Source of the DNA: Candidatus Multivorans sp. | GTDB lineage: Bacteria; Acidobacteriota; Thermoanaerobaculia; Multivoradales; Multivoraceae | Reading direction: 5' to 3' | Assembly (NCBI GenBank): GCA_965262355.1 | Contig: OZ253534.1 | Coordinates: 3,023,670-3,087,669, forward strand | DNA: 64,000 bases | In this document: one piece after another, positions 1-64,000 of the stretch | How the letters are laid out: the number at the start of each line of letters is the position of its first letter | Numbering within the stretch: position 1 is the stretch's first letter | Notes under the pieces: generated by a model | Databases searched by the model: none | Seen by the model: only the letters and a program-made list of their open reading frames with translations | What the model was told of the DNA's origin: nothing | Position numbers and translations under genes: made by a program

Positions 1-8636: not shown

Positions 8637-9161
8637 ATGTCGATTGCTTCGCCGTCTAAACGAGCGAGACTGATCGTTCTCGCCGTTGGTGTTGCAAGCA
8701 TGTTGGGTCTCGGCGATGGTCCGGCCTTTGCCGGGTTCAAGAATGCCGACACCGATTGGATGAGGGACGGAAAGTACGGCATTTACCTCAAATACCTGAA
8801 TTGGACTCCTAGAGAAACAACATCTGCCGAATACAACCAGTGGGTCGATGCATTCGACGTAGACAGGTTCGTCGAAGCCGTCGAACTGACCGGCGCAAGC
8901 TGGGTCATCTGGGGCCTCGGACGCGTGTGGTTCAACTCGCCCAACGCAACGCTGGACGGCTTTGTGGGTGACTTCACCTCCAACCGTGACCTACCGCTCG
9001 AGATCTCCGCCGCATTGCAGGAACGAGGCATCAAGTTCATGCTGTATGCCGCGGCCGACAAGACGGAATCAGAAAATGACCCTCTTGGAAAGCTCGCCTT
9101 GGGATGGGGCCTCAATAACAGGTACACGAGTACCTATTGTAGTGTCTCCGACATGGGTTGA
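8637..9161 (+). CDS. 5' fragment of giant secreted protein gene (signal peptide + start of GH29-like alpha-L-fucosidase-fold domain), interrupted by IS630 element
   Basis: Signal peptide RLIVLAVGVASMLGLGDGPAFA; DWMRDGKYGIYLKYL and FDVDRFVEAVELTGASWVIWG resemble GH29 N-terminal motifs; the frame is terminated by a TGA inside the IS630 left inverted repeat. Confidence 0.55.
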   Translation: MSIASPSKRARLIVLAVGVASMLGLGDGPAFAGFKNADTDWMRDGKYGIYLKYLNWTPRETTSAEYNQWVDAFDVDRFVEAVELTGASWVIWGLGRVWFNSPNATLDGFVGDFTSNRDLPLEISAALQERGIKFMLYAAADKTESENDPLGKLALGWGLNNRYTSTYCSVSDMG

Positions 9162-10273
9162 CAGTCTCGGGCAAGTTCGTCAGTATTCCGTTCATGTGGG
9201 AACCAGCGGAACGACTTCACATCGAAGAGAGCGATCGAGCGCTTCTCAAGAAATGGGTAGAGGCGCCGACGACGACGCAACGCACCGTCCGGCGTAGCCG
9301 GATCGTGCTCGCTGCGGCGGAGGGCACGGCCAATCGGGCGATTGCGGCGAAACTCGGCGTTTCGCGGCCCACGGTGCTGCTGTGGCGTCGTCGGTTCGCG
9401 GAGGACGGACCTTCGGGGCTGACCAGGGATCGTCCCCGCGGTTGCGGAAAGCCGCCGCTCTCGGAGTCGGTCGTGCGTAAAATGATCGAAGCGACGCTGC
9501 ACGAGAAGCCGCCCGGTCAGACCCACTGGAGCGTGCGTTCGATGGCTCGGGCCCAGGGCATCAGTCCGGCGGCGGTCCAGCGCATCTGGGTGGCGCACGG
9601 GCTGAAGCCCCATCTGGTCAAGACGTTCAAGCTGAGCAACGACCCCAGGTTCGTGGAAAAGCTGCGGGACGTTGTGGGCCTGTACCGGAATCCGCCCGAG
9701 AACGCGCTTGTGTTGTGCGTGGACGAGAAGAGCCAGATCCAGGCTCTGGACCGGACCCAGCCGGGCTTGCCGCTCAAGCGCGGCCGCGCGGGAACGATGA
9801 CCCACGACTACAAGCGCAACGGGACGACGACGTTGTTCGCTGCGCTGAACGTGTTGGAGGGCACGGTGATCGCGGAGTGCATGGGCCGGCAGCGCCACCA
9901 GGAGTTTCTCCGTTTCCTCAAGCGTCTCGACCGTGAGATCCCGAAGCATCTCGACCTGCACCTGATCCTGGACAACTACCAGACCCACAAACACGCCGCC
10001 GTGCGCGCATGGCTGGAGCGAAAGCCTCGCTTCCACTTCCATTTCATTCCGACTTCGTCGCCCTGGCTCAACTTGGTCGAACGCTGGCTGGGCGGTCTGA
10101 CCACGAAGGCGATCCGGCGCGGTGCATTCCAGAGCGTCAACGACCTCGTAAAGACCATCTACGACTACGTGGAGCACAGCAACGAAAACTCCCGGCCGTT
10201 CGTCTGGACGGCCACCGCCGACAGCATCATCGCAAAGGTTACACGTGGTAAAGCCATGTTGGAGACAGTACAC
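9137..10273 (+). mobile_element. IS630-family insertion sequence (1137 bp) with TA target-site duplication
   Basis: Imperfect terminal inverted repeats ttgTAGTGTCTCCgACATGG (left) / rc TAGTGTactgTCTCCaACATGG (right); TA at 9135-9136 and 10274-10275; internal DDE transposase. Confidence 0.7.
9194..10273 (+). CDS. IS630-family DDE transposase (about 360 aa; no stop codon inside the element, continues in frame into host gene)
   Basis: HTH region LHIEESDRALLKKWVEAPTTTQRTVRRSRIVLAAAEG...; DDE core LVLCVDEKSQIQAL...LHLILDNYQTHKH...; last IS codons AML-ETVHY run into the right inverted repeat. Confidence 0.8.
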
Positions 10274-13200
10274 TATGTGAACAATTGGGCGGATGTGCTC
10301 CAAGTCTGGTCCGATCGCTATGCAACAAAAGTGTCGGGCTGGTGGATCGATCATGCCTATCAACGCTATGCCGTTTCGGTGACCGCCCGGGGTGCCTCCA
10401 ATCCGGAGTTCGCGATCTACAGAGATCATCTCCTTTCCGGGAATCCGAACAGCATTGTGGCGTTCAATCACGGTTGGCGGGACCTGGATGCCCACACCCC
10501 CGAAGAGGACTACAGGTCCGGGCACGAACGTGCAATCGCGGAAAGCGTTGCATCTTCCAGATGGTGGCATGGGCTCCAGTGGCACTACCTGTCTCGTCTT
10601 GGTCCTGGCCTTTGGGGGTCGGAGGGTATTCGATATGACACACAGGTCCTGATCGACTACGTCAACGAAAACAACCGGCACGAAGGGGCGAACACTTTCA
10701 GCGTGTTTGTCTACTCGAAGCCGGGCGAGTCGGCTGAGGGTATTGTCAAATCACCGGGGAACCTCAGCAATGCCCAGATCCGGCAACTGTCGGCGCTACG
10801 GGATGCGTCGCTACAGTTCGTGGACGACACGTCGGACGACGTCACCTTCGTCGGGACGTGGGAGCGGATGGACGACGAGCTGGACTTCCGCGGCTCGACC
10901 ACCGGGTCGGATGAGGCGGACGCCCATGCCGAGTTGGCGTTTTCGGGAATCGGCGTGGAGGTGGTCGTGAGGAGAGGTCGGAACGGCGGCCTGGTCGATG
11001 TGGAACTGGATGGCGACGTCGTGTTGGATGATTTCGATACGTACTCGCGGGCGACGGCGTTCAAACAGGTCATCTACACCAACAAGAATCTTGATGCGGG
11101 GTCTCACACGGTACGACTGGTCGCGACCGGCCGAAAGAGCGCCGGCGCGACAGCCGCCGACGCAATGTTGGACAACTTCGCGGTGACCATGGCGGACACA
11201 ATGCGCCCGCGGGTGTTGTCGGTCACGAGCGACGCGTCGCACCCGACGAAGGACTCCTTTACGGTGACGATCGACTTCCTGGAGGATGTCACGGGGCTTC
11301 GGGCGGGAGAAATATCCGTCAGCAACGGCTCCGTCTCGAACTTCGCAGGCTCGGGCGCCAGCTACACGCTCGACATCGCGCCGACCGCGGGCCTGGAGGG
11401 CGAGGTGACGGTTGACGTCCCGGCCAATGCGGTGGTGGACGGAGCGAGCAACGGCAACCTGGAGGGAAGCGAGACTTTCGCCGTGGACACGCGGGTCCCC
11501 GTGATTCAGACGGCGGTGGCGAACCAGGCTGTGCTGACCCTTGTCTACGGCGAGGCGTTGGACCCGCTTTCGGTGCCGCCGGCGAGTGCCTTCACCCTGA
11601 CGGGGGGCGGGGCGCCGCGCACGATTTCGAACGTGGTGGTGAACGGGAGTCGGGTGGTGTTTTCCATTGACCCTCCGGCGTCGTACGGCGAAGCGGGCCT
11701 GCAGGTCGGCTACTCGGCGCCTTCGGGCGGTGCCCTGGTCGACGCACTGGGCAACAAGGTTCCGTCATTCACGAACCAGGCGGTCGCCAACGAATCGCCG
11801 GGCACGACACTTTCCACCGACACATGGATCACCGGTGCGACGGCGTTCTCGGTGCGGGAGGGCGACACGGCGGTGGCGACGCTCACGGCGACGGAAGCGG
11901 CCACTGCTGCTGGGGATCCGGTCTGGTGGATCCCTTCGGGTGCTGCTGGCGGGCCGGACGGCGGCAAGTTCGCTCTCAGTCGCGCCGGCGTGCTCACGTT
12001 TGCCGCGGCGAAGGACTTCGAGGCCCCGGACGACGCGAACGCCGACGGCGGCTACCAAGTCACGGTCCAGTTGAGCGTCGGCGCGTTGACCGCCGCGGCC
12101 GACCTGACGGTGACACTCACCAACCGCAACGAGGCGCCGGTGGCCGATGCACGCGCCGTTCAGCCGATTGTGGCCCAGGGCGCCACGGCGACCCTGAGTG
12201 GTTCGGGGAGCGACCCGGACGCCGACGACACCCTGACCTACGCCTGGACGCAGACGGGCACTCCCGCGGTGGCGCTGTCGGATACGGCGGCCGCCTCCCC
12301 GACCTTCACCGCGCCTTCCAACCTGACTGAGGACACTACGCTGTCGTTCACCCTCCGAGTCGCCGACTCGAGCGGTCTTTATCACGAGGACGCGGTATCG
12401 GTGACGGTGCAAGAAAACCCCCTGCTCACCGCGGCGTTCGAGAACGCGCCGGCCCGCCACGACGGCTCGACACCGTTCGCGGTGGATCTTCGATTCAGCG
12501 ACGAGGTCGCACTTTGGTACTCGGCGTTCACCTCAGGGTTGCTTACAACCACCGGCGGGACGGTGCAGCGCGCGAGCCGTCTGGTGCTGCGTAGCAACAT
12601 TGGATGGCGGATCCCAGTGACGCCGGACGGGGACGGCGACGTGGTGATCACGTTGCCGGCGAACCGCCCCTGCAGTTGGCTGACCGGGGCGTGTGCGCGG
12701 GACGGCCGGAAACTGGCGGTGGCGGCCAGCGTCACGGTGCCCGGTCCGGTGCCCAGTCCGGCGCCCGATATCACCAGCGCGGCGGCGTTCACGGTCCAGG
12801 AAGGCGAGACGGCGGTCGGGACGCTGACGGCGACGGACGCGGACACGCAGGCATCCGGTCTGAGCTGGTCGCTGAGCGGTGGAGCGGACCAGGCGAAGTT
12901 CGCCATCACGAGCGCCGGCGCGCTGAGCTTCGCGGGGGTGAAGGACTACGAGGCGCCGGACGACGCCAACACGGACGGCGCCTACCAGGTGACGGTGCAG
13001 GTGAGCGACGGTGGGCGCACGGACACGGCGGATCTGACGGTGACGCTGACGAACGTGAACGAGGCGCCGACGGCGGACGCGGGCCCGGACCAGCCGGGGG
13101 TCGAGCCGGGGGCGCAGGTGACGCTGAGCGGTACGGGGACGGACCCGGACGCCGGCGACACGCTGAGCTACGCGTGGACACAGACGGGTGGGACGAGCGT

Positions 13201-15850
13201 GACGCTGACAGGCGGCGCCACGGCCACGGCGACGTTCACGTTACCGAGCGGGGCGGCCGACGACGACGAATTCACGTTCAAGCTCAAGGTCGCCGATGCC
13301 GCCGGGCTGTCCGCCGAGGACTCGGTGAGGGTGACGGTGCGGGCCGTCGCGTCTACGGACCCCGCAGCGACCGTGGAGGTATTGAACGAGGACTTCGACG
13401 ACGGCGATGCGGACGGGTGGACGGTCTACGACGGAAGCTGGTCGGTCACGGACGGTACGTACGGGGTCAACGGCGGGGGAGAGCGCAAGGCGGTAGCGGC
13501 GGCGATCGACGTTGCGGACTTCGTGCTGGAAGCCGAGGTTCGGGTGAAGTCGAACTCGGGTGATTCGGGGGTGGTATTCCGGGTGAGCGATCCGGGGACC
13601 GGGACCGACAACTACAAGGGCTACTACGTGGGCGTCGCCACCGACTCGTCGCTGGTGTTCGGCAAGGCGAACGCGGGTCGGTGGGAGGAGTTGGACAGGG
13701 AGAATCTGGCGTTCACGTCAGGCCTCTGGTACAGGTTGAAGGTCGTGGCGTCGGGGGCTTCGATCCGAGTCTACGTATCGGACGTGCTCACGATCGAGGC
13801 GACGGACGATACCTACGACAGTGGCGCGATCGGCTTGCGGACGTGGCGCGCCGAGGCGGACTGGGACAACGTTGCCGTTGCGAAGATCCTCGAGGAGGAT
13901 AGCGTCGGATTCCGGGTCACGGCTGCGCCAGGGGAGATCGACGAGGGGGCCGCCACGACGGTGACCGTGGCGACCGTGAACGGTGCGACATTTGCCGAGG
14001 CGCAGGACATCGCCCTCGAGGTGTCGGGGTCTGCGTCGGCGGCCGACTACGAGATGGCCTCGACCGGCTTGACGCTGGCGGCCGGGACGGCAGCGGTGTC
14101 GGTGGAACTGACAGCGGTGGATGACGAGGCCGAGGAGGCTGCGGAGACGGTGACGGTGACGGCGGCACGCGGCGGCTCGGAGATCGGTTCGGCCACGGTG
14201 ACGATCCGGGCCAGCGACGAGGCGGCGGTCGTGGAACCGGCGGCGCCGGAGATCAGCAGCGCGTCGACGTTCTCGGTAGCGGAGGATACGACGGCAGTGG
14301 CCACGCTGGCGGCGACGGACGCGGACACGCAGGCGTCCGGCCTGACGTGGTCGCTGAGCGGTGGAGCGGACCAGGCGAAGTTCGCCATCACGAGCGCCGG
14401 CGCGCTGAGCTTCGCGGAGGCGAAGGACTACGAGGCGCCGGACGACGCCAACACGGACGGCGCCTACCAGGTGACGGTGCAGGTGAGCGACGGTGGGCGC
14501 ACGGACACGGCGGACCTGACCGTGACGCTGACGAACGCGAACGAGGCGCCGACGGCGGACGCGGGCCCGGACCAGCCGGGGGTCGAGCCGGGGGCGCAGG
14601 TGACGCTTGGTGGTACGGGGACGGACCCGGACGCCGGCGACACGCTGAGCTACGCGTGGACGCAGACGGGTGGGACGAGCGTGACGCTGACGGGCGGCGC
14701 CACGGCCACGGCGACGTTCGCGGCGCCGGACGATCTTCCGGCGAGCGAGGAGCTGACGTTCCGGCTGCGGGTCACGGACGCGGGCGGGCTGCACGACGAC
14801 GACACGGTGAGGGTGACGGTCCAGGCGAGCGACGAGTCGTCGTCAACGGAATCGGACGTGGAGTGGGGCGAGCGTCTGCGGGACCGCGACATCGTGCTGC
14901 CCAGCGGCTCGAAGCCCACCGGGCTGTGGTCGGACGGAACCACACTGTGGGTCCTCTCCGAGTGGAACAGCGGGCAGGTGCTGACCTATTCTCTGGCCGA
15001 CGGGACGCGCCTGACCGAGGGCGAGGTCACGCTACCGGACGGCGTCACGCCAGGGAGCAGTAGCTTCCGATTGACCGGAAACGGGTTCCCGGCAGGGCTG
15101 TGGTCGGACGGCACCACGCTGTGGGTGGCGGATTATTTTGGCGGCGTACGCGCGTACCGGCTGGCTGACGGCGCCCGCCTGGAGACCGATGACCTGCCCG
15201 ACGACGTGCTGGCGGCGGCGGGCAACAGTGCTCCGACGGGGCTGTGGTCGGACGGCGAGTTCTTGTGGGTGACCGACCACTGGCAATACCAAGTGTTTGC
15301 CTACCGGCTCTCCGACAAGGCGCGGGTGGCGGACGAGGAGTTCGAGCTGTGGGACGGCCTCACGCCGTACGGAGGTTTCGGGCTGTGGTCGGATGGCGAG
15401 ACGGCGCTGGTCGGCCCATCATTCTACGCTCGCGTGCTCGCTCATTCGCTGGCGACCGGCGAGCAACAGGCGGAACGGACCGTGGACCTCTCGGCGGACG
15501 GTGTCCGCAGGTCGAACGGGCTGTGGTCGGACGGCGAGACGCTGTGGGTGGCGAACGAACGTCACAACCGCATCTACGCCTACGCCGTACCGGGACTTCG
15601 CCGAGCCAGCGCGCGGAATGCCCTCCGAACCCAATCGGAGGACTTAGGCGTGCGGGTGCAGACAGAGACGCGTGGGAAGGAGGTGTCTGTGGGCGAATCG
15701 ACGGCGGACACGCCCGCTGCCATTCCCGACCCGGTGCTGAGCGCGTTGATCGCCCCGGCGCTGGGCAAGGAGTCGGGCGAGCCGATCAGCTTGCGCGAGA
15801 TTGCGGCCTTGACCATGGAGAAGCGGGCGCCGCAGTTCACCGGGCGCTGA
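10274..15850 (+). CDS. 3' portion (about 1,858 codons) of the giant secreted protein. Domains: rest of the GH29-like fold, a lectin-like module, a cadherin-like plus PKD-like module, a DUF1080/ConA-like domain, a Calx-beta domain, a second cadherin-like plus PKD-like module, a 5-repeat beta-propeller-like region (GLWSDGxTLWV), and a crotonase-like tail
   Basis: Cadherin-like WSLSGGADQAKFAITSAGALSF...DYEAPDDANTDGAYQVTVQVSDGG...LTVTLTNVNEAP; PKD-like DTLSYAWTQTGG; DUF1080-like DGWTVYDGSWSVTDGTY...IRVYV; five GLWSDG.TLWV repeats; ends EIAALTMEKRAPQFTGR. Confidence 0.7.
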   Translation, partial: YVNNWADVLQVWSDRYATKVSGWWIDHAYQRYAVSVTARGASNPEFAIYRDHLLSGNPNSIVAFNHGWRDLDAHTPEEDYRSGHERAIAESVASSRWWHGLQWHYLSRLGPGLWGSEGIRYDTQVLIDYVNENNRHEGANTFSVFVYSKPGESAEGIVKSPGNLSNAQIRQLSALRDASLQFVDDTSDDVTFVGTWERMDDELDFRGSTTGSDEADAHAELAFSGIGVEVVVRRGRNGGLVDVELDGDVVLDDFDTYSRATAFKQVIYTNKNLDAGSHTVRLVATGRKSAGATAADAMLDNFAVTMADTMRPRVLSVTSDASHPTKDSFTVTIDFLEDVTGLRAGEISVSNGSVSNFAGSGASYTLDIAPTAGLEGEVTVDVPANAVVDGASNGNLEGSETFAVDTRVPVIQTAVANQAVLTLVYGEALDPLSVPPASAFTLTGGGAPRTISNVVVNGSRVVFSIDPPASYGEAGLQVGYSAPSGGALVDALGNKVPSFTNQAVANESPGTTLSTDTWITGATAFSVREGDTAVATLTATEAATAAGDPVWWIPSGAAGGPDGGKFALSRAGVLTFAAAKDFEAPDDANADGGYQVTVQLSVGALTAAADLTVTLTNRNEAPVADARAVQPIVAQGATATLSGSGSDPDADDTLTYAWTQTGTPAVALSDTAAASPTFTAPSNLTEDTTLSFTLRVADSSGLYHEDAVSVTVQENPLLTAAFENAPARHDGSTPFAVDLRFSDEVALWYSAFTSGLLTTTGGTVQRASRLVLRSNIGWRIPVTPDGDGDVVITLPANRPCSWLTGACARDGRKLAVAASVTVPGPVPSPAPDITSAAAFTVQEGETAVGTLTATDADTQASGLSWSLSGGADQAKFAITSAGALSFAGVKDYEAPDDANTDGAYQVTVQVSDGGRTDTADLTVTLTNVNEAPTADAGPDQPGVEPGAQVTLSGTGTDPDAGDTLSYAWTQTGGTSVTLTGGATATATFTLPSGAADDDEFTFKLKVADAAGLSAEDSVRVTVRAVASTDPAATVEVLNEDFDDGDADGWTVYDGSWSVTDGTYGVNGGGERKAVAAAIDVADFVLEAEVRVKSNSGDSGVVFRVSDPGTGTDNYKGYYVGVATDSSLVFGKANAGRWEELDRENLAFTSGLWYRLKVVASGASIRVYVSDVLTIEATDDTYDSGAIGLRTWRAEADWDNVAVAKILEEDSVGFRVTAAPGEIDEGAATTVTVATVNGATFAEAQDIALEVSGSASAADYEMASTGLTLAAGTAAVSVELTAVDDEAEEAAETVTVTAARGGSEIGSATVTIRASDEAAVVEPAAPEISSASTFSVAEDTTAVATLAATDADTQASGLTWSLSGGADQAKFAITSAGALSFAEAKDYEAPDDANTDGAYQVTVQVSDGGRTDTADLTVTLTNANEAPTADAGPDQPGVEPGAQVTLGGTGTDPDAGDTLSYAWTQTGGTSVTLTGGATATATFAAPDDLPASEELTFRLRVTDAGGLHDDDTVRVTVQASDESSSTESDVEWGERLRDRDIVLPSGSKPTGLWSDGTTLWVLSEWNSGQVLTYSLADGTRLTEGEVTLPDGVTPGSSSFRLTGNGFPAGLWSDGTTLWVADYFGGVRAYRLADGARLETDDLPDDVLAAAGNSAPTGLWSDGEFLWVTDHWQYQVFAYRLSDKARVADEEFELWDGLTPYGGFGLWSDGETALVGPSFYARVLAHSLATGEQQAERTVDLSADGVRRSNGLWSDGETLWVANERHNRIYAYAVPGLRRASARNALRTQSEDLGVRVQTETRGKEVSVGESTADTPAAIPDPVLSALIAPALGKESGEPISLREIAALTMEKRAPQFTGR
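12838..13230 (+). repeat. Intragenic direct repeat copy 1 (cadherin-like + PKD-like module), about 97% identical at the DNA level to 14320-14718
   Basis: Near-identical about 390-bp DNA stretches from gacgcggacacgcagg... to ...gccacggcgacgttc. Confidence 0.8.
14320..14718 (+). repeat. Intragenic direct repeat copy 2
   Basis: See copy 1. Confidence 0.8.
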
Positions 15851-15890
15851 GTAATAGGGCGTCGCCGCATGGCGGCGCCTGGGCAGGCAA

Positions 15891-15924
15891 AAGCGCCCGA
15901 AGCTCCTTCGAGCCTCGGGCGCCC
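15891..15924 (+). terminator. GC-rich hairpin terminator after giant gene (homologous to 8140-8166)
   Basis: gcgcccgaagctc-cttc-gagcctcgggcgc. Confidence 0.45.
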
Positions 15925-15980
15925 GGCCGCATTGTGTTGTGAGGCGGCACCCTGCAAGGCGCCGCGGAGCGGCGACGGCT

Positions 15981-16673
15981 TTAGAACGAGAAGCCGATCC
16001 CGGCGAGGAAGTCGACCGGCTGTTCCGGCAGGGCGTCGCTGTCCAGGGCGTCGATGTAGCTGACGAACGCCGACCAGGCACCACCGGAAAGGCCGAAGGT
16101 GACGTTGCCGTCGTACATGCCGCCGGCGAGGCCGTCGTAGGCGGCGGCGAAGTCGTCGCCGGCGTAGCCGGCCGAGATCGAGACGCTCCAGGCCAGCGCG
16201 CCGCTGGCGTCGCCGCCGAACGAGACGCCGAAGTTGGCGTAGAAGTCCTTGACCTCGTCGATGTCGTAGTAGAGCGCAACGCTGGGCGAGGCGGTGATGT
16301 CCCAGCCGATCGTGGCGTAGACCTCGCGGGTGCCGGCGAACGGCGTGTTCGGGAACAGGTACTCGATGAAGCCGACCTCGGCCGAGACCGCGTCCGTGCC
16401 GAAGCCGTAGGAGGCCGTGAGATCGATCTCGTTGAACTCACCGCTCATGTCGTTCGCGTCGTCGATGTCGAGGTTGCCCCAGACGTTGATGGCGAAACCG
16501 CTGTCGTTCGAGGCGGTGACGGAGGGCTGGAACACCGCGCCGTCGGTGAAGGTGATGCCGCGCCAGACGTAGGCCGACGCGAAGTCGAGGGCGTATTCAG
16601 CGTCGGCCGACGCCGGGGCGGCGGCGAGGCTGAGCAGTGCGAGTAGAACGAAGATTGCGGATTTCCGGATCAT
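15981..16673 (-). CDS. Outer-membrane beta-barrel protein (signal peptide, C-terminal Phe)
   Basis: MIRKSAIFVLLALLSLAAAPASA; alternating amphipathic strands; ends ...GIGFSF. Confidence 0.6.
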   Translation of the reverse strand: MIRKSAIFVLLALLSLAAAPASADAEYALDFASAYVWRGITFTDGAVFQPSVTASNDSGFAINVWGNLDIDDANDMSGEFNEIDLTASYGFGTDAVSAEVGFIEYLFPNTPFAGTREVYATIGWDITASPSVALYYDIDEVKDFYANFGVSFGGDASGALAWSVSISAGYAGDDFAAAYDGLAGGMYDGNVTFGLSGGAWSAFVSYIDALDSDALPEQPVDFLAGIGFSF

Positions 16674-16914
16674 GGGTGACCTCCTTTAGGGCATGGTTGC
16701 CGGTAGCGCGTGGAGCTAGCAACACGGGTGCCAACCGCAGCCGGCGCTGGCTGTTCCGGTGTCAAACCGTTGCTGGTCAAGGGCTTCGACCCCATGGAGT
16801 TGTGGCGCGTCTCGGTGGCCAAGCACACCCGCCCGGACAATTTTGTTGCAGCCGGTATGAAGGGCAGACAAACGTGGGCGTGCAACCACCGCGTACCCAG
16901 TGATTCTGCGCTGC

Positions 16915-18453
16915 TTACAGGGCGTAGCTGTTCGGATCAATGCCGTACTTCTTGATCTTGTAGCCGGTGATCCGCGGCGTGGTGTGCAGCTTGCGCGACG
17001 CGGCCGCGATGTTCCCGCGGGCGCTCTTCAGGGCGTCGCGCAGCAGGTCGCGCTCGTAGTTCTCGACCAGGTAACGGAAGCTGCCCGCCGGCTCGGTGCC
17101 GGAACTCTCCGCGGTTTGAAGGGTCGGCGGCAGGTGGTGCGGGTGGATCGCGTCGTTCCTTGCCACCAGGACCGCGCGTTCGATGCAGCTCTCGAGCTCC
17201 CGCACGTTGCCGGGCCAGTGATAGCTCATCAGCATGTCGATCACGGCGCTCGAGAGCCGGCGCACGTTGGCGCCGTTGGCGCGCGTGTAGCGCTCCAGGA
17301 AGAAGTCGGCCAATTGGACGATGTCCGACTTGCGTTTGCGCAGCGGCGGCACGTGGATGGGGAACACGTTCAGGCGGTAGAACAGGTCCTCCCGGAATCC
17401 GCCGTGCGCGGTCATGTCGGACAGGTTCTTGTTGGTGGCGGCGATGATCCGCACGTCCGCCTTCAGGGTGCGGCTGCCGCCGACTCGTTCGAACTCCCGC
17501 TCCTGCAGCACCCGCAGCATCTTGATCTGGATCAGCAGGGGTACGTCGCCAACCTCGTCGAGGAAGATGGTGCCGGTGTGGGCCAACTCGAAGCGGCCCT
17601 TGCGTTGGTTGATCGCACCGGTGAAGGCGCCGCGCTCGTGGCCGAACAGCTCGCTCTCGATCACGCTCTCGGGCAGCGCCGCGCAGTGGACCTTGACGAA
17701 GGGCCGGGTGGCGCGGGCGCTGCTGTAGTGGATCGCCTGCGCCACGAGCTCCTTGCCGGTGCCCGTCTCGCCGGTGATCAGGACGCTCGTGTTGCTGCCG
17801 GAGACGGTGGCGATCTGGTCGTACACCTCCTGCATCTCGTGCGAGTTGCCGACGATGTTGGCGGGGCGGAAGCGGTCGCGGAGTTGGGCGCGCAGGCGCT
17901 CGTTCTCCTCCTCGAGCTGCTCCTTCTCCTCCTCGGCGGTGCGGCGCAGCTTGACCGCCTGGGCGATCAGGGCGCCGGCGATCAGAAGCACGCGGACGTC
18001 CCCGTTCAGATCGTGGTCCGGGTCGTAGACCCGATCGACGCTGAGCGCGCCGTAGGTCTCGTTGCCCGTTCGAATGGGTACGCACAGGAAGGAGACCTCC
18101 GCGCTCTTGCCGCGACGGGTGCGGTCGAGGAAGGTCTCGGACTCACTCGTCTTCGGGATCACTTCCGGCTCGCCGGTCTCGATCACCTTGCCGGTGATGC
18201 CCTCGCCCAGGCGATAGCGGACCTGGGAAATCTGCTGGCCGGTCAAGCCGTGGGCGACCTCGATGTGGATGTCGCCGGTCTTGCGGTTCAGCAGCGTGAT
18301 CGTGCCGTGCTTCAGATTCAGGTGCTCGGCCAGCGTTGAGAGCGCAGGCTGGGTCACGTCACGCAGATCGAGACTGCCGCTGAGCGTCTGGCTCAGCCGG
18401 TAGAGGAGTTCCAGTTCCCTGGGTTCGCGCGAGTTCACAACTGTCCAGCCCAT
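16915..18453 (-). CDS. Sigma-54-dependent transcriptional activator (GAF - AAA+ - Fis-type HTH; NifA-like architecture)
   Basis: Walker A ITGETGTGKE, GAFTGA sigma-54 contact motif, ESELFGHE, C-terminal HTH; N-terminal GAF. Confidence 0.85.
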   Translation of the reverse strand: MGWTVVNSREPRELELLYRLSQTLSGSLDLRDVTQPALSTLAEHLNLKHGTITLLNRKTGDIHIEVAHGLTGQQISQVRYRLGEGITGKVIETGEPEVIPKTSESETFLDRTRRGKSAEVSFLCVPIRTGNETYGALSVDRVYDPDHDLNGDVRVLLIAGALIAQAVKLRRTAEEEKEQLEEENERLRAQLRDRFRPANIVGNSHEMQEVYDQIATVSGSNTSVLITGETGTGKELVAQAIHYSSARATRPFVKVHCAALPESVIESELFGHERGAFTGAINQRKGRFELAHTGTIFLDEVGDVPLLIQIKMLRVLQEREFERVGGSRTLKADVRIIAATNKNLSDMTAHGGFREDLFYRLNVFPIHVPPLRKRKSDIVQLADFFLERYTRANGANVRRLSSAVIDMLMSYHWPGNVRELESCIERAVLVARNDAIHPHHLPPTLQTAESSGTEPAGSFRYLVENYERDLLRDALKSARGNIAAASRKLHTTPRITGYKIKKYGIDPNSYAL

Positions 18454-18628
18454 CGCCGCTGCAGTCGGGGCGCAACTCGCCTGTGCCGGAACCTGGATCC
18501 GAGTTGGTACGGCGCCAACTTCGGAATCGCGGCCGACCTTCCCTCCTTTGGCGGCGAACCTTCGTTGCCTTCGGTGCGAATCCTGTCATAGCCGGAGTGC
18601 GGGCCGCGATAGCTTCGGTTCGAACTTC

Positions 18629-19744
18629 ATGAGCAATCGACCCTCCCATCCCGCCGGCAGCGCGCGCCGCCCGACCGAGTTCTCGGAAGGCCGCGGGCTG
18701 GAACCCCTCGAACCGCTCGATCTCGGCGCCGTCGGGTCCTTCTCGGATCTGCTCGCGGCGATGAAGTCGACCTCCTTCGGGGGCCGTCAGCTTGGCGAGG
18801 CGGCGGACGTGCTCCACGACATGGCCGCGGATCCGGACTGCCTGGTCGTCGGCACCTTCACCGGCGCGATGACCGCGGCCAAGCAGGGGCTCGTTCTGTG
18901 CGACATGATCGACCACGGATTGCTCGACGCGATCGTCTGCACCGGGGCCCTGATGGTCCATGGCTTCGTCGAGACCGCCGGGATGGTCCACTTCAAGGCG
19001 CCGGCGGGCGCCGGCGCGCTCGACGACCGCTCCGCGTACTACGCGGGTTTCGACCGCATCTACGACACGCTGGAACTGGAGAGCAACCTGGATCGGGTGG
19101 AGTTCATCGTCCAGTCGATCCTGGAGCAGTGGCCGGAAGGCGAGGTCGCCTGCTCGCGCACCTTGAACGAGGCGTTCGGGCGGTGGCTGAGCGAAGGCGA
19201 GGGTTCGCCGACGTCGGCAGAGCCGGGGGAGAGCCAGCCGGTGCGCGGCGTGCTGTGCTCCGCCTGGCGCCGTGGCGTGCCGGTCTACGTGCCGGCGTTC
19301 ACCGACTCGGAGATCGGCCTCGACTTCGCGCTCTTCAACCGCGCGCGCTGCCGGCGCGGGCGGGCACCGGTGCGCTTCGATCCGTTCCTCGATCTGGAGC
19401 ACTACACGGAGCTCGTCGCGGGCGCTACGCGGCTCGGCATCTTCACGATCGGTGGCGGCGTGCCGCGGAACTGGGCGCAGCAGGTGGCGCCGTATATCGA
19501 GGCTGCGGCGCGCCGGGACGGCGTAGAAGTCGAGCCCCAGCGCTTCCGCTACGGCGTCCGCATCTGCCCGGAGCCGGAGCACTGGGGCGGCCTCTCCGGC
19601 TGCGGCTACAGCGAGGGCGTGTCCTGGGGCAAGTTCGTGCCCGCGTCGGAGGGGGGCCGCTTCGCGGAAGTTCCCGCCGACGCCACTCTGGTGTGGCCGT
19701 TGCTCGTCGCCGGCGTGCTCGAGCGCCTGGGCGTCCGCAGCTAG
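18629..19744 (+). CDS. Deoxyhypusine synthase-like protein (homospermidine/deoxyhypusine synthase family)
   Basis: Family-typical ...DAIVCTGALMVHGF..., GGVPRNW, and C-terminal SGCGYSEGVSWGKF. Confidence 0.6.
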   Translation: MSNRPSHPAGSARRPTEFSEGRGLEPLEPLDLGAVGSFSDLLAAMKSTSFGGRQLGEAADVLHDMAADPDCLVVGTFTGAMTAAKQGLVLCDMIDHGLLDAIVCTGALMVHGFVETAGMVHFKAPAGAGALDDRSAYYAGFDRIYDTLELESNLDRVEFIVQSILEQWPEGEVACSRTLNEAFGRWLSEGEGSPTSAEPGESQPVRGVLCSAWRRGVPVYVPAFTDSEIGLDFALFNRARCRRGRAPVRFDPFLDLEHYTELVAGATRLGIFTIGGGVPRNWAQQVAPYIEAAARRDGVEVEPQRFRYGVRICPEPEHWGGLSGCGYSEGVSWGKFVPASEGGRFAEVPADATLVWPLLVAGVLERLGVRS

Positions 19745-20055
19745 TCGAGCTTGACCGCGGTCCCGATCGCCAGCAGTTCCGCGGCGCCGCTCGTGATCAC
19801 CGAGGTCGTGAAGCGCACCGCGACCACGGCGTCGGCGCCGAGGCTCTCAGCCTCGGCGATCATCCGGTCGAGTGCCTGCTCGCGGCTCTCGGCGACCATC
19901 TTCGTGTACTCGGTGACCTCTCCGCCGACCAGGTTGCGCAGTGCCGCGGTGATGTCCTTGCCTATGTGTCGCGCGCGGATCGTGTTGCCGCGCACCAGCC
20001 CCAGAGTTTCCGTGATCGTGCGGTTGGCGATCGTCTCGGTGGTCGCAATCAGCAT
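19741..20055 (-). CDS. YbjQ/UPF0145 family protein
   Basis: 104 aa, ...GADAVVAVRFTTSVITSGAAELLAIGTAVKLD typical of the family. Confidence 0.7.
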   Translation of the reverse strand: MLIATTETIANRTITETLGLVRGNTIRARHIGKDITAALRNLVGGEVTEYTKMVAESREQALDRMIAEAESLGADAVVAVRFTTSVITSGAAELLAIGTAVKLD

Positions 20056-20071
20056 CCGGTTCTCCCTGCTC

Positions 20072-20394
20072 TCAGATCTGCACGTCCTTGTACTTGTCGG
20101 TCTTGCGGGCGATCAGCCGCTGCCGCAGCACCGACAGCAGGAGCAGCGCAAGACCGCCGTAGACGCCGGCGACGCCCAGTTTGATGTATAGGGGCGCTTC
20201 CCGGTCGACGACGAGCGCGTAGATGGCGAAGCCGACCAGGGCGAGCACGCCGCCGATCAGGAGCAGCCAGCCGATAGCGCGTGCTAGCGCGGCAGGACTC
20301 CCGGAAGGCGGCGCTTCGCGGGGGATGCCGGCGGGGACGCCGGCGCACCCAGTTTCTGCCGCGCAATCTCCTGGGTCAGCCGTAGAGTCCGCCA
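20072..20394 (-). CDS. Small two-helix membrane protein
   Basis: MADSTADPG... then two hydrophobic helices (IGWLLLIGGVLALVGFAIYALVV / LGVAGVYGGLALLLLSVL). Confidence 0.4.
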
Positions 20395-20412
20395 TCGTCT
20401 TCTCCCTTGTTG

Positions 20413-21054
20413 CTAGACCGCTTGGCTCGCCGGTAGCTCGTGTCCCGTCTGACAGGTCACGCCGGTACCGCCTAGGCCGCAGTATCCGCCGGGGTTCTTC
20501 GCCAGGTACTGCTGGTGGTAGTCCTCGGCGAAGTAGAAGTCGGGGGCGTCGAGGATCTCGGTCGTGATCCGGCCAAGGCGCGCCGCGGAGAGCCGCTCCT
20601 GGTAGGCCCCGAGGGACGCCTCGGCGGCCCGCCGCTGGTCCGCAGAGTAGACGTAGATCCCGGAGCGGTACTGGGTGCCCATGTCGTTCCCCTGGCGCAT
20701 GCCCTGGGTCGGGTCGTGGCTCTCCCAGAAGATGCGGAGCAGCTCCTCGTACGAGGTCCGTTCGGGGTCGAACACCACGCGGACGACCTCGTTGTGACCG
20801 GTCATGCCGCTGCAGACCTCGCGGTAGGTGGGGTTCGGCGTCGCCCCGGCGGCGTAGCCGACCGCGGTCGTGATCACGCCGGGCGCCTCCCAGAACTTGC
20901 GCTCGGCGCCCCAGAAGCAGCCGAGGCCGAACATCGCCAACTCGCTGCCTTCCGGGTACGGCGGCGGCAGCGGTGCGTCGAGCACCCAGTGGCGTGGGGG
21001 GACGGCGCACTCTTCAGGCTTCGGTATGCGGGTCTTGTCGAAGAACCAACTCAT
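20413..21054 (-). CDS. msrA: Peptide methionine sulfoxide reductase A
   Basis: [12 protein letters not shown] active-site motif; YHQQYL. Confidence 0.9.
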
Positions 21055-21091
21055 GGGAGGGGATTGTAGCCCCCCGCGCCAGGCTGGCGCG

Positions 21092-21802
21092 CTACTCGCC
21101 GGTCGGCGACGTCTTCCCGAACAGGTGCTTGCGGGCCTCCTCGTCGGGCCCCTTGCCGGCGCCGCCTCCCAGGCCGCGAGTGTCGCGGCCGACCTCGAAT
21201 CCTCGGCGGAGCGCCGGCCGCTCCTTGAGCGCGTCGTACCAGCGGCGCAGGTGGCGGTACTGATCCAGGTCGATCCCCTGGCTCTTGTAGGTCAACACCC
21301 AGGGCCAGCTCATCATGTCGGCGATCGAGTACTCGCCGCAGATGTGCTCGCGGCCGTCGAGCTGACGGTCGAGTACCGCGAAAAGGCGTAGCACTTCGTT
21401 CCGGTAACGCTTGATCGCGTAGTCGAGCTTTTCCGGTGCATAGCGTATGAAGTGATTGTGCTGGCCCAGCATCGGGCCGAGATTGCCCGTTTGCCACATC
21501 ACCCACTGCGTCACGTCGTAGCGCTCGCGGGCGCCCCGGGGCAGGAACCGGCCGCTCTTCTCCGCCAGATAGAGGAGGATGGCGCCGGATTCGAACATCG
21601 CGAGCGGCTCGCCGCCGCCCAGAGGTTCGTGGTCGACGATCGCCGGCATCCGGTTGTTCGGGCTGATGCGCAGGAACTCCGGTTTGAACTGATCCCCGCG
21701 GCCGATGTTGACGGGAACGACGCGGTAGGGCAGTTCCATCTCCTCGAGCGCTATCGAGGCCTTCCAGCCGTTCGGAGTGGGCCAGTAGTAGAGGTCGATC
21801 AT
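21092..21802 (-). CDS. Glutathione S-transferase (YfcG-like)
   Basis: [15 protein letters not shown]-terminal thioredoxin-fold start; C-terminal GST domain. Confidence 0.8.
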
Positions 21803-21917
21803 GCGGCGCAAGATAGCAGCGGCGCCCCGCGCAAGCTGCTAAGTTCGCCCTCTCGGCTCATCGCAGACCGACCGACGGGCCCGCCTTGCGAGCCCGAAGT
21901 ACAGGAGGCGCCGGCTA

Positions 21918-23588
21918 GTGCAGCCATCTCGGAAATGGGCGTCTTGGAAGTGGGTGTTGGTCGTTGTCGCGGTGGTGGCGGTGGCCGGCGCCGTTGCCTG
22001 GAGCTTCCGGGCGCAGATTCTGCTCGAGTTCGCGGCGAGGCAGTCGCGCGTGCCGGTCGCTCCGAACCAGCCGATCGAGTGGCAATCCGGCGCCGACCCG
22101 GAGGGCCGCGCCCCGGATGAGCGGCCGCCGAACATCGTCGTCATCCTGGCCGACGACCTGGGCTGGAACGACCTGAGCTTCGGCGGCGGCGGCATCGCCG
22201 GCGGCGCCGTGCCGACCCCGAACATCGATTCGATCGCGCGCGACGGCGTCAACTTCACGAACGGCTACGCGGCGAACGCGACCTGCGCGCCGTCGCGGGC
22301 GGCGATCATGACCGGGCGTTACGGCACCCGCTTCGGCTTCGAGTTCACGCCGACTCCAGCCGGCATGATGCAGATCGTGCCGCGGCTCCGGCCACGGGAA
22401 CCGAAGCGGCTCCGCGACAGCGTGATTCACGACGCGGAGTCGATCCCGTACGAGGAAATGGGGTTGCCGCCGTCCGAGATCACCCTCGCCGAGCTGCTGG
22501 GGGCGGCCGGCTACCACACCGCCCACGTCGGCAAGTGGCACTTGGGCCGCACCGGCGGCATGGCCGCGCACGAGCAGGGGTTCGACGAATCGTTGCTGAT
22601 GCTGAGCGGTCTCTACCTGCCGGAGGATCATCCCGAGGTCGTGAACTCCAGGCAGGAATTCGATCCGATCGACCAGTTTCTGTGGCGTGTCCTGCGCTAC
22701 GCCGCCTCGTTCAACGGCAGCGAGGGATTCGAGCCGGCGCGCTACATGACCGACTACTACACGGACGAGGCGGTCCGGGTGATCGAGGCGAACCGCGACC
22801 GGCCGTTCTTCCTGTACCTGGCCCACTTCGCCCCGCACACACCGCTCCAGGCGTTGCGTGAGGACTACGACGCCCTGTCCCACATCGAGGACCATCGCCT
22901 GCGCGTCTACGGCGCGATGGTGCGCGCGCTCGACCGCAGCGTCGGCCGGGTGCTCGAGGCGCTGCGCGAGCAGGGCCTGGAAGAGAACACCCTCGTCTTC
23001 TTCACGTCGGACAACGGCGGCGCCGGCTACATCGGCCTGCCTGAGGTCAACGACCCCTTCCGGGGCTGGAAGATGAGCTTCTTCGAAGGCGGCATCCACG
23101 TGCCCTACTTCCTGAAGTGGCCTGCGCGCATCGCGCCCGGGACGACGTTCGACCGGCCCGTTCACGGCTTCGACATCTTCGGGACGGCCGCCGCCGCCGC
23201 GGGGGTCGACCTGCCGCAGGACCGGCAGATCGACGGAGTGGACCTCGTTCCGTTCGTCGAAGGCGGCGCGGAAGGAGATCCCCATGACGGGTTGTTCTGG
23301 CGATCGGGCCACTACCAGACCGTGATCGCCGGCGGCTGGAAGCTCCAGGTGACCGAACGGCCTGGCGCGACCTGGCTCTTCGACATGAACAACGACCCGA
23401 CCGAGCAGCACAACCTTGCAGAGGCGGAACCCGCGCGGGTCGAGGCGATGAAGCGCATGCTCGCCGAGTGGGGCGCCGAGCAGGCCGCACCGATGTGGTC
23501 GTCGCAGGGCGAGGGCCCGATCAACATCGACAAGTCGCTCGAGGAGCCCGACGCTCCGGACGATGAGCACATCTACTGGCCCAACTAG
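21918..23588 (+). CDS. Arylsulfatase (formylglycine-dependent sulfatase family)
   Basis: NIVVILADDLGWNDLSFGG and CAPSRAAIMTGRY (C-x-P-S-R FGly motif). Confidence 0.85.
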   Translation: MQPSRKWASWKWVLVVVAVVAVAGAVAWSFRAQILLEFAARQSRVPVAPNQPIEWQSGADPEGRAPDERPPNIVVILADDLGWNDLSFGGGGIAGGAVPTPNIDSIARDGVNFTNGYAANATCAPSRAAIMTGRYGTRFGFEFTPTPAGMMQIVPRLRPREPKRLRDSVIHDAESIPYEEMGLPPSEITLAELLGAAGYHTAHVGKWHLGRTGGMAAHEQGFDESLLMLSGLYLPEDHPEVVNSRQEFDPIDQFLWRVLRYAASFNGSEGFEPARYMTDYYTDEAVRVIEANRDRPFFLYLAHFAPHTPLQALREDYDALSHIEDHRLRVYGAMVRALDRSVGRVLEALREQGLEENTLVFFTSDNGGAGYIGLPEVNDPFRGWKMSFFEGGIHVPYFLKWPARIAPGTTFDRPVHGFDIFGTAAAAAGVDLPQDRQIDGVDLVPFVEGGAEGDPHDGLFWRSGHYQTVIAGGWKLQVTERPGATWLFDMNNDPTEQHNLAEAEPARVEAMKRMLAEWGAEQAAPMWSSQGEGPINIDKSLEEPDAPDDEHIYWPN

Positions 23589-25362
23589 CAACGTCGACGA
23601 GCGGTTGGAGGCGCTTGAGGCCCGCGTGCGAGAGCTGCAGCGCGAGGTGGCGGCGCTGCGGCGCGCCGGCGAAGGCGAGGGGCCTGCGGTGGCGGCGGCG
23701 GAAGAAGCTGCTACTGCAGCAGGCGCGCCCAGCGCGCCACCAGCCGAGGCCGGCCCTCGCGTTGGGGACGCCCCGAAACCCAAGCCCGCTGCCTGGCGCA
23801 ACGTCGACCTGGAGGCTCTCATCGGCGGCCGCTGGCTGAACCGTCTCGGCATCCTGACGCTCCTCCTCGCGGCCGCCTTCTTCCTGCGCTACGCGTTCGA
23901 GAACGAGTGGATCGGGCCGACGGGAAGAGTCCTGATCGGCCTGGTCAGCGGCATCGCTTTTGCCGGCTACGGAGAGTGGCTCGCGGCGCGGGGCATGCGC
24001 TACTTCTCCGAGGGGATGACGGCCCTCGGCGCCGGCGTCATCTACCTCTCGGGCTACGCCGCCTGGGAGTTCTATGCTCTGGTGCCGCAGCCGGTGGCGT
24101 TCGCTTTCCTCGCTCTCGTCACAGGGGGCGTCATCGCACTGTCGGTGCGCCGCGATTCCCAGCGCCTGGCGGCCCTCGCGCTTGCCGGCGGCTACCTGAC
24201 GCCGGCGCTGTTGAGCACCGGCGAGGACGCGCAGGTCGTGCTCTTCAGTTACCTGGCCCTGCTCAGCGCCAGCCTGCTGACCCTGGCTCTGCTGCGCGGA
24301 TTCCACGCTCTGGCGCCGACCGCTCTGACCGCCACGGTCGTCTACTTCGTTGCCTGGTCGTTGGAGTTCTACGAGGCGGAACGGTTGCTTTCGAACGCGC
24401 TCTTCGGGACGCTGTTCTACGCCATCTACACCGCGCTCCCGCTTGCCCGAGCCCGGCTGGCCCGCAGGCTGCGGCCGAGCGAGATCGGTGTCCTGGCGGC
24501 GACGCTCGGCTTCTACGTGCTGCTGCTGCAACAGCTTCTGTACGACGAGCACCGCTGGCTGCTGACCGGCGTCGTTCTGGCCCTGGCGGCTCTCTACCTC
24601 GCTCTATCCCGCGCGCTCGGAACCTGGAACGCGGCCGAAGGGCGCCGTGCCCTTCACCTGCAGCAACTCTTCGCCGTCCTGGCCGCGCTCCTGGCCACGA
24701 TCGCCTTCCCGATCCGGCTCGACGGCGACTGGACCACGATCGCGTGGACCGCCGAAGCCGTCGCGCTGGCCATCGCCGGAGCGCGGTTGCCTTCGCTGTG
24801 GATGCGCGCGTTCTCGGTTGTGCTCTTCGCCGTCGTTCTGTTGATGACGCCGCAGGCCCTCCTCGGTTCGGCCGATCGGGACCTGCTCGTCAACCTCCGC
24901 TTCCTCACCCTGGCCGGGGCGGCGGTCGGGCTCGCTGCTGCCGGGCTCTACGTGCGCCGCCGCCTGAAGGTCAAGGTGAGGATGGAAGGCGGGCTGTGGG
25001 CTGGCGGTCTGGTCCTCGCCAATCTGCTCGCGCTGGTCGCCGTGTCGCTCGAGGCCTGGGACTTCGTCCAGGGACTCAGCCTTGATCTCGACCTCGACCT
25101 CGCCGCCCAGGTCATGCTTTCCGCCCTGTGGCTCCTATGGGCGGCCACCCTGGTCGCCGCCGGCATCCGCCGCAACGCCCCCGCACTCCGCTGGCAGGGC
25201 CTCGCGCTGCTCCTGGTCGTCGTCGCCAAGACCTTCCTCGTCGACCTGTCCTTCCTGGACCAGGGTTACCGGATCCTCTCCTTCCTGATCGTCGGCGCGC
25301 TGCTGGTGGCTGTGTCCTTCCTGTACCAGCGCCGTCGGCGGGGAGACGCCCCGGTAGAATGA
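23563..25362 (+). CDS. DUF2339 family polytopic membrane protein
   Basis: N-terminal coiled-coil then more than 15 TM helices; WRNVDLEALIGGRWLNRLGILTLLLAAAFFLRYA is DUF2339-like; start overlaps sulfatase by 26 bp (start uncertain). Confidence 0.55.
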   Translation: MSTSTGPTSNVDERLEALEARVRELQREVAALRRAGEGEGPAVAAAEEAATAAGAPSAPPAEAGPRVGDAPKPKPAAWRNVDLEALIGGRWLNRLGILTLLLAAAFFLRYAFENEWIGPTGRVLIGLVSGIAFAGYGEWLAARGMRYFSEGMTALGAGVIYLSGYAAWEFYALVPQPVAFAFLALVTGGVIALSVRRDSQRLAALALAGGYLTPALLSTGEDAQVVLFSYLALLSASLLTLALLRGFHALAPTALTATVVYFVAWSLEFYEAERLLSNALFGTLFYAIYTALPLARARLARRLRPSEIGVLAATLGFYVLLLQQLLYDEHRWLLTGVVLALAALYLALSRALGTWNAAEGRRALHLQQLFAVLAALLATIAFPIRLDGDWTTIAWTAEAVALAIAGARLPSLWMRAFSVVLFAVVLLMTPQALLGSADRDLLVNLRFLTLAGAAVGLAAAGLYVRRRLKVKVRMEGGLWAGGLVLANLLALVAVSLEAWDFVQGLSLDLDLDLAAQVMLSALWLLWAATLVAAGIRRNAPALRWQGLALLLVVVAKTFLVDLSFLDQGYRILSFLIVGALLVAVSFLYQRRRRGDAPVE

Positions 25363-25366
25363 GCAA

Positions 25367-25672
25367 GTGCGTTTCCCTGCTGCGGTTGAGCGCCTACTCT
25401 GGGAATACGATCTCGAAGCGTTGAGGGCCGAGCCCGAACTGCCCGAGATCGTGATCGAGCGCGTCATGGCTCGCGGTGGCTGGGAGCCGATGCGATGGCT
25501 GCTCTCCACCTGCAGCCCGGAACGGCGACGGCTTTTCCTGGAGGAACGCGGCCGCAGGGTGCTCCCGCCGCGCGAACTCAACTTCTGGGCCTTCGCCAGT
25601 TCGGTGCCGGAAGATCGGACGGCCGAGTGGGTGCTAGAGGCACGGAAGCGCGAAGCCGCGTGGCGGGGATGA
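25367..25672 (+). CDS. Small hypothetical protein translationally coupled to AbiEii-family toxin (candidate cognate antitoxin)
   Basis: 101 aa; stop overlaps next start (ATGA at 25669-25672); no recognisable wHTH. Confidence 0.4.
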   Translation: MRFPAAVERLLWEYDLEALRAEPELPEIVIERVMARGGWEPMRWLLSTCSPERRRLFLEERGRRVLPPRELNFWAFASSVPEDRTAEWVLEARKREAAWRG

Positions 25673-26325
25673 GCGCGCTGCATTGGGACGCCCTCGAGCC
25701 CAATGCGCGGGAAGCGTTCGCGCTCGTCTCGCGGGCTCTGACCGGCACCGACTACTACCTGGCGGGAGGTACAGCTCTTGCCCTCATGGAGGGGCACCGG
25801 ATCTCGGTGGACCTCGATGTCTTCACTCACACGATGACGGACATCGAGACGGTGCTGGGCCGCCTTCGCGGACAGGTACCGGAACTCTCGGTCACCTCGG
25901 TTAGTGCGGGCACTCTCTACGTTGAGGTGCTTGGGGTGCAGGTTTCGGTGATCGAGTACGGTTACCCGCTCTTGGGTCCGACGGTGTCGTCGAACGGCCC
26001 TGGTCTGGTGCTCGCTAGTCGAGATGACATCGCGACGATGAAGCTCTCGGCGATTGCCAACCGTGGCAGCCGCAAGGACTTCGTCGATCTCTGGGTCTTG
26101 CTCAACCGGCACCGGTCGCTACGTGAGTATCTGAAACTCTTTGAGCAGAAGTTCGCGGTGCGGGACGTGGGACACGTCGTTCGCAGTCTCGTTCACTTCG
26201 ACGACGCAGAACGCGATCCGCCGTTGCGGCTCCTGGCCGACATCGAGTGGGAGCTTGTCAAGAGGGACTATCGGTCGCGCGTTGACCGTCTGCTGGCGGA
26301 TTGCCGAACCACCCTGCCGGACTGA
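25669..26325 (+). CDS. AbiEii/AbiGii-family nucleotidyltransferase toxin (type IV TA)
   Basis: GGTALALMEGHRISVDLDVF (GS-x-DxD NTase motif), ATMKLSAIANRGSRKDFVDLW. Confidence 0.7.
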   Translation: MSALHWDALEPNAREAFALVSRALTGTDYYLAGGTALALMEGHRISVDLDVFTHTMTDIETVLGRLRGQVPELSVTSVSAGTLYVEVLGVQVSVIEYGYPLLGPTVSSNGPGLVLASRDDIATMKLSAIANRGSRKDFVDLWVLLNRHRSLREYLKLFEQKFAVRDVGHVVRSLVHFDDAERDPPLRLLADIEWELVKRDYRSRVDRLLADCRTTLPD

Positions 26326-26357
26326 CGGCGACGGCATGCCGGCTCGACAGGCGCCCG

Positions 26358-27188
26358 CTACCACTCAGAGAGATCGCCGTAGAGCGCGTTCGCCATCATC
26401 GTCGCCTCCTCGGCCGCCGTGGCGATCTCCTTGTCATCGGACGCTGACAGGTCATCCAGGAACTCGATCGTCGCTTTTCCGCGAACGCCGACGCTGGCTT
26501 CGATTGCTGCGAGCAGCAGTTGCCTGTCGGTGTCCGGCGATCGGAGCAGACGGGCCACGTGCGGCCAGGCGGCACGGATTTCACGCGATCCGGCCGCTTG
26601 GACGGCTTCGAAACGGACCGCTTCAGCCGGGTCGTTCAGCGACGCCAGGATCTCGTTCGTGAAATCTCGGACGCGACCCATGCAGAAGACGGCGGTCAGC
26701 CGCCATTCGTCGTCGTCGCGGTCGTACGCCTCCCGAATCGCGTCCTCGTGCCAGGCCTCGGGCGCGCGGACCGACGCCTCGAGGATGCGTCGGCGGACCA
26801 ACTTGGGTGTGTCCTCGTTCATGTAGAGCGAGTTCAGCTCCCACCGGATTCTCTGGAACTCGTGTGGGGGAATCGGTGGCGAATCCAGTTCGTCCAGACC
26901 GTAGCCGAGCGGTTCGTAGACGTCCATCTCCTCGAGCACCGGCCCGAGCGAGATCGCGGCCCGGGCGCGGAGTTCGTCGGAAGCTCCCTGGTCTGCGACG
27001 ATCGCCGTCAGTGCCTTCGTGAGGTCCTGGCTGACGATGACGATCTCGCCGGCCAGCTCGGCGGCGAGAAGGCGTTCGGTTTCGTCGATCTGCTTGTCGC
27101 GGAGCCTCCTCAGCACGGCCTCGCGCGCGTCGCTCGGCCACTCCCACGGTGGCGTGACTTCCAGGATAGTCAGGTCCAAGTCGGTCAT
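26358..27188 (-). CDS. HEAT/PBS-lyase-like repeat protein
   Basis: Repeated helical units with conserved A..AA..LG, acidic composition. Confidence 0.45.
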   Translation of the reverse strand: MTDLDLTILEVTPPWEWPSDAREAVLRRLRDKQIDETERLLAAELAGEIVIVSQDLTKALTAIVADQGASDELRARAAISLGPVLEEMDVYEPLGYGLDELDSPPIPPHEFQRIRWELNSLYMNEDTPKLVRRRILEASVRAPEAWHEDAIREAYDRDDDEWRLTAVFCMGRVRDFTNEILASLNDPAEAVRFEAVQAAGSREIRAAWPHVARLLRSPDTDRQLLLAAIEASVGVRGKATIEFLDDLSASDDKEIATAAEEATMMANALYGDLSEW

Positions 27189-27258
27189 TTGCTTTCCTCG
27201 CCAACTGCCGGACGGCTCAGGAACGAAGAGTCGCCCTTTGAGCGACCGGTCCAGGGTG

Positions 27259-28434
27259 TCACGGCCTTGCGTTCCTCGCGGCTTCCAGGACGCCGAAGTC
27301 GGCGCCGTCTGCCGCGGCGGCCCTCTGTGCCTGGCGTTCGATGACCAGCTTGTAGCGGCCGTCGCGCACCGCGGCGCCGCGCCAGAACTGGCCGGCGCTG
27401 CTCCAGAAGAGCTGGCGAGGCGCCGTGTCTTCGCCGTCGAAGAGAACCGGACCGACGTCGATGCCGTCGAAGGGCTGGTCCGGCTTCGCCTCGCCGCCGG
27501 CCATGGCCAGGACGGTGGGCATCACGTCGAGGGTGGAGGTGAGGGCGGCGGACGTTGAGCCGGGAGCGATCCGGCCCGGCATCGCGGCGATCGAGGGAAC
27601 GCGTTGACCGCCCTCCCAGTAGCTGGCCTTGTAGCCGCGGAGCGCTCCATTGGAGCCCTCCCGGGTCGCGCCGTTGTCGGAGAAGAACCAGACCAGCGTG
27701 TTCTCGGAAAGACCGTGCTGCTCGAGGGCGTCGAGAACGCGGCCGACGCCGTCGTCCATCGACTCGACCATCTCGCGGTAGGCGCGTTTCCGGTCGGTCA
27801 CTGAGCCGACGCCCGGGAACTGGTCATCGCCGGCGTAGCGTTCCGCCGGGTCGCGGGGACCCTGGTAGGGGTAGTGCGGGGCGTGGTGCGCCAGATACAG
27901 GAAGAACGGCTCGTCCCGGTGCTCGGCGATGAAGCTCTCGGCGTGGTCGCCGATCAGATCGGTGAGGTAGCCGTCCTCGTCTTCGAGCGTCTCGCCGTTC
28001 CACCAGTCGGGGCGACCCATGCGGTCGACGTGGGACTGGTAGTCGATGTTGCCGCTCACGAAGCCGCGGAACTCGTCGAAACCGTGCAGAGGCGGCTTGA
28101 ACTGCGGCAGGTAGCCGAGGTGCCACTTGCCAGATACCGCGGTCGCGTAGCCGAGTTCCCGGAAGCCCTCGGCGATCGTGTGGGCCTCGCTGTCGATGCC
28201 CTGGTGGTAGAGCGGACTATCGGAGTTGGCGAGCAGGACGGCGGGAACTCCCGCCCGGTGCTGGTACCGGCCCGTCACCAGGCCGGCGATGACGTTGGGC
28301 CGGGCGCCGGCATCGGCTGCCGAGTCGACCTCGCCTGGCGGCGCGCCGCAGCCGGCGACCACGGCGCCGGCGAGTGCGGCGGTGCGGGTTCCGTGAATCG
28401 CTCTCATTGCCCAGTAACCCGTGATGCGCATCAA
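27259..28434 (-). CDS. Sulfatase-family lipoprotein lacking the catalytic C-x-P-S-R segment (in-frame internal deletion, probably inactive)
   Basis: Lipobox VVAGC; ...ARPNVI | AGLVTGRYQHRAG...: the about 45 residues that normally carry ADDLG and CxPSR are absent; the downstream sulfatase core is intact (GKWHLG, FFLYLAHHAPH, FFSDNG). Confidence 0.6.
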   Translation of the reverse strand: MMRITGYWAMRAIHGTRTAALAGAVVAGCGAPPGEVDSAADAGARPNVIAGLVTGRYQHRAGVPAVLLANSDSPLYHQGIDSEAHTIAEGFRELGYATAVSGKWHLGYLPQFKPPLHGFDEFRGFVSGNIDYQSHVDRMGRPDWWNGETLEDEDGYLTDLIGDHAESFIAEHRDEPFFLYLAHHAPHYPYQGPRDPAERYAGDDQFPGVGSVTDRKRAYREMVESMDDGVGRVLDALEQHGLSENTLVWFFSDNGATREGSNGALRGYKASYWEGGQRVPSIAAMPGRIAPGSTSAALTSTLDVMPTVLAMAGGEAKPDQPFDGIDVGPVLFDGEDTAPRQLFWSSAGQFWRGAAVRDGRYKLVIERQAQRAAAADGADFGVLEAARNARP

Positions 28435-28521
28435 TCGCGTGGCGCGTTCCGCAGGTGCGGCGACCCGGGTTCGAACTCCTTCGTCGGTGTTGGCTGAACC
28501 CCGATCGTATACTCGGCATCA

Positions 28522-29712
28522 ATGGGCGGTAGCGTGTTCCTGGACCATGCCCGCCGGACTCCGCTGGTCATTCCGCTGGCCCTCTGCGCGCTCACGAGCG
28601 CGGCGGATGCACAGGGTCGCACACGCAACGTCGTGCTCGTGACGCTCGATGGCGTGCGAACGGAAGAGATGTTCGGGGGTCTGGATGTCGATGTCCTGCG
28701 GTCCACCATCGGCGAGGCCGGAGACCCGACCGACACCGATGCTTATCGGAAGTACTGGGCCTCGACGGCGGAGGAGCGACGGGCGCTGTTGATGCCGTTC
28801 TTCTGGGGTCGGTTGATGAAGACGCAGGGCTCCATTGCCGGCAATCAGGCGCTGGGCAGTCGCGTCTTGCTGACCAACAACCGTCGTTTTTCCTATCCCG
28901 GCTACTCAGAGCTCCTGACAGGTCAGGCGCACGACGACGTGATCGTCAGCAACGATCCTGTGCGCAACCCGTACCCGACTGTTCTCGAGTTTCTCAAGGT
29001 GAAGCTCGAGTTGTCGTCGCGTGAGGTAGCGGCGTTCGCATCCTGGAGCGTGTTCAGGTGGATCGTTGAGCACGAGGAGGGTGCGATGACCGTCAACGCA
29101 GGATTCGAGTCGTACGATCACCCCGACCCTCAGGTCCGAGTGCTGAGCCGGCTTCAATTCGACACGCCCACGCCGTGGGACACCGTGCGCCACGACGCGT
29201 ACACGTTTCGCTTCGCCATGGCTCACCTCAGGACGTATCGGCCGCGGGTGCTCTACCTCGCGCTCGGTGACGGCGACGATTGGGCTCATGGGGAACGGTA
29301 CGATCGCTACCTGGACTCTCTGGCGCGGGCCGATGGCTACCTGCAGCAACTCTGGGAGTTCCTTCAGGGCGACGAACAGTACCGTGACGCCACAAGCCTG
29401 GTGATCGCGGTCGATCACGGTCGGGGGAAGACGCCGGCAGACTGGACGGCTCATGGCGCCGATGTCGAGGGCGCGCAGAATGTGTGGCTGGCGGTCGTGA
29501 GTCCGGATGTTCCATTGCGAGGCGAGTGGCGGAATGGCCCCGTCGTCTACCAGAATCAGATCGCCGCGAGCGTGGCGCGGCTCCTCGGTTTCGATCTGGG
29601 CGAGCAGAATCCCCAGGCGGGTCGTCCAATCAGTCGACTCTTCGAGGCCGGACCGAGTAGCCCATCCGTGCCGCCAGCACAGGCCCCGGGTCGCCCGCCC
29701 CAGGTTCCATAG
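28522..29712 (+). CDS. Alkaline-phosphatase-superfamily secreted protein
   Basis: Signal peptide; NVVLVTLDGVRTEE metal-site-like start; C-terminal Pro-rich tail. Confidence 0.45.
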   Translation: MGGSVFLDHARRTPLVIPLALCALTSAADAQGRTRNVVLVTLDGVRTEEMFGGLDVDVLRSTIGEAGDPTDTDAYRKYWASTAEERRALLMPFFWGRLMKTQGSIAGNQALGSRVLLTNNRRFSYPGYSELLTGQAHDDVIVSNDPVRNPYPTVLEFLKVKLELSSREVAAFASWSVFRWIVEHEEGAMTVNAGFESYDHPDPQVRVLSRLQFDTPTPWDTVRHDAYTFRFAMAHLRTYRPRVLYLALGDGDDWAHGERYDRYLDSLARADGYLQQLWEFLQGDEQYRDATSLVIAVDHGRGKTPADWTAHGADVEGAQNVWLAVVSPDVPLRGEWRNGPVVYQNQIAASVARLLGFDLGEQNPQAGRPISRLFEAGPSSPSVPPAQAPGRPPQVP

Positions 29713-29719
29713 GGGTTGC

Positions 29720-30418
29720 ATGCGCGAACAGACCCTCTACCCGCCGGTCAAGGCCTTTCTCGAGGCACAGGGCTACGCCGTCAAGGGAGAGGTCAACGGT
29801 TGCGACCTCGTCGCGATCCGGGGCGAGGAGTCGCCCGTAGTTGTCGAGTTGAAGACGAGTTTCTCCTTGCCGCTGGTGTTCCAGGGGATCGCGCGACAGG
29901 GCCTCTCCGACAACGTCTACCTCGCCGTTCCACCGTTCTCCGGCCGAACGACCCGCCGGAAGGAAGCACTGGCGCTGTGCCGCCGGCTCGGGCTGGGGCT
30001 GCTGACGGTCCGGCTTGAGCCCGCGCCGTTCGTGGAGGCGCTGCTCGACCCGGCGCCCTACCGGCCGCGCCAGCGCAAACTCGCAATCGGACGGTTGCTG
30101 CGGGAGTTCCAGCGCCGGGTGGGCGACCCGACCCAGGGTGGCTCGACCGGCCGTCCGATCATGACCGCCTACCGGCAGGACGCCCTGCGCTGCGCGGCCC
30201 ATCTTCGCCTCAACGGTCCGACCAAGGCTGCCGTCGCCGCCAAGGGGACGGGAGTCGCCCGGGCCAGGGAGATCATGTACGCCGATCACTACGGCTGGTT
30301 CGAACGCCCCGCCGATTCGCCTCCTGGCGTCTACCGTTTGACGCCGAAGGGCCAGGCTGCGCTTGAGCAGTTCGCCGATACCGTGGCGGCGCTGGGGCAG
30401 AGCGACAGTAGCCTATGA
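29720..30418 (+). CDS. DUF2161-like conserved protein (nuclease-fold + wHTH)
   Basis: MREQTLYPPVKAFLEAQGYAVKGEVNGCDLVAI...; coupled (ATGA) to rarA. Confidence 0.45.
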   Translation: MREQTLYPPVKAFLEAQGYAVKGEVNGCDLVAIRGEESPVVVELKTSFSLPLVFQGIARQGLSDNVYLAVPPFSGRTTRRKEALALCRRLGLGLLTVRLEPAPFVEALLDPAPYRPRQRKLAIGRLLREFQRRVGDPTQGGSTGRPIMTAYRQDALRCAAHLRLNGPTKAAVAAKGTGVARAREIMYADHYGWFERPADSPPGVYRLTPKGQAALEQFADTVAALGQSDSSL

Positions 30419-31767
30419 AGGTGACCGGTAAACCCAGGAGCGGCCTGCTGTTCAACGATGGTGGAGAGCCGCAGGCCAGGGGCACGGCGCCGCTCGCCGA
30501 GCGAATGCGGCCCGCTACCTTCGACGAGTTCGTGGGCCAGCAGCACATTCTCGGCGAGGACAAGGTCCTGCGGCGATCGATCGAGGCGGACCGGGTGCCG
30601 TCGCTCCTGTTCTGGGGGCCGCCCGGCTCTGGCAAGACGACGTTGGCGCGGCTGATCGCGACGACGACCAGCGCCCACTTCGAGCCGGTGAGCGCGGTGT
30701 CGGCCGGCGTGGCGGACCTGCGACGGGCCGTCAGCGGCGCGCGGGAACTCCGGTCGCTCTACCAACGTCCGACGATCCTGTTCGTCGACGAGATCCACCG
30801 CTTCAACAAAGCGCAGCAGGACGTGATCCTGCCCCACGTCGAGGACGGCACGATCACGTTCATCGGGGCGACGACGGAGAACCCGTCCTTCGAGGTCAAC
30901 GCGCCGCTCCTGTCCCGCTGCCGCGTGTTCACTCTGCATGCGCTGGACGCCGACGCAATGGCCGGCATCGTCCGGCGCGCTCTGGCTGACGAGAAGCGCG
31001 GGCTGGGACTACTGGCCCCGGAGTTGGACGCGGACGCCCTGTCGCACCTGGTGAACATCGCGAACGGAGACGCCCGCGTCGCCCTGAACGCCCTGGAGAT
31101 GGCGGTCGTCGCGGCCGAGCCGGCGCCCGACGGCGTGCGCCGGATCGGCGTCGAGGCCATCTCGGACGCTCTGCAGCGACGCACCCCGCAGTACGACAAG
31201 GCCGGCGACAGCCACTACGACACGATCTCGGCCTTCATCAAGTCGGTGCGCGGTTCCTCGCCCGACGGCGCGCTCTACTGGCTGGCCAGGATGCTGGAGG
31301 CGGGCGAGGACCCTCTGTTCATCGCCCGACGCCTGGTGATCCTGGCGGCCGAGGACATCGGGCTCGCGAACCCCGGGGCGCTCCCGGTCGCGGTAGCCGC
31401 CCAGCAGGCGGTCCACTTCATCGGGCTGCCCGAGGGCCGCATCCCGCTGGCCGAGGCGACGGTGTACCTGGCGACCTCGCCGAAGAGCAACGCTGCCTAC
31501 GTGGCCCTCGGGCGCGCGATGGAAGACGTGCGGAACGCCCCGAACGAACCGGTGCCGCTGCACCTGCGCAACGCGCCGACGGGGCTGATGCGCGGCATGG
31601 GCTACGGCGCGGGATACAAGTACGGCCATGATTCCGAAGGGCACTTCGAGGCGCAGGAGTACCTGCCGCCCGGCCTGTCCGGCCGCCGCTACTACGAGCC
31701 GTCGGACCAGGGTTCCGAGGCCGCCATCGCGGAGCGGCTCCGCCGCTGGTGGGGCGACGACGACTGA
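30415..31767 (+). CDS. rarA: Replication-associated recombination protein A (AAA+ ATPase)
   Basis: MRPATFDEFVGQQHILG, Walker A GPPGSGKTT, RFNKAQQD, C-terminal MgsA domain. Confidence 0.9.
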   Translation: MKVTGKPRSGLLFNDGGEPQARGTAPLAERMRPATFDEFVGQQHILGEDKVLRRSIEADRVPSLLFWGPPGSGKTTLARLIATTTSAHFEPVSAVSAGVADLRRAVSGARELRSLYQRPTILFVDEIHRFNKAQQDVILPHVEDGTITFIGATTENPSFEVNAPLLSRCRVFTLHALDADAMAGIVRRALADEKRGLGLLAPELDADALSHLVNIANGDARVALNALEMAVVAAEPAPDGVRRIGVEAISDALQRRTPQYDKAGDSHYDTISAFIKSVRGSSPDGALYWLARMLEAGEDPLFIARRLVILAAEDIGLANPGALPVAVAAQQAVHFIGLPEGRIPLAEATVYLATSPKSNAAYVALGRAMEDVRNAPNEPVPLHLRNAPTGLMRGMGYGAGYKYGHDSEGHFEAQEYLPPGLSGRRYYEPSDQGSEAAIAERLRRWWGDDD

Positions 31768-31921
31768 TCGGCTGACTACGCTCGAACAGGCGTTCGTCGA
31801 ACCCCGGTGGCGCGTGTCGCGCCAGCAGTGAACCAGTCCGTACGCCCGTCCGCAGGCGCACGGATGGAAGGTCCGGGCAGGTGGTCGGCATACACGGTCC
31901 GCAACCTGACCGGACCTATAC

Positions 31922-32266
31922 TTGGACTCGATGGATCGCCGCGCATTCCTGGACCATGTCCGTCGCACGAGGTTGCCGCCAGGCCGCAGGGCCAAGGCCC
32001 GCAGGGATGCTCGCCAGATCGCCGCGTTTCTGAAACAGCAAGGCGCCAGCCGCGTCGTCGGCATCGGCTCGGCATTCGTTCCGGAGCGCCGGTTTACCTG
32101 GCGCTCGGACATCGACCTCGCCGTGGTCGGTCTTCCGGCGGAGAGCTTCTTCAGCGTTTCCGCGCAGGCGGACGAGTTGACCGAGTTCAACATCGACATC
32201 ATCCCGATCGAGTCGGCGACGGAGGCCATGCGCCGGACGATCCGCGAAGACGGGGTCGACCTTTGA
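31922..32266 (+). CDS. Minimal nucleotidyltransferase (MNT, Pol-beta-like; antitoxin-type)
   Basis: GIGSAFVPERRFTWRSDIDLAVVG (GS...DxD). Confidence 0.65.
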   Translation: MDSMDRRAFLDHVRRTRLPPGRRAKARRDARQIAAFLKQQGASRVVGIGSAFVPERRFTWRSDIDLAVVGLPAESFFSVSAQADELTEFNIDIIPIESATEAMRRTIREDGVDL

Positions 32267-32521
32267 GGCTGGATGAAACGCTCGCCCGTCGGCTTGCTGC
32301 CGAGGTATCAAGCGAACTCAGGAATCTGGACCTCCTCGAGGAGCAGAGCGCCGACGCGCCTCAAGGAGAGGACACGTTCTCTCTGCGCGCCCGAGGCTCG
32401 ATTCTCCACGATTTCTACAGCGGCATCGAGCGAGTGTTCGTGCGTATTGCCGAAGAACTCAACGGCGGCGTTCCGTCGGCAGGTGGGGGGAGTTTCTCGC
32501 CTGGATCGTCGTCGGTTCGGA
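32263..32521 (+). pseudogene. HEPN / NTase-substrate-binding (HI0074-like) partner gene remnant, frameshifted and truncated
   Basis: TTG start overlapping MNT stop; LRNLDLLEEQ...RGSILHDFYSGIERVFVRIAEELNGG (R-x4-H motif) then homology lost at G7 run 32492-32498 and by convergent peptidase gene. Confidence 0.4.
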
Positions 32522-32556
32522 TCCGTAGCGGGGATGGCGTAGCAGCGAGTAGCTTG

Positions 32557-33840
32557 CTAGCGGATGACGCGGATCCCCGGATCCGGGGGATAGGGGAACT
32601 CGATCCCGCGCGGGGTGACGATGGCGCCGTCGTGGAAGGCGATGTACATGTGCTTGCCCGGCCCCCATTCCGGCACCGGCATGTGGACCATGTACTCGAG
32701 TGTGAAGCTGTGGAAGAGGGGGAGCTTCATGTCGCGCTGCCAGTCGCCGCCGAGGGGCGAGATCCGGGGCGCGTCCATGTCGCGGCGTCCCTGGGCGTGG
32801 AGGTCGAGGTGGACCTGGGTCTTCGTGGGATCGAGGGTCGGGTCGTAGCGGTCCCTGTCGATGTAGAGGAAGCCCGCCTCTTCGATCTTCTCGGCCAGCA
32901 GGGCCAGGGTCTCGCCCGCCGTCGGGCCGACCCGGATGTTGGCGCGAAGGATCTCCCGGACCTGCATCGCGTGGTCCCAGATCCTCTTCACCCGCGGCGG
33001 TAACTCCGTTTCGCCCTCGCGCAGCAGGTAGCCGTTGCCGCCCAGGTCGGCGACGAAGTAGCCCTCCCCGGCGCCGTTCAGGATGGTCACGATGTCGCCG
33101 GGCTGGAGAATGTACTCGTTGCCGTTGTTCTCGTTGCCGTCCGCGTCGCGGACGAACACGTTGCCGTCGAGATCCTCCAGCCGCGTGACGCCGGGTTCGA
33201 TCTTGGCGAACTCCTCGTCGAGGGTCTGCATCGTGAGCATGCCGAAGTAGCCGGCGAGCGCAATCTCGCCGACGACGATGCCCGCCACGAAGTCGGAGAT
33301 CACGCCCTCCGCCGAGACGATCCGCGCCGCGTACGTCTCGCCCAGCGCGTCCCTCAGGATCATGAAGTCCGTGTGGGATATGCCGTCGGCCAAGGGGTTC
33401 TGCCGCGCGAAGTTGACGGCGATGCGCTGGGGATCCCGCTCGGTCACGAAAGCGCCGATCACGGGTTGCCAGCCCGCATCGCCCTCGAACGTTTCCTCGC
33501 CGGCGAAGAGGTCGTAGGCGTCGTCCTCCCACAGCGCCTCGTCGGTCATGCCGAGGATTGCGCGTTCGATCCGGTCGCCGCCGCGGTCGGTGAACACGAA
33601 GACGCCGGACTCGCCGCCGAGGTCCCGAGCGATGGGGTCGGGGTTCCGATCGCGCACCACGTGGATCCACATGTCGACGTTGTTGTCCCGCATCGCCCGC
33701 GGCAGCACGTGGTCGAACCTGTCCTTGCGGATCTGTTGCTGCATCCGCTGGAGCGTTTCTTCCTTGATCGTCTGCCCCGGAAGTGGCGATGCGCAGAGAA
33801 CGAGTACCAGTATCGAGATGGCAGACCGAAACGCGTTCAT
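32557..33840 (-). CDS. Secreted M24-family (creatinase/prolidase fold) protein, paralog 1
   Basis: Signal peptide MNAFRSAISILVLVLCASPLPGQT; pita-bread fold motifs (DIVTILNGAGEGYFVADLGGNGY). Confidence 0.6.
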   Translation of the reverse strand: MNAFRSAISILVLVLCASPLPGQTIKEETLQRMQQQIRKDRFDHVLPRAMRDNNVDMWIHVVRDRNPDPIARDLGGESGVFVFTDRGGDRIERAILGMTDEALWEDDAYDLFAGEETFEGDAGWQPVIGAFVTERDPQRIAVNFARQNPLADGISHTDFMILRDALGETYAARIVSAEGVISDFVAGIVVGEIALAGYFGMLTMQTLDEEFAKIEPGVTRLEDLDGNVFVRDADGNENNGNEYILQPGDIVTILNGAGEGYFVADLGGNGYLLREGETELPPRVKRIWDHAMQVREILRANIRVGPTAGETLALLAEKIEEAGFLYIDRDRYDPTLDPTKTQVHLDLHAQGRRDMDAPRISPLGGDWQRDMKLPLFHSFTLEYMVHMPVPEWGPGKHMYIAFHDGAIVTPRGIEFPYPPDPGIRVIR

Positions 33841-33926
33841 GGCAATTACCTCGCTGAAGCAGTAACGGTTCGATGTCTCAGTTGGGCCTCCCCCCTCGGG
33901 CCTCCGGACTGGCGGGTGCCGCCGCC

Positions 33927-35264
33927 TCACCGAATCACCAGCACCCGCGCCTGCGGCGGGTACAGCCATTCGATGCCGCGCTCCGTGATCAGCACGTTCT
34001 CCTCGACGTTGACCGGGATCTTGTTGCCGTTCCATTCCTCGGCCGGCGTGAAGACGATGTACTCGAGCGAGATGATCGAGTTGGGACGGACGACGTACTT
34101 CGTCCTCTCCGGGAAGATCTCGAACAGGCTGGCGGCCATGTCGTGGCCGATGTTGCCGGCCGCGTGCATGCCGACGTTGACCTCGATGCCGGGCACGTCG
34201 CTGATCGCTTCGGCCTCGGTGTAGACATAGCCCGCGTCCCGGATGAGCTGCTTCAGCTCGTCGAGCTGTTCGCGGCCGGTGCGTCCCGGCCGGACGTGCT
34301 TGCGGATGATCTCTTGCACCTTCTTCGTCTCGGCAAAGGCGTTCAACACGCCCGGCGGCGGCGCCGTCTCGCCCTCGCGCAGGACATACGCGAAGCGCTT
34401 GATGTCGGTGGTGAAGTTGTTGCGGTCGGCGCCCCAGTCGATCTGCAGGACATCGCCGCGCTGGATCACGCGCTCGGTGCCGCCGATCTCGTTGCCGTCC
34501 GGAAGGTGGGTGTAGACGGTCGGGTACCAGGCGCGCAGCAACCCCTCGGTCTTGAGGTGCTCCTCCAGCCAGCGCGCGACGTCGTTGTGCGTGGTCACCC
34601 CCGGGGAGATGACCTCGTTGGAGAGCGCCCTTTCGATGAGCCGCCGCGTGAGGTCGCCGACCTTCGAGAACTCGATGATCTCGCCGGCGACCCGCTCACC
34701 GTGGAAGTCGGCGATCAGGTGCTGCGCGGACACGAAACGCGACGCGTACTTCTCGCCCAGTTCGCTCTGCAGGAACTTGAAGTCGGTGTGTGTGAGCCCG
34801 TCCGCGATGTGCAGGCCCTCGCTCTCGTAGGGGACGGCCAGGTAGTTCAGGCCGATGCGCTCCGGATCGCGCTCCTCGACGATCGCCCGTAGCTCGCCGG
34901 GGTCGCCGAACCGGTCGTAGGCGGCGCATTCCCGGGCCAGATCGGTCTCACCGCCGAGCTGGCGCCGCTCGATGCGCTCGCCGCCGCGGTCGGTGAAGAT
35001 GAAGAACCCCTGGCCGTTGACCGTGTCGACCGCGAAGTCGCGGGTCATCGGCTGGGTGCCGCGCCCCCGGTCGATCACGATCCACATGTCGATGTCGTTG
35101 CGGCGCATGGCGCCCGGCAGGACGTAGTCGAACTTGTCGTGCCGGATCATGCACGAGGTTTCCCACCTCGAGCGCACATCGTCGGTGACGGTGGTCTGAG
35201 CCGGCGCGTTGGCGGCGACGGACACCAGGGCTGCGGTGAGAACGATCGGCAGCGGTGTGTGCAT
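33927..35264 (-). CDS. Secreted M24-family protein, paralog 2
   Basis: Signal peptide; 40-45% identical to 32557-33840 (LQIDWGADRNNFTTDIKRFAYVLREGE). Confidence 0.6.
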   Translation of the reverse strand: MHTPLPIVLTAALVSVAANAPAQTTVTDDVRSRWETSCMIRHDKFDYVLPGAMRRNDIDMWIVIDRGRGTQPMTRDFAVDTVNGQGFFIFTDRGGERIERRQLGGETDLARECAAYDRFGDPGELRAIVEERDPERIGLNYLAVPYESEGLHIADGLTHTDFKFLQSELGEKYASRFVSAQHLIADFHGERVAGEIIEFSKVGDLTRRLIERALSNEVISPGVTTHNDVARWLEEHLKTEGLLRAWYPTVYTHLPDGNEIGGTERVIQRGDVLQIDWGADRNNFTTDIKRFAYVLREGETAPPPGVLNAFAETKKVQEIIRKHVRPGRTGREQLDELKQLIRDAGYVYTEAEAISDVPGIEVNVGMHAAGNIGHDMAASLFEIFPERTKYVVRPNSIISLEYIVFTPAEEWNGNKIPVNVEENVLITERGIEWLYPPQARVLVIR

Positions 35265-35429
35265 CTGTTTCTCCTGGAACGGGATCGAGTCACTATAGCC
35301 ACCGCCCCCGGCCAGCGGTCTCGCCGGCTGCCGGGACTGATTGCCGCTCGCGGGCCGGAACCACAGCCGATAGCGTCGGGCGCCGGCCGAAGCCGAGCCC
35401 TTCACCGCACCGCTCCAGGGAGACACTGA

Positions 35430-37457
35430 ATGAGAACCGAGTCGTACCGCCTCTTGCCGCTACCGCTGCTGCTACTGCTCTCCGGGGCTGCTTGCAGTGG
35501 CCCGTCGGCGGAGCAGGCGGCCCTGGACGCGGCCATCGACGGGTCGATCGTCTCCAGGACCGAGGAGCGGCCCGCCTGCCGGGACGCCACGCCGCTGCGC
35601 CAGGCGCTCTTCGGCGACCTCCACGTCCACACCAGTTTCTCGTTCGACGCGGCGGCCAACAGCACCGGCGCCACGCCAGAGGACGCCTACCGCTTCGCCA
35701 AGGGCGAGGCGATCCCGTTCTTTCCGATCGGCGCCGGCGGCGAACCCGAGGGCAGCATCTCCATCGACCGGCCGCTCGACTTCGTCGCCGTCACCGACCA
35801 CGGAGAGTTCCTGGGCGAGCGCCGCCTGTGCCGGGACCCGGAGTCGCCCCGGTACGACACGGAGTTCTGTCGCGAAGCCCGCACCAGCGAGCGCCGGGGG
35901 ATGCAGATGCTGGGAGCGGTGATCACGACCGAGACCCCGCGCCGGATCGCCGAGGTGTGCGGCGAATCGGGCGAGTTGTGCCTCGAGTGGGCCAAGAGCC
36001 CGTGGCAGAAGATCATCGAGGCGGCCGAAGACGCGTACGACCGCACCGAGGAATGCAGCTTCACCAGCTTCGTCGGCTACGAGTACACGGGCACCCCCGG
36101 GATCTCCAACTACCATCGCAACGTCATCTTCCGGGGCTCGGAGGTGCCGGACCTGCCGGTCTCCTACATCGACGCGCCGACCGACAGTCAGCTCTGGCAG
36201 GGGCTGGACGCGGTCTGCGGCGAGGGCAGCGCAGACCCAAACTGCGACTACCTGACCATTCCTCACAACAGCAACCTGGCGAACGGCCGGATGGGCCCGT
36301 ACCGCGGTCTGGAGGCGACGCTCGAGAACCGCCGCGCCTATTCGCGCAAGCGCCTGGAGCGGGAGCCGATCATCGAGATCTTTCAGCACAAGGGCGGCTC
36401 CGAGTGCATCAACGGCCTGTCATCAGTCTTCGGCGAACCGGACGAGCTCTGCGACGTCGAGGCGGTGCGGGTGATGGGACGCGAGGAGGTCTTCAACGCC
36501 CTGGACCAGACGGAGCAGCGCATGGTGACCACGGAATGCGCCCCCGGTGAGAACGGGAGCGCCGGCATGGTCGGCGCCGGCTGCGTCGCCCGGTCGGACT
36601 ATGTGCGCTCCGCTTTGCTCGAGGGCCTGGAAGAGGAGATGGCGACCGGCCTCAACCCGGCCAAGCTCGGAATCATCGCGTCGACGGATACGCACACGGC
36701 GACGCCGGGGGCGGTGGCGGAAGAAGACTGGCGCGGCGCGGTCTCCGTCGAGTCGACGCCCGAGGAGCGCCTCCAACCGGGTCTCCTGACCAGCGGCATC
36801 GACGGCAACCCCGGCGGTCTGGCCGGCGTCTGGGCGGTCGAGAACTCGCGCGACGCGATCTTCGACGCCATGAAACGCCGCGAAGTGTTCGGGACCTCGG
36901 GCCCGCGGATCAAGCCCCGCTTCTTCGGCGGCTGGAACTTCTCGGCGAACCTCTGCGACCAGCCCGACCTGATCGAGCAGGCGTACACCGCCGGCGTCCC
37001 GATGGGCGGCGATCTGCCAGAGACGGCCACCGGCGCGGCGCCGAGCTTCCTCGCCTTCGCCGCTCGCGACCCGGCGGACGGCGCCGGGCTTCTCCAGCAA
37101 CTCCAGCTCATCAAGGGCTGGATCGACGCCGACGGAACCGGCCACTACGAGGTCATCCCGATCGCCGGCTCTCCCGACCACGGGGCAACCGTCGATCCTG
37201 TGAGCGGCGAGCAATCCGGCGCCGGCCACGACAGCCTCTGCACCGTCTACCGCGACGAGGAGTTCGATCCCGACCTCCACGCCTACTACTATCTTCGGGT
37301 GGTCGAGAACCCCAGCCTGCGGTGGAGCGTCCACGACTGCCTGCGTCTGGCGCCGGAAGCCCGTCCGGCGGTGTGCTCCGACGGTTCGTATCCTGAGGCG
37401 ATCCAGGAGATGGCCTGGACGTCGCCGATCTGGTACCGGCCGGGGGCGAGCGAGTGA
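35430..37457 (+). CDS. DUF3604-like (PHP-like metal-dependent hydrolase) lipoprotein
   Basis: Lipobox LLSGAAC; GDLHVHTSFSFDA, VAVTDHGEF, IPHNSN histidine motifs. Confidence 0.55.
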   Translation: MRTESYRLLPLPLLLLLSGAACSGPSAEQAALDAAIDGSIVSRTEERPACRDATPLRQALFGDLHVHTSFSFDAAANSTGATPEDAYRFAKGEAIPFFPIGAGGEPEGSISIDRPLDFVAVTDHGEFLGERRLCRDPESPRYDTEFCREARTSERRGMQMLGAVITTETPRRIAEVCGESGELCLEWAKSPWQKIIEAAEDAYDRTEECSFTSFVGYEYTGTPGISNYHRNVIFRGSEVPDLPVSYIDAPTDSQLWQGLDAVCGEGSADPNCDYLTIPHNSNLANGRMGPYRGLEATLENRRAYSRKRLEREPIIEIFQHKGGSECINGLSSVFGEPDELCDVEAVRVMGREEVFNALDQTEQRMVTTECAPGENGSAGMVGAGCVARSDYVRSALLEGLEEEMATGLNPAKLGIIASTDTHTATPGAVAEEDWRGAVSVESTPEERLQPGLLTSGIDGNPGGLAGVWAVENSRDAIFDAMKRREVFGTSGPRIKPRFFGGWNFSANLCDQPDLIEQAYTAGVPMGGDLPETATGAAPSFLAFAARDPADGAGLLQQLQLIKGWIDADGTGHYEVIPIAGSPDHGATVDPVSGEQSGAGHDSLCTVYRDEEFDPDLHAYYYLRVVENPSLRWSVHDCLRLAPEARPAVCSDGSYPEAIQEMAWTSPIWYRPGASE

Positions 37458-39007
37458 TGCGCTCCGGCAACCGGGTTGGTCAACGGATCGCGCTCGCCGC
37501 CGCGTTGGTCGCCGGCTGCGCCGATGCCGGTGGCAACGAGTCGGCGTCCGCCAGCGAGGAGCTGACGCTGGGCGAGAGCCTGGTCGCCCGTGGCCAGGAG
37601 TTCGAACTCGACACCGTCCGGGTGCCGCCCCCCGGCGACTTCATCGAACACGAAGCGGCCGGGTTCGCCAAGGTCCTGTGCTCCGCGGTCTTCCTGACCG
37701 GACTCGACTTCGAGGACGCCCAGTCGCAGATCGGCGGCTTCACGTCCCGTCACCAGTACCGGGACAGGCTGCCGGGACGCCGGCTCGACCGCGAGAACCG
37801 GCGGGTCCACGTCACCACGGACACCGGAGTGACCCGAACCGCGGTGCTGCACGGCGACCAGGGCTGCGTCGCCCTGCCCCAGGGCGAGGACGCCCCCTTC
37901 TACGAGACGGTTCCGGTGACGAGCGCACTCGATGAGAGCGCGCCTTGGCCGATGGGGGACGCGCTGCCGGGCGAGCCTCTCTCCTCTGACGTGGACGCAG
38001 CGAAGCTGCGGGCCGCAGTGGACGCCGCCTTCGATCCGGACGCGATGACGCTGGCCTTCGTGGTCCTCCACCGCGGCCGCCTGATCGCCGAGCGGTACCG
38101 CGAGGGCATCGACAAGGACACTCCCCTCGAGAGCTGGTCGATGAACAAGAGCCTGTCGGCGACCCTGATGGGGGTGCTGATCGAGCAGGGCGCGTACACG
38201 CTCGACCAGTTGGCGCCGGTCGACTCCTGGCACGAGGACCCCGACGACGTGCGCGGCACGATCCGCATCCAGGACATCCTCCACATGTCGAGCGGCCTAC
38301 GCTGCGTCAACGCGGGCGACCCGGAGTACGACGAGGACGAGATGGGCTATCCGGACCACCTCTACCTCTACACCGGCACGGTCGACTCCCACATCTGGGC
38401 GACCGAGCGGCCGCCGCAGTGGCCGCCGAACACCATCGGCCGCTACAGGAACTGCGATCCGATCCTGATCAACCACCTGGTGCGGCTGGCGGTCGAGGGT
38501 CGCGGCGACAACTACCACCAGTTCCCGCAGCAGAACCTCTTCGACCGCATCGGCGTCCGGCGCTTCGTGGCCGAGACGGACCCATACGGCAACTTCCTGC
38601 TGAACGGCTACGGCTTCGGCGCCGGCCGCACCTGGGCACGGCTGGGCCAGCTCTACCTCGACGACGGCGTGTCGCCGACCGGCGAGCGGGTGCTGCCCGA
38701 AGGGTACGCGGAGTTCGTCAGCACCCCGGCGCCTTCGTGGGTCGCGGACGGCCGTCCCATCTACGGCGGCTTCTTCTGGGTCAACAACCCGCCGCGGGGC
38801 GGCGAGGAGCGCTACCCGCCGCTGCCTGAGAGCGCGTTCAGCATGCAGGGCGCGGGCGGCCAGAGCACGATCATCGTGCCGTCGCACGAGATGGTGGTCG
38901 TCCGCCTCGGCCTCTACGAAGGGTCGTTCGGCGGCTATGCCGACGAGGCGCTGCAGAACGCGTTGGCCCTGTTGGTCGAGGCGATCCCGGAAGCCGTCGA
39001 CGACTGA
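37454..39007 (+). CDS. Beta-lactamase-family serine hydrolase lipoprotein
   Basis: Lipobox LVAGC; S-x-x-K (SMNKSL); coupled (ATGA) to 35430 gene. Confidence 0.7.
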   Translation: MMRSGNRVGQRIALAAALVAGCADAGGNESASASEELTLGESLVARGQEFELDTVRVPPPGDFIEHEAAGFAKVLCSAVFLTGLDFEDAQSQIGGFTSRHQYRDRLPGRRLDRENRRVHVTTDTGVTRTAVLHGDQGCVALPQGEDAPFYETVPVTSALDESAPWPMGDALPGEPLSSDVDAAKLRAAVDAAFDPDAMTLAFVVLHRGRLIAERYREGIDKDTPLESWSMNKSLSATLMGVLIEQGAYTLDQLAPVDSWHEDPDDVRGTIRIQDILHMSSGLRCVNAGDPEYDEDEMGYPDHLYLYTGTVDSHIWATERPPQWPPNTIGRYRNCDPILINHLVRLAVEGRGDNYHQFPQQNLFDRIGVRRFVAETDPYGNFLLNGYGFGAGRTWARLGQLYLDDGVSPTGERVLPEGYAEFVSTPAPSWVADGRPIYGGFFWVNNPPRGGEERYPPLPESAFSMQGAGGQSTIIVPSHEMVVVRLGLYEGSFGGYADEALQNALALLVEAIPEAVDD

Positions 39008-39069
39008 AGCACCGGGAGCTCGTCGTCCTCGCACTCAACTGCAGCACCGGCTGCCGCAACTGTTTCCCT

Positions 39070-39104
39070 TTCTAGATTTGTTATACGGGAGTATAATCTC
39101 GCGC
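39070..39104 (+). promoter_or_regulatory. Promoter/operator of mazEF: perfect TATAAT (39093-39098) inside palindrome ttatac-ggga-gtataa, 6 nt before ATG (leaderless)
   Basis: Only perfect TATAAT-like AT-rich block locally in a 68% GC context; inverted repeat overlaps -10. Confidence 0.5.
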
Positions 39105-39362
39105 ATGCACACCACCAGTCTGCGCAAGGTCGGCGGCTCGGTCATGCTCGCGGTGCCCCCGGTGCTTCTCGATCTCCTGAAACTCGGTGCTGGCGCCAGA
39201 GTGGATATCGGCGTCGAGGGCGACCGCCTGATCGTTGCGCCCAGAACCCGTCCAAGCTACTCGCTCGACGAGCTGCTGGCGCAGTGCGACGAGACCGCCC
39301 CAGCCGACGACGAAGATCGGGCGTGGCTCGATGGCCAGCCTGTCGGCAACGAACTGTTGTAG
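39105..39362 (+). CDS. mazE: MazE/PemI-family antitoxin (SpoVT/AbrB fold)
   Basis: MHTTSLRKVGGSVMLAVPPVLLDLL. Confidence 0.8.
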   Translation: MHTTSLRKVGGSVMLAVPPVLLDLLKLGAGARVDIGVEGDRLIVAPRTRPSYSLDELLAQCDETAPADDEDRAWLDGQPVGNELL

Positions 39363-39694
39363 TGCGCCGCGGCGAGATCTGGCTCGTCAGCCTCGATCCC
39401 ACCGCTGGCCATGAACAACGGGGGAAACGGCCGGTCGTGATCGTGTCCCCCGCACGCTTCAACGAGCTGACCAGGACGCCGGTCGTCCTTCCGATCACTA
39501 CAGGTGGAAACTTCGCGCGTCAGCGCGGCTTCACGGTCTCGCTCGACGACGCGGGTACCCGAACGGTCGGCGTGATCCGTTGCGACCAGCCGCGCACCTT
39601 GGATCTCGCCGCCCGGAACGGGAAACGTCTCGAATCCGCCTCCGAGCAGATCATGCACGAGGTGCTGGCTCGTCTCGCCGCAATCCTGACGTAG
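39362..39694 (+). CDS. mazF: MazF/PemK-family endoribonuclease toxin
   Basis: GTG start overlapping mazE stop; VRRGEIWLVSLDPTAGHEQRGKRPVVIVS. Confidence 0.8.
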   Translation: MRRGEIWLVSLDPTAGHEQRGKRPVVIVSPARFNELTRTPVVLPITTGGNFARQRGFTVSLDDAGTRTVGVIRCDQPRTLDLAARNGKRLESASEQIMHEVLARLAAILT

Positions 39695-39738
39695 ACGGCG
39701 GAGGCCGCCGCTGGCGCGCCCCGGTACCGTTTTCCGCG

Positions 39739-41853
39739 CTACACGTCAGGCTTGCCGGTGATCAGGACGTTGCCGAGCACGGCGGGATCGGCTTCGAGCT
39801 CATCATCGCCCGCCGGGAACTCGTTCATCTGCATGATGTAGGTCACGATGTCGAGATAGGTCTGCCGTGGCAGGCTTTCCGGTTGATCGGTCGGCATGGT
39901 GGTGCGGATCGCCTCGAACAGCTCGTGGACCGTCTTGTTCCCCCACAGGAACTGGAAGCTCACGCCGACCAGGCTCGCCGAGTTGCTGCCGCCGCCGAGG
40001 TCCTCGGCGTGGCAGGAGGCGCAGTTCTCGCGGTAGGCCGCGGCGCCCAGTTGCGCCTGCTCGGCGGTGTAGACGCCGTCCCAGACCGTCGCGGCGGCCT
40101 CGGTCGCCGGCGCGACCTGGTCTGCCACGGTGGTGCGGGTCCTCTCCGCCTCGACCCGCGCCGCGGCCGGGAGCGCGAAGACGTGGATCGAGTTGCCGTT
40201 GTTCGGGCGGCGGATGTGGGGGATGAGATCCCGCGGCACCATCGTTGCCCAACTGGCGCCTCCGGTTCCCACCGGGATCGCGATGAACTGGCGGCCGCCT
40301 GCGAGGTAGGACACCGGGAAGCCCTGGGCGGAGGTGGGCAGCCGCGTCTGCCAGAGGACCTTGCCGGTCCTGGCATCGTAGGCGTACACGTTGCGGTCGT
40401 AGTCGCCCGCGAACATCACTCCGCCCGCCGTCGACATGGCGGCGGTGTTGATCGGTGACTCGGTGCGGTGGCGCCACATGATGTCGCCCTCGACCACGTC
40501 GATCACCAGCATCTCACCCAGGTTGCCCCCCGAGTAGGGGTGCAGGGTATTGACGCGCTTGACCGGACCCGCGCCGCCGCCGCCGAGGACGTGTTCGACG
40601 GGGCCGAACGTGGCCAGCTCGCAGTTCATCGTCATCGGGATGTAGAGAGCCCGGGTGTTCGGGTCGTACGACATCGCCCGCCAGCTCTTGAACCCCGACG
40701 TGCTCGGGCACATGTTGATCTCGACGCCGATCTCCGGGACCATCCCCGGCCGGTACGTCACTTCGCCTGTCTCGCGATCGACGTCGACGATGTTCTGATA
40801 GCCGACATCGATGGCGCCGAGGAACTCGCCGGTCTCCCGGTCGAGCTGCCAGAGGATGCCGAGTTTGCCCATCTTGAAGAGCTGCTTCCTGCCATCGACA
40901 TCGATGAGGAGCGACTCGAACACCTCGTCCATGTCGTGGGTCTCGCCGGGCAGGTACTGGTAGTACCAGAGCAGCTCGCCGGTATCGGGGTCGAGCGCCA
41001 GACTCGAGTTCGTGTAGAGCGCGTCGCCGTCGGTGCCGCGCACCGCCCGGGCCCAGGGTTTGGCCTGGGAGGTTGCCCAGTAGACGATGTTCAGCTCCGG
41101 GTCGTAGCTGCCGGCGATCCAGGCGTCGCTGCCGGCGCGGAAACGGAGCGGCAGATCGCCCCAGGTGTCGCCGCCGGGTTCTCCGGGACGCGCGATCGTC
41201 GAGGTGCGCCAGATCTCTTCGCCGGTTGCCGGGTCGTGGCCGGTGATGAAGCAGACGTCGTCCTTGTAGCGGCCGCACCCGGTGATGCCGGTGACCAGCT
41301 TGCCGTTGGCGATGATGGGGCCGGCGGAGTAGTGGTAGCCGAGGGCCGGGTCGGCGGTCTGCGTCTCCCAGACCGGTTTCCCGTTGCGCGCGTCGAGCGC
41401 CAGGATCGTCGCCCGGCTGGTGGCGGCGAAGATGCGGTCGCCGAAGATCGCGATGTTCTTCTGCACCCCGCTGCCGAAGGCCCCCGCGCCATCGCCGGAG
41501 ACTTCAGGCCGGTACTCCCAGATCAGGTCGCCGTTGGCGGCGTCCAGGGCCTGGACGACGTTGCCCGGACTCGGCAGGTACATGACCCCGCCGTGGATCA
41601 GCGGCGCCGTCTCCTGCGGGCCGGTGTCGTCCATCGCCCACGCCCACACCAGTTGGAGCTGGCCGACGTTTTCGGTCGTGATCTGGTCGAGCGGGCTGTA
41701 GCCCCAGGCGTTCTGCGTTCCCCGCCAGTGGAGCCACTGCCCCGGTTCCGGGTTGCGCAGCATCTCCTGGGTGACCGGCACGAAATCGGTCTCCTGGGCG
41801 CCGGCGCCGGCGCCCAGGAGCAGCACCGCGGCAAGACAGTTCAGGCACTTCAT
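39739..41853 (-). CDS. PQQ-dependent alcohol dehydrogenase, quinohemoprotein type (C-terminal cytochrome c)
   Basis: Signal peptide; 8-bladed PQQ propeller motifs; C-terminal CASCH heme-binding site. Confidence 0.8.
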   Translation of the reverse strand: MKCLNCLAAVLLLGAGAGAQETDFVPVTQEMLRNPEPGQWLHWRGTQNAWGYSPLDQITTENVGQLQLVWAWAMDDTGPQETAPLIHGGVMYLPSPGNVVQALDAANGDLIWEYRPEVSGDGAGAFGSGVQKNIAIFGDRIFAATSRATILALDARNGKPVWETQTADPALGYHYSAGPIIANGKLVTGITGCGRYKDDVCFITGHDPATGEEIWRTSTIARPGEPGGDTWGDLPLRFRAGSDAWIAGSYDPELNIVYWATSQAKPWARAVRGTDGDALYTNSSLALDPDTGELLWYYQYLPGETHDMDEVFESLLIDVDGRKQLFKMGKLGILWQLDRETGEFLGAIDVGYQNIVDVDRETGEVTYRPGMVPEIGVEINMCPSTSGFKSWRAMSYDPNTRALYIPMTMNCELATFGPVEHVLGGGGAGPVKRVNTLHPYSGGNLGEMLVIDVVEGDIMWRHRTESPINTAAMSTAGGVMFAGDYDRNVYAYDARTGKVLWQTRLPTSAQGFPVSYLAGGRQFIAIPVGTGGASWATMVPRDLIPHIRRPNNGNSIHVFALPAAARVEAERTRTTVADQVAPATEAAATVWDGVYTAEQAQLGAAAYRENCASCHAEDLGGGSNSASLVGVSFQFLWGNKTVHELFEAIRTTMPTDQPESLPRQTYLDIVTYIMQMNEFPAGDDELEADPAVLGNVLITGKPDV

Positions 41854-41874
41854 TCGGAAGGCGCGAATGCTACT

Positions 41875-43185
41875 TCACGGCCCGAGGCGGTGGTCGAGCA
41901 CCATCTCCTCGGTGAGCGCGGTGCCGAAACCCGGTTCGGTGGGCGCCAGGAAGTGGCCATCGTCGAACGGCGCCTGCATCGCATCGAGGATGGCGGAGCC
42001 GGTGGCGAAGCTCTCGGCCATCGTGCAGCTCGGAGCGGTCAGCGAGATCGGCAGTCCCCACAGGCTGCCGCCGCGGTGGGGAATGAGCTCGAGATCGGCC
42101 GCTTCGACCTGCGCCGCAATGCGTCGTGCGGCGGTGAGACCGCCGCACCAGGTGATGTCCGGCTGCAAGACTTCGGCGGACCCGACGCGCACCAGCACCT
42201 CGAAGCCGTGCTCCGTGTACTCGTGTTCGCCGCAGGCGACCTTCGTCCAGCCGGGACCGCCGCCGCCGATTCGCTGCACCAGCTCGGCGTACCCGAACAC
42301 GTTGTCCGGCGACAGGAGCTCCTCCATGAAGTAGAGGTTCGCCGGTCGGAGGCGCTCGGCGACGCCGACCGCCCAGTCGACCGTGCCGTTGCGCGAGACG
42401 CAGTCGGTCATCAGGTTGCCTTCGGGGCCCATCGCCTCGCGGGCGGCCAGCACATCCGCGATGCCCCTGTCGGTTTCGGCCTTCGAGCTGTGAGGGCCGA
42501 TCGGCAGGATGCGCTTGAAGTGGCGGATGCCGAGGCTCTTGCCGGCGGCGATGTCGCCGCCGGTCTGGTAGACGGGCACGCGGTCGTCCAGCTTGCCCCC
42601 GAGCAGGGCATGAACCGACTTGCCGGCGTGCTTGCCCGCGATGTCCCAGAGGGCATTGTCGACGGCGGAAAGTGCCATGGCGAAGACGCCGCGCCGGCCG
42701 TAGAGCAGGGCCGAGCTGTACATCTGGTCCCAGAGCTGCTCGACGTTGAGCGGATTGGCGCCGACCAGCAGGTGCTGGAGATGCCCGTCGATGATCTCGA
42801 CCGCCGCGCTGCCGCCGGCCCCCATGCCGAAGCCGGTGACGCCGGCGTTCGTCTTGACGACCGCGATGATCGCCGACGGGAGCTGCTCGAAGGGGCCGCC
42901 GTAGCGCCAGCGTCGCGGGTCGTCGTCGCCGGAGAAGACCGGCGGGTCGAGCAGGTCCTCCGAGCGGCTGTTGATGTAGACGGGGTAGGCGTCGACCGAG
43001 CTGATCCGGATCCGGCTTGCGTCGTCGTTTTCCTGCCGTGTTGTGCGGGCACGCGCGATCCCCGCTGCCGGAGTGGACGGGCCGGCGAACCCCGCGGATG
43101 CCGCGATCGCGGCCAGACCGGCGCTGCGGCCGAGGAAGTCTCGGCGGCTCGATTGTCCAGGCCCGGCGGGGTAGTGCTGGCTCAT
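41875..43185 (-). CDS. Mandelate racemase/muconate lactonizing enzyme-family (enolase superfamily) protein with Tat signal
   Basis: SRRDFLGRSAGLAAIAASAGFA twin-arginine signal; MR/MLE barrel motifs. Confidence 0.65.
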   Translation of the reverse strand: MSQHYPAGPGQSSRRDFLGRSAGLAAIAASAGFAGPSTPAAGIARARTTRQENDDASRIRISSVDAYPVYINSRSEDLLDPPVFSGDDDPRRWRYGGPFEQLPSAIIAVVKTNAGVTGFGMGAGGSAAVEIIDGHLQHLLVGANPLNVEQLWDQMYSSALLYGRRGVFAMALSAVDNALWDIAGKHAGKSVHALLGGKLDDRVPVYQTGGDIAAGKSLGIRHFKRILPIGPHSSKAETDRGIADVLAAREAMGPEGNLMTDCVSRNGTVDWAVGVAERLRPANLYFMEELLSPDNVFGYAELVQRIGGGGPGWTKVACGEHEYTEHGFEVLVRVGSAEVLQPDITWCGGLTAARRIAAQVEAADLELIPHRGGSLWGLPISLTAPSCTMAESFATGSAILDAMQAPFDDGHFLAPTEPGFGTALTEEMVLDHRLGP

Positions 43186-43955
43186 GGCGGATGCTCCGGT
43201 GTGTTGGCTGCGACGAAGTCCATGAAGATTACCGTGACGAGGTCCGGGCGCTGGAGCACCGAGCCGTGACCGACGTTCTCCATCACGATGAGCTCCGCGT
43301 CGGGCGCCATGGCTGCCAGATCGCGGCTGGATGGAAGGTTCGGGTCGTGGTCCCCGGTGGCGACCAGGGTCTTCATCGCCAGCGTTTCTGCTGCGGCAGC
43401 GAGGTCGAACCCCTGGAAGATCGCCCGTATTGCGGGCCGGACGGAGTCGGGGTTGGCATGCTCGTTCCAACCGGCGGGCCGTTCGAAGCGCCTGATGCCC
43501 GCTGCCTCCTGCTTGCGGACCGCTTCGCGGCTGCCTTCCCGCTGTGCCGGAACGTCGGGCGGGTCGATCGCGGCGTCGTAGAGCGCAAGCAGGTCGACTC
43601 GTTCAGGCCGAAGCGCGGCGTAGGCGAGGGCCGCCCGCGACCCCCAGGCCATGGACCAGACATGGGAACGTTCGATCTCGAGCGCGTCGAGAATCGCGAC
43701 TGCGTCTGCGGCGTACTGTTCCAGTGTGTACTGGGAGGGATCTGCCGCCGGCGTGCTCTGACCGGTCCCGCGGATGTCGAACCGGACGGTCCGGTAACCG
43801 CTGCCCAGCCGCTCGCCGATCAGGTCCCACATGCGGAGGGTACAGCCGCCGCCGTTCCAGAACACGACCGCCGGCGCCTCACGGTCGCCCGCGACCTCGA
43901 CATTCAGCGTCGCTCCGTCGACTTCGATTCGCATCGGAATGGTCGATGATGTCAC
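43182..43955 (-). CDS. Alpha/beta-hydrolase
   Basis: VVFWNGGGCT, nucleophile elbow SMAWGS; stop overlaps downstream start. Confidence 0.7.
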   Translation of the reverse strand: MTSSTIPMRIEVDGATLNVEVAGDREAPAVVFWNGGGCTLRMWDLIGERLGSGYRTVRFDIRGTGQSTPAADPSQYTLEQYAADAVAILDALEIERSHVWSMAWGSRAALAYAALRPERVDLLALYDAAIDPPDVPAQREGSREAVRKQEAAGIRRFERPAGWNEHANPDSVRPAIRAIFQGFDLAAAAETLAMKTLVATGDHDPNLPSSRDLAAMAPDAELIVMENVGHGSVLQRPDLVTVIFMDFVAANTPEHPP

Positions 43956-44064
43956 TTCGGAAGGCCGGTGCGGGCGACAGGTCCGTGCTCCCGGGGTCGG
44001 CGCCGTAGCGGCTGCTACAGTCCCCGCCTTGTCCTGAAGACGGCGAGGAAACGGAGGCGCTGCA

Positions 44065-45855
44065 GTGAAGAGTGCTCGCCCGCTCGAATGCGGGTTGGTG
44101 ATCGTGACCCTTACCCTGAGCCTCGGGTTCAGCGCGGCATTGCCAGCCCAGGACGCGGCGTCGACGTTCGTGCCCGTGACGGACGAAATGCTGCAGAACC
44201 CGCCGGCGTCGGAGTGGCTGATGTTCCGCCGGACGCTGGACAGTTGGGGCTACAGCCCCCTGGACCAGGTCGACCGGACGAACGTGGAGCGGCTGAGCCT
44301 GGTCTGGGCTCGCGAAATCGGCGTGGGGACGTCCGAGATCACTCCCCTGGCGTATGACGGCGTGCTCTACATTCCCTCGGTCGACGACGTGATCGAGGCG
44401 GTGGACTCGGTGACCGGCGACTTCATCTGGCGCTACACGCGCGAGCTGCCGGAAGGCCTCTACGCCCAGGTCGGCTTCAATGCGAAGAACAACCGGAACA
44501 TCGCGATCTACGACCGGCTGATCCTGAACAACAGCGACGACAACTACGCCTTCGCGCTGGACGCCGAGACCGGCGAGATGGTCTGGGAGACGCAGATCCT
44601 GGACTGGCAGGTCAATCCCGCCACGCACAGTTCGGGTCCGATCGTCGCCGGCGGCCGGGTGGTTTCCGGAAGGAGCTGCCGGCCGTGGGGCGGCCCGGAA
44701 TCCTGCATCATGATCGCGCTCGACGCGCTGACCGGGAAGGAACTCTGGCGGCAACGCACCATGCCGGCGCCCGGCGAGCCCGGCGACGAGACCTGGGGCG
44801 ACGTGCCCTTCGAAAAGCGGCGCCACGTTGGCACCTGGATGGTGCCCAGCTACGACCCGGAGCTCGAACTCATCTACTTCGGCACCGCCGTCACTTCGCC
44901 GGCGCCGAAGTTCATGCTCGGCGGAGTGGACCTGACCCACCTCTACCACAACTCGACCCTGGCGCTCGAGGCCGACACCGGTGAGATCCGCTGGTACTTC
45001 CAGCACCTGAACGACCACTGGGACCTGGATCATCCGTTCGAGCGGATCCTGGTCGACCTCCCGGTGTCGCCCGATCCGGAGGCGGTGCGCTGGATCCGGT
45101 CGGACCTGGCGCCCGGAGAGACGCGCAAGGTGATGACCGGAATCCCCGGCAAGACCGGCCTCGTCTACACGCTGGACCGTGAAACCGGCGAGTTCCTCTG
45201 GGCCAGGCCGACGGTGCCGCAGAACGTGGTCGTCGACATCGACGAAACCACGGGGCGTGCGGTGGAGAACACCGAGATCATCTTCACCGAGCTGGAGCAG
45301 GAGATGCTCGTGTGCCCGAGCTGGGCCGGCGGCAAGGACTGGGAGACCGGCGCCTACAGCCCCCTGACCCAGACGATGTACTACCCGTTGCGCAACCAGT
45401 GCGCGAGGATGCTGGTGACCGGGGATGTCGAGAGCCCGCGCGCCCAGGCGATGGAGCAGCAGGTCGCGATCTACAACCTGGCCGCGGACCACATCCTGGC
45501 GCCCGGCGAGGAGTACCTCGGCACGGTCTACGCGATCTCGGCCATCACAGGCGAGACGAAGTGGCTGTTCGAGACCGAGGCCTCGACCTACTCGGTCGTC
45601 GCCACCGGCGGCGGCCTGATCTTCGGCGGCGATGCGAGCGGGAGCTTCCGCGCCTTCGACCACGAGACCGGCGAGGTTCTGTGGGAGGTGAACCTCGGGG
45701 CCCCGGCGATGGGTTACCCGATCTCCTACGCCGTCGCCGGGCGCCAGTTCGTGGCCATCTCGACCGGGCCCGGAAGTCTCAGGAACACTCCCGAGGGCGC
45801 CGCGCGCGCCCGCGGCGGCAACCTGTACGTCTTCGCTTTGCCGCAGAGCCGCTGA
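44065..45855 (+). CDS. PQQ-dependent dehydrogenase, methanol/ethanol family (no heme domain)
   Basis: Signal peptide; PQQ propeller repeats; HWDLD motif at the position of the MxaF/XoxF WDYA/WDYD. Confidence 0.75.
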   Translation: MKSARPLECGLVIVTLTLSLGFSAALPAQDAASTFVPVTDEMLQNPPASEWLMFRRTLDSWGYSPLDQVDRTNVERLSLVWAREIGVGTSEITPLAYDGVLYIPSVDDVIEAVDSVTGDFIWRYTRELPEGLYAQVGFNAKNNRNIAIYDRLILNNSDDNYAFALDAETGEMVWETQILDWQVNPATHSSGPIVAGGRVVSGRSCRPWGGPESCIMIALDALTGKELWRQRTMPAPGEPGDETWGDVPFEKRRHVGTWMVPSYDPELELIYFGTAVTSPAPKFMLGGVDLTHLYHNSTLALEADTGEIRWYFQHLNDHWDLDHPFERILVDLPVSPDPEAVRWIRSDLAPGETRKVMTGIPGKTGLVYTLDRETGEFLWARPTVPQNVVVDIDETTGRAVENTEIIFTELEQEMLVCPSWAGGKDWETGAYSPLTQTMYYPLRNQCARMLVTGDVESPRAQAMEQQVAIYNLAADHILAPGEEYLGTVYAISAITGETKWLFETEASTYSVVATGGGLIFGGDASGSFRAFDHETGEVLWEVNLGAPAMGYPISYAVAGRQFVAISTGPGSLRNTPEGAARARGGNLYVFALPQSR

Positions 45856-45908
45856 GGCGCCGGATTTCTTAAGAAGCGTTAGGATTCGGCCCTTGAAATC
45901 ACCGGCAC

Positions 45909-47645
45909 ATGTCCTCGCTTCCTGACCGCCGCTCCTACGGCTTCGGCCCGTACCTGCTCGATGTGGGTCAGCGCCGGCTGCTCCGGGACGGGCGCCCGAT
46001 AGGGATGCGCCCGAAGATCTTCGACACCCTGCGGGCGCTGGTCGAGAACAACGACCGCCTCCTCCACAAGGAGGAGTTGATGGCGATGGTGTGGCCCGGG
46101 ACGACGGTCGAGGAGAGCAACCTCACGCACAACCTCTCCGTGCTGCGGAAGATCCTGGGGCAGAGCAAGGAGACCCAGTACGTCGTCACGGTTCCCGGCC
46201 GGGGCTACCGGTTCACGGCCTCGGTCGAGGTCTCTCTTGAAGGGTCGATCGCCGTCCGGCCCTTCGCCAACATGAGTCCCGACCCGGATCAGGCCTTCTT
46301 CTGCGATGGGGTGGCGGAAGAACTGATCGACACGTTGGCCGCGGTCGAGGGCCTGAGGGTTGTGGGCCGAACATCTTCCTTTGACCGCCGACTGAGGGAA
46401 CTCAGCGCTTCCTCGGTTGGCGAGAAACTGGGGGTATCTGCGATTCTCGAGGGTAGCCTGCGGAAGGCGGGCGACCGGCTGCGGGTCTCGGCACAGTTGA
46501 TCCGGACGTCGGATAGCACTCAGCTCTGGTCCGAGCACTACGATCGGGAATTGGGAGACATCTTCGAGATCCAGGAGGACATCGCGCGTGCGATCGTGGA
46601 TCGCGTGCGCACGAAGCTGCTGGATCCGCAGCCGGGTCCGGTGGTGGCGCGTCATACGGACAACCAGGAGGTCTATCGCCTCTACCTGGAGGCGCGGTAT
46701 TGCGTCAATCAACAGACCGAGAGCCGTATCCAACAGGCGATCGGTTTTCTGGATCGGGCGCTCGAGATGCAACCGGAGTTCGCGCGCGGCCACGCACTAC
46801 TCGGGGTGTGCTACGCGAACCTCGTGGCCTACGGCTTCCTGCCGGTGGACGAGACGGTGGTCAAGGCGAGGGAAGCAGTGCAGCGGGCGCTGGAACTCAA
46901 CGACTCGAGTGTGCTCGCGTACCGGGCCTTGGGTCTTGTGAGCACGTTCCAATGGGACTGGTCAACAGCGCAACGGGCTTTTCTGCGGGCTCTGCAGCTC
47001 GATCCAGACAACTCGACCGCCCACTACTCGTACGGAAACCACTTCCTGTCGCCGGTCGGCCGTGTCGAGGAAGCGGAACGCCAGATCAGAGCTGCCGTAG
47101 AGTTGGATCCTCTGGCGCCCCTGTTCAGCCAGGGTCTATGCCAGATCCTCTACTACACGCGCCGCTACGAAGAGGCCATCGACCAGGCTCGTCACACACT
47201 CGCCCTGGAAGGGGACTATCCAATAGTGCGCTCGCTGCTGGCGGCCTGCTACAGCGCCATGGGTCGCACGGACGAGGCGATCCATGAGCGTCAGGTGCAC
47301 CTGCGGAATACCGGCGGCGAAGAGGAAGCGGAGGCAATCGGGAGGATCTACGCGCAGAAGGGCGAGCCGGGTGTGTTTCGCTGGATGGTCGATCAGCGAT
47401 TGGAGCAGGTGAATGCCAGGAATGTCCGTTCTGCCTCCCTGGCGATCCTCTACGGCTGGCTCGACGAAAAGGAACCTGCTCTGTTCTGGTTGGAAGATGC
47501 CGTGAAGTCGAGGCTTGGCGCCGTTCTATGGACCAAGGTGCATCCAGCGTTCGACTGCCTGCGCAACGAGCCGCGGTTCAACGAGTTGGTCGACAGTATG
47601 GGCGTGAACGATCCCCGCGTGGCGACGCCCGGCGCGGTCGCCTAG
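45909..47645 (+). CDS. Winged-helix (OmpR/CadC-type) DNA-binding domain fused to TolB-like/TPR region
   Basis: YGFGPYLLDVGQRRLLRDGRPIGMRPKIFDTLRALVEN trans_reg_C; C-terminal TPR repeats. Confidence 0.7.
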   Translation: MSSLPDRRSYGFGPYLLDVGQRRLLRDGRPIGMRPKIFDTLRALVENNDRLLHKEELMAMVWPGTTVEESNLTHNLSVLRKILGQSKETQYVVTVPGRGYRFTASVEVSLEGSIAVRPFANMSPDPDQAFFCDGVAEELIDTLAAVEGLRVVGRTSSFDRRLRELSASSVGEKLGVSAILEGSLRKAGDRLRVSAQLIRTSDSTQLWSEHYDRELGDIFEIQEDIARAIVDRVRTKLLDPQPGPVVARHTDNQEVYRLYLEARYCVNQQTESRIQQAIGFLDRALEMQPEFARGHALLGVCYANLVAYGFLPVDETVVKAREAVQRALELNDSSVLAYRALGLVSTFQWDWSTAQRAFLRALQLDPDNSTAHYSYGNHFLSPVGRVEEAERQIRAAVELDPLAPLFSQGLCQILYYTRRYEEAIDQARHTLALEGDYPIVRSLLAACYSAMGRTDEAIHERQVHLRNTGGEEEAEAIGRIYAQKGEPGVFRWMVDQRLEQVNARNVRSASLAILYGWLDEKEPALFWLEDAVKSRLGAVLWTKVHPAFDCLRNEPRFNELVDSMGVNDPRVATPGAVA

Positions 47646-47725
47646 CCCGCTAGCAGCTACGCTACGAGTAAGGGACCACGACCAGCAGGCGTTGCGCGCG
47701 GCGCTGAGAGGAACGTCTGGACGCG

Positions 47726-48532
47726 ATGACCACTCGACTTCCGCAACGCTACGGCGGCGCCGCCCTGATTACAGGCGCCTCCAGCGGTATCGGGGAGGCC
47801 TACGCGCGGCGGCTTGCCGATGAGGGCATGGAACTGGTGCTGGTCGCACGGCGCACCGACCGGCTCGAGAAGCTGGCGCGGGAACTGCGCTCGGCCTCGG
47901 ATGTGACGGTCCATGTCGTTCCCCAGGACCTTGGGGAGCGCGCCGGCCCGCGGCTTGTCTTCGAGGCCGTCGACGATCTCGGGATCGAGGTCGGCATGCT
48001 GGTGTCGAACGCCGGCTTCGGCACCTACGGGCCCTTTGTCGAGCAGGATCTCGAGCTTCAACTTCAGATCGTCGAGGTCAACAACCGGGCGGCCGTGGGG
48101 CTGGCAACGATTCTCGTTCCGCGGCTCGTCGAGCGCGGTCGCGGCGCGCTGATCTTCCTGTCGAGCACGGCGGCCTACCAGCCGGTGGCGTTCGAAGCGG
48201 TCTACGGAGCGTCGAAGGCATTCAACCTGATGTTCGGCGAAGCGCTCTGGGCGGAGCTCTCGGAGCACGGAATCGACGTCATCGTGCTGTCGCCGGGATT
48301 CACGCCCACCGAGTACCAGAAGAAGGCCGGCATGGGCGAGCCCGAGCCGGTGACCGGTTGGACGAGCCCCGAGCAGGTGGTGGACGCCAGCCTGCGCCGG
48401 CTCGGCCGCGCCTCCTCGGTCGTACCGGGCTGGCGCAACCGTGTCGTCATCTTCCTGATGCGCATCCTGACGCGGCGCGCGGCGGCGCGCCTGACCTACC
48501 GGGTCAACAAACCGGCCAGCCGATCAGGGTAG
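47726..48532 (+). CDS. SDR-family oxidoreductase
   Basis: TGASSGIG, YGASK. Confidence 0.85.
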   Translation: MTTRLPQRYGGAALITGASSGIGEAYARRLADEGMELVLVARRTDRLEKLARELRSASDVTVHVVPQDLGERAGPRLVFEAVDDLGIEVGMLVSNAGFGTYGPFVEQDLELQLQIVEVNNRAAVGLATILVPRLVERGRGALIFLSSTAAYQPVAFEAVYGASKAFNLMFGEALWAELSEHGIDVIVLSPGFTPTEYQKKAGMGEPEPVTGWTSPEQVVDASLRRLGRASSVVPGWRNRVVIFLMRILTRRAAARLTYRVNKPASRSG

Positions 48533-49236
48533 AGCAGCGCCGGCGCAGAGCCCTGGCTCGCGGTGGCTTCGCTCCCCTCGCGAAGCCCGGCGTACCTGTC
48601 CTCGAGGAACTCCTCGAGTTCGTCGGTATCGAAGTTGAACGGCCCCATGCCGCCCTTGTAGGCGATCGTGCCGCCCTTGTCGATCACGTAGATGCGCTCG
48701 GGCCAACCGGCGTAGCAGGCGTTGGCGGTGTTGGCGATGTCGTCCACCAGGGTCCGTGTCTTGACATCCATCGCCTCGACGAACTCCTTGGCGAGGTCCA
48801 TGCGGTCAACCATCGTCTTCGGCTGATTGAAGATCAGTTCGTTGGTCACGTTCTTGGGCGCTTGCCACTCGTCGTCGGGGTGGGCTTCCTTGATGTAGAT
48901 GTAGCTGAACTCGACCGCCGGGCTCCACTCTTCTCGCACCTCTTCGAGCCGGGCCACACGGGCCCGGAAGGGCGGTCACGTGTAGCTGCCGAAGACGAGC
49001 ACGAGGGGCTTGGCAGCCCACAGGGCGGAGAGGCGCATCTGATCGCCGCCGACCAGGTCCAAGGGCAGGTCGGGGGCGAAGTCGCCGACCTGGAGGATGC
49101 CCTCCGTGCGAATGTCGTACTCGTTGAGCCTGATGAGCCCGCGCTCCGCCAGGAAGCGGTAGGTCTTGAAGCCGCCCCATCCGAGGACACCGAGGATGAC
49201 CAGACTGACAACGACTATCGTGACCCAGCGTTTCAT
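48496..49236 (-). CDS. Iodothyronine-deiodinase-family thioredoxin-fold selenoprotein, membrane-anchored. In-frame TGA = Sec at 48976-48978. The ORF track splits it into two ORFs
   Basis: Translation across the TGA gives LVLVFGSYT-U-PPFRARV (deiodinase active site FGSCTUPPF); downstream family motifs FSYIYIKEAHPDDEW and YAGWPERIYVIDKGGTIAYKGGMGP; N-terminal TM anchor; both ORFs share a frame. Confidence 0.75.
48949..48975 (-). promoter_or_regulatory. Candidate bacterial SECIS hairpin immediately 3' of the UGA
   Basis: mRNA: UGA-ccgcccuu-CCGGGCC-cgugu-GGCCCGG; 7-bp GC stem, GU-containing apical loop, 8 nt after UGA. Confidence 0.5.
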
Positions 49237-49283
49237 GGCGGACTCTCCTCCTAGTATGGGGCGGAAACTATAGCGGAACCGCG

Positions 49284-50465
49284 CTAGGCGGCCTTTCCGA
49301 CCACGGAGACGCAGCTCACGCAGTTGCCGGGAAGTCCTCCGAGATTGTGGGTCAGTCCGATCCGCGGGTCGGCGACCTGCCGTTCGCCGGCCTCGCCGCG
49401 CAGTTGTAGCCAGATCTCGTACATCATGCGCAGGCCGCTGGCGCCGATCGGGTGGCCGAAGCTCTTGAGTCCGCCATCGGAATTGATCGGCTGGCGACCG
49501 TCGAGTTGGAAGCGGCCGTCCAGGCAGTCTTTCCAGGCCTGGCCGCGCTCGGAGAATCCGAGGTCCTCCATCAGCACCAGCTCGGTCGGAGTAAAACAGT
49601 CGTGGACCTCCGCCAGACTGATTTCCTCGCGCGGGTTCGTGATGCCGGCCTGCCGGTAGGCGTCCTCGGCGCTGGCCACAACCTCGGGGAAGGTGGTGAA
49701 GTCGTAGTCCGGTTTCTTGACCCCTTCGGCCGGCCCGACGACGAATCCGACGCCCTTCAAGAGAAGCGGGTCGTCGCAGTAGCGGTGGGCGTCCTCGGCC
49801 CGGCAGAGGACCGCGGCGGCAGCGCCGTCGCTCACTCCCGAGCAGTCGAAGAGCCCGAGCTTGCCGGCGATCGGAGGAGAGGACCTGATCCGTTCCAAAG
49901 GCACCTCGCGCCGGAACTGGGCCTTGGGGTTCTTGGCCCCATTGGCGTGGTTCTTGTACGCGATCCGGGACAGCACGTCCTTCAGCGTGTCTTCGCTGAC
50001 GCCGTACTTCTCGGCGTAGGCCGGCACGATCATGGAGAACGCCGCCGGCGGCGTCATCTCGAGTTCGGTGCCGTCTGTCGTCGGATTCAGATCGAAGAGC
50101 CCGGAGTAGCCCGAGTCCTTCAACTTCTCGACACCGAGGGCCATGACGATGTCGTAGGCGCCGCTGGCGACCGCATACGCCGCGTTGCGCAGAGCTTCGC
50201 TACCGGTGGCGCAGAAGTTCTCCACGTGGGTGACCGGCTTGTAGCGAATCTTCAACGGCTCGGCGAGGAGCAGACCCGAAGCCAGGGTGCCGGCGCTGCC
50301 GAGCCAGAAGGCGTCGATCTCGGCGAGATCGAGCCCCGCCGAAACGAGTGCTTCTTGCGACGCCGTCAGGGAGAGATCGCCGATGCTCTGGTCCCAGTGC
50401 TCCCCGAAGGAGGTGCACCCCATCCCGATGATCGCGACCCGATCCTTGATTCCATGACTCGGCAT
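49284..50465 (-). CDS. SCP-x-type thiolase / lipid-transfer-protein-like thiolase
   Basis: VAIIGMGCTSFGE; thiolase-fold C-terminal GGLKSFGHPIGASG. Confidence 0.8.
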   Translation of the reverse strand: MPSHGIKDRVAIIGMGCTSFGEHWDQSIGDLSLTASQEALVSAGLDLAEIDAFWLGSAGTLASGLLLAEPLKIRYKPVTHVENFCATGSEALRNAAYAVASGAYDIVMALGVEKLKDSGYSGLFDLNPTTDGTELEMTPPAAFSMIVPAYAEKYGVSEDTLKDVLSRIAYKNHANGAKNPKAQFRREVPLERIRSSPPIAGKLGLFDCSGVSDGAAAAVLCRAEDAHRYCDDPLLLKGVGFVVGPAEGVKKPDYDFTTFPEVVASAEDAYRQAGITNPREEISLAEVHDCFTPTELVLMEDLGFSERGQAWKDCLDGRFQLDGRQPINSDGGLKSFGHPIGASGLRMMYEIWLQLRGEAGERQVADPRIGLTHNLGGLPGNCVSCVSVVGKAA

Positions 50466-50501
50466 GACCTTCTCCTTCGCAAGTCCGATCGGCCCTCTGC
50501 T

Positions 50502-51884
50502 TCAGCGCCGCGGTCTGGCCTTCCAGAAGTAGTTGTGAATGCCTTCAGCGGAGTGCAGGCAGCGAAACGTCATTTCGACCCGGTCCCCGATCCGCACGTT
50601 GTGCGGGTCGATGTCGGTGAGTTGGCAGGGTAGCCTGCCGCCTCGATCGAAGTCGAGCATGGCGACGACCACCGGCGGCTGCAGGGAATAGGCGAGATTG
50701 TCCTGCGTGTAGGTGGCTACCCGTGCCGCCCTGTCGGCGAAGGACTCGGGCTCGGTCTCGTCGATCGAGTTGCACTCGACGCACACTCTCTGGGGCGGCA
50801 GGTTCGCCGTGCCGCAGTTGGCGCAGCGCGATCCGACGAAGCCGAATTTCCAGCGCTTGGCGCGATACGACGGCGGCGCTGCCGGCCGCTTCGGGTCGGG
50901 ACGCCGGGGCTTCTCGAATGGAAGCACGCCGCGCCACTTGAGGTAGGTGTTGTACTGCAGGTCGTTGCGCTTGGCCTCGATCCATCGTCCCACGCTCCGC
51001 TCGGGGCGGCTGGCGGCGATCGCCTCGGTCACCTCGAAGATGATCGCGTCGGCGCCGTCGATGCCGGCGATGACCGCGATCCGGTCGCCGGGCTCGGCCC
51101 GGTCGAGAACGTTTGCCAGGGCAAGGCCCACATGCGCCGTGCCGGCCCGCCCGACGGAGGCCGCGAGATCGTCGGCCAGGCGATCGGCGGGAATGCCTGC
51201 CTTGGCGACGAAGCTCCGCACCGCGCGCGGGTTCGTGCTGTCCACGATGACCCTGGTCAGGCTTTCCGCGGCAACGCCGGCGCCGGTCAGGGCCTGCTCC
51301 AGCGCGCGCAGCATGAGGGGGACGATGATCTGAGTCCCGAACCGCTCCTCCCATTGATTGGCGAAAGGCTCATTCGGCGCCCGCCACACGTCCATGAACT
51401 CGTCGGTCGCTGAGCCGCTGCCCAGAACTTCCGCGCAAGCTTCAACGCTGGGACCGAAGCTGAAGGCCGCGGCCCCGTCGCCGCCGGTCGCCTCACGCGC
51501 ACCGCCTGGGGCGCCGACCATCACTTCGCTCAGGCACACGAGCGGCCGCCGTCCGCCGAGGGCCAGGTCGTTGCCAAGCGCCAGGGAAGACAGGCCGGCC
51601 CGGCTCGAGCCGCCGAAGTCGTGCCCCCCAACGCCGGGCGGCAAGTCGAGCGCCGCATGGATGGTGGCGGCGTCGAGCTTCTCGGCGTAGGCGGGCGTTG
51701 TCGTTGCGAAGCAGAGAGTGTCGATCCGGGCACCGCCGCGCAGAGCCTCGCGCGCCGCCTCGACCGCCATCGACACCGAGCTCTCGTCGTAGCTCGCCGC
51801 GGCGCGCTCACCGCGGCCGCCGAACACGGCGCGGTTGAGGCGGTTGTACGGTACGTAGGCGCCGTAGGTGACGATTCCAGCCAA
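50502..51884 (-). CDS. Thiolase-fold (HMG-CoA-synthase-like) domain fused to DUF35 (Zn-ribbon + OB-fold) domain
   Basis: C-terminal CANCG...CVEC zinc ribbon followed by OB-fold (DUF35); N-terminal about 350 aa condensing-enzyme-like. Confidence 0.65.
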   Translation of the reverse strand: MAGIVTYGAYVPYNRLNRAVFGGRGERAAASYDESSVSMAVEAAREALRGGARIDTLCFATTTPAYAEKLDAATIHAALDLPPGVGGHDFGGSSRAGLSSLALGNDLALGGRRPLVCLSEVMVGAPGGAREATGGDGAAAFSFGPSVEACAEVLGSGSATDEFMDVWRAPNEPFANQWEERFGTQIIVPLMLRALEQALTGAGVAAESLTRVIVDSTNPRAVRSFVAKAGIPADRLADDLAASVGRAGTAHVGLALANVLDRAEPGDRIAVIAGIDGADAIIFEVTEAIAASRPERSVGRWIEAKRNDLQYNTYLKWRGVLPFEKPRRPDPKRPAAPPSYRAKRWKFGFVGSRCANCGTANLPPQRVCVECNSIDETEPESFADRAARVATYTQDNLAYSLQPPVVVAMLDFDRGGRLPCQLTDIDPHNVRIGDRVEMTFRCLHSAEGIHNYFWKARPRR

Positions 51885-51906
51885 CTTCGTGCTGCTCCTG
51901 CCGCTG

Positions 51907-54498
51907 CTAGCGATCCCCGACCCAGAACGGACTCGACCAGGCCCGGCCGCCGTCGAGTTGGGTTACCCGAACATAGTAGTAGTCGCCGTCCGCAACGTCC
52001 TCGAAGTCCACGAACTGAACTTCCCGGTCGAGGGCGCCGCTTGGATCGACCGCCTGCAGGTTGAGGCGGTCCAGGTGAGGTCCGACCGGCAGCTCATGAT
52101 GGAGGCGGCCGGCCTCAAGCTCGCCGAGCCGGACTTCGAAGTCGGCGGCGGCGATCCGGGCGGCGGGCCTGACCGCCGGTGCGAAGCCGAACTCCGTGGT
52201 CGCCTCGAGGCGGAAGCGGAGCCGGGTTTGAGGACCGGCGCCATCGAGTTCGACCAGGAACGAGTCGGCGCGGCCGCGAGTCAGGATGCGGAACCTGGCG
52301 CCGTCCCGCGACCCTTGATCGAGCCGCGAGACTTGATCGCGAAGCGGGTTGTCGAGGCCGGTCGGTGCGATGCCGATAAGGCGCGCTCCCTCGACTTCGA
52401 GGGTACCTTCCCACTGTCGGTAGCCGCGGGGGTTGTCGAGCTGCTCGCCGAAGACCTCGGAAGAGGATTCGAAGGACACCTGCAGCCAAGTGTGCGGCTT
52501 GAGCGGTTCGGCAAGGTAGTGCTTGCTGAGGATGATGTCGCCGTTGCGCACCACGTCGATTCGATCGATCGGCGAAGTGCCGTTGACCTTCACCCGGATC
52601 TCGCGCCGCCCGGCGCTCTCCTGCCGGCGCCCCATGCCGGCGCCGTTCAGAGTCGCCTCGAGCAGAATGCGTTGCCCGGAAGTGGCGTAGCACGAGAGGT
52701 TACGCAGCGCCGAGAACACGGCGTCTCTGCTGAGTTCGGGGGCCAGCACGGCGGCCAGACCCCCGGGCTGGGAGACGCTCGAGAGGGGTCCCGGCGCCAG
52801 TCCCGGCTTGGCATGGTGGTCGTCCGAGGCGGCCACGAAGCCGAGTTCGAAGCCGCTCTTGAGGTAGCGGTTGGCAAACCACTCGAAGCTGCCGTGAACC
52901 GAGTAGAGCTCGACCAGCTTTTCCAGCTCGGGATCGCTGCGGGTCCAGTCGCCGGCGCGATGGGCGTGCGGAATGACCAGGACCTCGTCGGGATCGTAGA
53001 TCGCATGCAGTTGGCGATAGAGATCGGGCAGCCGGGTCGCTTCCTGAACGGAGACTCGACGGCTCCAGGGATCGAGAAAGAAGACGTTGTGGTGCCCGCC
53101 ACGGTTGCTGAACGCTGTCCATTCGTAGCCCAGGATGCCGATGAAGCGACCCTCTTCGCTGAAGTCGCGGGTCAGCTCCCCGAGGTGAAGCCACTCGCTG
53201 TCGTCCATCCAGATGTCGTGCTCCGAGAGCGTCGCGAAGTCGAGGCGGGCGTCTCGGCTGGCGTACTCGAAGAACGCCCGCGCCGAGCCGGTTCCCTCCG
53301 CCAGTCCGGTGTGGCCGTGGGTGTCGCCCCAGAGAATGCGCTCCGCCGGTTCATGCTCGACCCGAATCGGGTTGCTGGTCGCGCGCAACCGGCCATCGAC
53401 CGAGCGCACCTCGAGGCGGTGGACTCCGGGCGCTTCGATCGCCAATTGGTCGACCACCGTCAGGGCATCGTGGCCGGCCTCGACCCTCGCCATGGCGTCC
53501 CCGTTCAGGAACACCTCGTAGGCGGGAATCGGCCCGCTGGCTCGATTGATGGCCCGGTCTTCGCTTCGCACCGTGATCTCGAAGGCCTCGCCGGCGCCGA
53601 CGACGGATGGCGCCAGGATCCGAACGGCGTGGACTGCCGCCTCGCCGACGACCTCGATTCCCGGCAACTCGGGAGTCAGGTACGTCCCGCTGCCGTCGAT
53701 GTCCACGTAGACCGGCAGCAGCAGCTCGTCACTGCTGAATGCCGGCACCGCGAGACGGCTCGATTCGCCGCCGTAGGTGAACGTGACCGTTTCCCCCGGT
53801 TTGAGCGCGGCCCCCTCAAGCCGGAAGCCGGGCAGCGGACGTTTGCCTGGGACGTGCGAGTGGACACCGTTCCATTCCACCTGGACGGGCTCGAACAGAG
53901 CCGAGGGGTTGGAACTGCGCACCGAGACGAAGTTCTCGGCGGCCGGATCCTGGTTCTGGGGTCGGGTTTCGTTACCGGTCCCCGACTTGCCGACCAGGAA
54001 TCCTCCGCCGAGCGCGAGGCCGCGGGCGCCGGCGGTGTACGTCTGCTCGACGATGACCCGGGTGCCGGAGACCAGGGGGCTGGCCGTGGTCATGCGCAAC
54101 GCGCCCATTGCCTGCGGATCCGACTCCTTCAACTCGAGTTCCCGCACGTACTGATCGAACCGCTCCACTTGTGTCTGAAGGTACAGATCGATAGCTGGCG
54201 GCAGGCGAACTTCACCGCCGTCCGCTTCGGCGAAGCGAACCAGGGCCACCGTGAGGGGTAGATCCGCCGGCAAGACGCCTCCGTCGAGGGCGAAGCTGTT
54301 GGCCCAGTCCCACAAGGTGTCGGTGCGGCGGAAGATGTTGTGTGCCGACGTGGGCTCGCGCTCGATGTCCGCGATCAGCTTCTCGACCCGGTCGCGAAGG
54401 TCTTCGGCAGTCTGGACGGACTCGGGCGCCGGAGAGCAGCCAATCCATAGCAGTGCCAGCGCGACCAGCACGGCCGCGCTTTGACGCCGGGACGGCAT
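51907..54498 (-). CDS. Large DUF3604-like (PHP-like metal hydrolase) lipoprotein, paralog A (863 aa)
   Basis: Lipobox WIGCS; ILWGDTHGHTGLAEG, LSEHD, GGHHNVFF, VIPHAHRAGDW, ASDDHH; C-terminal YYYVRVTQLDGGRAWSSPFWVG. Confidence 0.6.
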   Translation of the reverse strand: MPSRRQSAAVLVALALLWIGCSPAPESVQTAEDLRDRVEKLIADIEREPTSAHNIFRRTDTLWDWANSFALDGGVLPADLPLTVALVRFAEADGGEVRLPPAIDLYLQTQVERFDQYVRELELKESDPQAMGALRMTTASPLVSGTRVIVEQTYTAGARGLALGGGFLVGKSGTGNETRPQNQDPAAENFVSVRSSNPSALFEPVQVEWNGVHSHVPGKRPLPGFRLEGAALKPGETVTFTYGGESSRLAVPAFSSDELLLPVYVDIDGSGTYLTPELPGIEVVGEAAVHAVRILAPSVVGAGEAFEITVRSEDRAINRASGPIPAYEVFLNGDAMARVEAGHDALTVVDQLAIEAPGVHRLEVRSVDGRLRATSNPIRVEHEPAERILWGDTHGHTGLAEGTGSARAFFEYASRDARLDFATLSEHDIWMDDSEWLHLGELTRDFSEEGRFIGILGYEWTAFSNRGGHHNVFFLDPWSRRVSVQEATRLPDLYRQLHAIYDPDEVLVIPHAHRAGDWTRSDPELEKLVELYSVHGSFEWFANRYLKSGFELGFVAASDDHHAKPGLAPGPLSSVSQPGGLAAVLAPELSRDAVFSALRNLSCYATSGQRILLEATLNGAGMGRRQESAGRREIRVKVNGTSPIDRIDVVRNGDIILSKHYLAEPLKPHTWLQVSFESSSEVFGEQLDNPRGYRQWEGTLEVEGARLIGIAPTGLDNPLRDQVSRLDQGSRDGARFRILTRGRADSFLVELDGAGPQTRLRFRLEATTEFGFAPAVRPAARIAAADFEVRLGELEAGRLHHELPVGPHLDRLNLQAVDPSGALDREVQFVDFEDVADGDYYYVRVTQLDGGRAWSSPFWVGDR

Positions 54499-55346
54499 CA
54501 GCTATTGATCACCTGGTCGATCACGTGCCGGATGGCGGCCGGATCCCAAGGGTCGTCGCTCGTGTGCTGCTTGGCGCCCACGGTGCTCATCATGCGGTAG
54601 GCGAAGATGTGTGTCCCCTCGACTCCCAGCGTCTGGCCGGTGATGTGAGCCGCGTGGTCCGATGCCAGGAAGACGACCAGGGGTGAAGCGTGTTGGGGGC
54701 CGTAGCGAGCGCCGAAGCTCTCGGTGACGCCCGGATTGTCCGCGGTCATGCGGGTGTAGGCGGTGGGCGAGATCGCGTTGACAGTGATTTCGTAGCGCTG
54801 CAGCTCCATGGCGGCGGTGCGCGTCAGGGCGTAGATGCCGGCCTTCGCCGCGGCGTAGTTGCTCTGCCCGAAGTTCCCCTGCATTCCGGCAATGGATGTC
54901 GTATTGATGATCCGGCCGCCTCGGCCCTGCTCGCGCATCACGCGCCCGGCCGCCTGCAGGCAACTGAAGGTGCCGCTGAGGTGCACCGCCAGAACCGCCT
55001 GCCACTCCGCCTCGCTCATCTTGAGAGCCGTTCGATCGCGCAGGATGCCGGCGTTGTTGACCAGGACGTCGACGCCGCCGAAGGCATCGACCGCCTGCTG
55101 GACGAGTTGGCCGGCGGCATCGAAGGCGCCGACGGCGAGCTTGCTGGCGACGGCATCCCCGCCATCGGCGCGGATCCGGGCGACGACCTCGTCGGCAACG
55201 TCACTCTCGCCCGAACCGTCGCGCGCGCAGCCCGGGTCGTTGACCAGGACGCGCGCTCCTTCCCTGGCGAGGAGAAGGGCGTGGGATCTGCCCAGGCCGT
55301 TGCCTGCGCCGGTGACGATGGCTACTTTTCCGGCCAGCAGTCCCAT
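54498..55346 (-). CDS. SDR-family dehydrogenase (hydroxyacyl-CoA dehydrogenase-like)
   Basis: TGAGNGLG, YAAAK; stop shares one nucleotide with paralog A start (TGATG). Confidence 0.85.
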   Translation of the reverse strand: MGLLAGKVAIVTGAGNGLGRSHALLLAREGARVLVNDPGCARDGSGESDVADEVVARIRADGGDAVASKLAVGAFDAAGQLVQQAVDAFGGVDVLVNNAGILRDRTALKMSEAEWQAVLAVHLSGTFSCLQAAGRVMREQGRGGRIINTTSIAGMQGNFGQSNYAAAKAGIYALTRTAAMELQRYEITVNAISPTAYTRMTADNPGVTESFGARYGPQHASPLVVFLASDHAAHITGQTLGVEGTHIFAYRMMSTVGAKQHTSDDPWDPAAIRHVIDQVINS

Positions 55347-55475
55347 GGGCCTCCTCTCTTGAGTCTCGATCTTCGGCGGTCCACTCTAGCGTCTCCGTAA
55401 CTCCTCTCGGCCGCCGTGCTAACTTGACCTCGACCGTCCAGCCGCCGTCCCAGCCTGAAGGAGCGTGGTACGCGA

Positions 55476-58082
55476 ATGCGGAGTGTTCCTCTCAAAAGAG
55501 TTCTCCTGGCTGTGTGCGCCGTCGTTGTCGCCTGCGCGCCGCCGCCGGGTGACGACTATCTGGACGCGGATCTGAGATTGCGGGTGGAAGCGCTCAAGGT
55601 GGAGGTCGAAGCGGCGCCGGCGACCCGGGAGAACGCGGTGCAGCGCGCCCGAGTGTTCTGGGAGTGGTTGAACGCCTACGCGCTCACCGGTCGAACCCTG
55701 CCCATGGACAGCACCACGGCGGTGATGCGGGTCATGAGCCGGAACGAGCTCAGCCGGGGCATCTCGCCAGCAATCCTCAGGACTCTCGACGACAAGATCC
55801 ACGAACTGGCGATTCGCGACGCGCGCCCGGACGCCATCGGCGACGTTACGGCCAAGGCCGACGAGCTATTGGTCGCCGGCAGTTGGGCGCAACTCGAACA
55901 GACCTATACCGTCGGCTCGATGGGGATGGCCACCGGAGGCTCGTTCCTTCTCGGCGCCCAGATCATGGCCGACCAGGCGTCGATGCAGCACGAGGATCCT
56001 GCGGCGGACAACTACGTTTCGGTCCGTTCGTCGAACGCCGATGCACGTTGGGAGAAGCCCCGCATTCCTCTGTCGGGGAAGCACGGCGGCTTCAAGGACG
56101 AAGCGGAGATGGTGGTCTTCCGGCTCGCGGAAGGCACGCTCGAGCACGGCGACACGGTGACCTTCACCTACGGTGACAGGTCGCAGGGCTCCTCGGGCCT
56201 GAGGTTGCAGACGCTGACGACCGAGAAGCTGGTGCTGCCGATCTACGTCGACCTTACGGGCGCCGGGGTCTTCTTTACGCCTCGCTGGCCGCATCACGAG
56301 ATCGTCGGCCGGAACGAAGTCGAGTCGTTGGCGGTCTTCGCTCCTTCCGTGGTCGCGGCGAGCGAGGAGATCGACTTGGTGGTGCGCAGCGAGGATCGGC
56401 ACTTCAACCGCTCGCGCGGTGTCACCGTTCAGGAGTACGAAGTGCTGCTAGACGGTGAGGCCGTCGCCACGGTACCCGCGGGTTCGGAGTCGGCGGCCGG
56501 CGTCGAAGGCTTGTCCGTGAGCAGCCCGAGGGTCGCCCGCTTCGTCGTCCGTTCGGCGGACGGCCGGCTCGAAGCCCGGAGCAATCCGGTCTGGGTCGAG
56601 AGCGCCCCCGAACAGCGAATCTATTGGGGCGAGCTCCACGGCCACGCCGGCTTCGCGGAAGGTCAGGGCGGCGGCGAGCAGTTCTATCGCTACGCCCGCG
56701 ACGACGCGCGGCTCGACTTCGTTGCCCTCACCGATCACGACTCGTCGATGGACGACTTCGAGTGGCGGTACCTGCAGGAGCTCAGCCGGGACTTCAACCG
56801 GGAAGGAGAGTTCCTCGCCATTCTCGGCTACGAGTGGAGCGCCACCCGGGATCTCGGAGGGCACCACAACGTCTTCTTCCGCTCCCGCGATCGTTCGCGG
56901 GTGCCGAATCAGGAGGCGCCGACCCTGGCCCAGATGTACGAGCGTCTGCGGAGCGAGAACCAGCCGTCCGAGGTGCTGGTCATTCCGCATGCCCACCAGG
57001 CTGGCGACTGGAACCAGAGTCCCGGGGATCTCCAGTCGCTGGTGGAGATCATGTCTCAGCACGGGACCTTCGAGTGGTTCGGCAACCGGTACCTGCAGAA
57101 CGGTTTCGAGGTCGGCTTCATCGCGGCCTCGGACGATCATCGCGCCAAGCCGGGCTACAACCCCGGGCTCTTCTTCTCTCCCCACGTTCAGGGCCCCGGC
57201 CTGGCGGCGGCCGTGGCGGCCGAGAAGACCACGGACGCGGTCTTCGACGCTCTACGCTCACGCCGCGCATACGCCACTTCGGGCCAGAGAATCCTGCTCT
57301 CGGCCACCCTGAACGGCGAGCCCATGGGAACGCGGCAGCCGTACACAGAGCGGCGCGAGTTCTCCTGCCGGGTGTCGGGTACTTCTCCCATCGACCGCAT
57401 CGACCTGATCAAGAACGGGCGCGTCCTGCGCAGCCGCAGCTACCTGTCGGCGCCGCTCGAATCGAGTGCCTGGGTGCAGATCGGGTTCGAGTCGTCTTCG
57501 GAGGTCTTCGCTCCCGACCGCGACAATCCGCGCGTCTACAGGGTCTGGTCGGGCGTACTCGAGGTGGCAGGGGCCCGGCTTCTCGGCGTTGAGTCTCCGG
57601 GTCTGAAGAACCCCTATCTCGAGTGGGCCGAGATCGACCCGGAGGAGCCGCAGCGGGTGCGCTTCTACACCGAGACCCGCGGCCGGATGAACACGCTCTT
57701 GCTTCGTCTGAGCGGCGCCAGCAGCTCAACGCGGGTCACGCTGCATCTGGATGCGGCGCGGGAGAACGGCTTTGCGCCGCCGCTCGTTCGGCAGCCGATG
57801 GACATTCCCGCCGCCGAAGTGGCGTTCCAACTCGACGATCTCGAGGACAGCCGCATCGAGCACGTGCTGCCGGTCGGCCGCCATCTCGATCGTCTCAGCC
57901 TGCAGGTGATCGACGCGGATGCCGCCCTCGACCGGGAGTTCGACTTCGTCGATCTCGGGTCGACTGCACCGGGCGACTACTACTACTTCCGAGTGACACA
58001 GCTCGACGGCGGTCAGGCATGGTCGAGCCCCTTCTGGGTCGGCCGCCGCGATGCCGGCGACGGCGCTGCCGCGGGCGGTTAG
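55476..58082 (+). CDS. Large DUF3604-like lipoprotein, paralog B (868 aa)
   Basis: Lipobox VVACA; about 55-60% identical to A through the His-rich core. Confidence 0.6.
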   Translation: MRSVPLKRVLLAVCAVVVACAPPPGDDYLDADLRLRVEALKVEVEAAPATRENAVQRARVFWEWLNAYALTGRTLPMDSTTAVMRVMSRNELSRGISPAILRTLDDKIHELAIRDARPDAIGDVTAKADELLVAGSWAQLEQTYTVGSMGMATGGSFLLGAQIMADQASMQHEDPAADNYVSVRSSNADARWEKPRIPLSGKHGGFKDEAEMVVFRLAEGTLEHGDTVTFTYGDRSQGSSGLRLQTLTTEKLVLPIYVDLTGAGVFFTPRWPHHEIVGRNEVESLAVFAPSVVAASEEIDLVVRSEDRHFNRSRGVTVQEYEVLLDGEAVATVPAGSESAAGVEGLSVSSPRVARFVVRSADGRLEARSNPVWVESAPEQRIYWGELHGHAGFAEGQGGGEQFYRYARDDARLDFVALTDHDSSMDDFEWRYLQELSRDFNREGEFLAILGYEWSATRDLGGHHNVFFRSRDRSRVPNQEAPTLAQMYERLRSENQPSEVLVIPHAHQAGDWNQSPGDLQSLVEIMSQHGTFEWFGNRYLQNGFEVGFIAASDDHRAKPGYNPGLFFSPHVQGPGLAAAVAAEKTTDAVFDALRSRRAYATSGQRILLSATLNGEPMGTRQPYTERREFSCRVSGTSPIDRIDLIKNGRVLRSRSYLSAPLESSAWVQIGFESSSEVFAPDRDNPRVYRVWSGVLEVAGARLLGVESPGLKNPYLEWAEIDPEEPQRVRFYTETRGRMNTLLLRLSGASSSTRVTLHLDAARENGFAPPLVRQPMDIPAAEVAFQLDDLEDSRIEHVLPVGRHLDRLSLQVIDADAALDREFDFVDLGSTAPGDYYYFRVTQLDGGQAWSSPFWVGRRDAGDGAAAGG

Positions 58083-58116
58083 GCGAGGATCGCGAGGCGT
58101 CGCGGGCGGAGAACGG

Positions 58117-59697
58117 ATGTCGCTGAGGGAGTCCTACTGGCCGGCCGATACCAGCCAGCCGGTTCTCGAGTGGACGGTGGGCAGGCTCTTGCACGAGGCC
58201 GCAGCGGCGGCCCCCGAAGGGATTTCCCTGGTCGAGGGCGTTCCCGACCCCGCGTCGCGCCGTTGCTGGACCTTCGCGCAGTTGCTTGCCGACGCCGAGC
58301 ACGTCGCGCGGCGTCTGCTGCGGTACTTCGAGCCCGGGGAACGGCTCGCGGTCTGGGCTCCGAATCTGCCCGAATGGGTGTTGGTCGAACTCGGCGCCGC
58401 CCTCGCCGGGCTCACCCTCGTGACCGTCAACCCCGCCTACCGCGGCAGCGAACTCGAGTACGTCCTCGGCCAGTCGCGCGCCGCCGGTCTGTTCCTGGTG
58501 CGCGACCATCGCGGCAACTCGATGGCCGCTTCGCTGGACGAGGTGCGCCCGCGGTTGGAACACCTGAGAAACGTCTTCTTCTTCGAGGAGTGGGACGACT
58601 TCATGGGCGGCTCGCCGGGCGACCGCGAGCTACCTCAGGTGAGCCCCGAGGCGCCGGTCCAGATTCAGTACACCTCGGGCACCACCGGCGTTCCCAAGGG
58701 CGCGTTGCTGCACCACCGCGGCATGGTCAACAACGCCCGATTCGTCGCGCAGCGCGGCCGGTTGGGCAAGGTGTGGGTGAATGCGGTACCGCTGTTCCAC
58801 TCGAGCGGCGGCGGCCTGGCGATCTTCGGCCCGCTGTTTACGAAGGCGACGGTGGTTCTGGTCGAACAGTTCGACCCGGGCCTGATCCTGGAACTGATCG
58901 AGAGCGAGCGGGTGACCTTCCTTCCCGGCGTGCCGACCATGCTGATCAAAATCCTGGAGCATCCCGACTTCGAGCGCCGCGACCTCTCTTCGCTGACCAG
59001 CGTGTGCTCGGGCGGCACCTCCGTGCCACCCGAGTTGGTGCGCCGGATCGAAGACTCGCTGGGGGTCAGCTTCTCGATCTCCTACGGCCAGACGGAGGCG
59101 TCACCAGGGGTCACGCAGAACTATCCGGACGACAGCATCGAGGACAAGGCGGTGACGGCAGGGCCGCCTCTACCCCAGACCGAGGTCAAGATGGTCGACT
59201 CCGAGACCGGCGAGGTTCTCCCCGTCGGCGAAGCCGGTGAAATCTGCACGCGCGGTTACCTCGTCATGCACGGTTACTTCGAGATGCCGGAGGCGACGGC
59301 GGCCGCGATCGACGACCAGGGGTGGTTGCACACCGGCGACATCGGATCGATGGACGAGCGCGGCTACTGTAGAATTCGCGGGCGGCTGAAGGAGATGATC
59401 ATCCGCGGCGGCGAGAACATCTACCCCAAGGAGATCGAGGATGTGCTCCTCGAACGCGCCGACATCGCCGAGGCGGCGGTGATCGGCGTTCCCGATCCGA
59501 AGTGGGGCGAGCAGGTGGCGGCGGTGATTCGACTGGCCGGGGACGAGCGCCCCAGTGAGGAAGATCTCTTCGACTACGTGAGGGAACGCTTGGCGCCCTA
59601 CAAGACGCCGAAGTTGTGGCGCTTCATCGACGAGTTTCCGCTCAACGCCTCGGGCAAGATCCTCAAGACGGATCTGGCCGCGACCCTGTCCCTGTAG
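58117..59697 (+). CDS. AMP-dependent acyl-CoA synthetase/ligase
   Basis: YTSGTTGVPKGA AMP-binding motif, C-terminal GKILK. Confidence 0.85.
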   Translation: MSLRESYWPADTSQPVLEWTVGRLLHEAAAAAPEGISLVEGVPDPASRRCWTFAQLLADAEHVARRLLRYFEPGERLAVWAPNLPEWVLVELGAALAGLTLVTVNPAYRGSELEYVLGQSRAAGLFLVRDHRGNSMAASLDEVRPRLEHLRNVFFFEEWDDFMGGSPGDRELPQVSPEAPVQIQYTSGTTGVPKGALLHHRGMVNNARFVAQRGRLGKVWVNAVPLFHSSGGGLAIFGPLFTKATVVLVEQFDPGLILELIESERVTFLPGVPTMLIKILEHPDFERRDLSSLTSVCSGGTSVPPELVRRIEDSLGVSFSISYGQTEASPGVTQNYPDDSIEDKAVTAGPPLPQTEVKMVDSETGEVLPVGEAGEICTRGYLVMHGYFEMPEATAAAIDDQGWLHTGDIGSMDERGYCRIRGRLKEMIIRGGENIYPKEIEDVLLERADIAEAAVIGVPDPKWGEQVAAVIRLAGDERPSEEDLFDYVRERLAPYKTPKLWRFIDEFPLNASGKILKTDLAATLSL

Positions 59698-61276
59698 CGG
59701 CCAGCGCGGCCTCGGCCGGTCCCACGTGAGCGCGCGCCCGCCATAGGAACGCGACCGAGACCACCCAGAACAGCATGCTGAGCATCATCGCGTAGCGCAG
59801 CGAGTCGGCCGGCGATTGGCCGGCCGCGACCAGGACGTCGCTGATCTTGCCGACCGCGAACGGCCCGAGGGCGAAACCGATGAGAGTGTTGAGCAGGAGA
59901 TAGACCGCCGAGGCCGTCGAGCGCATTCTCGGCGGCACGAGTTCGTTGGCTGCGGCTGCTCCGGGACCGATCCACAGAGATACGAAGGCGACGGTCAGGA
60001 GAAAGTAGATGAAGGCCGCCGTGAGGCTGGCGGCGGTGAGCATGAGAATCATCGCCGGCACGGACAGGACGACAGTAGCCAGACCGAGAATGACCCGGCC
60101 GTTCGGTGTCCTCTGCTTCAGGCGATCGGACACCAGGCCGCCGGCAGTGACGCCGATCCAGCCGCCGACCGCGACGCCGATGCCCATCAACGCCCCCACC
60201 CGGGTCGGACTGGCGTCGAAGCTGCGGATCAAGAGCGGCGCTGTCCAGAACGCGAGGCCATTGGTGACGAAGGACAGGCTGGCGAAGCCCACACTGCTGT
60301 ACATGAAGGCGCGGTTGCCAAGAATGCAGCCGAAAGTGGTGGGGTCGCGATAGGCCAGTCCCTGACCCCAGGAGAAGGCGGCGTAGATGCCGATGGCCAG
60401 GGCGATCCACTGGGCCGGCTCGCCCACCGAGGCGACCATCGCCCATGCCACCAAGGCCAGCGCGGCGGCACAGCCGGCGTGGATCAGCAGCCCCTTCCGG
60501 TCACACCCGGATCGCCACAGACTGATGACCGTGAAGGGTGGTATGACGGCCCCGAACTCCTGGAGCGGCTGCGGACGACCCACGGTTTCGACCGCAACTC
60601 CCTCCTGCTGGCCCTTGGCGGGCTCTCGCAGGGTCCACACCCAGAGGGCCATGATCAGCCCCGGGATACCGACCGCGAGGAAGGCGGCTTGCCAGGCGGC
60701 GAGCCCCAGCGGCGCCGATCCGTCGGGGTACCTGCCGCTCCAGAAATCGACGATCCAGCCGCCGAGGGCGAAGCCGGTGGCGGCGCCGAGATAGATACCG
60801 CCGGAGTAGAGAGCCAGAGCCGTGGCTCGCAATCTCTGGGGAAAGTAGTCGACGATCAACGAGTACGCCGACGGACTGAGGCTGGCTTCTCCGACGCCGA
60901 CTCCGACGCGGTACGTGCCCAGCATCGCGAAGCTCCGGGCAGTGCCTGTCAGGGCAGTCATCAGGCTCCAGAAGAAGAGCCCGATGGCGATCAGGTTCTT
61001 GCGGATCCAGGCATCGCCCAGACGACCGAAGGGGATGCCGAAGACGGCGTAGAACACCGCGAAGGCGGTGCCGTAGAGAAAGCCGATCTGGGCGTCCGTG
61101 AGACCCAGATCGCGCTTCACGTCCTCGGCGAGAATCGAGAGGATGTTGCGATCGACGTAGTTGAAGAGATAGCAGAGGACGAGAACGGCGAGGACGTACC
61201 AGGAGTAACCGCTGAACGCCCGCCTCTCGCGAGAAGTCGAACGCTGCGGCTCGGCGCCGTTCTCGCTCTCGTGCAT
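59663..61276 (-). CDS. MFS transporter
   Basis: 12-14 TM helices; GRLGDAWIRKN MFS signature-like. Confidence 0.75.
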   Translation of the reverse strand: MHESENGAEPQRSTSRERRAFSGYSWYVLAVLVLCYLFNYVDRNILSILAEDVKRDLGLTDAQIGFLYGTAFAVFYAVFGIPFGRLGDAWIRKNLIAIGLFFWSLMTALTGTARSFAMLGTYRVGVGVGEASLSPSAYSLIVDYFPQRLRATALALYSGGIYLGAATGFALGGWIVDFWSGRYPDGSAPLGLAAWQAAFLAVGIPGLIMALWVWTLREPAKGQQEGVAVETVGRPQPLQEFGAVIPPFTVISLWRSGCDRKGLLIHAGCAAALALVAWAMVASVGEPAQWIALAIGIYAAFSWGQGLAYRDPTTFGCILGNRAFMYSSVGFASLSFVTNGLAFWTAPLLIRSFDASPTRVGALMGIGVAVGGWIGVTAGGLVSDRLKQRTPNGRVILGLATVVLSVPAMILMLTAASLTAAFIYFLLTVAFVSLWIGPGAAAANELVPPRMRSTASAVYLLLNTLIGFALGPFAVGKISDVLVAAGQSPADSLRYAMMLSMLFWVVSVAFLWRARAHVGPAEAALAATGTGSRPDPS

Positions 61277-61283
61277 GGCGGCG

Positions 61284-61772
61284 CTAACTCGCGTCTTCTG
61301 CTGTCGATGGCATGAAGAGAACCAGGGGCCGGGCGACGAAGACGAGGCGATCCTCTCCGGCCAGGCGTACACGCACTTCTCGCGCCAGCAGGGTTCCGCG
61401 GCTTTTTTGCTGAACGTCGACCAACCGGACGCTGGCCTGCAGGCGGGCGCCGGCCGGCACCGGGGCGAGGAAACGAACCCGGTCGATGCCGTAGTTCGTC
61501 GAATTGCCGAATCCCGTGACCCGGAAGTCGGCGCCGTCCGGGAGGTTGGCGAACAGGCTCAGGGTGAGCATGCCGTGGGCGATAGGCCGCCCGAAGGGAC
61601 TCTCGCGGCGCGACCGCTCGACATCGACGTGGATCCAGTTGTGGTCTCCCGAGAGTTCGGCGAACGCGTCGATCATCGCCTGCTTCACTTCCAGGGGCTC
61701 GCCCCAGGGGCCGAACTCCTCGCTGATCTCGGCGCGGAGGGCGTCGATGTCGTCGTAGCGGATCGTCCTCAT
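61284..61772 (-). CDS. MaoC-like (R)-specific enoyl-CoA hydratase (hot-dog fold)
   Basis: LSGDHNWIHVDVERS, PIAHGMLT; start overlaps paralog C stop. Confidence 0.8.
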   Translation of the reverse strand: MRTIRYDDIDALRAEISEEFGPWGEPLEVKQAMIDAFAELSGDHNWIHVDVERSRRESPFGRPIAHGMLTLSLFANLPDGADFRVTGFGNSTNYGIDRVRFLAPVPAGARLQASVRLVDVQQKSRGTLLAREVRVRLAGEDRLVFVARPLVLFMPSTAEDAS

Positions 61773-63991
61773 GGGCGGGCGCCGGCGGGGTCCGGGCCGG
61801 GTTCCCGGGCGCCGAGCCAGAACGGGCTCGACCAAGCCTGACCGCCGTCGAGCTGGGTGACGCGTACATAGTAATAGTCGCCGGGCGCTGCCGGTCCCAT
61901 GTCCAGGTACTCGAACTCGCGGTCGAGCGGGGCGTCCGGCTCGACGACTTGCAGGGTCACGCGGTCGATGTGCTCGCCGAACGGAACTTCGCTTTCGAGT
62001 CGGTTGTCCCGAAGGCCGGCGAGCCGGAGCTCGATACTGGCGCCGGGGATGTCCATCGCCGGACGTTCGTGCCCCTGGCCGATACCGTACTCGCGGCTCG
62101 GCTCGAGCTCGATCTCGAGCGTGGTCGACGCCGTGGCGCCGGCGAGTCCCAGCAGAACGGTGTCGCTGCGGCCGCGGGTGCGAATGTCGAAGCGAAGGAG
62201 GCCGGCGTCTTCGGTCTCGATCCAGTCGAGTACCCGGTTGTCGAGGCCTACCGGGACCACGTCCAGAACCCGCGCTCCGCGCACCCGCAGCGTGCCGCGC
62301 CAGACGCGGTAGGGGCGTGGGTTGTCGACCGCGTCCAGTGTGAAGACCTCGGAGGAGGACTCGAAGCCGAGTTGCAGCCAGGACCGGTCGCGGAGAGGCG
62401 CCGACAGGTAGCTGCGGCTGAAGGCGATCTCGCCGTTCTTCACCACTTCGATGCGGTCGATGGGGGAGGTGCCGGATACCCGGGCGGTTATCCGGCGCTC
62501 CTCGGCCCGCGGCTGGCGGACCCCCATCGGATGACCGTTCAGCTCGGCGTCGAGCAGGATGCGCTGACCGGAGACGGCGTACACGGAGCGCTCGCGCAGG
62601 GCGTCGAAGATGGCGTCGGCGGTCTTTTCGCCGGCGCGCACGGCGGCCAGCCCCGGAACTCCGATCAGCGAGGCCTGGAAGTGACCCTGGGGAGCTCCGG
62701 GCTTGGCGCGATGGTCGTCCGAGGCCGCCAGGAAGCCGACCTCGAAGCCGTTCTTCAGGAACATGTTGCCGAACCACTCGAAGGTGCCGTGCTCGCTGTA
62801 GATCTCGACAAGGCGCTCGAGTTCGCCGTCGCTCTGCGTCCAGTCTCCCGCGGAGTGCGCGTGCGGGATGACCAGGACGTCAGCCGGGTCGTTGGCGGCG
62901 CGAAGCCCCTCCCACAGCAGCGGCAGCCGATGCGCTTCCTGGACCGGCACCCGCTCGCGGTCGGGGCTGCGGAAGAGCACGTTGTGGTGGCCGCCGCGTT
63001 TGCGGGTCGGGGTCCATTCGTAGCCCAGGAAGGCGATCGCCCGGCCCGCCTCCGTGGTGCGGCGGCTGAACTCCTGCAACTGTTGCCACTCGTAGTCGTC
63101 GAGCCAGAAGTCATGCTCCGAGAGGGTCAGGAAGTCGAGGCGCGCGTCCTCTACACCGTAGCGGAAGTACCCCGCAGGCGATCCCTGGCCCTCGGCGAAG
63201 CCGGTGTGGCCGTGGGTTTCTCCCCACAGGATCCTGCGCTGGGGCTCGGCTTCGACCCAGACCGGGTTGCTCGTGGCCTCAAGCGTGCCGTCGGTCGAAC
63301 GGACCACGAAGCGGTAGGTCCCGGGCTCCTGGATCGTCAGCCCGCCGGCGATGGCGACGGCGCTTTCGGGCTCCGCGACCTCAGCTACGACTTCGCCGTT
63401 CAGGAGGATCTCGTAGCCGGGCAGGGGGCCGCTGGCGCGGTTCAGGCCGGCGTCCTCGCTGCGAACCGTCAGGTCGAAGGTCTCGCCCACCGCCACCACC
63501 GACGGGGCCAGCACTCTCACGCCCGCCACAGCGCCCCCGATCACCGTCAGGCTCGGCCACCTGGGAGTCAGCCAGTTGCCGTTGCCCTGAAGATCGATGT
63601 ACAGCGGTAGCAGCAGGGCGTCGGTTTCGAAGGCCTGGACTCCGATTCCGGCCGAGCCGCCGGATCGATCGCCGTACGTGACGGTGATCGTGTCGCCGGG
63701 ATCGAGGGGGGCGTCGACAAGGCGGAAGGCCGGCGTCGGTTTCGGGAAGCGCTGCGAACCGTGCGGCCCCACGAGGGGAACCATGACCGCTTCGAGCCAA
63801 GCCTCGGGCTTTGAGGTTCGGGCAGTGAGGTAGTTGGGGCCTGCCGGATCCTGGTTCTGGAAGTCGTTCGTGTCGGCCAGCCACTGGCGTCCGGCCAGCA
63901 CGCCGCCGCCGATCTGCATCGGCATGTTGCCGACTTCATAGACGACTTCGACGGTCGCCTTCGTGCCCGCGGTCAGCGGTTCGTCGGGCAC
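61769..63991 (-). CDS. Large DUF3604-like protein, paralog C (N-terminus beyond window end)
   Basis: ILWGETHGHTGFAEG...GGHHNVLF...VIPHAHSAGDW...YYYVRVTQLDGGQAWSSPFWLG. Confidence 0.6.
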   Translation of the reverse strand: MPDEPLTAGTKATVEVVYEVGNMPMQIGGGVLAGRQWLADTNDFQNQDPAGPNYLTARTSKPEAWLEAVMVPLVGPHGSQRFPKPTPAFRLVDAPLDPGDTITVTYGDRSGGSAGIGVQAFETDALLLPLYIDLQGNGNWLTPRWPSLTVIGGAVAGVRVLAPSVVAVGETFDLTVRSEDAGLNRASGPLPGYEILLNGEVVAEVAEPESAVAIAGGLTIQEPGTYRFVVRSTDGTLEATSNPVWVEAEPQRRILWGETHGHTGFAEGQGSPAGYFRYGVEDARLDFLTLSEHDFWLDDYEWQQLQEFSRRTTEAGRAIAFLGYEWTPTRKRGGHHNVLFRSPDRERVPVQEAHRLPLLWEGLRAANDPADVLVIPHAHSAGDWTQSDGELERLVEIYSEHGTFEWFGNMFLKNGFEVGFLAASDDHRAKPGAPQGHFQASLIGVPGLAAVRAGEKTADAIFDALRERSVYAVSGQRILLDAELNGHPMGVRQPRAEERRITARVSGTSPIDRIEVVKNGEIAFSRSYLSAPLRDRSWLQLGFESSSEVFTLDAVDNPRPYRVWRGTLRVRGARVLDVVPVGLDNRVLDWIETEDAGLLRFDIRTRGRSDTVLLGLAGATASTTLEIELEPSREYGIGQGHERPAMDIPGASIELRLAGLRDNRLESEVPFGEHIDRVTLQVVEPDAPLDREFEYLDMGPAAPGDYYYVRVTQLDGGQAWSSPFWLGAREPGPDPAGARP

Positions 63992-64000
63992 GACGCGGAG

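Follow-up and report, generated by a model that had tools for sequence, protein, structure and literature searches.

An IS630-family insertion sequence interrupts a large host gene at positions 9134-10276 of the window, the 64,000-nucleotide stretch of Candidatus Multivorans DNA analysed here. The very long open reading frame that runs from its transposase into the host gene is an accident of a non-canonical target site, and the event amounts to a commonplace gene-disrupting insertion whose quirk is already known. We put the probability of this reading as a whole at about 90%. The unusual feature of this copy is its CTAT target, not the absence of an internal stop codon from the transposase gene. 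The features to which the text refers are as follows.

8637-9136, plus strand: 5′ part of the host gene (codons 1-166 and the first two bases of Tyr167), which encodes a signal-peptide-like N-terminus and the N-terminal half of a fucosidase-like (GH29-like) domain
9134-9137, plus strand: left 4-bp direct repeat CTAT, which contains the conventional TA duplication at 9135-9136
9138-10272, plus strand: the insertion sequence proper, 1,135 bp (TGTAG...GTACA), at whose ends similarity to copies L001-L003 stops
9138-9162, plus strand: left terminal inverted repeat, from the inverted-repeat alignment, holding TGA at 9159-9161
9194-10273, plus strand: region of 360 codons that encodes the transposase (MWEPAERL...MLETVH), lacking a stop of its own; HTH and DDE_3 domains are present
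10248-10272, minus strand: right terminal inverted repeat, through which the transposase frame passes without a stop
10273-10276, plus strand: right direct repeat CTAT, in which TAT at 10274-10276 is host codon Tyr167, in place of the TAG of relatives
10277-15850, plus strand: remainder of the host gene on its 3′ side, 1,857 codons and a stop, in frame with the transposase; the rest of the fucosidase-like domain comes first, then the Pfam domains Big_12, an SWM repeat, Sde0182_C, three K319L-like PKD domains, cadherin/Big_9 repeats and a 3-keto-disaccharide-hydrolase-like domain, and GLWSDG repeats lie at the C-terminus

Identity and bounds of the element

Several features place the element in the IS630 family: a family-type transposase, terminal inverted repeats, a TA-containing duplication and multiple copies. 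Against the NCBIfam IS630 model NF033545 (cutoff 100), the transposase reaches 273 bits; it also has Pfam matches to PF13358 DDE_3 and to HTH_23/29/32/28. The element is about 1.1 kb long with a single open reading frame, and related copies are mostly 1,132-1,137 bp. Its inverted repeats are imperfect, with about 21 of the first 26 positions matching when counted by eye in the alignment, and both the family model and the alignment of the ends agree with the first-pass annotation of an IS630 element with imperfect terminal repeats. That annotation had also described a TA duplication. TA does flank the element, at 9135-9136 and 10274-10275 (by this convention the element is 9137-10273, 1,137 bp), but the direct repeat around it is the 4-bp CTAT and not just TA.

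Three copies in Candidatus Multivorans genomes (L001, L002, L003) are 97-99% identical to the element and lie between different flanks, at unrelated loci. Their similarity stops exactly at the proposed ends, with sites of the form cTA/.../TAg. A copy in a different genome matches the element at 99.4% identity; a search of viral contigs returned one distant relative only, which was uninformative. Scanning of 8300-10600 for promoters and terminators gave nothing above shuffled expectation.

The interrupted gene

Deletion of 1,139 bp (9137-10275 or equivalent shifts) produces a single open reading frame of 2,024 aa, which reads ...NNRYTSTY/VNNWADVLQVW... across the join; deletions of 1,137 or 1,141 bp lead to early stops. 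The rejoined frame and junction are as first proposed for this excision, although the length is 2,024 aa rather than about 2,030. With the element removed, the pre-insertion junction would read ...GAGTACCTATGTGAAC... and ten homologues align across it without a gap. An orthologous locus with 91-92% nucleotide identity (L082) is collinear and uninterrupted, such that window position 9133 adjoins 10276 in the alignment; identity is 92.1% between the 5′ part and L082 2490-3049, and 91% between the 3′ part and L082 3053-6143. The second orthologous locus read, L081, is likewise uninterrupted at the insertion site. These alignments bear out the view that a single gene has been split, and on the strength of the gap-free homologues and the collinear L082 the proposal of two originally separate genes was rejected.

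At the insertion site itself, L082 and L081 both have ACT TTT GTC, encoding Phe and containing no TA, where the window before insertion would have had ACC TAT GTG. The junction codon Tyr167 is unique among the 11 aligned proteins, with Phe in all ten homologues, and neither of the two orthologous loci (L082, L081) is an empty-site allele with the exact sequence of the window.

The identity of the host protein is approached through its relatives. A Pfam search with residues 1-260 of this protein after restoration of its frame found no family at E <= 0.01. Homologues at 29-35% identity carry PF01120, a profile of the domain matches the solved alpha-L-fucosidase 9pnj with E = 1.9e-24 (endofucoidanases reach ~1e-8), and D192, within a WWxD motif, is among the invariant columns of the homologue alignment. 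Taken together, the homologues and the profile search suggest a GH29-like, alpha-L-fucosidase-like N-terminal domain. The gene had been labelled a glycosidase and adhesin: the former term stands by profile match to alpha-L-fucosidases only, and the latter is drawn from the Ig-like, PKD and cadherin-like repeats. The product would then be a secreted fucosidase-like and, judging by these repeats, adhesin-like protein.

A transposase gene that lacks a stop codon

The likely start of the transposase is the ATG at 9194, which aligns with residue 1 of the annotated transposase of ISRjo2. From there, no stop interrupts the frame anywhere in the element, and past the element's last base it reads on as TAT GTG AAC... 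into the host gene. The statement that no stop lies inside the element and that the frame runs to 15850 was borne out by a check of the reading frame. An open reading frame at 9158-15850 on the plus strand does have the 2,230 aa first assigned to it, counted from a TTG, but the likely start makes the fusion one of 2,218 aa.

Among related copies in which the open reading frame also reaches the last base of the element (...ACAC/TA), the next codon is TAG in 71 of 72 and TAA in the remaining one. None of these 72 copies reads through, and the window holds the only case found. Among the top 120 clusters of transposase proteins, almost all are exactly 360 aa, and no other transposase fusion was seen. 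Where the sequences of longer clusters were read, the difference lies at the N-terminus only, with the exception of P0208. This cluster (363 aa), the only one with a C-terminal extension, was set aside as a decayed copy (L166) without TA and without the left repeat, and it is therefore uninformative on target duplication. The missing internal stop is a built-in trait of the sub-clade, the stop being supplied by the CTAG target. The transposase of the window reads through because its CTAT target puts TAT (Tyr) where TAG should be.

Target site and length of the duplication

Both junctions are CTAG in 54/61 related copies that could be resolved. The left flank is C in 54/55 copies and the bases further out are random, which argues that the preference for CTAG is intrinsic to the element and does not merely reflect selection for a stop. 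Automatic finding of left ends misplaced four divergent copies (L030, L093, L094, L114), which were left out of the tally of exceptions.

Two copies occupy sites other than CTAG, and each has the same sequence on both sides: CTAT in the window and CTAA in L103. In the 53 other copies with both junctions scored, the right side is G in every case and the left side is also G in 50. Over all 55 copies, the matching of non-G bases between left and right is significant (Fisher one-sided p = 0.0067). In L108, L134 and L125, the base directly beside the element is not the same as its counterpart across the element (in L108 and L134, CTAC or CTAT on the left and CTAG on the right), and because of this mismatch they need a point mutation whether the duplication is of 2 or 4 bp. 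The two informative copies, the window and L103, suggest that the sub-clade duplicates 4-bp CTAN and not TA alone. A 4-bp duplication cannot be seen at canonical CTAG sites.

On this basis we consider it about an even chance that elements of this sub-clade cut their target with a 4-bp stagger and duplicate CTAN, whereas the IS630/Tc1/mariner group is defined by TA. If so, the target would supply the entire stop codon of the transposase, together with the third base of its final His codon. The choice of target would then govern the integrity of the transposase, with a landing in CTAY leading to a C-terminally extended and probably crippled protein; the window copy and L103 would both be natural instances in which the mechanism shows itself, and in L108 and L134 the stop might have been restored later by mutation.

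The insertion and its proposed consequences

The element inserted into codon Tyr167 (TAT) of a gene of 2,024 codons, in the same orientation as that gene, cutting a catalytic-type domain in two. Since TA forms positions 1-2 of the host codon, the transposase is brought into frame with the host gene, and the joined frame stays open for 1,857 more codons to give the 2,218-codon open reading frame from ATG 9194. The signal peptide and half of the domain would be left on a stub: the 5′ part of the gene now forms a plus-strand frame of 174 aa at 8637-9161, and its proposed end on the TGA at 9159-9161 in the left inverted repeat agrees with the list of open reading frames and with the sequence. The host gene is presumably inactivated. 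Any fusion protein would be an accidental by-product in the cytoplasm, since its host part lacks the signal peptide, and the C-terminal extension likely impairs the transposase of this copy.

Several observations are consistent with a recent and precise event, as the first-pass annotation had held. The transposase frame is intact, a copy of 99.4% identity exists elsewhere, and the 1,857 downstream host codons are still open. Divergence from L082 by codon position is alike in both host fragments, with mismatches of 5.4/6.0/11.5% in the 5′ fragment and 6.5/6.1/11.1% in the 3′ fragment. We infer that the insertion took place recently.

Alternative explanations

An origin in the assembly process needs to be considered, since the related genomes come from long-read metagenome assembly and contain the element in several near-identical copies, and a repeat copy could have been misplaced in a metagenome-assembled genome or could represent an insertion in a minority sub-population. 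The junctions make this very unlikely. They carry a clean 4-bp direct repeat, whereas misjoins yield no target duplications; the ends of the element match three independent copies to the base, and once it is removed the reading frame is whole again and homologues align without a gap. Polymorphism within the population would leave the identity of the structure unchanged. A different history would have the element enter a canonical CTAG with a normal TAG stop, read-through being caused by a later G-to-T mutation. The TAG next to nearly all related copies and the point changes seen at flank positions in L108, L134 and L125 are in keeping with it. Yet the left repeat reads CTAT as well, and G would have had to change to T twice, independently; a CTAG target would moreover mean an in-frame TAG in the host gene before insertion, and in L103 the two sides likewise match, there with A. 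We regard this history as extremely improbable.

The fusion could in principle be a selected functional chimera of a domesticated transposase and a repeat protein, considering that its 2,218 codons are fully open and that the transposase domains look intact. We give this almost no credence, and a domesticated fusion gene was rejected. The ends of the element have not been lost, its inverted repeats and direct repeat being intact and its sequence 99.4% identical to that of free copies elsewhere; and the fusion is not conserved, being absent from L082 and L081, the related loci read, and from the top 120 transposase clusters. The join also splits a conserved fucosidase-like domain in mid-fold and strips the signal peptide from the repeat part, and a Tyr codon as target suffices to explain joining in frame. 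The preferred reading remains an insertion directly into CTAT. In annotation, the 2,230-aa frame should accordingly not stand as one gene; it consists of the transposase (9194-10273) and, accidentally joined to it, the 3′ part of a disrupted host gene that encodes 2,024 aa when intact.

Comparison with known systems

IS630 of Shigella sonnei and ISY100 of Synechocystis, the members of the IS630/Tc1/mariner group that have been studied, produce a 2-bp TA duplication (PMC2170065); the stagger of ISY100 is 2 nt. The element of the window resembles both in its DDE transposase with an N-terminal HTH, its terminal inverted repeats and its insertion at TA, and IS630 shares with the sub-clade a preference for TA within CTAG (PMC2170065). 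It differs from them in two respects: its transposase frame ends on bases derived from the target, and the repeat is 4 bp instead of 2 bp in both copies of the sub-clade in which this can be distinguished. The nearest named relative found is ISRjo2, from plasmid pRHL2 of Rhodococcus jostii RHA1, with 57% aa identity over the full length. The two have the same start position and a similar end sequence, and ISRjo2 is flanked by CTAG. The ISRjo2 frame ends at an internal TAA shortly before the right repeat, a stop which the element of the window lacks, and borrowing of the stop is for this reason a trait of the sub-clade.

Dependence on flanking DNA for the end of the transposase has precedents. 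In Streptococcus pyogenes, the C-terminus of the IS1239 transposase is encoded by DNA flanking the insertion site (PMC13630536). A 1-bp deletion brings this about in IS1239, where the extensions have been termed a C-terminal polymorphism (PMC13630536); in the window it follows from a non-canonical target, and 1,858 codons of a host gene are added. A closer parallel is provided by IS870 and ISMt1, whose transposase stops are created from a CTAG target (PMC13630536); for IS870 of Agrobacterium vitis this source cites Fournier, Paulus and Otten (1993, J Bacteriol 175:3151). As described there, IS870 has a large open reading frame without its own stop and forms TAG upon insertion into 5′-CTAG-3′, as do the relatives of the window element (71/72). 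The likeness is one of stop mechanism, and the window copy departs from IS870 in that its CTAT target yields no stop and leaves the frame fused to the host gene. The insertion opens no long-standing question; it provides a natural example of a stop-borrowing (CTAG) element inserting off-target. The derivation of a stop from the target is already known from IS870, and the new points are the read-through that follows from an off-target CTAT and the 4-bp repeat.

An insertion sequence within a split gene

The host gene, which encodes a putatively secreted, fucosidase-like and adhesin-like protein, is represented in the window by two overlapping open reading frames:

8637-9161, plus strand, host 5' fragment, 174 aa, ATG start
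9158-15850, plus strand, transposase-host ORF, 2,230 aa, TTG start

The transposase comprises 360 codons from an ATG at 9194 to 10273, and in an alignment this ATG falls at residue 1 of the ISRjo2 transposase annotated in Rhodococcus jostii RHA1. The region carries DDE_3 and several HTH Pfam domains and reaches 273 bits with the NCBIfam model for IS630 transposases, whose cutoff is 100, in line with the family named in the first-pass annotation. The left junction reads ...GAGTACC TA, then TTGTAGTGTCTCCGACATGGGTTGACAG..., and the right junction ...CATGTTGGAGACAGTACAC, then TA TGTGAACAATTGG...; the ends of the element are imperfect inverted repeats, as had been proposed; counted by eye, roughly 21 of their first 26 positions match. 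A TTGACA/TTTACA motif inside the left repeat (9158-9163), about 30 nt 5' of the transposase ATG and kept in several related copies, may serve as the -35 box for transposase expression or belong to a site that the transposase binds.

The element occurs once in the window. A search of species-representative genomes for near-identical copies identified two on Candidatus Multivorans sp. (Acidobacteriota) contig OZ251997.1 (L001 and L002, both 99%; 99.4% for L001) and one on OZ245033.1 (L003, 97%). All three have unrelated flanks and cease to resemble the window no more than a few bases from 9137 and 10273. This confirms the boundaries independently and shows the element to be a multi-copy insertion sequence.

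Deletion of 1,139 bp (9137-10275, or one of the two equivalent shifted intervals) restores a single ORF, in which ...NNRYTSTY is joined to VNNWADVLQVW..., whereas deletions of 1,137 or 1,141 bp lead to early stops. The insertion is precise, its ends matching the independent copies; the restored product is 2,024 aa rather than the previously estimated 2,030 or so. The 5' fragment ends ...TSTY-CSVSDMG-stop, on a TGA (9159-9161) that does lie within the left repeat.

A stop codon borrowed from the target

Copies L001-L003 are bounded by cTA on the left and TAg on the right, and their transposases end in ...ETVH followed by a TAG made of the duplicated TA and the G of a CTAG target. Among 156 related loci from genome and metagenome scans (57-99% amino-acid identity), 72 keep the ORF open through the element's final base (...ACAC, then TA); the next base is G (TAG) in 71 of these and A (TAA) in one, L103, and read-through beyond the target-derived stop was seen in none of the 72. 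Other relatives, among them Bryobacterales copies and ISRjo2, carry a TGA or TAA of their own inside the element, placed at the right repeat or shortly before it, so borrowing is a trait of the sub-clade. A C precedes the left TA in 54 of 55 copies, with positions further out random; since selection for a stop codon cannot explain this C, the preference for CTAG is a property of the transposase itself. Of the best 120 transposase clusters in the protein collection, nearly all are exactly 360 aa; the longer ones for which the sequence was inspected vary at the N-terminus alone, except for the 363-aa cluster P0208. This candidate for a C-terminally extended parallel was rejected as a decayed copy lacking both the TA and the left repeat.

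The window copy is the sole case found with a CTAT target, and TAT encodes tyrosine. Because the TA forms the first two bases of a host codon and the element is oriented like the host gene, the transposase frame runs on in the host frame to 15850, exactly as the first-pass annotation described. The giant ORF is explained by this off-target landing of an IS870-type member of the IS630 family, an ordinary and recent event, and the original finding was correct and well described.

The empty site and the age of the insertion

Comparison with uninterrupted orthologues bears this out. Locus L082 (a contig in ENA ERZ25068966) matches window positions 8574-9133 at 92.1% and 10276-13338 at 91.0% DNA identity, with only 3 bases between the matching blocks, and is therefore an empty-site orthologue. 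An alignment of ten homologues spans the junction without gaps, with conserved columns on both sides, including SGWWxD just downstream. L081 and L080, the locus of the homologue P0001, are also intact at this site. The codons are ACT TTT GTC in L082 and L081 and ACC TAT GTG in the reconstructed window; host codon 167 (9135-9137 / 10274-10276) is Tyr in the window and Phe in 10 of 10 aligned homologues, so the codon supplying the TA is specific to the window lineage.

Mismatches to L082 by codon position are 5.4/6.0/11.5% in the 5' fragment and 6.5/6.1/11.1% in the 3' fragment, the same purifying pattern with no sign of decay. Together with the intact transposase ORF, its closeness to L001 and 1,857 open host codons, this upholds the proposed recent insertion.

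The L082 orthologue is called as separate genes of 204 and then 1,528 aa, with a frame break at 3230-3238, about 180 bp 3' of the window insertion site; contig coverage is 6x, so the break may reflect a mistake in sequencing and not a genuine pseudogene. In another genome (L081 9154-11642 and L080), the fucosidase-like/Ig-repeat homologue is itself broken, at the point corresponding to ~10897 in the window, by an IS66-family element (DruA and DDE_Tnp_IS66). Immediately upstream is an IS256-type transposase, and the surrounding VirB3, VirB4, TrbC, CagX, ArdC and RepA_C genes (type IV secretion/conjugation) mark a conjugative-element neighbourhood.

The host gene and its surroundings

The first 347 aa of the restored protein are 88%, 67% and 65% identical to the homologues P0003, P0001 and P0002, and match many proteins carrying PF01120 (alpha-L-fucosidase) at 29-35%. 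A profile built from the homologues matched the solved alpha-L-fucosidase structure 9pnj (E = 1.9e-24) and endofucoidanases (~1e-8); a Pfam search with the first 260 aa gave no match. By inspection, the protein begins with what resembles a Sec signal peptide (MSIASPSKRARLIVLAVGVASMLGLGDGPAFA). Downstream are Big_12, an SWM repeat, Sde0182_C, three K319L-like PKD domains, cadherin/Big_9 repeats and a 3-keto-disaccharide-hydrolase-like domain, followed by several C-terminal GLWSDG(T/E)TLWV repeats (five by eye in translation; 15234-15304, 15513-15583; host residues ~1716-1930), for which Pfam matched no family. Internal direct repeats lie at 11948-12247, 12878-13177 and 14360-14659, and at 12759-13058 versus 14241-14540; one pair, 1,482 bp apart and 91% identical over 300 nt, suggests recent duplication of a cadherin/PKD module.

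The split gene has ordinary chromosomal genes as neighbours:

6491-7156, minus strand, ECF sigma factor
7186-8133, plus strand, enoyl-CoA hydratase
15981-16673, minus strand, Gcw_chp protein
16915-18453, minus strand, sigma-54 activator

GC content is 58-65% in the element and in the host gene's fucosidase-like part, against 67-72% nearby. Other repeats are present in the window. A 77-nt GC-rich repeat (2832-2908 and 20287-20363, 81% identical) with inverted termini GCGCGGCAG...CTGCCGCG may be a small palindromic intergenic repeat. A 49-nt inverted pair (4471-4519 and 7205-7253, 86% complementary, 2.7 kb apart) has a hairpin in each arm (GGTGGCGCG..CGCGCCACC) and encloses the PDZ and ECF sigma factor genes. 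In 51917-63314, several long repeats, direct as well as inverted, share 71-90% identity (52801-53337 versus 62696-63232; 51917-52151 versus 57808-58042; 57058-57154 versus 62697-62793) and suggest a cluster of paralogous genes.

Consequences and alternative explanations

From the sequence, we infer that the insertion inactivates the host gene. The 174-aa stub would keep the signal peptide together with half of the fucosidase-like domain, and the remainder would have no signal for secretion. Transcripts started at the host promoter would enter the element, where the host frame ends 32 nt 5' of the transposase ATG; any translation of the transposase is predicted to yield a 2,218-aa cytoplasmic chimera. 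That this ORF is instead a selected fusion gene is very unlikely, given that both element ends are preserved, that the related loci read at this site (L082 and L081) lack the fusion and that the join falls in the middle of the domain's fold. The clean target duplication and base-exact ends likewise make an assembly artefact unlikely. A conventional insertion whose TAG stop later mutated to TAT is also unlikely, as it implies an in-frame stop in the pre-insertion host gene and needs two matching mutations.

Target duplication and comparison with known elements

The first-pass annotation gave the duplication as TA. TA does flank both ends, but the repeat extends to CTAT at 9134-9137 and 10273-10276. 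At canonical sites the element seems to begin with G and end with C, so a TA duplication around GTGTAG...CTACAC is indistinguishable from a CTAG duplication around TGTAG...CTACA, and only copies at non-CTAG sites are informative. Both junctions are CTAA in L103 and CTAT in the window; a TA duplication would account for either one only if the first base of the element had also mutated, and to precisely the base 3' of the right TA. In a junction table of 55 copies, a non-G right flank accompanies an identical left base in 2 and a different one in 0, while a G right flank accompanies a non-G left base in 3 and G in 50 (Fisher one-sided p = 0.0067, before base identity is required). Three related copies, L108, L134 and L125, have a single mismatch each, and either model requires a point mutation. 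L108 and L134, metagenome copies of related elements, have CTAC or CTAT on the left and CTAG on the right, and reflect either a mutated base beside the left end or off-target insertion with the stop later restored by mutation. On the two informative cases, the window copy and L103, a 4-bp CTAN duplication is somewhat more probable than one of TA alone.

The supply of a stop codon by a CTAG target is already published, in the passages on IS870 and ISMt1 in PMC13630536. IS630 and ISY100 duplicate TA, and the ISY100 transposase makes its cuts precisely at the 3' ends and 2 nt in from the 5' ends (PMC2170065), whereas the window element has a CTAT repeat on both sides; the evidence for a 4-bp duplication is the new, if small, point.

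Follow-up and report, generated by a model that had tools for sequence, protein, structure and literature searches.

The locus examined here, in a window of 64,000 nucleotides (64 kb), is a single gene; its product is a modular protein of 2,024 residues that is exported by the Sec route and is located at the cell surface or outside the cell. On balance, we favor the reading that the locus represents a fucosidase-like enzyme joined to an adhesion stalk and a binding propeller, chimeric in origin, split by an insertion sequence (IS) and now inactive. The intact protein would have presented a fucosidase-like head on a long stalk, made up of a CBM-like sandwich, Ig-like domains, three cadherin-plus-PKD modules, a DUF1080 domain and a Calx-like domain, with a C-terminal five-bladed propeller at its end that would anchor the protein, or the cell bearing it, to glycans or matrix of host or algal origin. 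The unit formed by the signal peptide and the catalytic domain would have been fused to a high-GC adhesin array already in place, ahead of the divergence of the three known copies, with genes of this kind moving on or near mobile elements. An IS630-family insertion has since inactivated the gene in this genome. A preliminary description of the region had reported an unusual multidomain architecture and a compositional mosaic suggestive of module fusion; the observation was confirmed in part, and its interpretation is supported in part.

Removal of the IS (9137-10273) together with one TA copy restored a 2,024-codon open reading frame (ORF; 8637-9136 plus 10276-15850), the second part of which is a single reading frame; all features described here lie on the plus strand. 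The restored ORF opens with a start codon and a Sec-type signal peptide, MSIASPSKRARLIVLAVGVASMLGLGDGPAFA (aa 1-32, 8637-8732), recognized by eye in the translation. The inserted element is 1,137 bp long, is bounded by imperfect terminal inverted repeats of 20 nt (17/20 by eye) and is flanked by a TA target duplication (9135-9136 and 10274-10275). Its transposase ORF begins at 9194, lacks its own stop codon and matches DDE_3 (84.2 bits) and HTH_23/29/32/28; together with the inverted repeats and the TA duplication, these matches identify an IS630-family element. A single copy is present within the window, and relatives of the element in L083 terminate in ...CACAC|TAG. The element entered a TA within the catalytic domain, 5′ of the nucleophile, and the gene is now split. 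The enzyme is dead in this genome, where the gene survives only as a 174-aa fragment plus an ORF (9194-15850) that reads through from the transposase into the stalk. No whole-protein ortholog free of the IS was found among the homologs. The prolyl-tRNA synthetase (ProRS) encoded in the window (2917-4527) is 89 to 93% identical to those of Acidobacteriota/Thermoanaerobaculia metagenome-assembled genomes (MAGs), and by this sequence affinity the host belongs to the Acidobacteriota (Thermoanaerobaculia), with relatives among MAGs obtained from sponges and corals. The names of the related MAGs (Plut_, RHO1_, SB0667) suggest a sponge or coral habitat.

The catalytic domain consists of two parts separated by the IS (aa 33-167, 8733-9136; aa 168-345, 10276-10810) and had been described as a divergent GH29-like TIM-barrel without the HHDGF signature, an assignment that profile and Foldseek searches bear out. 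The HHDGF-type stretch after beta-2 is a conserved fucose-binding element of GH29; at its position, the window domain has WVIWGLGRVWFNSPN (8901-8945), which is kept across the subfamily. The Pfam GH29 model (PF01120) did not match the window domain or P0121 at an E value of ≤10, and neither the catalytic domain nor the CBM-like module next to it had a significant match among the Pfam and NCBIfam models. However, two stand-alone relatives with 31 to 33% identity to the window domain (P0126 and P0127; E 1e-32 to 1e-34) pass the same model (48.3 and 37.7 bits, respectively, versus a cutoff of 25.2), so that the GH29 membership of the window domain is only transitive. Homologs of the domain were found at 62 to 70% identity. 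Among PDB entries, the profile search recovered the fucosidase FucWf4 of Wenyingzhuangia fucanilytica (9pnj; E 2e-21 over ~200 residues) and, at an E value of 3e-5, GH107 endofucoidanases. The top Foldseek match was 9pnk, “GH29-like fucosidase FucWf4” (E 4e-15), with GH29 structures at E values of 1e-9 to 1e-15. We infer that the N-terminal (beta/alpha)8 domain falls in the clan of GH29 and GH107, which we take to be CAZy clan GH-R, with FucWf4 as its nearest solved relative. The two proteins share the (beta/alpha)8 fold, an Asp ending beta-4 and its G-x-x-x-D context. FucWf4 likewise is without a canonical HHDGF (CAHGTQHW at that alignment position) and comes from a marine, fucan-related setting, but it has ~200 additional N-terminal residues and no cadherin/PKD/propeller stalk. 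It frees terminal alpha-1,3/4-fucose from sulfated fuco-oligosaccharides (PMC11189522).

The putative nucleophile, Asp192 (GWWID, 10349-10351), is invariant and aligns with the Asp of the FucWf4 “IDDGG” motif and with D226 of the GH107 enzyme MfFcnA in the comparison of the profile with PDB sequences. In an AlphaFold2 (AF2) model of moderate quality (pLDDT 67.7, from a 7-sequence alignment), Asp192 terminates strand E156-160, which is the end of beta-4, where the GH29 nucleophile sits (PMC10154630). His250 (DYRSGH, 10523-10525), in a region modeled at a pLDDT of <50, aligns with the MfFcnA acid/base H294. Judging from this partial alignment, it is a candidate acid/base, a His as in GH107; the general acid/base of GH29 is a Glu after beta-6, and P0126 and P0127 carry Glu in that column. 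The intact domain probably worked by a retaining mechanism, as an alpha-L-fucosidase or a fucanase, Asp192 being its predicted nucleophile. A possible, though in our judgment less probable, reading is that the domain is not an exo-alpha-L-fucosidase and instead acts as a GH107-like endo-fucanase or on another sugar. Consistent with this are the alignment of the Asp/His pair with the GH107 pair D226/H294, the missing fucose-binding stretch, an identity to FucWf4 of only ~20 to 22%, and the occurrence of alpha-galactosidases and alpha-glucosidases in GH29 (PMC10154630). However, the exo-fucosidase FucWf4 is by far the best match in both sequence and fold (E 2e-21 versus 3e-5), and the GH107 alignment that contains the Asp/His pair spans only ~95 residues (E 2.6e-5 to 1.4e-4).

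The base composition of the gene is not uniform. The 5′ part had been described as markedly poorer in GC than the rest, and this contrast is real, with a GC content of 0.561 for 8637-10700 without the IS versus 0.687 for 10701-15850. The range of 0.52 to 0.56 given for the 5′ part with the IS included does not hold, as its value is then 0.598 (0.63 for the IS itself). The signal peptide and catalytic domain together have a GC content of 0.565 and a GC3 of 0.68, the signal peptide alone 0.573 and 0.53, and the catalytic domain is the lowest-GC stretch within the 64 kb. Its GC3 of 0.681 compares with 0.82 to 0.93 in every other domain and with 0.870 ± 0.039 in the 33 other genes of the window (z = -4.8). 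The GC contrast is also found in 2 to 3 homologs at a dS of 0.8 to 1.2 from the window copy, which have a catalytic GC3 of 0.55 to 0.60 versus ~0.8 downstream. Modularity is shown independently by P0126 and P0127, which consist of a signal peptide and the catalytic domain only, and by fused homologs that bear differing C-terminal parts.

It is unlikely, in our estimation, that the contrast merely mirrors the amino acids used in the catalytic domain, or selection acting locally on it, with no module fusion at all. Such an explanation would accommodate the GC1 and GC2 of the domain, which are also low (0.56 and 0.45), as well as its richness in N, Y, W, K, F and I next to a stalk rich in A, G, T, D and V; the persistence of the contrast at a dS of 0.8 to 1.2 is, moreover, somewhat unexpected under simple amelioration. 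However, GC3 is largely free of amino acid constraint, and it is at this position that both the window domain and its homologs deviate. In addition, the low-GC block begins exactly at the start codon and spans the very unit that stands alone elsewhere, the C-terminal parts of the homologs differ, and one homolog (L002) lies in a conjugative-element context. We therefore retain a chimeric origin, in which the unit of signal peptide and catalytic domain would have had a compositional history different from that of the stalk. Since the contrast is common to homologs at this distance, the fusion is old and predates this genome rather than being a recent event within it.

The catalytic domain is followed by a long series of modules. 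Of the stalk domains listed in the preliminary description, the cadherin, PKD and DUF1080 domains are confirmed, while the lectin-like module and Calx-beta stay below Pfam thresholds; a Big_12 domain, an SWM-like repeat, a segment of ~110 aa and a third cadherin-plus-PKD module had been missed. The first module is a CBM-like beta-sandwich (aa 346-472, 10811-11191), previously called lectin-like, for which CBM_6 (15.7 bits versus a cutoff of 28.9, E 0.019) and CE2_N (E 0.038) both remain below the Pfam threshold; it adjoins the catalytic domain in the homologs P0125 and L002 too. Two Ig-like domains come next (11195-11725), Big_12 (aa 474-567; 56.6 bits, cutoff 27) and the SWM-like repeat (aa 570-650; SWM_repeat 26.1 bits, cutoff 27). 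Self-comparison at the DNA and protein levels revealed three cadherin-plus-PKD modules instead of the two reported: M1 (aa 668-875, 11777-12400), M2 (aa 985-1192, 12728-13351) and M3 (aa 1479-1686, 14210-14833). Cadherin (PF00028; 62.5 bits, cutoff 28.8; best stretch aa 1498-1585, in M3), Big_9 (76.4 bits) and K319L-like_PKD (PF22352; 174.8 bits in four stretches, the best being aa 1102-1188, in M2) all scored above the gathering cutoff. M1, which matches Big_9, Cadherin, K319L-like_PKD and Sde0182_C, is 54 to 57% identical to M2 and M3 at the amino acid level (DNA repeat families D1 and D3). M2 and M3 share 78% amino acid identity overall and, as had been noticed, are nearly identical in their core, where 12848-13208 and 14330-14690 show 93 to 100% DNA identity (central ~400 nt). 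The segment between M1 and M2 (aa 876-984, 12401-12727), which is probably Ig-like as judged by position and composition, had no Pfam match at an E value of ≤10 and no NCBIfam match at an E value of ≤1. Between M2 and M3, the DUF1080/3-keto-disaccharide hydrolase (ConA-like) domain (aa 1206-1368, 13391-13879) was recovered as described, with PF06439 at 67.8 bits (cutoff 26.8, E 1.7e-18) covering profile positions 5-186 of 187. The adjacent segment (aa 1376-1477, 13901-14206) is a weak Calx-beta-like candidate, for which PF03160 reached only 10.9 bits (cutoff 27, E 0.47); the length and the DDE-rich motif of the segment are compatible with such a domain. The same segment lies directly 5′ of the propeller in P0043, and PF03160 matches occur in some relatives of the propeller family.

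The C-terminal region forms a five-bladed beta-propeller (aa ~1694-1943, 14855-15604). As described previously, it contains five repeats, which carry LWSDG at aa 1717, 1775, 1823, 1870 and 1916 (window ~14915-15604), are 43 to 60 aa long and share 33 to 60% identity pairwise. Tandem Repeats Finder did not detect them as a tandem array at the DNA level because the blades are too diverged. The predicted fold is a closed propeller of five blades (pLDDT 90.7, pTM 0.89), with blade 5 apparently completed by the N-terminal strand. This agrees with the five blades of the propeller proposed earlier as NHL/SMP30-like. Pfam and NCBIfam gave no significant match, including for NHL (PF01436) and SGL (PF08450), and neither the single sequence nor an 80-sequence profile found a PDB sequence at an E value of ≤0.001, in keeping with the statement that the repeats fit no nameable family. 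A designed NHL-type “Pizza” protein (E 0.3, chance level) and a lysozyme GLWGNG repeat (E 0.0055, judged unrelated) were rejected as matches. NHL, YWTD (LDL-receptor class B) and SMP-30/gluconolactonase/LRE-like propellers have a blade pattern, P.G(l/v)a.D..g.lyV.D......i..y, in register with that of the window propeller, and some relatives of the latter have subthreshold SGL or Lactonase matches, yet they are six-bladed, whereas the window propeller has five blades and its own W-S-D-G and Y-A-Y signature. The family motif AGN..P.GLWSDGTT.WV.D...K.YAY.L..G.R is found in all five blades, and a near-invariant W-S-x-G...W...A-Y set is repeated in the blades across 80 homologs. The best propeller match is 50% identical across its full length and 70% across half of it. 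The family comprises at least 2,684 clusters (50% identity) at an E value of ≤1e-30 and 11,390 at ≤1e-3, and existing annotations call the members “hypothetical” or name them after an adjacent domain. Their partner domains are Cadherin-like, fn3, cadherin, LRR, CARDB and Calx-beta, and in many members several propellers occur per giant protein beside adhesion modules.

Because the conserved residues recur in every blade and the partners are adhesion modules and not enzymes, the propeller is most likely a pseudo-symmetric ligand-binding module, lectin-like or matrix-binding, as far as conservation pattern and domain partners indicate. Its nearest solved fold counts against this reading, since it is that of an enzyme, the bacterial/plant-type glutaminyl cyclase (3mbr, 3nok), which is likewise five-bladed. 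That the propeller is itself a divergent glutaminyl cyclase or SMP30/lactonase-like hydrolase, and no binding module, nevertheless seems quite improbable to us. Neither the glutaminyl cyclase nor the SGL models in Pfam and NCBIfam, nor any PDB sequence, matched the window propeller, which is only 13 to 19% identical to the glutaminyl cyclases and to the C-terminal domain of E. coli YjiK (3qqz), a five-bladed propeller of the YjiK/SdiA-regulated kind. Unlike these proteins, it repeats LWSDG...W.(x)D...YAY in every blade, with conserved residues that are identical per blade and no single asymmetric set, and it is a module, often multicopy, of giant adhesin-like proteins, an arrangement unusual for glutaminyl cyclases and lactonases. 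No conserved neighbor genes, enzymatic or other, were found around propeller-family genes at the few loci looked up. Returning to the binding-module reading, we tentatively suggest that LWSDG propellers may constitute an undescribed family of pseudo-fivefold, multivalent lectins or matrix binders of marine host-associated bacteria, often in many copies per protein, serving attachment to the surfaces of sponges, corals or algae; with the same caution, their carriers may span at least five named lineages (Acidobacteriota, Acidimicrobiia, Bacteroidota, Gemmatimonadota and Verrucomicrobiota).

The possibility of an assembly chimera, with a low-GC 5′ part and a high-GC 3′ part of different organisms joined at the IS, was rejected as highly improbable even though the composition breaks near a repeat element, a classic place of misassembly, since removing the IS and one TA regains the exact frame, the restored domain aligns gap-free to homologs across the junction, low GC runs on for ~530 bp 3′ of the IS (10276-10810), and the junction of catalytic, CBM-like and Big_12 domains also occurs in independent assemblies (P0125/L085, L002).

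The L002 homolog is broken by an IS66 element and adjoins T4SS, ArdC and RepA genes. This mobile context is not common to the window, where no T4SS or ICE genes were found beside the gene; its neighbors encode an ECF sigma factor, an enoyl-CoA hydratase, a Gcw_chp porin-like protein and a sigma-54 activator. According to Robbins et al. 2021 (PMC8163846), genes for GH29/GH95, cadherin and fn3, as well as laterally transferred genes, are overrepresented in sponge MAGs. The architecture, previously called unusual, is in fact typical for the surface proteins of such symbionts (PMC8163846), with which it shares cadherin/PKD/Ig-like domains, a vestigial LRR, a GH29-type enzyme, nearby mobile elements and a related host lineage. 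In contrast to the proteins of that survey, it fuses the enzyme and the adhesion modules in one polypeptide. What is uncatalogued is the propeller family, which neither Pfam nor NCBIfam models and for which a structure has yet to be solved. The survey counts Pfam families and therefore leaves this family uncounted; more generally, the propeller is overlooked in counts of “eukaryote-like” symbiosis factors because Pfam-based counts cannot see it. A search of the literature for GLWSDG or WSDGTT motifs, 9PNJ and “Candidatus Multivorans” returned nothing relevant. If the multivalent-binder reading is true, the LWSDG propeller would be a major overlooked part of sponge-symbiont adhesion repertoires. 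A model of the family would improve the annotation of marine and sponge-symbiont genomes and would supply a concrete candidate for experiments on attachment to hosts or glycans. With its N-terminal domain, the protein contributes a divergent subfamily close to FucWf4, whose structure was solved recently; the possible Asp/His catalytic pair would bridge GH29 and GH107, which is relevant to how recalcitrant sulfated fucans are turned over. None of these findings overturns current understanding; the locus illustrates how surface proteins of this kind evolve, through shuffling of modules, gene conversion within the gene, a mosaic of composition that persists for long, association with mobile elements and inactivation by an IS.

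The propeller is followed by a C-terminal tail and the stop codon (15605-15850). Within it, 15698-15814 resembles the LRR N-cap found 3′ of the propeller in relatives, and the ORF stops 11 codons further on. The tail aligns collinearly by BLASTP with P0043, across the linker and into the LRR start, and both P0005 and P0043 carry LRR_4/LRR_8. By this sequence comparison, the last ~80 aa are a vestigial, truncated LRR N-cap.

The giant gene encodes a modular surface protein and has been inactivated by an IS. The open frame holding the reported feature spans 9158-15850; its first ~370 codons encode an IS630-type transposase (DDE_3 at 84 bits plus four HTH families), and a 174-codon open reading frame (ORF) at 8637-9161 opens with a signal-peptide-like sequence. 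Terminal inverted repeats and a flanking TA on both sides place the IS630-type element at 9137-10273, the repeats being 20 nt long and imperfect (TTGTAGTGTCTCCGACATGG and GTGTACTGTCTCCAACATGG, 17/20 counted by hand). When this element and one TA were removed in silico, the two ORFs became one continuous frame for a 2,024-aa protein, to which residue numbers refer, and the restored junction (NNRYTSTY/VNNWADV) aligned to homologs without gaps. The giant secreted protein is thus a single gene interrupted within its first domain. The start at 10274 assigned in the preliminary description corresponds to the TA on the right-hand side of the insertion; the downstream frame is indeed open to 15850. 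Since the element lies in the codon of Tyr167, upstream of the candidate nucleophile Asp192, the enzyme is destroyed in this genome. The transposase ORF (start 9194, or TTG 9158) does not contain its own stop codon. In L083, the locus that holds the propeller relative P0005, two related elements carry transposase ORFs ending in ...CAC/TAG (~10540-10575 and ~12720-12760), so that the stop there is assembled from the TA of the target duplication and the base after it. The window junction (10259-10278) reads ...CAC/TAT instead, and the transposase frame therefore reads on through all 1,858 remaining host-gene codons, up to 15850. The giant gene has, ~6.5 kb upstream, an IS110-family transposase gene (DEDD_Tnp_IS110 and Transposase_20; 785-2167, minus strand), which makes a second kind of IS in the window.

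The catalytic domain belongs to the GH29/GH107 clan as a divergent member, near a recently solved "GH29-like" enzyme. Homologs P0121-P0125 are 62-70% identical to it, and two stand-alone forms of 321-327 aa (P0126 and P0127), composed only of a signal peptide and the catalytic domain, are 31-33% identical. Both stand-alone forms passed the Pfam GH29 threshold; the window domain did not match the Pfam GH29 model. Searched against the PDB, a 7-sequence profile retrieved 9pnj (E of 2e-21), GH107 endo-fucoidanases (~3e-5) and, weakly, classical GH29 enzymes. Foldseek with a moderate AlphaFold2 model (pLDDT 67.7, pTM 0.78) likewise ranked 9pnk/9pnj ("GH29-like fucosidase FucWf4", E of 4e-15) best, followed by many GH29 structures. 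FucWf4 acts on sulfated fuco-oligosaccharides, from which it releases terminal alpha-1,3/4 fucose (PMC11189522). GH29 nucleophiles sit at the end of beta-4 (PMC10154630), where the invariant Asp192 (GWWID), our candidate nucleophile, is also found, aligned with D226 of the GH107 enzyme MfFcnA. His250 (DYRSGH) aligned with the GH107 acid/base H294, a column occupied by Glu in the stand-alone relatives. The HHDGF stretch is absent, as already noticed, and the window domain has WVIWGLGRVWFNSPN there.

Pfam analysis of the restored protein identified Big_12 (aa 474-567), an SWM-like repeat (aa 570-650; 26.1 bits, slightly below the cut-off of 27), several stretches of Cadherin/Big_9 and K319L-like PKD, 3keto-disac_hyd/DUF1080 (aa 1206-1368; 67.8 bits), and a non-significant Calx-beta (aa 1376-1477). 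Four segments matched no curated family in Pfam or NCBIfam, namely, the N-terminal domain (aa 33-345), a CBM-like sandwich (aa 346-472), a middle domain of ~110 aa (aa 876-984), and the C-terminal repeat region. The anatomy proposed in the preliminary description is real, but that list had only two of the three cadherin+PKD modules and passed over the Big_12/SWM pair as well as the middle domain, and the labels "Calx-beta" (E of 0.47) and "lectin" (CBM_6 E of 0.019) were over-confident. Self-comparison of DNA and protein delimited three cadherin+PKD modules, M1 (11777-12400), M2 (12728-13351), and M3 (14210-14833). M1 is 54-57% identical to M2 and M3, which are 78% identical to each other overall, with a central ~400 nt (12848-13208 versus 14330-14690) at 93-100% and flanks at 65-77%. 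In sequence, this pattern points to a recent (partial) duplication or an intragenic gene-conversion tract. In P0043, a relative of the propeller, the propeller directly follows the Calx-like segment with no module between, which is compatible with insertion of M3 at that place.

The propeller is the most noteworthy element of the gene. LWSDG occurs five times (aa 1717, 1775, 1823, 1870, and 1916) in repeat units of 43-60 aa with 33-60% pairwise identity. A word-indexed search returned at least 350 homologs, and full-length identity to the best of them is just 50%. Alignment of 80 homologs yielded five near-identical consensus blades (DF.TL..AGN..P.GLWSDGTT.WV.D...K.YAY.L..G.R) that share one near-invariant set of residues, W-S-x-G…W…A-Y. 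From this alignment, AlphaFold2 predicted a closed propeller of five blades (pLDDT 90.7, pTM 0.89), each repeat forming four strands, the first three long and the last short; we infer from the secondary-structure pattern that the N-terminal ERLRDRDIVL segment would give the last blade its outer strand. No significant match to the propeller was found in Pfam or NCBIfam, or in the PDB with a single sequence or a profile, and strong family members gave only sub-threshold SGL, Lactonase, or DUF6242 and spurious short matches in Pfam. The earlier proposal of a 5-bladed NHL/SMP30-like propeller outside named families therefore stands, with 5-bladed propellers of the glutaminyl cyclase and YjiK type as the nearest solved folds. 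Searched exhaustively with a profile, 1.84 billion cluster representatives yielded 11,390 proteins at an E of ≤1e-3, 5,728 at 1e-10, and 2,684 at 1e-30. The propeller belongs to a very large sequence family, of a well-known fold class, for which curated libraries have no model and no structure has been solved.

Many of the matches are giant proteins with several propellers (e.g., one of 5,143 aa has 27 matched stretches). Family members, where sources give any name, are called "hypothetical protein" or "cadherin(-like) domain-containing protein." They come from Candidatus Poriferisodalis, Ekhidna, Gemmatimonadetes, Acidimicrobiia, and Dehalococcoidia MAGs, and from marine Verrucomicrobiota MAGs; the propeller recurs together with Cadherin-like (PF12733), fn3, cadherin, LRR, CARDB, and Calx-beta domains. 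Literature searches found no LWSDG motif in a propeller context, and neighbor genes were not conserved among the loci looked up. Blade residues are kept alike across proteins only 30-50% identical, blades inside one protein are unusually alike, and the propeller is joined to adhesion-type modules and often multiplied. Multivalent propeller lectins are pseudo-symmetric binding modules, and the pattern observed is the one expected of such a module. In contrast, glutaminyl cyclase is an enzyme with one asymmetric site, for which this conservation would not be expected. Our preferred hypothesis, drawn from sequence patterns, is that the propeller is a putative binding module.

The compositional mosaic of the gene is genuine and ancestral to this lineage. 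GC (GC3) is 0.573 (0.53) in the signal peptide, 0.565 (0.681) in the catalytic domain, 0.627 (0.82) in the CBM-like module, and 0.65-0.73 (0.83-0.93) in all later domains, compared to 0.63 (0.81, transposase) in the IS and 0.678±0.016 (0.870±0.039, minimum 0.80) in the 33 other window genes. The reported contrast between a low-GC 5′ part and a high-GC downstream part was thus borne out, and amino-acid composition cannot account for the GC3 gap of the catalytic domain. Within the gene, GC3 peaks in M2 and M3 (0.92-0.93). All 400-nt windows below 0.61 GC fall in 8600-10900, with one minor exception near 25.8 kb (~25800-26300, 0.600-0.608, the sole other stretch at or below ~0.61). The low-GC block begins at the start codon, and the intergenic DNA upstream has 0.69-0.70 GC. 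Two homologous loci in other assemblies show the same contrast, with GC and GC3 of 0.535 and 0.60 in the catalytic part versus 0.662 and 0.81 downstream in L002, and of 0.507 and 0.55 versus ~0.67 GC downstream in L085. Synonymous divergence between copies is 0.44-1.2 in the catalytic part and 0.73 in the CBM+Big_12 part; the GC3 gap is still present over a dS of ~1, somewhat at odds with simple amelioration. The catalytic, CBM-like, and Big_12 domains are common to all three copies; beyond Big_12, the homologs carry fn3 and other domains versus cadherin/PKD/DUF1080/propeller in the window. Module fusion, as suggested earlier, probably holds for the joining of a low-GC unit to a high-GC stalk, but as an event ancestral to the lineage. 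Our reading is that a signal-peptide-plus-enzyme unit of lower-GC origin was joined to a high-GC stalk before the copies diverged, the stalk having since been reshuffled.

A prolyl-tRNA synthetase-like gene (2917-4527) is 89-93% identical to those of Acidobacteriota/Thermoanaerobaculia MAGs, among them "Candidatus Multivorans"/"Multivoraceae" as well as isolates named in a way that suggests coral (Plut_) and sponge (RHO1_, SB0667) sources. Sponge-associated MAGs have been reported to show enrichment of GH29/GH95, of cadherin and fn3 proteins, of eukaryote-like repeats, and of genes acquired by lateral transfer (PMC8163846). The coupling of a fucosidase-like enzyme to a cadherin/PKD stalk thus fits this niche, and the architecture, first described as unusual, is rather typical of sponge symbionts.

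The C-terminal tail (15698-15850, AIPDPVLSALIAPALGKESGEPISLREIAAL) aligned with the beginning of the LRR domain found after the propeller in P0005 and P0043; the ORF stops 11 codons past this LRR-like start, with only ~130 nt to a convergent gene. This alignment suggests that the window copy has lost its LRR domain by deletion. These closest relatives of the window propeller are themselves shortened (P0043, L084 1744-2949; P0005, L083 6584-7666), P0043 missing about two blades through an apparent blade-to-blade deletion (GLWSDGE/SMWVA). Both come from long-read assemblies of low coverage and have several transposase genes or fragmented ORFs around them, which suggests that propeller genes are often rearranged or degraded, assembly error being another possible cause. 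The closest catalytic-domain homolog, P0121 (L001/L002, 1-20700), is cut from its downstream part by an IS66 transposase and a DruA-like gene and adjoins a T4SS module (TrbI, CagX, VirB4, VirB3, and TrbC), ArdC, and RepA_C, a conjugative-element context; no T4SS, ArdC, or RepA_C genes flank the window copy. In L085, four tandem DUF6788 and UPF0236 gene pairs (1620-8965) directly upstream of the homologous fucosidase-like gene look like a repeated mobile element.

Follow-up and report, generated by a model that had tools for sequence, protein, structure and literature searches.

An in-frame TGA codon in Candidatus Multivorans almost certainly specifies selenocysteine (Sec), to judge from comparative sequence evidence, within what appears to be a membrane-anchored bacterial relative of the thyroid-hormone deiodinases. 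The codon, at positions 48976-48978, is the sole interruption of a 246-codon frame that occupies 48496-49236 on the minus strand of the 64-kb stretch of DNA analyzed here (the window). We consider it very likely that this frame is a single gene whose product is a thioredoxin-fold enzyme of 246 residues from the deiodinase family (PF00837), in which UGA86 would be recoded to Sec through a SECIS element and SelB, Sec86 would act as the nucleophile, and the substrate would be something other than a thyronine. The main features of the locus are as follows.

48496-49236, minus strand: full coding sequence of the deiodinase-like selenoprotein when read through the TGA, 246 aa with Sec as residue 86 (translation, Pfam, tblastn)
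48976-48978, minus strand: in-frame TGA, predicted selenocysteine codon, residue 86 (conserved TGA, Cys codons in distant homologues)
49247-49252, minus strand: Shine-Dalgarno-like AGGAGG, 10 nt 5' of the ATG at 49234-49236 (direct reading of the sequence)
49171-49224, minus strand: hydrophobic N-terminal segment, residues 5-22, VTIVVVSLVILGVLGWGG (translation)
48970-48996, minus strand: active-site motif FGSYT-U-PPF, residues 81-89 (translation; alignment with Dio3 and Dio2)
48865-48897, minus strand: Y-I-K-E-A-H-P-D-D-E-W block, residues 114-124 (alignments with homologues and with 4TR3 and 9H48)

Conventional analysis divides the locus into two minus-strand open reading frames, 48976-49236 and 48496-48957, which share one frame and are separated by the TGA and the six codons for PPFRAR, after which a GTG follows. 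A preliminary description of this DNA had recognized both the common frame and the active-site motif of the joined protein, and coordinates and translation agree with it on each point, the read-through product of 246 aa carrying FGSYT and PPF on either side of the stop symbol. Residues 5-22 probably form a single membrane anchor, as predicted from their hydrophobic character, and P0003 and P0007, two full-length homologues, have similar N-termini.

Conservation of the TGA and translation across it

If translation truly ended at the TGA, the locus would amount to either a disrupted pseudogene or a pair of small genes, one encoding 86 aa and the other, with the GTG as its start, 153 aa. Automatic gene callers treat it in this way, and P0001 and many other database entries consist of a C-terminal fragment of 135-156 aa. 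Likewise, among the 149 best cluster representatives retrieved, 95 are N-terminally truncated gene calls, consistent with a start placed just after the TGA. The pattern of conservation nonetheless makes termination at this codon exceedingly improbable. We compared 82 orthologues, comprising the 80 best genome loci, L081 and the window sequence itself. The TGA is retained at codon 86 in all 82, down to ∼40% identity, and both halves of the protein are conserved in one frame. These orthologues come mostly from Acidobacteriota, with others from Planctomycetota, Polyangium, Methylomirabilota and Dehalococcoidia, and tblastn matches run unbroken across the TGA in 80 genomes.

The codons immediately after the TGA are particularly informative, as they fall outside both conventional open reading frames. 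Among the 82 orthologues, the codons at positions +1 to +4 (P, P, F and R) use four, four, two and six synonymous codons, respectively, with a single Pro-to-Leu change as the one exception. Such synonymous variation argues that translation runs on through the TGA. Moreover, third-position GC content is of the coding type on both sides without a break (0.94 upstream and 0.84 downstream), the GTG has no preceding Shine-Dalgarno sequence, and a stop at this point would cut the active-site motif in two within one thioredoxin-fold domain.

To the extent that other genes in the window reveal how TGA is used, the recoding appears to be local. TGA terminates 18 of the 37 ordinary window genes and is the commonest stop there, which led us to reject global reassignment of TGA (code 4 or 25). 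A scan of the 64-kb window for TGA codons with coding-type composition (third-position GC above 0.8, with 50 stop-free codons on each side) returned two, one of which is codon 86. The other was rejected as a recoding candidate because it is an ordinary stop after which the next gene follows in frame, and the scan found no further in-frame TGA candidates in the window.

The preliminary description had also proposed a comparison with homologues that carry a Cys codon at this position. Five distant loci (L082, L084, L085, L086 and L087) have TGC or TGT there, within FGSYTCPPF. The Cys-type proteins, among them P0017 (‘deiodinase-like protein [Opitutaceae bacterium]’) as well as P0019, possess the same domain with FGSYT-C-PPF and are 36-45% identical to the window protein, from which they differ in their signal-peptide-like N-termini.

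A candidate SECIS hairpin downstream of the UGA

Bacterial Sec codons have precedents in this family, as both Sec and Cys forms of bacterial deiodinase-like proteins, along with bacterial SECIS elements, have been described (PMC1088965, PMC2398784). The corresponding region of the window gene can form the following structures.

48949-48967, minus strand: putative bacterial SECIS, upper stem-loop CCGGGCC / CGUGU / GGCCCGG, starting 8 nt after the UGA
48935-48974, minus strand: extended predicted structure, lower stem plus upper stem-loop (minimum-free-energy fold)

The upper stem consists of seven G:C pairs closed by a CGUGU loop, and thus the GC hairpin of 7 bp that had been noticed 8 nt past the UGA is indeed present. 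The predicted folding energy of a 45-nt stretch is −22.7 kcal/mol (z = −2.58), a value equalled by 3 of 200 dinucleotide-shuffled sequences. At 67% GC, energy z-scores from mononucleotide shuffles were not informative. The alignment fold gave no support to the lower stem, and no Rfam match was obtained in the 64-kb window at the gathering threshold.

Because this RNA also encodes conserved amino acids, we compared its pairing with a synonymous-codon null in which the peptide is kept. The mean stem is 6.4 bp where 4.9 bp is expected, with p ∼0.11 for the window sequence and p ≤0.05 in 17-20% of sequences. The hairpin is therefore only modestly better than this null. Much of the pairing is evidently built into the amino acid sequence and the sequences are related, both of which weaken the test, and the case for the hairpin rests instead on clade-specific hairpins, covariation and the Cys-form control.

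Other clades have hairpins of different sequence and register at the same place, with compensatory changes. The loop starts 16-27 nt from the U of the UGA across clades, mostly at 19-25 nt, and 96% of orthologues have a G as the first or second base of the loop. In the window's clade, three of the seven pairs show two-sided changes, and 82.9% of alignment cells are paired, as against 13-51% when the partner strand is slid. A second clade alignment gave similar results, again with two-sided changes in three of seven pairs and with 88% of cells paired versus at most 65% for slid partners. The observed covariation score was reached by none of 500 shuffles. As a natural control, four of the five distinct Cys-form loci lack the hairpin, although the fifth retains a perfect one. 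P0007 exemplifies a Sec-to-Cys switch in which the hairpin has been kept.

These observations also bear on whether the UGA might be read by a system other than Sec insertion, such as an opal-suppressor allo-tRNA or a tRNA(Sec)-like tRNA(Cys), so that a standard amino acid such as Cys or Ser would occupy position 86. Suppressor-active allo-tRNAs do occur in Acidobacteria, and the SelC*-type tRNA(Cys) may be an opal suppressor (PMC5389517). Furthermore, selA, selB, selD and tRNA-Sec genes are all absent from the 64-kb window, and the public annotation of P0003 gives Trp at the TGA codon. We regard such a reading as very unlikely. At this position homologues have their redox Cys and Dio3 has Sec170, the classic Sec/Cys signature. 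In every clade the UGA is followed by a hairpin that shows compensatory changes and has a G in its apical loop, a feature for which general suppression would have no use, and strong suppression of that kind would be costly where TGA is the main ordinary stop. SelC* genes have been reported from phyla other than Acidobacteria (PMC5389517), and the DNA of P0003 reads TGA at the codon annotated as Trp, which makes that Trp an artefact. The Sec-decoding trait is on record for Acidobacteria (PMC1794560).

We therefore favor decoding as Sec. By the standard bacterial route, the mRNA hairpin that begins 8 nt after the UGA would serve as the SECIS element and recruit SelB with GTP and Sec-tRNA(Sec) to the ribosome. 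UGA86 would then be decoded as Sec, and translation would proceed into the second half of the domain.

Family membership and conserved residues

A Pfam search with the joined protein, as the preliminary description had suggested, gives a significant match to T4_deiodinase (PF00837) with 114.1 bits against a cut-off of 27 (E = 8.2e-33). The match is one stretch that contains the TGA, with residues 49-213 covering profile positions 74-235 of 237. The best match in NCBIfam is NF038285 (deiodinase_rel; E = 2e-48, profile positions 177-338 of 347), and it covers the catalytic domain. We rejected membership in that family because the score of 165.7 bits is under its cut-off of 250 and its N-terminal half is missing.

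Crystal-structure sequences of mouse Dio3 (4TR3, E = 2.2e-24) and Dio2 (9H48, E = 5e-22) are matched over the whole catalytic domain. FGSYT-U-PPF aligns with FGSCT-C/U-PPF of Dio3 (FGSCTCPPF in 4TR3) and with FGSAT-C/U-PPF of Dio2 (FGSATCPPF in 9H48), placing Sec86 opposite Sec170 of Dio3. Residues 114-124 correspond to the edge of the deiodinase-specific insertion, which in Dio3 includes Tyr197, Glu200, His202 and Trp207. The counterparts of these four residues (Y114, E117, H119 and W124) and those of Ser167 and Thr169 (S83 and T85) are all present. E117, A118 and H119 do not vary among 26 homologues, in which Y114 and W124 are almost unchanged. The earlier statement that the rest of the joined protein keeps the conserved blocks of the family is thus correct, as Y-I-x-E-A-H-P-x-D-x-W, (Y/V)ERxYVI and GGxGP can all be recognized. 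The roles of the insertion-edge and proton-relay residues in Dio3 have been described (PMC11592359).

The likeness to Dio3 and Dio2 (4TR3, 4TR4 and 9H48) extends from end to end of the catalytic domain and takes in the FGSxT-U-PPF motif, the insertion-edge Tyr, Glu, His and Trp, the (Y/V)ERxYVI and GGxGP blocks, the predicted Sec nucleophile and an N-terminal membrane anchor, which is a prediction for the window protein. The mammalian SECIS is a 3'-UTR element, whereas the putative SECIS of the window gene is a coding-region hairpin beside the UGA. Alignment to Dio3, with residue numbers checked against PMC11592359, further reveals that Arg275 (the clamp), His219 and Phe258 of the thyronine cleft and relay are absent, their places being taken by Met197, Pro139 and Pro179 in the window protein. 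Similarly, Tyr84 and Thr159 stand in place of Dio3 Cys168 and Cys239, the two candidate resolving cysteines of the mammalian enzyme. With all five residues replaced, thyroid hormone is a very unlikely substrate, and function as a thyroid-hormone deiodinase is not supported by the sequence despite membership in the fold family.

Distribution and relation to known selenoproteins

Deiodinase-like selenoproteins of bacteria were first reported from the Sargasso Sea by Zhang, Fomenko and Gladyshev in 2005 (PMC1088965) and appeared again in the GOS survey (PMC2398784). The window gene resembles them in its PF00837 domain, the pairing of UGA with Cys codons, the adjacent downstream hairpin of the bacterial SECIS type, and a presumed redox role. 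The published proteins come from marine plankton, with UxxC listed in reviews as the redox motif of deiodinase-like selenoprotein (PMC9312934, PMC13188914), whereas the subfamily of the window protein occurs mainly in Acidobacteriota and has a hydrophobic N-terminal anchor. UxxC, with a Cys three residues after Sec, is absent from all 82 orthologues, which carry U-P-P-F except for one with U-P-L-F.

Two impressions of novelty in the preliminary description do not survive this comparison. Sec-containing bacterial homologues of deiodinases had been called rare, yet relatives are encoded in at least 587 species genomes. Tyr in place of Cys before Sec had been singled out as an oddity, yet Tyr is the commonest residue at position −2 (40 of 82 orthologues, followed by Phe in 30 and Cys in 12). 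A complete Candidatus Multivorans chromosome, OZ251997.1, carries an orthologue that is 96% identical, and the gene is also present on the complete chromosomes OZ244786.1 and CBDCVC010000003.1.

Genomic context

Two neighboring genes are relevant to the setting of the locus.

49284-50465, minus strand: thiolase-like (SCP-x type) gene, 47 bp upstream of the selenoprotein start (Pfam Thiolase_C_1, Thiolase_N)
47726-48532, plus strand: short-chain dehydrogenase gene, convergent (Pfam adh_short)

The 3' end of the dehydrogenase gene overlaps the non-conserved C-terminal tail of the selenoprotein by 37 bp. On the other side, thiolase-like and ChsH2/DUF35-like genes lie upstream on the same strand as the selenoprotein gene, and to this extent its earlier portrayal as the last cistron of a lipid/CoA-type operon holds. 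The linkage, however, persists in just two relatives, L001 and L007, which have at least 88% identity, and by 77% identity it has already disappeared. No conserved operon partner was found among the 80 loci, where the largest neighbor cluster covers 14, and so we rejected a functional link to lipid/CoA metabolism. A simple scan of the intergenic sequence for promoters and terminators gave nothing either way. On two Cys-form contigs, the deiodinase-like gene adjoins sulfatase genes.

Possible chemistry and substrates

In the mechanism that we propose, the selenolate of Sec86 would be the catalytic nucleophile within S83-x-T85-U86, backed by Y114, E117, H119 and W124. It would attack an electrophilic atom of the substrate to yield an oxidised Se-X or Se-OH intermediate. 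This intermediate would be reduced by external thiols, which would be needed because Tyr84 and Thr159 occupy the positions of Cys168 and Cys239.

Several reactions could fit this scheme. Reductive dehalogenation of aromatic organohalides, presumably natural ones, is a possibility that falls short of being probable, and much the same can be said of peroxide or thiol-disulfide redox chemistry, with the remainder left to other reactions. If redox chemistry applies, the protein would be a genuine selenoprotein that acts as a peroxiredoxin-like peroxidase or a thiol-disulfide oxidoreductase and not as a dehalogenase. The Dio fold has been described as peroxiredoxin-like (PMC11592359), and the discoverers of the bacterial proteins suggested a generic redox role on the grounds that thyroid hormones are not expected in bacteria (PMC1088965). 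The absence of the thyronine-binding Arg275 and Phe258 and of the relay His219 points the same way, as do matches, weaker than that to T4_deiodinase, to Redoxin and to AhpC-TSA (PF00578; a marginal 26.7 bits with a cut-off of 26). The AhpC-TSA score may instead be consistent with shared thioredoxin-fold ancestry rather than with membership among the peroxiredoxins, given that the deiodinase model scores 114 bits and the peroxiredoxin model 27. In addition, the protein retains the insertion edges (Y-I-x-E-A-H-P-x-D-x-W) that separate deiodinases from peroxiredoxins, and it lacks a conserved resolving Cys.

The dehalogenase reading can be put in a more specific form, which we consider rather unlikely. 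The membrane-anchored U-P-P-F clade might be a selenium-dependent, corrinoid-independent reductive dehalogenase that acts, in sediments and soils, on naturally occurring aromatics bearing iodine or bromine. The Dictyostelium DIF dechlorinase was considered as a precedent from a deiodinase homologue and dropped, because that enzyme is a GST and distinct from the deiodinase homologue of Dictyostelium (PMC3205185). If dehalogenation is the true activity, these proteins would represent deiodinase-type chemistry in bacteria and might be ancestral to the deiodinases of animals.

Implications

The window gene adds a member to a family that has been known since 2005 and is common in Acidobacteriota; by itself, the finding neither opens nor settles a long-standing question. 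For annotation, the locus should be treated as one 246-aa selenoprotein gene and not as two fragments, an error of splitting that most database entries of the clade share. The clade is abundant and well conserved, and with its natural Cys-form control offers a reasonable entry point for biochemistry. Candidatus Multivorans and many other Acidobacteriota thus join the carriers of a Sec-type deiodinase-like enzyme, which implies a dependence on selenium.

A split reading frame in the deiodinase family

The minus-strand ORFs 48976-49236 and 48496-48957 share one frame and are parted only by a TGA (48976-48978) and six codons, an arrangement proposed in the preliminary description and borne out by both coordinates and translation, which places FGSYT*PPF within a 246-residue read-through product. 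An AGGAGG sequence lies 10 nt 5′ of the ATG, and inspection of the sequence preceding the internal GTG of the downstream ORF revealed no similar site. Across the entire window, just two TGA codons show coding-type composition over 50 stop-free codons on each side, and this is one of them (GC3 of 0.94 upstream and 0.84 downstream). Thus, the split-frame signal exceeds chance. The other was rejected as a recoding candidate, being an ordinary stop with the next gene in frame after it. At 48496-48532, the C-terminal tail of the selenoprotein, which is not conserved, shares 37 bp with the 3′ end of a short-chain dehydrogenase gene in convergent orientation.

For profile searches, the stop in the read-through protein was replaced by Cys. 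Pfam T4_deiodinase matches with an E-value of 8.2e-33 (114 bits versus a cut-off of 27) in a single stretch covering residues 49-213, so the match spans the TGA and the deiodinase-family assignment suggested for the joined protein holds. AhpC-TSA and Redoxin yield only marginal scores. Membership in NCBIfam deiodinase_rel (2e-48) was ruled out, because the hit scores under the cut-off and covers no more of the profile than its C-terminal half. The solved structures that match best are those of mouse Dio3 (4TR3, 2.2e-24) and Dio2 (9H48, 5e-22), with the full catalytic domain aligned.

Conservation and decoding of the TGA

A scan covering a single genome for each species yielded at least 587 relatives, of which the 80 best loci were kept. 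The closest, at 96%, 88% and 77% identity, are from genomes of Candidatus Multivorans (Acidobacteriota, class Thermoanaerobaculia); the others are mostly from Acidobacteriota, with some from Planctomycetota, Polyangium, Methylomirabilota and Dehalococcoidia. TGA occupies the Sec codon in 80/80. It is also present in the DNA of a further homologue, L081 (P0003), whose public JGI translation reads Trp (FGSCTWPPF), evidently because the contig was translated under a genetic code that reads TGA as Trp. The comparison of orthologs called for earlier therefore finds TGA in all 82 sequences (these loci and the window), with TGC or TGT (FGSYTCPPF) appearing only further out, in distant homologues, which is the usual Sec/Cys pairing.

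Across the 82 sequences, the P-P-F-R codons after the TGA are represented by 4, 4, 2 and 6 synonymous codons, with one amino-acid change. Neither conventional ORF includes these codons, and their synonymous variation is direct evidence that the TGA is read through in frame by ribosomes. A change of genetic code was rejected: ordinary genes in the window end in TGA more often than in any other stop (18 of 37), so the recoding is local. No tRNA, Rfam family or SelA, SelB or SelD domain was found within the 64-kb window; the Sec-decoding trait has been recorded in Acidobacteria (PMC1794560).

A hairpin downstream of the UGA

The expected 7-bp GC hairpin is present:

48949-48967, minus strand: hairpin CCGGGCC-CGUGU-GGCCCGG, starting 8 nt after the UGA

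The 45-nt stretch containing it folds at -22.7 kcal/mol (z = -2.58). Other clades carry different hairpins at the same place in slightly shifted registers (for example GGCGCUC-GGUC-GAGCGCC, GAAGAUC-GGC-GAUCUUC and CCACGUC-GGC-GACGUGG), and 96% of sequences have a G within the first two loop bases. Covariation was scored in two clades:

Window's clade: two-sided changes at 3/7 pairs; 83% of cells paired versus 13-51% with a slid partner; covariation score reached by 0/500 shuffles
GGUC-loop clade: two-sided changes at 3/7 pairs; 88% of cells paired versus 31-65% with a slid partner; covariation score reached by 0/500 shuffles

Under a stricter null, in which synonymous codons are reshuffled while the peptide stays fixed, the mean stem across these related sequences is 6.4 bp versus 4.9 bp expected, with p ∼0.11 for the window. 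This null lends the hairpin only modest support; much of the pairing is dictated by the amino-acid sequence. No hairpin follows the Cys codon in four of five distinct Cys-form loci. The fifth, L084 (P0007; FGGFT-C-PPF, codon TGC), keeps a perfect GCCGCUC-GGUC-GAGCGGC hairpin, which suggests a recent switch from Sec to Cys with a leftover SECIS. Overall, the hairpin is good supporting evidence for recoding, not proof.

Active site and possible chemistry

Residues S83, T85 and U86 correspond to Dio3 Ser167, Thr169 and Sec170, and Y114, E117, H119 and W124 to Tyr197, Glu200, His202 and Trp207. The latter four border the deiodinase-specific insertion and belong to a proposed proton relay, according to the Dio2 structure paper (PMC11592359), with which residue numbering was cross-checked. 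Conversely, the substrate clamp Arg275 of Dio3 is replaced by Met197, His219 by Pro139 and Phe258 by Pro179. Dio3 Cys168 and Cys239, which we take to be candidate resolving residues, are replaced by Tyr84 and Thr159, and C174, the sole Cys of the protein, is shared only within the nearest clade in the homologue alignment. The protein would carry out Sec-centred nucleophilic redox chemistry on a non-thyronine substrate, with the Sec centre re-reduced by external thiols. Dehalogenation and peroxide/thiol redox have roughly the same likelihood. A hydrophobic segment at residues 5-22 is a probable membrane anchor, whose basic flanks on both sides are compatible with either orientation.

Gene neighbourhood

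The gene had been described as the last cistron of a lipid/CoA-type operon. Thiolase-like and ChsH2/DUF35-like genes do occur on the same strand, 47 bp upstream, and the interval showed nothing resembling a terminator or promoter. However, a functional link to lipid or CoA metabolism is not supported: this adjacency is limited to the two closest genomes and has gone by 77% identity, and the most widespread neighbour is common to just 14/80 loci.

Elsewhere in the window, four DUF3604 paralogues within 30 kb (35430-37457, 51907-54498, 55476-58082 and 61769-63991), two PQQ-dependent dehydrogenases (one at 39739-41853 that includes a cytochrome c domain, the other at 44065-45855), an acyl-CoA ligase-like gene (58051-59697) and two short-chain dehydrogenases make up a catabolic gene neighbourhood. 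Mobile or defence-type elements are an IS110-family transposase (785-2167, minus strand) and an AbiEii-type toxin gene (25495-26325, plus strand). A single 2230-codon open frame (9158-15850, plus strand) is IS630-type transposase-like (HTH and DDE_3) at residues 41-330, the rest encoding a giant PKD/Big_9/cadherin/3-keto-disaccharide-hydrolase surface protein; either an insertion sequence has become fused in frame with the gene, or the frame is an artefact of longest-ORF listing.

An abundant and apparently mis-annotated family

A 2005 study of the Sargasso Sea (PMC1088965) described deiodinase-like proteins of bacteria in both Sec and Cys forms, together with SECIS elements of the bacterial type. 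The GOS survey (PMC2398784) included them in its counts, and reviews of 2022 and 2026 (PMC9312934, PMC13188914) list them with the motif UxxC; the window's clade instead has U-P-P-F. Such homologues had been supposed to be rare but are not: besides the relatives scanned, a whole-library search returned 2,288 clusters at 50% identity (E ≤0.001). Nor is Tyr unusual at position -2, before the Thr preceding Sec, where it is the commonest residue (Y 40, F 30 and C 12 in 82 sequences).

In the Cys branch, genes with signal-peptide-like N-termini on Opitutaceae-like contigs adjoin sulfatase genes, the one in L082 (positions 1523-5101) lying between two and the one on the P0015 contig directly downstream of one, a possible functional hint for that branch. 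The two sulfatase genes of the window (21918-23588 and 27259-28434) are >20 kb from the selenoprotein gene.

Among the best 149 of the 2,288 cluster representatives (P0041-P0189), 95 start ≤32 amino acids before the EAH motif; they are N-truncated gene calls, as would fit a start just past the TGA. Public protein sets thus seem to mis-annotate the Sec branch systematically. The locus studied here is a well-supported case of a real selenoprotein gene mis-split by standard gene calling, and is a fresh addition to a known, functionally uncharacterised family.

Follow-up and report, generated by a model that had tools for sequence, protein, structure and literature searches.

The carbaryl (carbamate-ester) hydrolases CehA and McbA are large periplasmic proteins of about 770-800 aa. 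They are PHP-like ester hydrolases with essential histidine residues (PMC8292978). Their genes are carried by transposons or plasmids together with aromatic pathways and are not known to accompany CoA genes. The DUF3604 family (PF12228) has no known function. Here we analyzed a stretch of 64,000 nt (the window) from Candidatus Multivorans (Acidobacteriota; Thermoanaerobaculia; Multivoradales; Multivoraceae; assembly GCA_965262355.1, contig OZ253534.1, positions 3,023,670-3,087,669, forward strand), which encodes three hydrolases related to these proteins within an island of CoA-thioester genes. Candidatus Multivorans is an uncultured Acidobacterium of soil or sediment. The island looks like a conserved breakdown pathway; a role in steroid or sulfated-lipid degradation is not proven. 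The ORF listing of the window confirmed the coordinates first named for the island ORFs.

The three paralogs are A (51907-54498, minus strand, 863 aa), B (55476-58082, plus strand, 868 aa) and C (61769-64000, minus strand, at least 743 aa seen). Identity to A over 740-868 aa is 49% for B and 54% for C. The C ORF continues past the window end, with its 5' end outside, and its signal peptide is therefore not visible in the window; its ortholog in L001 has 877 aa. Each of the motifs WG(D/E)THGHTG, SEHD, GGHHNVFF, IPHAH.AGDW and ASDDH was found without variation, as was the C-terminal motif YYY.RVTQLDGG.AWSSPFW. The set of candidate metal ligands in A (H394, H396, H427/D428, E459, H469, H511, H513, H535, D559 and H561) shows no variation in an alignment of 23 homologs. 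A consists of a lipobox-like signal, a helical domain (about residues 31-126), two beta-sandwich domains (133-381), a PHP-fold metallohydrolase core (387-610) and C-terminal beta-sandwiches (612-863), and B has the same architecture. The N-termini of A and B match the pattern of K/R, a hydrophobic run and then WIGC or VVAC (lipobox-like LLWIGC and VVVAC, respectively), and we infer that A, B and C are exported lipoproteins; the lipoprotein signals proposed for them in the initial annotation thus stand as a pattern match.

Profile searches place the paralogs near both known families. The central domains of A, B and C match the CehA/McbA metallohydrolase model NF038032 with 81.7, 94.3 and 80.9 bits, marginal scores that exceed the cut-off of 80 by just 1-14 bits. 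They differ from CehA and McbA in the helical N-terminal domain, which is confined to the Acidobacteriota-type subfamily. PF12228 is matched at 49-55 bits (cut-off 20.4), the matches being limited to two short segments of a model 591 positions long, and NCBI labels homologs of A as "DUF3604 domain-containing protein". In contrast, protein D (35430-37457, plus strand) is a canonical DUF3604 protein with the full domain (528 bits). D shares with A, B and C the PHP-type motifs and the C-terminal ...AW(S/T)SP(I/F)W ending, while the paralogs carry about 380 additional N-terminal residues, and its relation to A is at motif level only (39% identity over 83 aa). The last 4 nt of its gene are shared with the beta-lactamase-like gene that follows (37454-39007), in line with the earlier description of a distant fourth member coupled to a beta-lactamase-like esterase. 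Together, these data show that A, B and C are multidomain, paralogous enzymes that have kept intact a multi-metal hydrolase core with the PHP fold, of the CehA/McbA type; the initial annotation had described three DUF3604-related paralogs with a His-rich PHP-like core and a conserved C-terminal domain, and the ORFs, identities, motifs and profile matches all agree with it.

The literature holds no experimental data that we could find on this subfamily, and no solved structure homologous to A, B or C is detectable by sequence search. The closest structural matches (3e38, 2anu, PsfC, EndoQ and RNase AM) are all phosphoesterases or nucleases. Among these, 3e38, TM0559 (2anu), PsfC (7rty) and EndoQ (5zb8) are 13-20% identical, a relation undetectable by sequence, and solved PHP-fold phosphoesterases are small proteins of one or two domains, whereas A has six or so. 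PHP enzymes are for the most part phosphoesterases, and a C-O ester as the bond cut by A, B and C is therefore a guess from CehA and McbA. These matches favor a view in which A, B and C are ordinary PHP-type phosphoesterases, scavenging phosphate for example from organophosphates or nucleic acids outside the cell, and their CoA neighbors reflect inherited gene order with no pathway in common. The genomic context of the paralogs bears on this view.

The island comprises three operons, SDR1-A-(HMGCS-like/DUF35)-thiolase-selenoprotein, B-ligase and C-MaoC-MFS. Overlaps derived from the ORF coordinates amount to 1 nt between the SDR1 stop and the A start and 4 nt between the MaoC start and the C stop. 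The 32-nt overlap called between B and the acyl-CoA ligase ORF (AMP-binding; 58051-59697, plus strand) is probably the product of an over-long ORF, because orthologous ligases begin near MSLRESYW; the likely start is about 58117, 34 nt past B. An OmpR-type winged-helix and TPR regulator (45909-47645, plus strand) is conserved at the island edge. A second SDR (47726-48532, plus strand), convergent with the selenoprotein gene, is conserved in the island. A PQQ-dependent alcohol dehydrogenase (44065-45855, plus strand) adjoins the island and a gene of this type also flanks it in L001 and L004-L008; another PQQ-dependent dehydrogenase, which carries a cytochrome c domain, is encoded at 39739-41853 (minus strand).

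The whole island is syntenic in eight related genomes (L001, L004-L009 and L012), where the A orthologs are 75-98% identical, and B forms a separate orthogroup kept in 10 loci. Split islands in other Thermoanaerobaculia still keep the pairs A-thiolase, B-ligase and C-MaoC: L010 encodes an A-like protein (59%) with the HMGCS/DUF35 fusion (69%) and thiolase (79%), L011 has the MFS, ligase, B, SDR1 and A genes together, and in L016 MaoC (60%) directly follows the C ortholog (73%). In a split-island genome, a family III CoA-transferase adjoins both parts. In another orthogroup (at least 11 loci), an SDR and a ligase are again found at a distance of 2-3 genes, accompanied by an esterase and a PQQ-dependent dehydrogenase. 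The majority of family paralogs have unrelated gene contexts, and near/far counts over 34 other orthogroups gave no enrichment of ligase, SDR, PQQ-dependent dehydrogenase or sulfatase genes near family hydrolases (ligase, 3/115 near vs 3/264 far, p = 0.26). These non-significant counts give no support to a family-wide CoA link. In this lineage, conservation supports the pairing of A, B and C with CoA-thioester enzymes as no chance arrangement. The family-wide absence of this association and the unrelated contexts fit simple phosphoesterases, but the three distinct operon junctions are tight or overlapping, the pairs outlast the island split at 59-73% protein identity, both parts of the split island have added CoA-transferases and the window genes that were scanned include none of pho type. 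We therefore regard the phosphoesterase view as unlikely.

The partner enzymes are of a recognizable kind. SDR1 (54498-55346, minus strand) resembles MFE-2-type (3R)-hydroxyacyl-CoA dehydrogenases, with 2et6 as the best PDB match (320 bits) and 3oml, 1gz6 and 1zbq also matched. The MaoC protein (61284-61772, minus strand) is an R-specific enoyl-CoA hydratase type (8vwr, 124 bits; Rv0130, 87 bits). By sequence comparison, SDR1 and MaoC are classified as enzymes of MFE-2-type (R-specific) beta-oxidation. The SCP2-type thiolase (49284-50465, minus strand) keeps its nucleophilic cysteine and matches NF004810 at 594.7 bits (cut-off 403). Between the thiolase and A lies a gene (50502-51884, minus strand) whose product fuses a DUF35 part (zinc-ribbon and OB) to an HMG-CoA-synthase/PhlA-like domain of thiolase fold. 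The DUF35 part matches 6esq_E, 9skh_E and 6ok1_B. Alignment of the HMGCS-like domain to 6esq_I and 9skh_A reveals that Ser replaces the catalytic Cys and Thr the catalytic Glu; the domain therefore cannot be an HMG-CoA synthase, and the fusion is probably a scaffold for the thiolase. Unlike peroxisomal-type MFE-2/SCPx, the island enzymes are separate small proteins without an acyl-CoA dehydrogenase or oxidase. Since no acyl-CoA dehydrogenase is present in the island (nor in Pfam scans of most window genes), the island encodes no full beta-oxidation cycle. The MFS transporter (59663-61276, minus strand) is nearest to organic-anion and aromatic-acid symporter subfamilies, with all scores far under cut-offs. 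Domain scans thus bore out the gene order of the initial annotation for all three operons, including the ligase after B and the MaoC-MFS neighborhood of C.

R-specific MFE-2/SCP2 enzymes in other organisms act on branched or steroid side chains. Side-chain degradation of a sulfate- or halogen-bearing lipid (steroid, bile-acid-like or branched, isoprenoid), with A, B and C removing the conjugating group, would account for SDR1, closest to MFE-2/17beta-HSD4-type dehydrogenases, for the R-hydratase and for an SCP2-type thiolase with a DUF35 partner, a set shared with the actinobacterial steroid side-chain enzymes Hsd4A, ChsH and Ltp2; the ligase also matches the FadD3 and steroid-24-oyl-CoA synthetase models, far below their cut-offs. 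Nevertheless, the thiolase scores 85 bits to Ltp2 versus 200-210 bits to archaeal acetoacetyl-CoA thiolases, its nearest relatives (7yvy, 210; 6esq_A, 200; SCP2-thiolase 6hsj, 149; BbsB, 124), and no recognizable steroid ring-degradation enzyme came out of the Pfam scans, which covered most window genes. DUF35 as a ChsH2-type partner was ruled out, since it is fused to the HMGCS-like domain without catalytic Cys and Glu and not to a ChsH2 MaoC domain. Two sulfatases (21918-23588 and 27259-28434) and the deiodinase-like selenoprotein are within the window, and sulfatase genes occur in 14/73 related loci; however, 20-30 kb separate the two sulfatases from the cluster, and sulfatase genes are not enriched beside family members. 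Of the earlier steroid-type proposal, the R-specific MFE-2/SCP2 character of the CoA enzymes was retained and the Ltp2/ChsH2-DUF35 analogy was not; its sulfated or halogenated lipid, based solely on the distant sulfatases and the selenoprotein, found no support, although the sulfatase and PQQ-dependent dehydrogenase genes themselves are present. We consider the side-chain reading improbable.

The three modules of the archaeal 6esq complex and of PhlACB (5m3k, 9skh), thiolase, HMGCS-like and DUF35, are all encoded by 50502-51884 and 49284-50465, differing in the Ser/Thr substitutions and the fusion. Biosynthetic uses of such complexes have been described (bioRxiv 10.1101/2024.07.05.601840; PMC12960953), and the CoA genes might serve archaeal-type ACP-independent fatty-acid synthesis or a PhlACB-like acyltransferase, with the lipoproteins processing or remodeling an exported product. 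This appears very unlikely: enoyl reductase, carrier and export machinery are lacking, the island has an acyl-CoA ligase and an importer-like MFS, the thiolase resembles degradative/acetoacetyl-CoA thiolases more closely than PhlC (106 bits), and catabolic genes (PQQ-dependent dehydrogenases, sulfatases, esterases) abound around the island.

We then propose, with slightly less than even confidence, that exported ester hydrolases encoded in the island supply an acid, which is imported, activated with CoA and passed to R-specific beta-oxidation. It is the best explanation because paralogy, motifs, domain models and partner enzyme types support it, as do the short or overlapping junctions, the synteny and the pairs surviving splits. 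A, B and C would act on ester-type linkages (C-O, P-O or S-O) of related conjugates outside the cell, each paralog having one sub-specificity. The acid may be released directly, or a released alcohol may be oxidized to it by the nearby periplasmic PQQ-dependent dehydrogenases. The MFS transporter would import the organic acid, the ligase would activate it, and a single R-specific round would proceed through the MaoC hydratase, the MFE-2-type (3R)-hydroxyacyl-CoA dehydrogenase and the SCP2-type thiolase, held by the catalytically dead HMGCS-like/DUF35 scaffold.

A variant of this hydrolase-to-beta-oxidation model, which seems quite doubtful, takes the substrates to be aryl esters, carbamates or halogenated phenolic conjugates, as for CehA and McbA, whose phenolic product would be dehalogenated by the membrane-anchored selenoprotein. 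The cut-off of the CehA/McbA model is exceeded at marginal scores and the MFS is weakly similar to aromatic-acid symporters, but the island has no aromatic ring-cleavage genes and bacterial deiodinase-like proteins have no known function. The deiodinase-like gene is kept in the island, and a related gene adjoins other family members in L029 and is also found near L016. The selenoprotein (48496-49236, minus strand; NF038285, 119 bits), a thioredoxin-fold protein with an N-terminal membrane anchor, is real, as the initial annotation had it: its UGA (48976-48978, context FGSYT-U-PPF) is in frame, with a hairpin 11 nt 3' of it, and the in-frame TGA is retained in nine orthologous loci, among which the L009 stem carries a compensatory change.

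We mapped the flagged region from an ORF listing, gene calling based on GC3 and profile scanning; the G+C content of the window is ~67%. The gene block studied here, hereafter the island, starts with an OmpR-type regulator carrying TPR repeats (45909-47645, + strand) and SDR2, the second SDR gene (47726-48532, +), and the genes that follow form three operons. The first, on the minus strand, consists of SDR1 (54498-55346), hydrolase A (51907-54498), a thiolase-fold + DUF35 fusion (50502-51884), a thiolase (49284-50465) and a deiodinase-like ORF with an internal TGA (48496-49236). The second contains hydrolase B (55476-58082, +) and an AMP-ligase (58051-59697, +), and the third contains hydrolase C (61769 to beyond 64000, -), a MaoC gene (61284-61772, -) and an MFS transporter (59663-61276, -). 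On the ORF coordinates, SDR1 and A share 1 nt, while C and MaoC share 4 nt. The 32-nt overlap of B and the ligase is probably an artefact of an over-long ORF, because the ligase orthologs begin near MSLRESYW (~58117).

The initial annotation had described A, B and C as paralogs with a common set of histidine-rich motifs. These motifs are present and invariant in all three proteins, and the coordinates needed only small corrections. C is indeed a paralog, but the end assigned to it (61769-63991) does not hold, as the gene runs off the window and its ortholog is 877 aa long. Compared with A, the B and C proteins are 49% and 54% identical over their full lengths (for C, the part inside the window). 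The same motifs are invariant in an alignment with 21 homologs sharing 43-81% identity. They include the metal-ligand motifs of the PHP superfamily, namely an N-terminal HxH, a bridging Glu, three more His and a C-terminal DxH, with H394/H396, E459, H469, H511/H513, H535 and D559/H561 invariant in A, B, C and 23 homologs, and each residue putatively assigned to a metal site by motif order rather than coordinates. Invariance at these positions suggests that A, B and C are all catalytically competent. The fourth member, D (35430-37457), is a full-length DUF3604 protein (528 bits) whose gene shares 4 nt with a beta-lactamase-like gene, in agreement with the initial annotation; its likeness to A is confined to the motif level.

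For A, AlphaFold2 with a 23-sequence alignment as input gave a confident model (pLDDT 87.5, pTM 0.88). In this model a signal region is followed by a helical domain (~31-126) and beta-sandwich domains (133-381); the alpha/beta core (387-610) comes next, and more beta-sandwiches extend to the C-terminus. The predicted fold contains the distorted (beta/alpha)7 barrel of the PHP superfamily. Profile searches placed all three proteins above the relevant cut-offs: Pfam DUF3604 (PF12228) matched with 49-55 bits against a gathering threshold of 20.4, though only through two short stretches of its 591-position model, and NCBIfam NF038032 (CehA/McbA metallohydrolase) matched about 270 of its 315 positions with 81.7, 94.3 and 80.9 bits for A, B and C, a narrow margin over the curated cut-off of 80. 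The island carries three paralogous PHP-fold metallohydrolases, all of them intact. Searching the PDB by sequence, with A alone or with the 23-sequence profile, returned nothing relevant.

To our knowledge, CehA and McbA are the only characterised proteins that carry the NF038032 domain model. Both hydrolyse carbamate esters and require the histidines of their PHP-like domain (PMC8292978). Neither the plasmid collection nor the named cluster members contained CehA or McbA sequences for direct comparison, and we found no functional literature on DUF3604. A, B and their orthologs fit a pattern of K/R, a hydrophobic run and [W/V][I/V][G/A]C, which is consistent with lipoprotein signals as called by pattern search rather than by a trained predictor. 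The lipobox pattern is matched by only 34 of the 96 full-length family members.

The partner genes are predicted to cover, between them, import, activation with CoA, R-specific hydration, an oxidation step and thiolysis. Among solved structures, SDR1 is closest to the yeast MFE-2 (3R)-hydroxyacyl-CoA dehydrogenase (2et6, 320 bits), with insect and mammalian MFE-2/17beta-HSD4 next. The MaoC protein is nearest to the small R-specific hydratases 8vwr and Rv0130. The thiolase is of SCP2 type by PF22691, scores above the NF004810 cut-off and retains the nucleophilic Cys. A (3R)-hydroxyacyl-CoA dehydrogenase SDR, a hydratase-2 (MaoC) and an SCP2-type thiolase, the enzymes that mark MFE-2-type (predicted R-specific) beta-oxidation, are all present; no acyl-CoA dehydrogenase was found among the island partner genes. 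The ligase belongs to a generic medium- or long-chain type and falls under every specific cut-off, and the models closest to the MFS transporter are organic-anion and aromatic-acid symporters, whose cut-offs it misses by a wide margin.

The thiolase most resembles archaeal acetoacetyl-CoA thiolases (7yvy and 6esq_A; 200-210 bits), followed by SCP2-thiolases (149 bits for 6hsj), BbsB and PhlC, with Ltp2 (6ok1_A, 85 bits) far behind. The adjacent fusion consists of an HMG-CoA-synthase/PhlA-like domain and a DUF35 part with a zinc ribbon and an OB fold. It is the single-chain equivalent of PhlA plus PhlB, or of archaeal HMG-CoA synthase (HMGCS) plus DUF35, but its synthase is dead: in the alignment with archaeal HMGCS (6esq_I) the catalytic Cys is replaced by Ser and the catalytic Glu by Thr. 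By analogy with the archaeal thiolase/HMGCS/DUF35 complex and PhlACB, the fusion probably serves as a scaffold. It is possible that the thiolase complex is biosynthetic.

The initial annotation had compared this gene set to steroid or branched-lipid side-chain degradation. That reading is correct on the enzyme class of the CoA steps but fails on three features that define steroid side-chain systems. In ChsH2-type systems DUF35 is carried on a MaoC-type hydratase subunit, whereas here it is joined to an HMGCS/KAS-III-like domain, and the MaoC gene encodes a separate 162-aa protein in a different operon; the fusion does not count as a ChsH2-type partner. The thiolase is not an Ltp2-type aldolase, given 85 bits to Ltp2 versus 200-210 bits to the archaeal enzymes. 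A Pfam scan of the window, covering all genes but a few small ORFs, detected neither acyl-CoA dehydrogenases nor ring-degradation genes. A steroid, sulfated or halogenated lipid as the substrate found no direct support. The two sulfatases (21918-23588 and 27259-28434) and two PQQ-ADHs (39739-41853 and 44065-45855) reported in the surroundings do exist.

Orthologs of A with up to 98% protein identity occur on complete long-read MAG chromosomes of Candidatus Multivorans sp. (Acidobacteriota; Thermoanaerobaculia). Five or six Multivorans genomes and the loci L001 (A 79% identical) and L012 have the complete island, including the regulator, SDR2 and a PQQ-ADH. A, B and C form separate orthogroups, each found in all the complete-island genomes, and therefore the triplication is older than the genus. 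In more distant Thermoanaerobaculia the island is split and the pairs are kept: in L010 the fusion (69%) and the thiolase (79%) come after an A-like gene (59%), L011 holds the MFS, ligase, B, SDR1 and A genes, and in L016, from the same genome as L011, C (73%) is directly followed by MaoC (60%). A family III CoA-transferase adjoins both split parts (L016:13222-14412 and L011:2-712), and the island in the window lacks one.

It is possible that A, B and C are plain phosphoesterases and that their gene order is simply inherited. Because the island is conserved and the pairs are kept after the split, there is good evidence for a functional link between the hydrolases and the CoA genes in this lineage. 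The types of the neighbouring enzymes and the lineage-level conservation of the pairings are firm. The pairing proposed by the initial annotation holds within the lineage, but a family-wide link is unsupported: near versus far enrichment across 34 dereplicated orthogroups (near, within 2 genes; far, 4 or more genes) was not significant for ligase, SDR, PQQ-ADH or sulfatase, against a background that is weak because ‘far’ genes still lie within 10 kb. Family-wide enrichment of CoA genes was rejected on this comparison.

The selenoprotein is genuine, as the initial annotation had proposed. Its UGA codon (48976-48978) lies in FGSYT-U-PPF, and a 7-bp hairpin begins 11 nt 3' of the TGA. The domain is deiodinase-like (PF00837, 79.8 bits), with the thioredoxin fold of T4_deiodinase and Sec in an (S/T)-x-x-U motif. 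Comparison of the window with L001, L004-L009, L012 and L029 showed that nine orthologous loci retain the TGA and that the stem in L009 carries a compensatory change. The L029 paralog, located beside another family member, has the TGA and a different hairpin. The N-terminus is likely to be a single membrane anchor. A deiodinase-like partner also suits an aryl-ester/dehalogenation variant of the pathway, which is possible. In L016, a gene with weaker likeness to deiodinases is located 4 kb away from the C ortholog.

We propose, tentatively and at somewhat less than an even chance, a model in which exported hydrolases feed a CoA-dependent pathway. A, B and C would be exported and would hydrolyse an ester-type conjugate outside the cytoplasm. 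The product may then be imported, activated with CoA and passed through one R-specific round resembling beta-oxidation, in which the thiolase would be held by the dead HMGCS-like/DUF35 scaffold. Nothing is new in the fold, in the domain model or in any of the partner enzyme types. A triplicated, putatively exported PHP-fold hydrolase tied to CoA-dependent catabolism is not described in the literature that we searched; our search on Ca. Multivorans returned nothing useful.

We know of no function assigned to the DUF3604/CehA-like family beyond two pesticide hydrolases. The island is the clearest handle here on the role of one branch of it, since each of its three paralogs is linked to one defined step in the CoA-dependent breakdown of acids, and complete long-read genomes are available for the lineage. 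As a conserved, testable and hypothesis-generating cluster from an uncultured lineage, it could lead to a substrate that would annotate thousands of genes and inform the carbon diet of abundant soil and sediment bacteria. It is tempting to speculate, as a long shot, that A, B, C and ~2,500 representative relatives make up a new class of exported non-phosphoesterase PHP-fold hydrolases that start the catabolism of conjugated acids or alcohols (e.g. aryl, isoprenoid, sulfated or halogenated esters), hard-wired in Thermoanaerobaculia to an R-specific CoA pathway and to a dehalogenating, deiodinase-like selenoenzyme of the periplasm.

The family comprises at least 715 matches among the scored candidates, 515 loci in species-representative genomes and 2,459 representatives at 50% identity (E <= 1e-30). 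Among the representatives listed, the N-terminal helical domain is limited to the top hundred or so. The family is strongly multiplied in Acidobacteriota, with at least 7 loci on one 6.8-Mb Thermoanaerobaculia chromosome. Outside the lineage, most other orthogroups have unrelated contexts. One further orthogroup (at least 11 loci) has a conserved neighbourhood with a secreted protein, an SDR, a ligase, a BD-FAE-type esterase, a PQQ-ADH, TrkH and a 461-aa protein. The secreted protein, of ~358 aa, is encoded directly downstream of family members in L054 (12634-13710) and 14 other loci (L011, L024, L039, L044, L046, L051, L052, L056, L057, L059, L060, L062, L064 and L065). The conserved neighbours c5 and c6 of this second context had no match in Pfam, NCBIfam or PDB, which holds for the ~358-aa secreted protein.

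Among cultured organisms, distant homologs (25-36% identity) occur in Rhizobiaceae, Klebsiella plasmids, Azospirillum, Methylosinus, Roseobacteraceae and haloarchaea. A regulator and a transporter for uptake (NitT/TauT-type ABC, TTT or MFS) are their usual neighbours, so that the broader family seems to consist of catabolic hydrolases acting on small molecules that are imported. On plasmids of Agrobacterium vitis (L074), Natrinema halophilum (L075), Azospirillum sp. B510 (L076), Rhizobium sp. N324 (L079) and Methylosinus trichosporium OB3b (L081), the homologs lie in modules of GntR/IclR regulators and NitT/TauT-type ABC or MFS transporters near sulfite/sulfonate genes, namely TauE/SafE, a SorA-like sulfite dehydrogenase with cytochrome c, and ssuD/sfnG/msuE. 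Such genes are absent from the Sulfitobacter, Chelativorans and Klebsiella contexts and from three contexts inspected later as a test (Halomontanus, Pseudosulfitobacter and Palleronia). Because the three test contexts lack them, the organosulfur reading was not built on; with six negative contexts it was dropped as an explanation and kept as a weak lead. In Natrinema the neighbourhood also includes genes for an acyl-CoA dehydrogenase and a CoA-transferase, and two MaoC genes.

The window further contains an IS110-family transposase (785-2167, -), an AbiEii-type toxin gene (25495-26325, +) and a DDE_3 transposase/HTH segment run into a giant PKD/Big/cadherin-repeat surface protein (9158-15850, +), which are probably two genes. 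Three ORFs (32557-34035, -; 31807-33003, +; 19751-20191, +) have coding-like GC3 and no Pfam match at E <= 1; the first two overlap on opposite strands, and therefore at most one of them is real. A crotonase-type enoyl-CoA hydratase (7186-8133, +) is located 40 kb from the island and belongs to cluster c38, members of which also lie directly beside two adjacent family genes in L022, and in L071.
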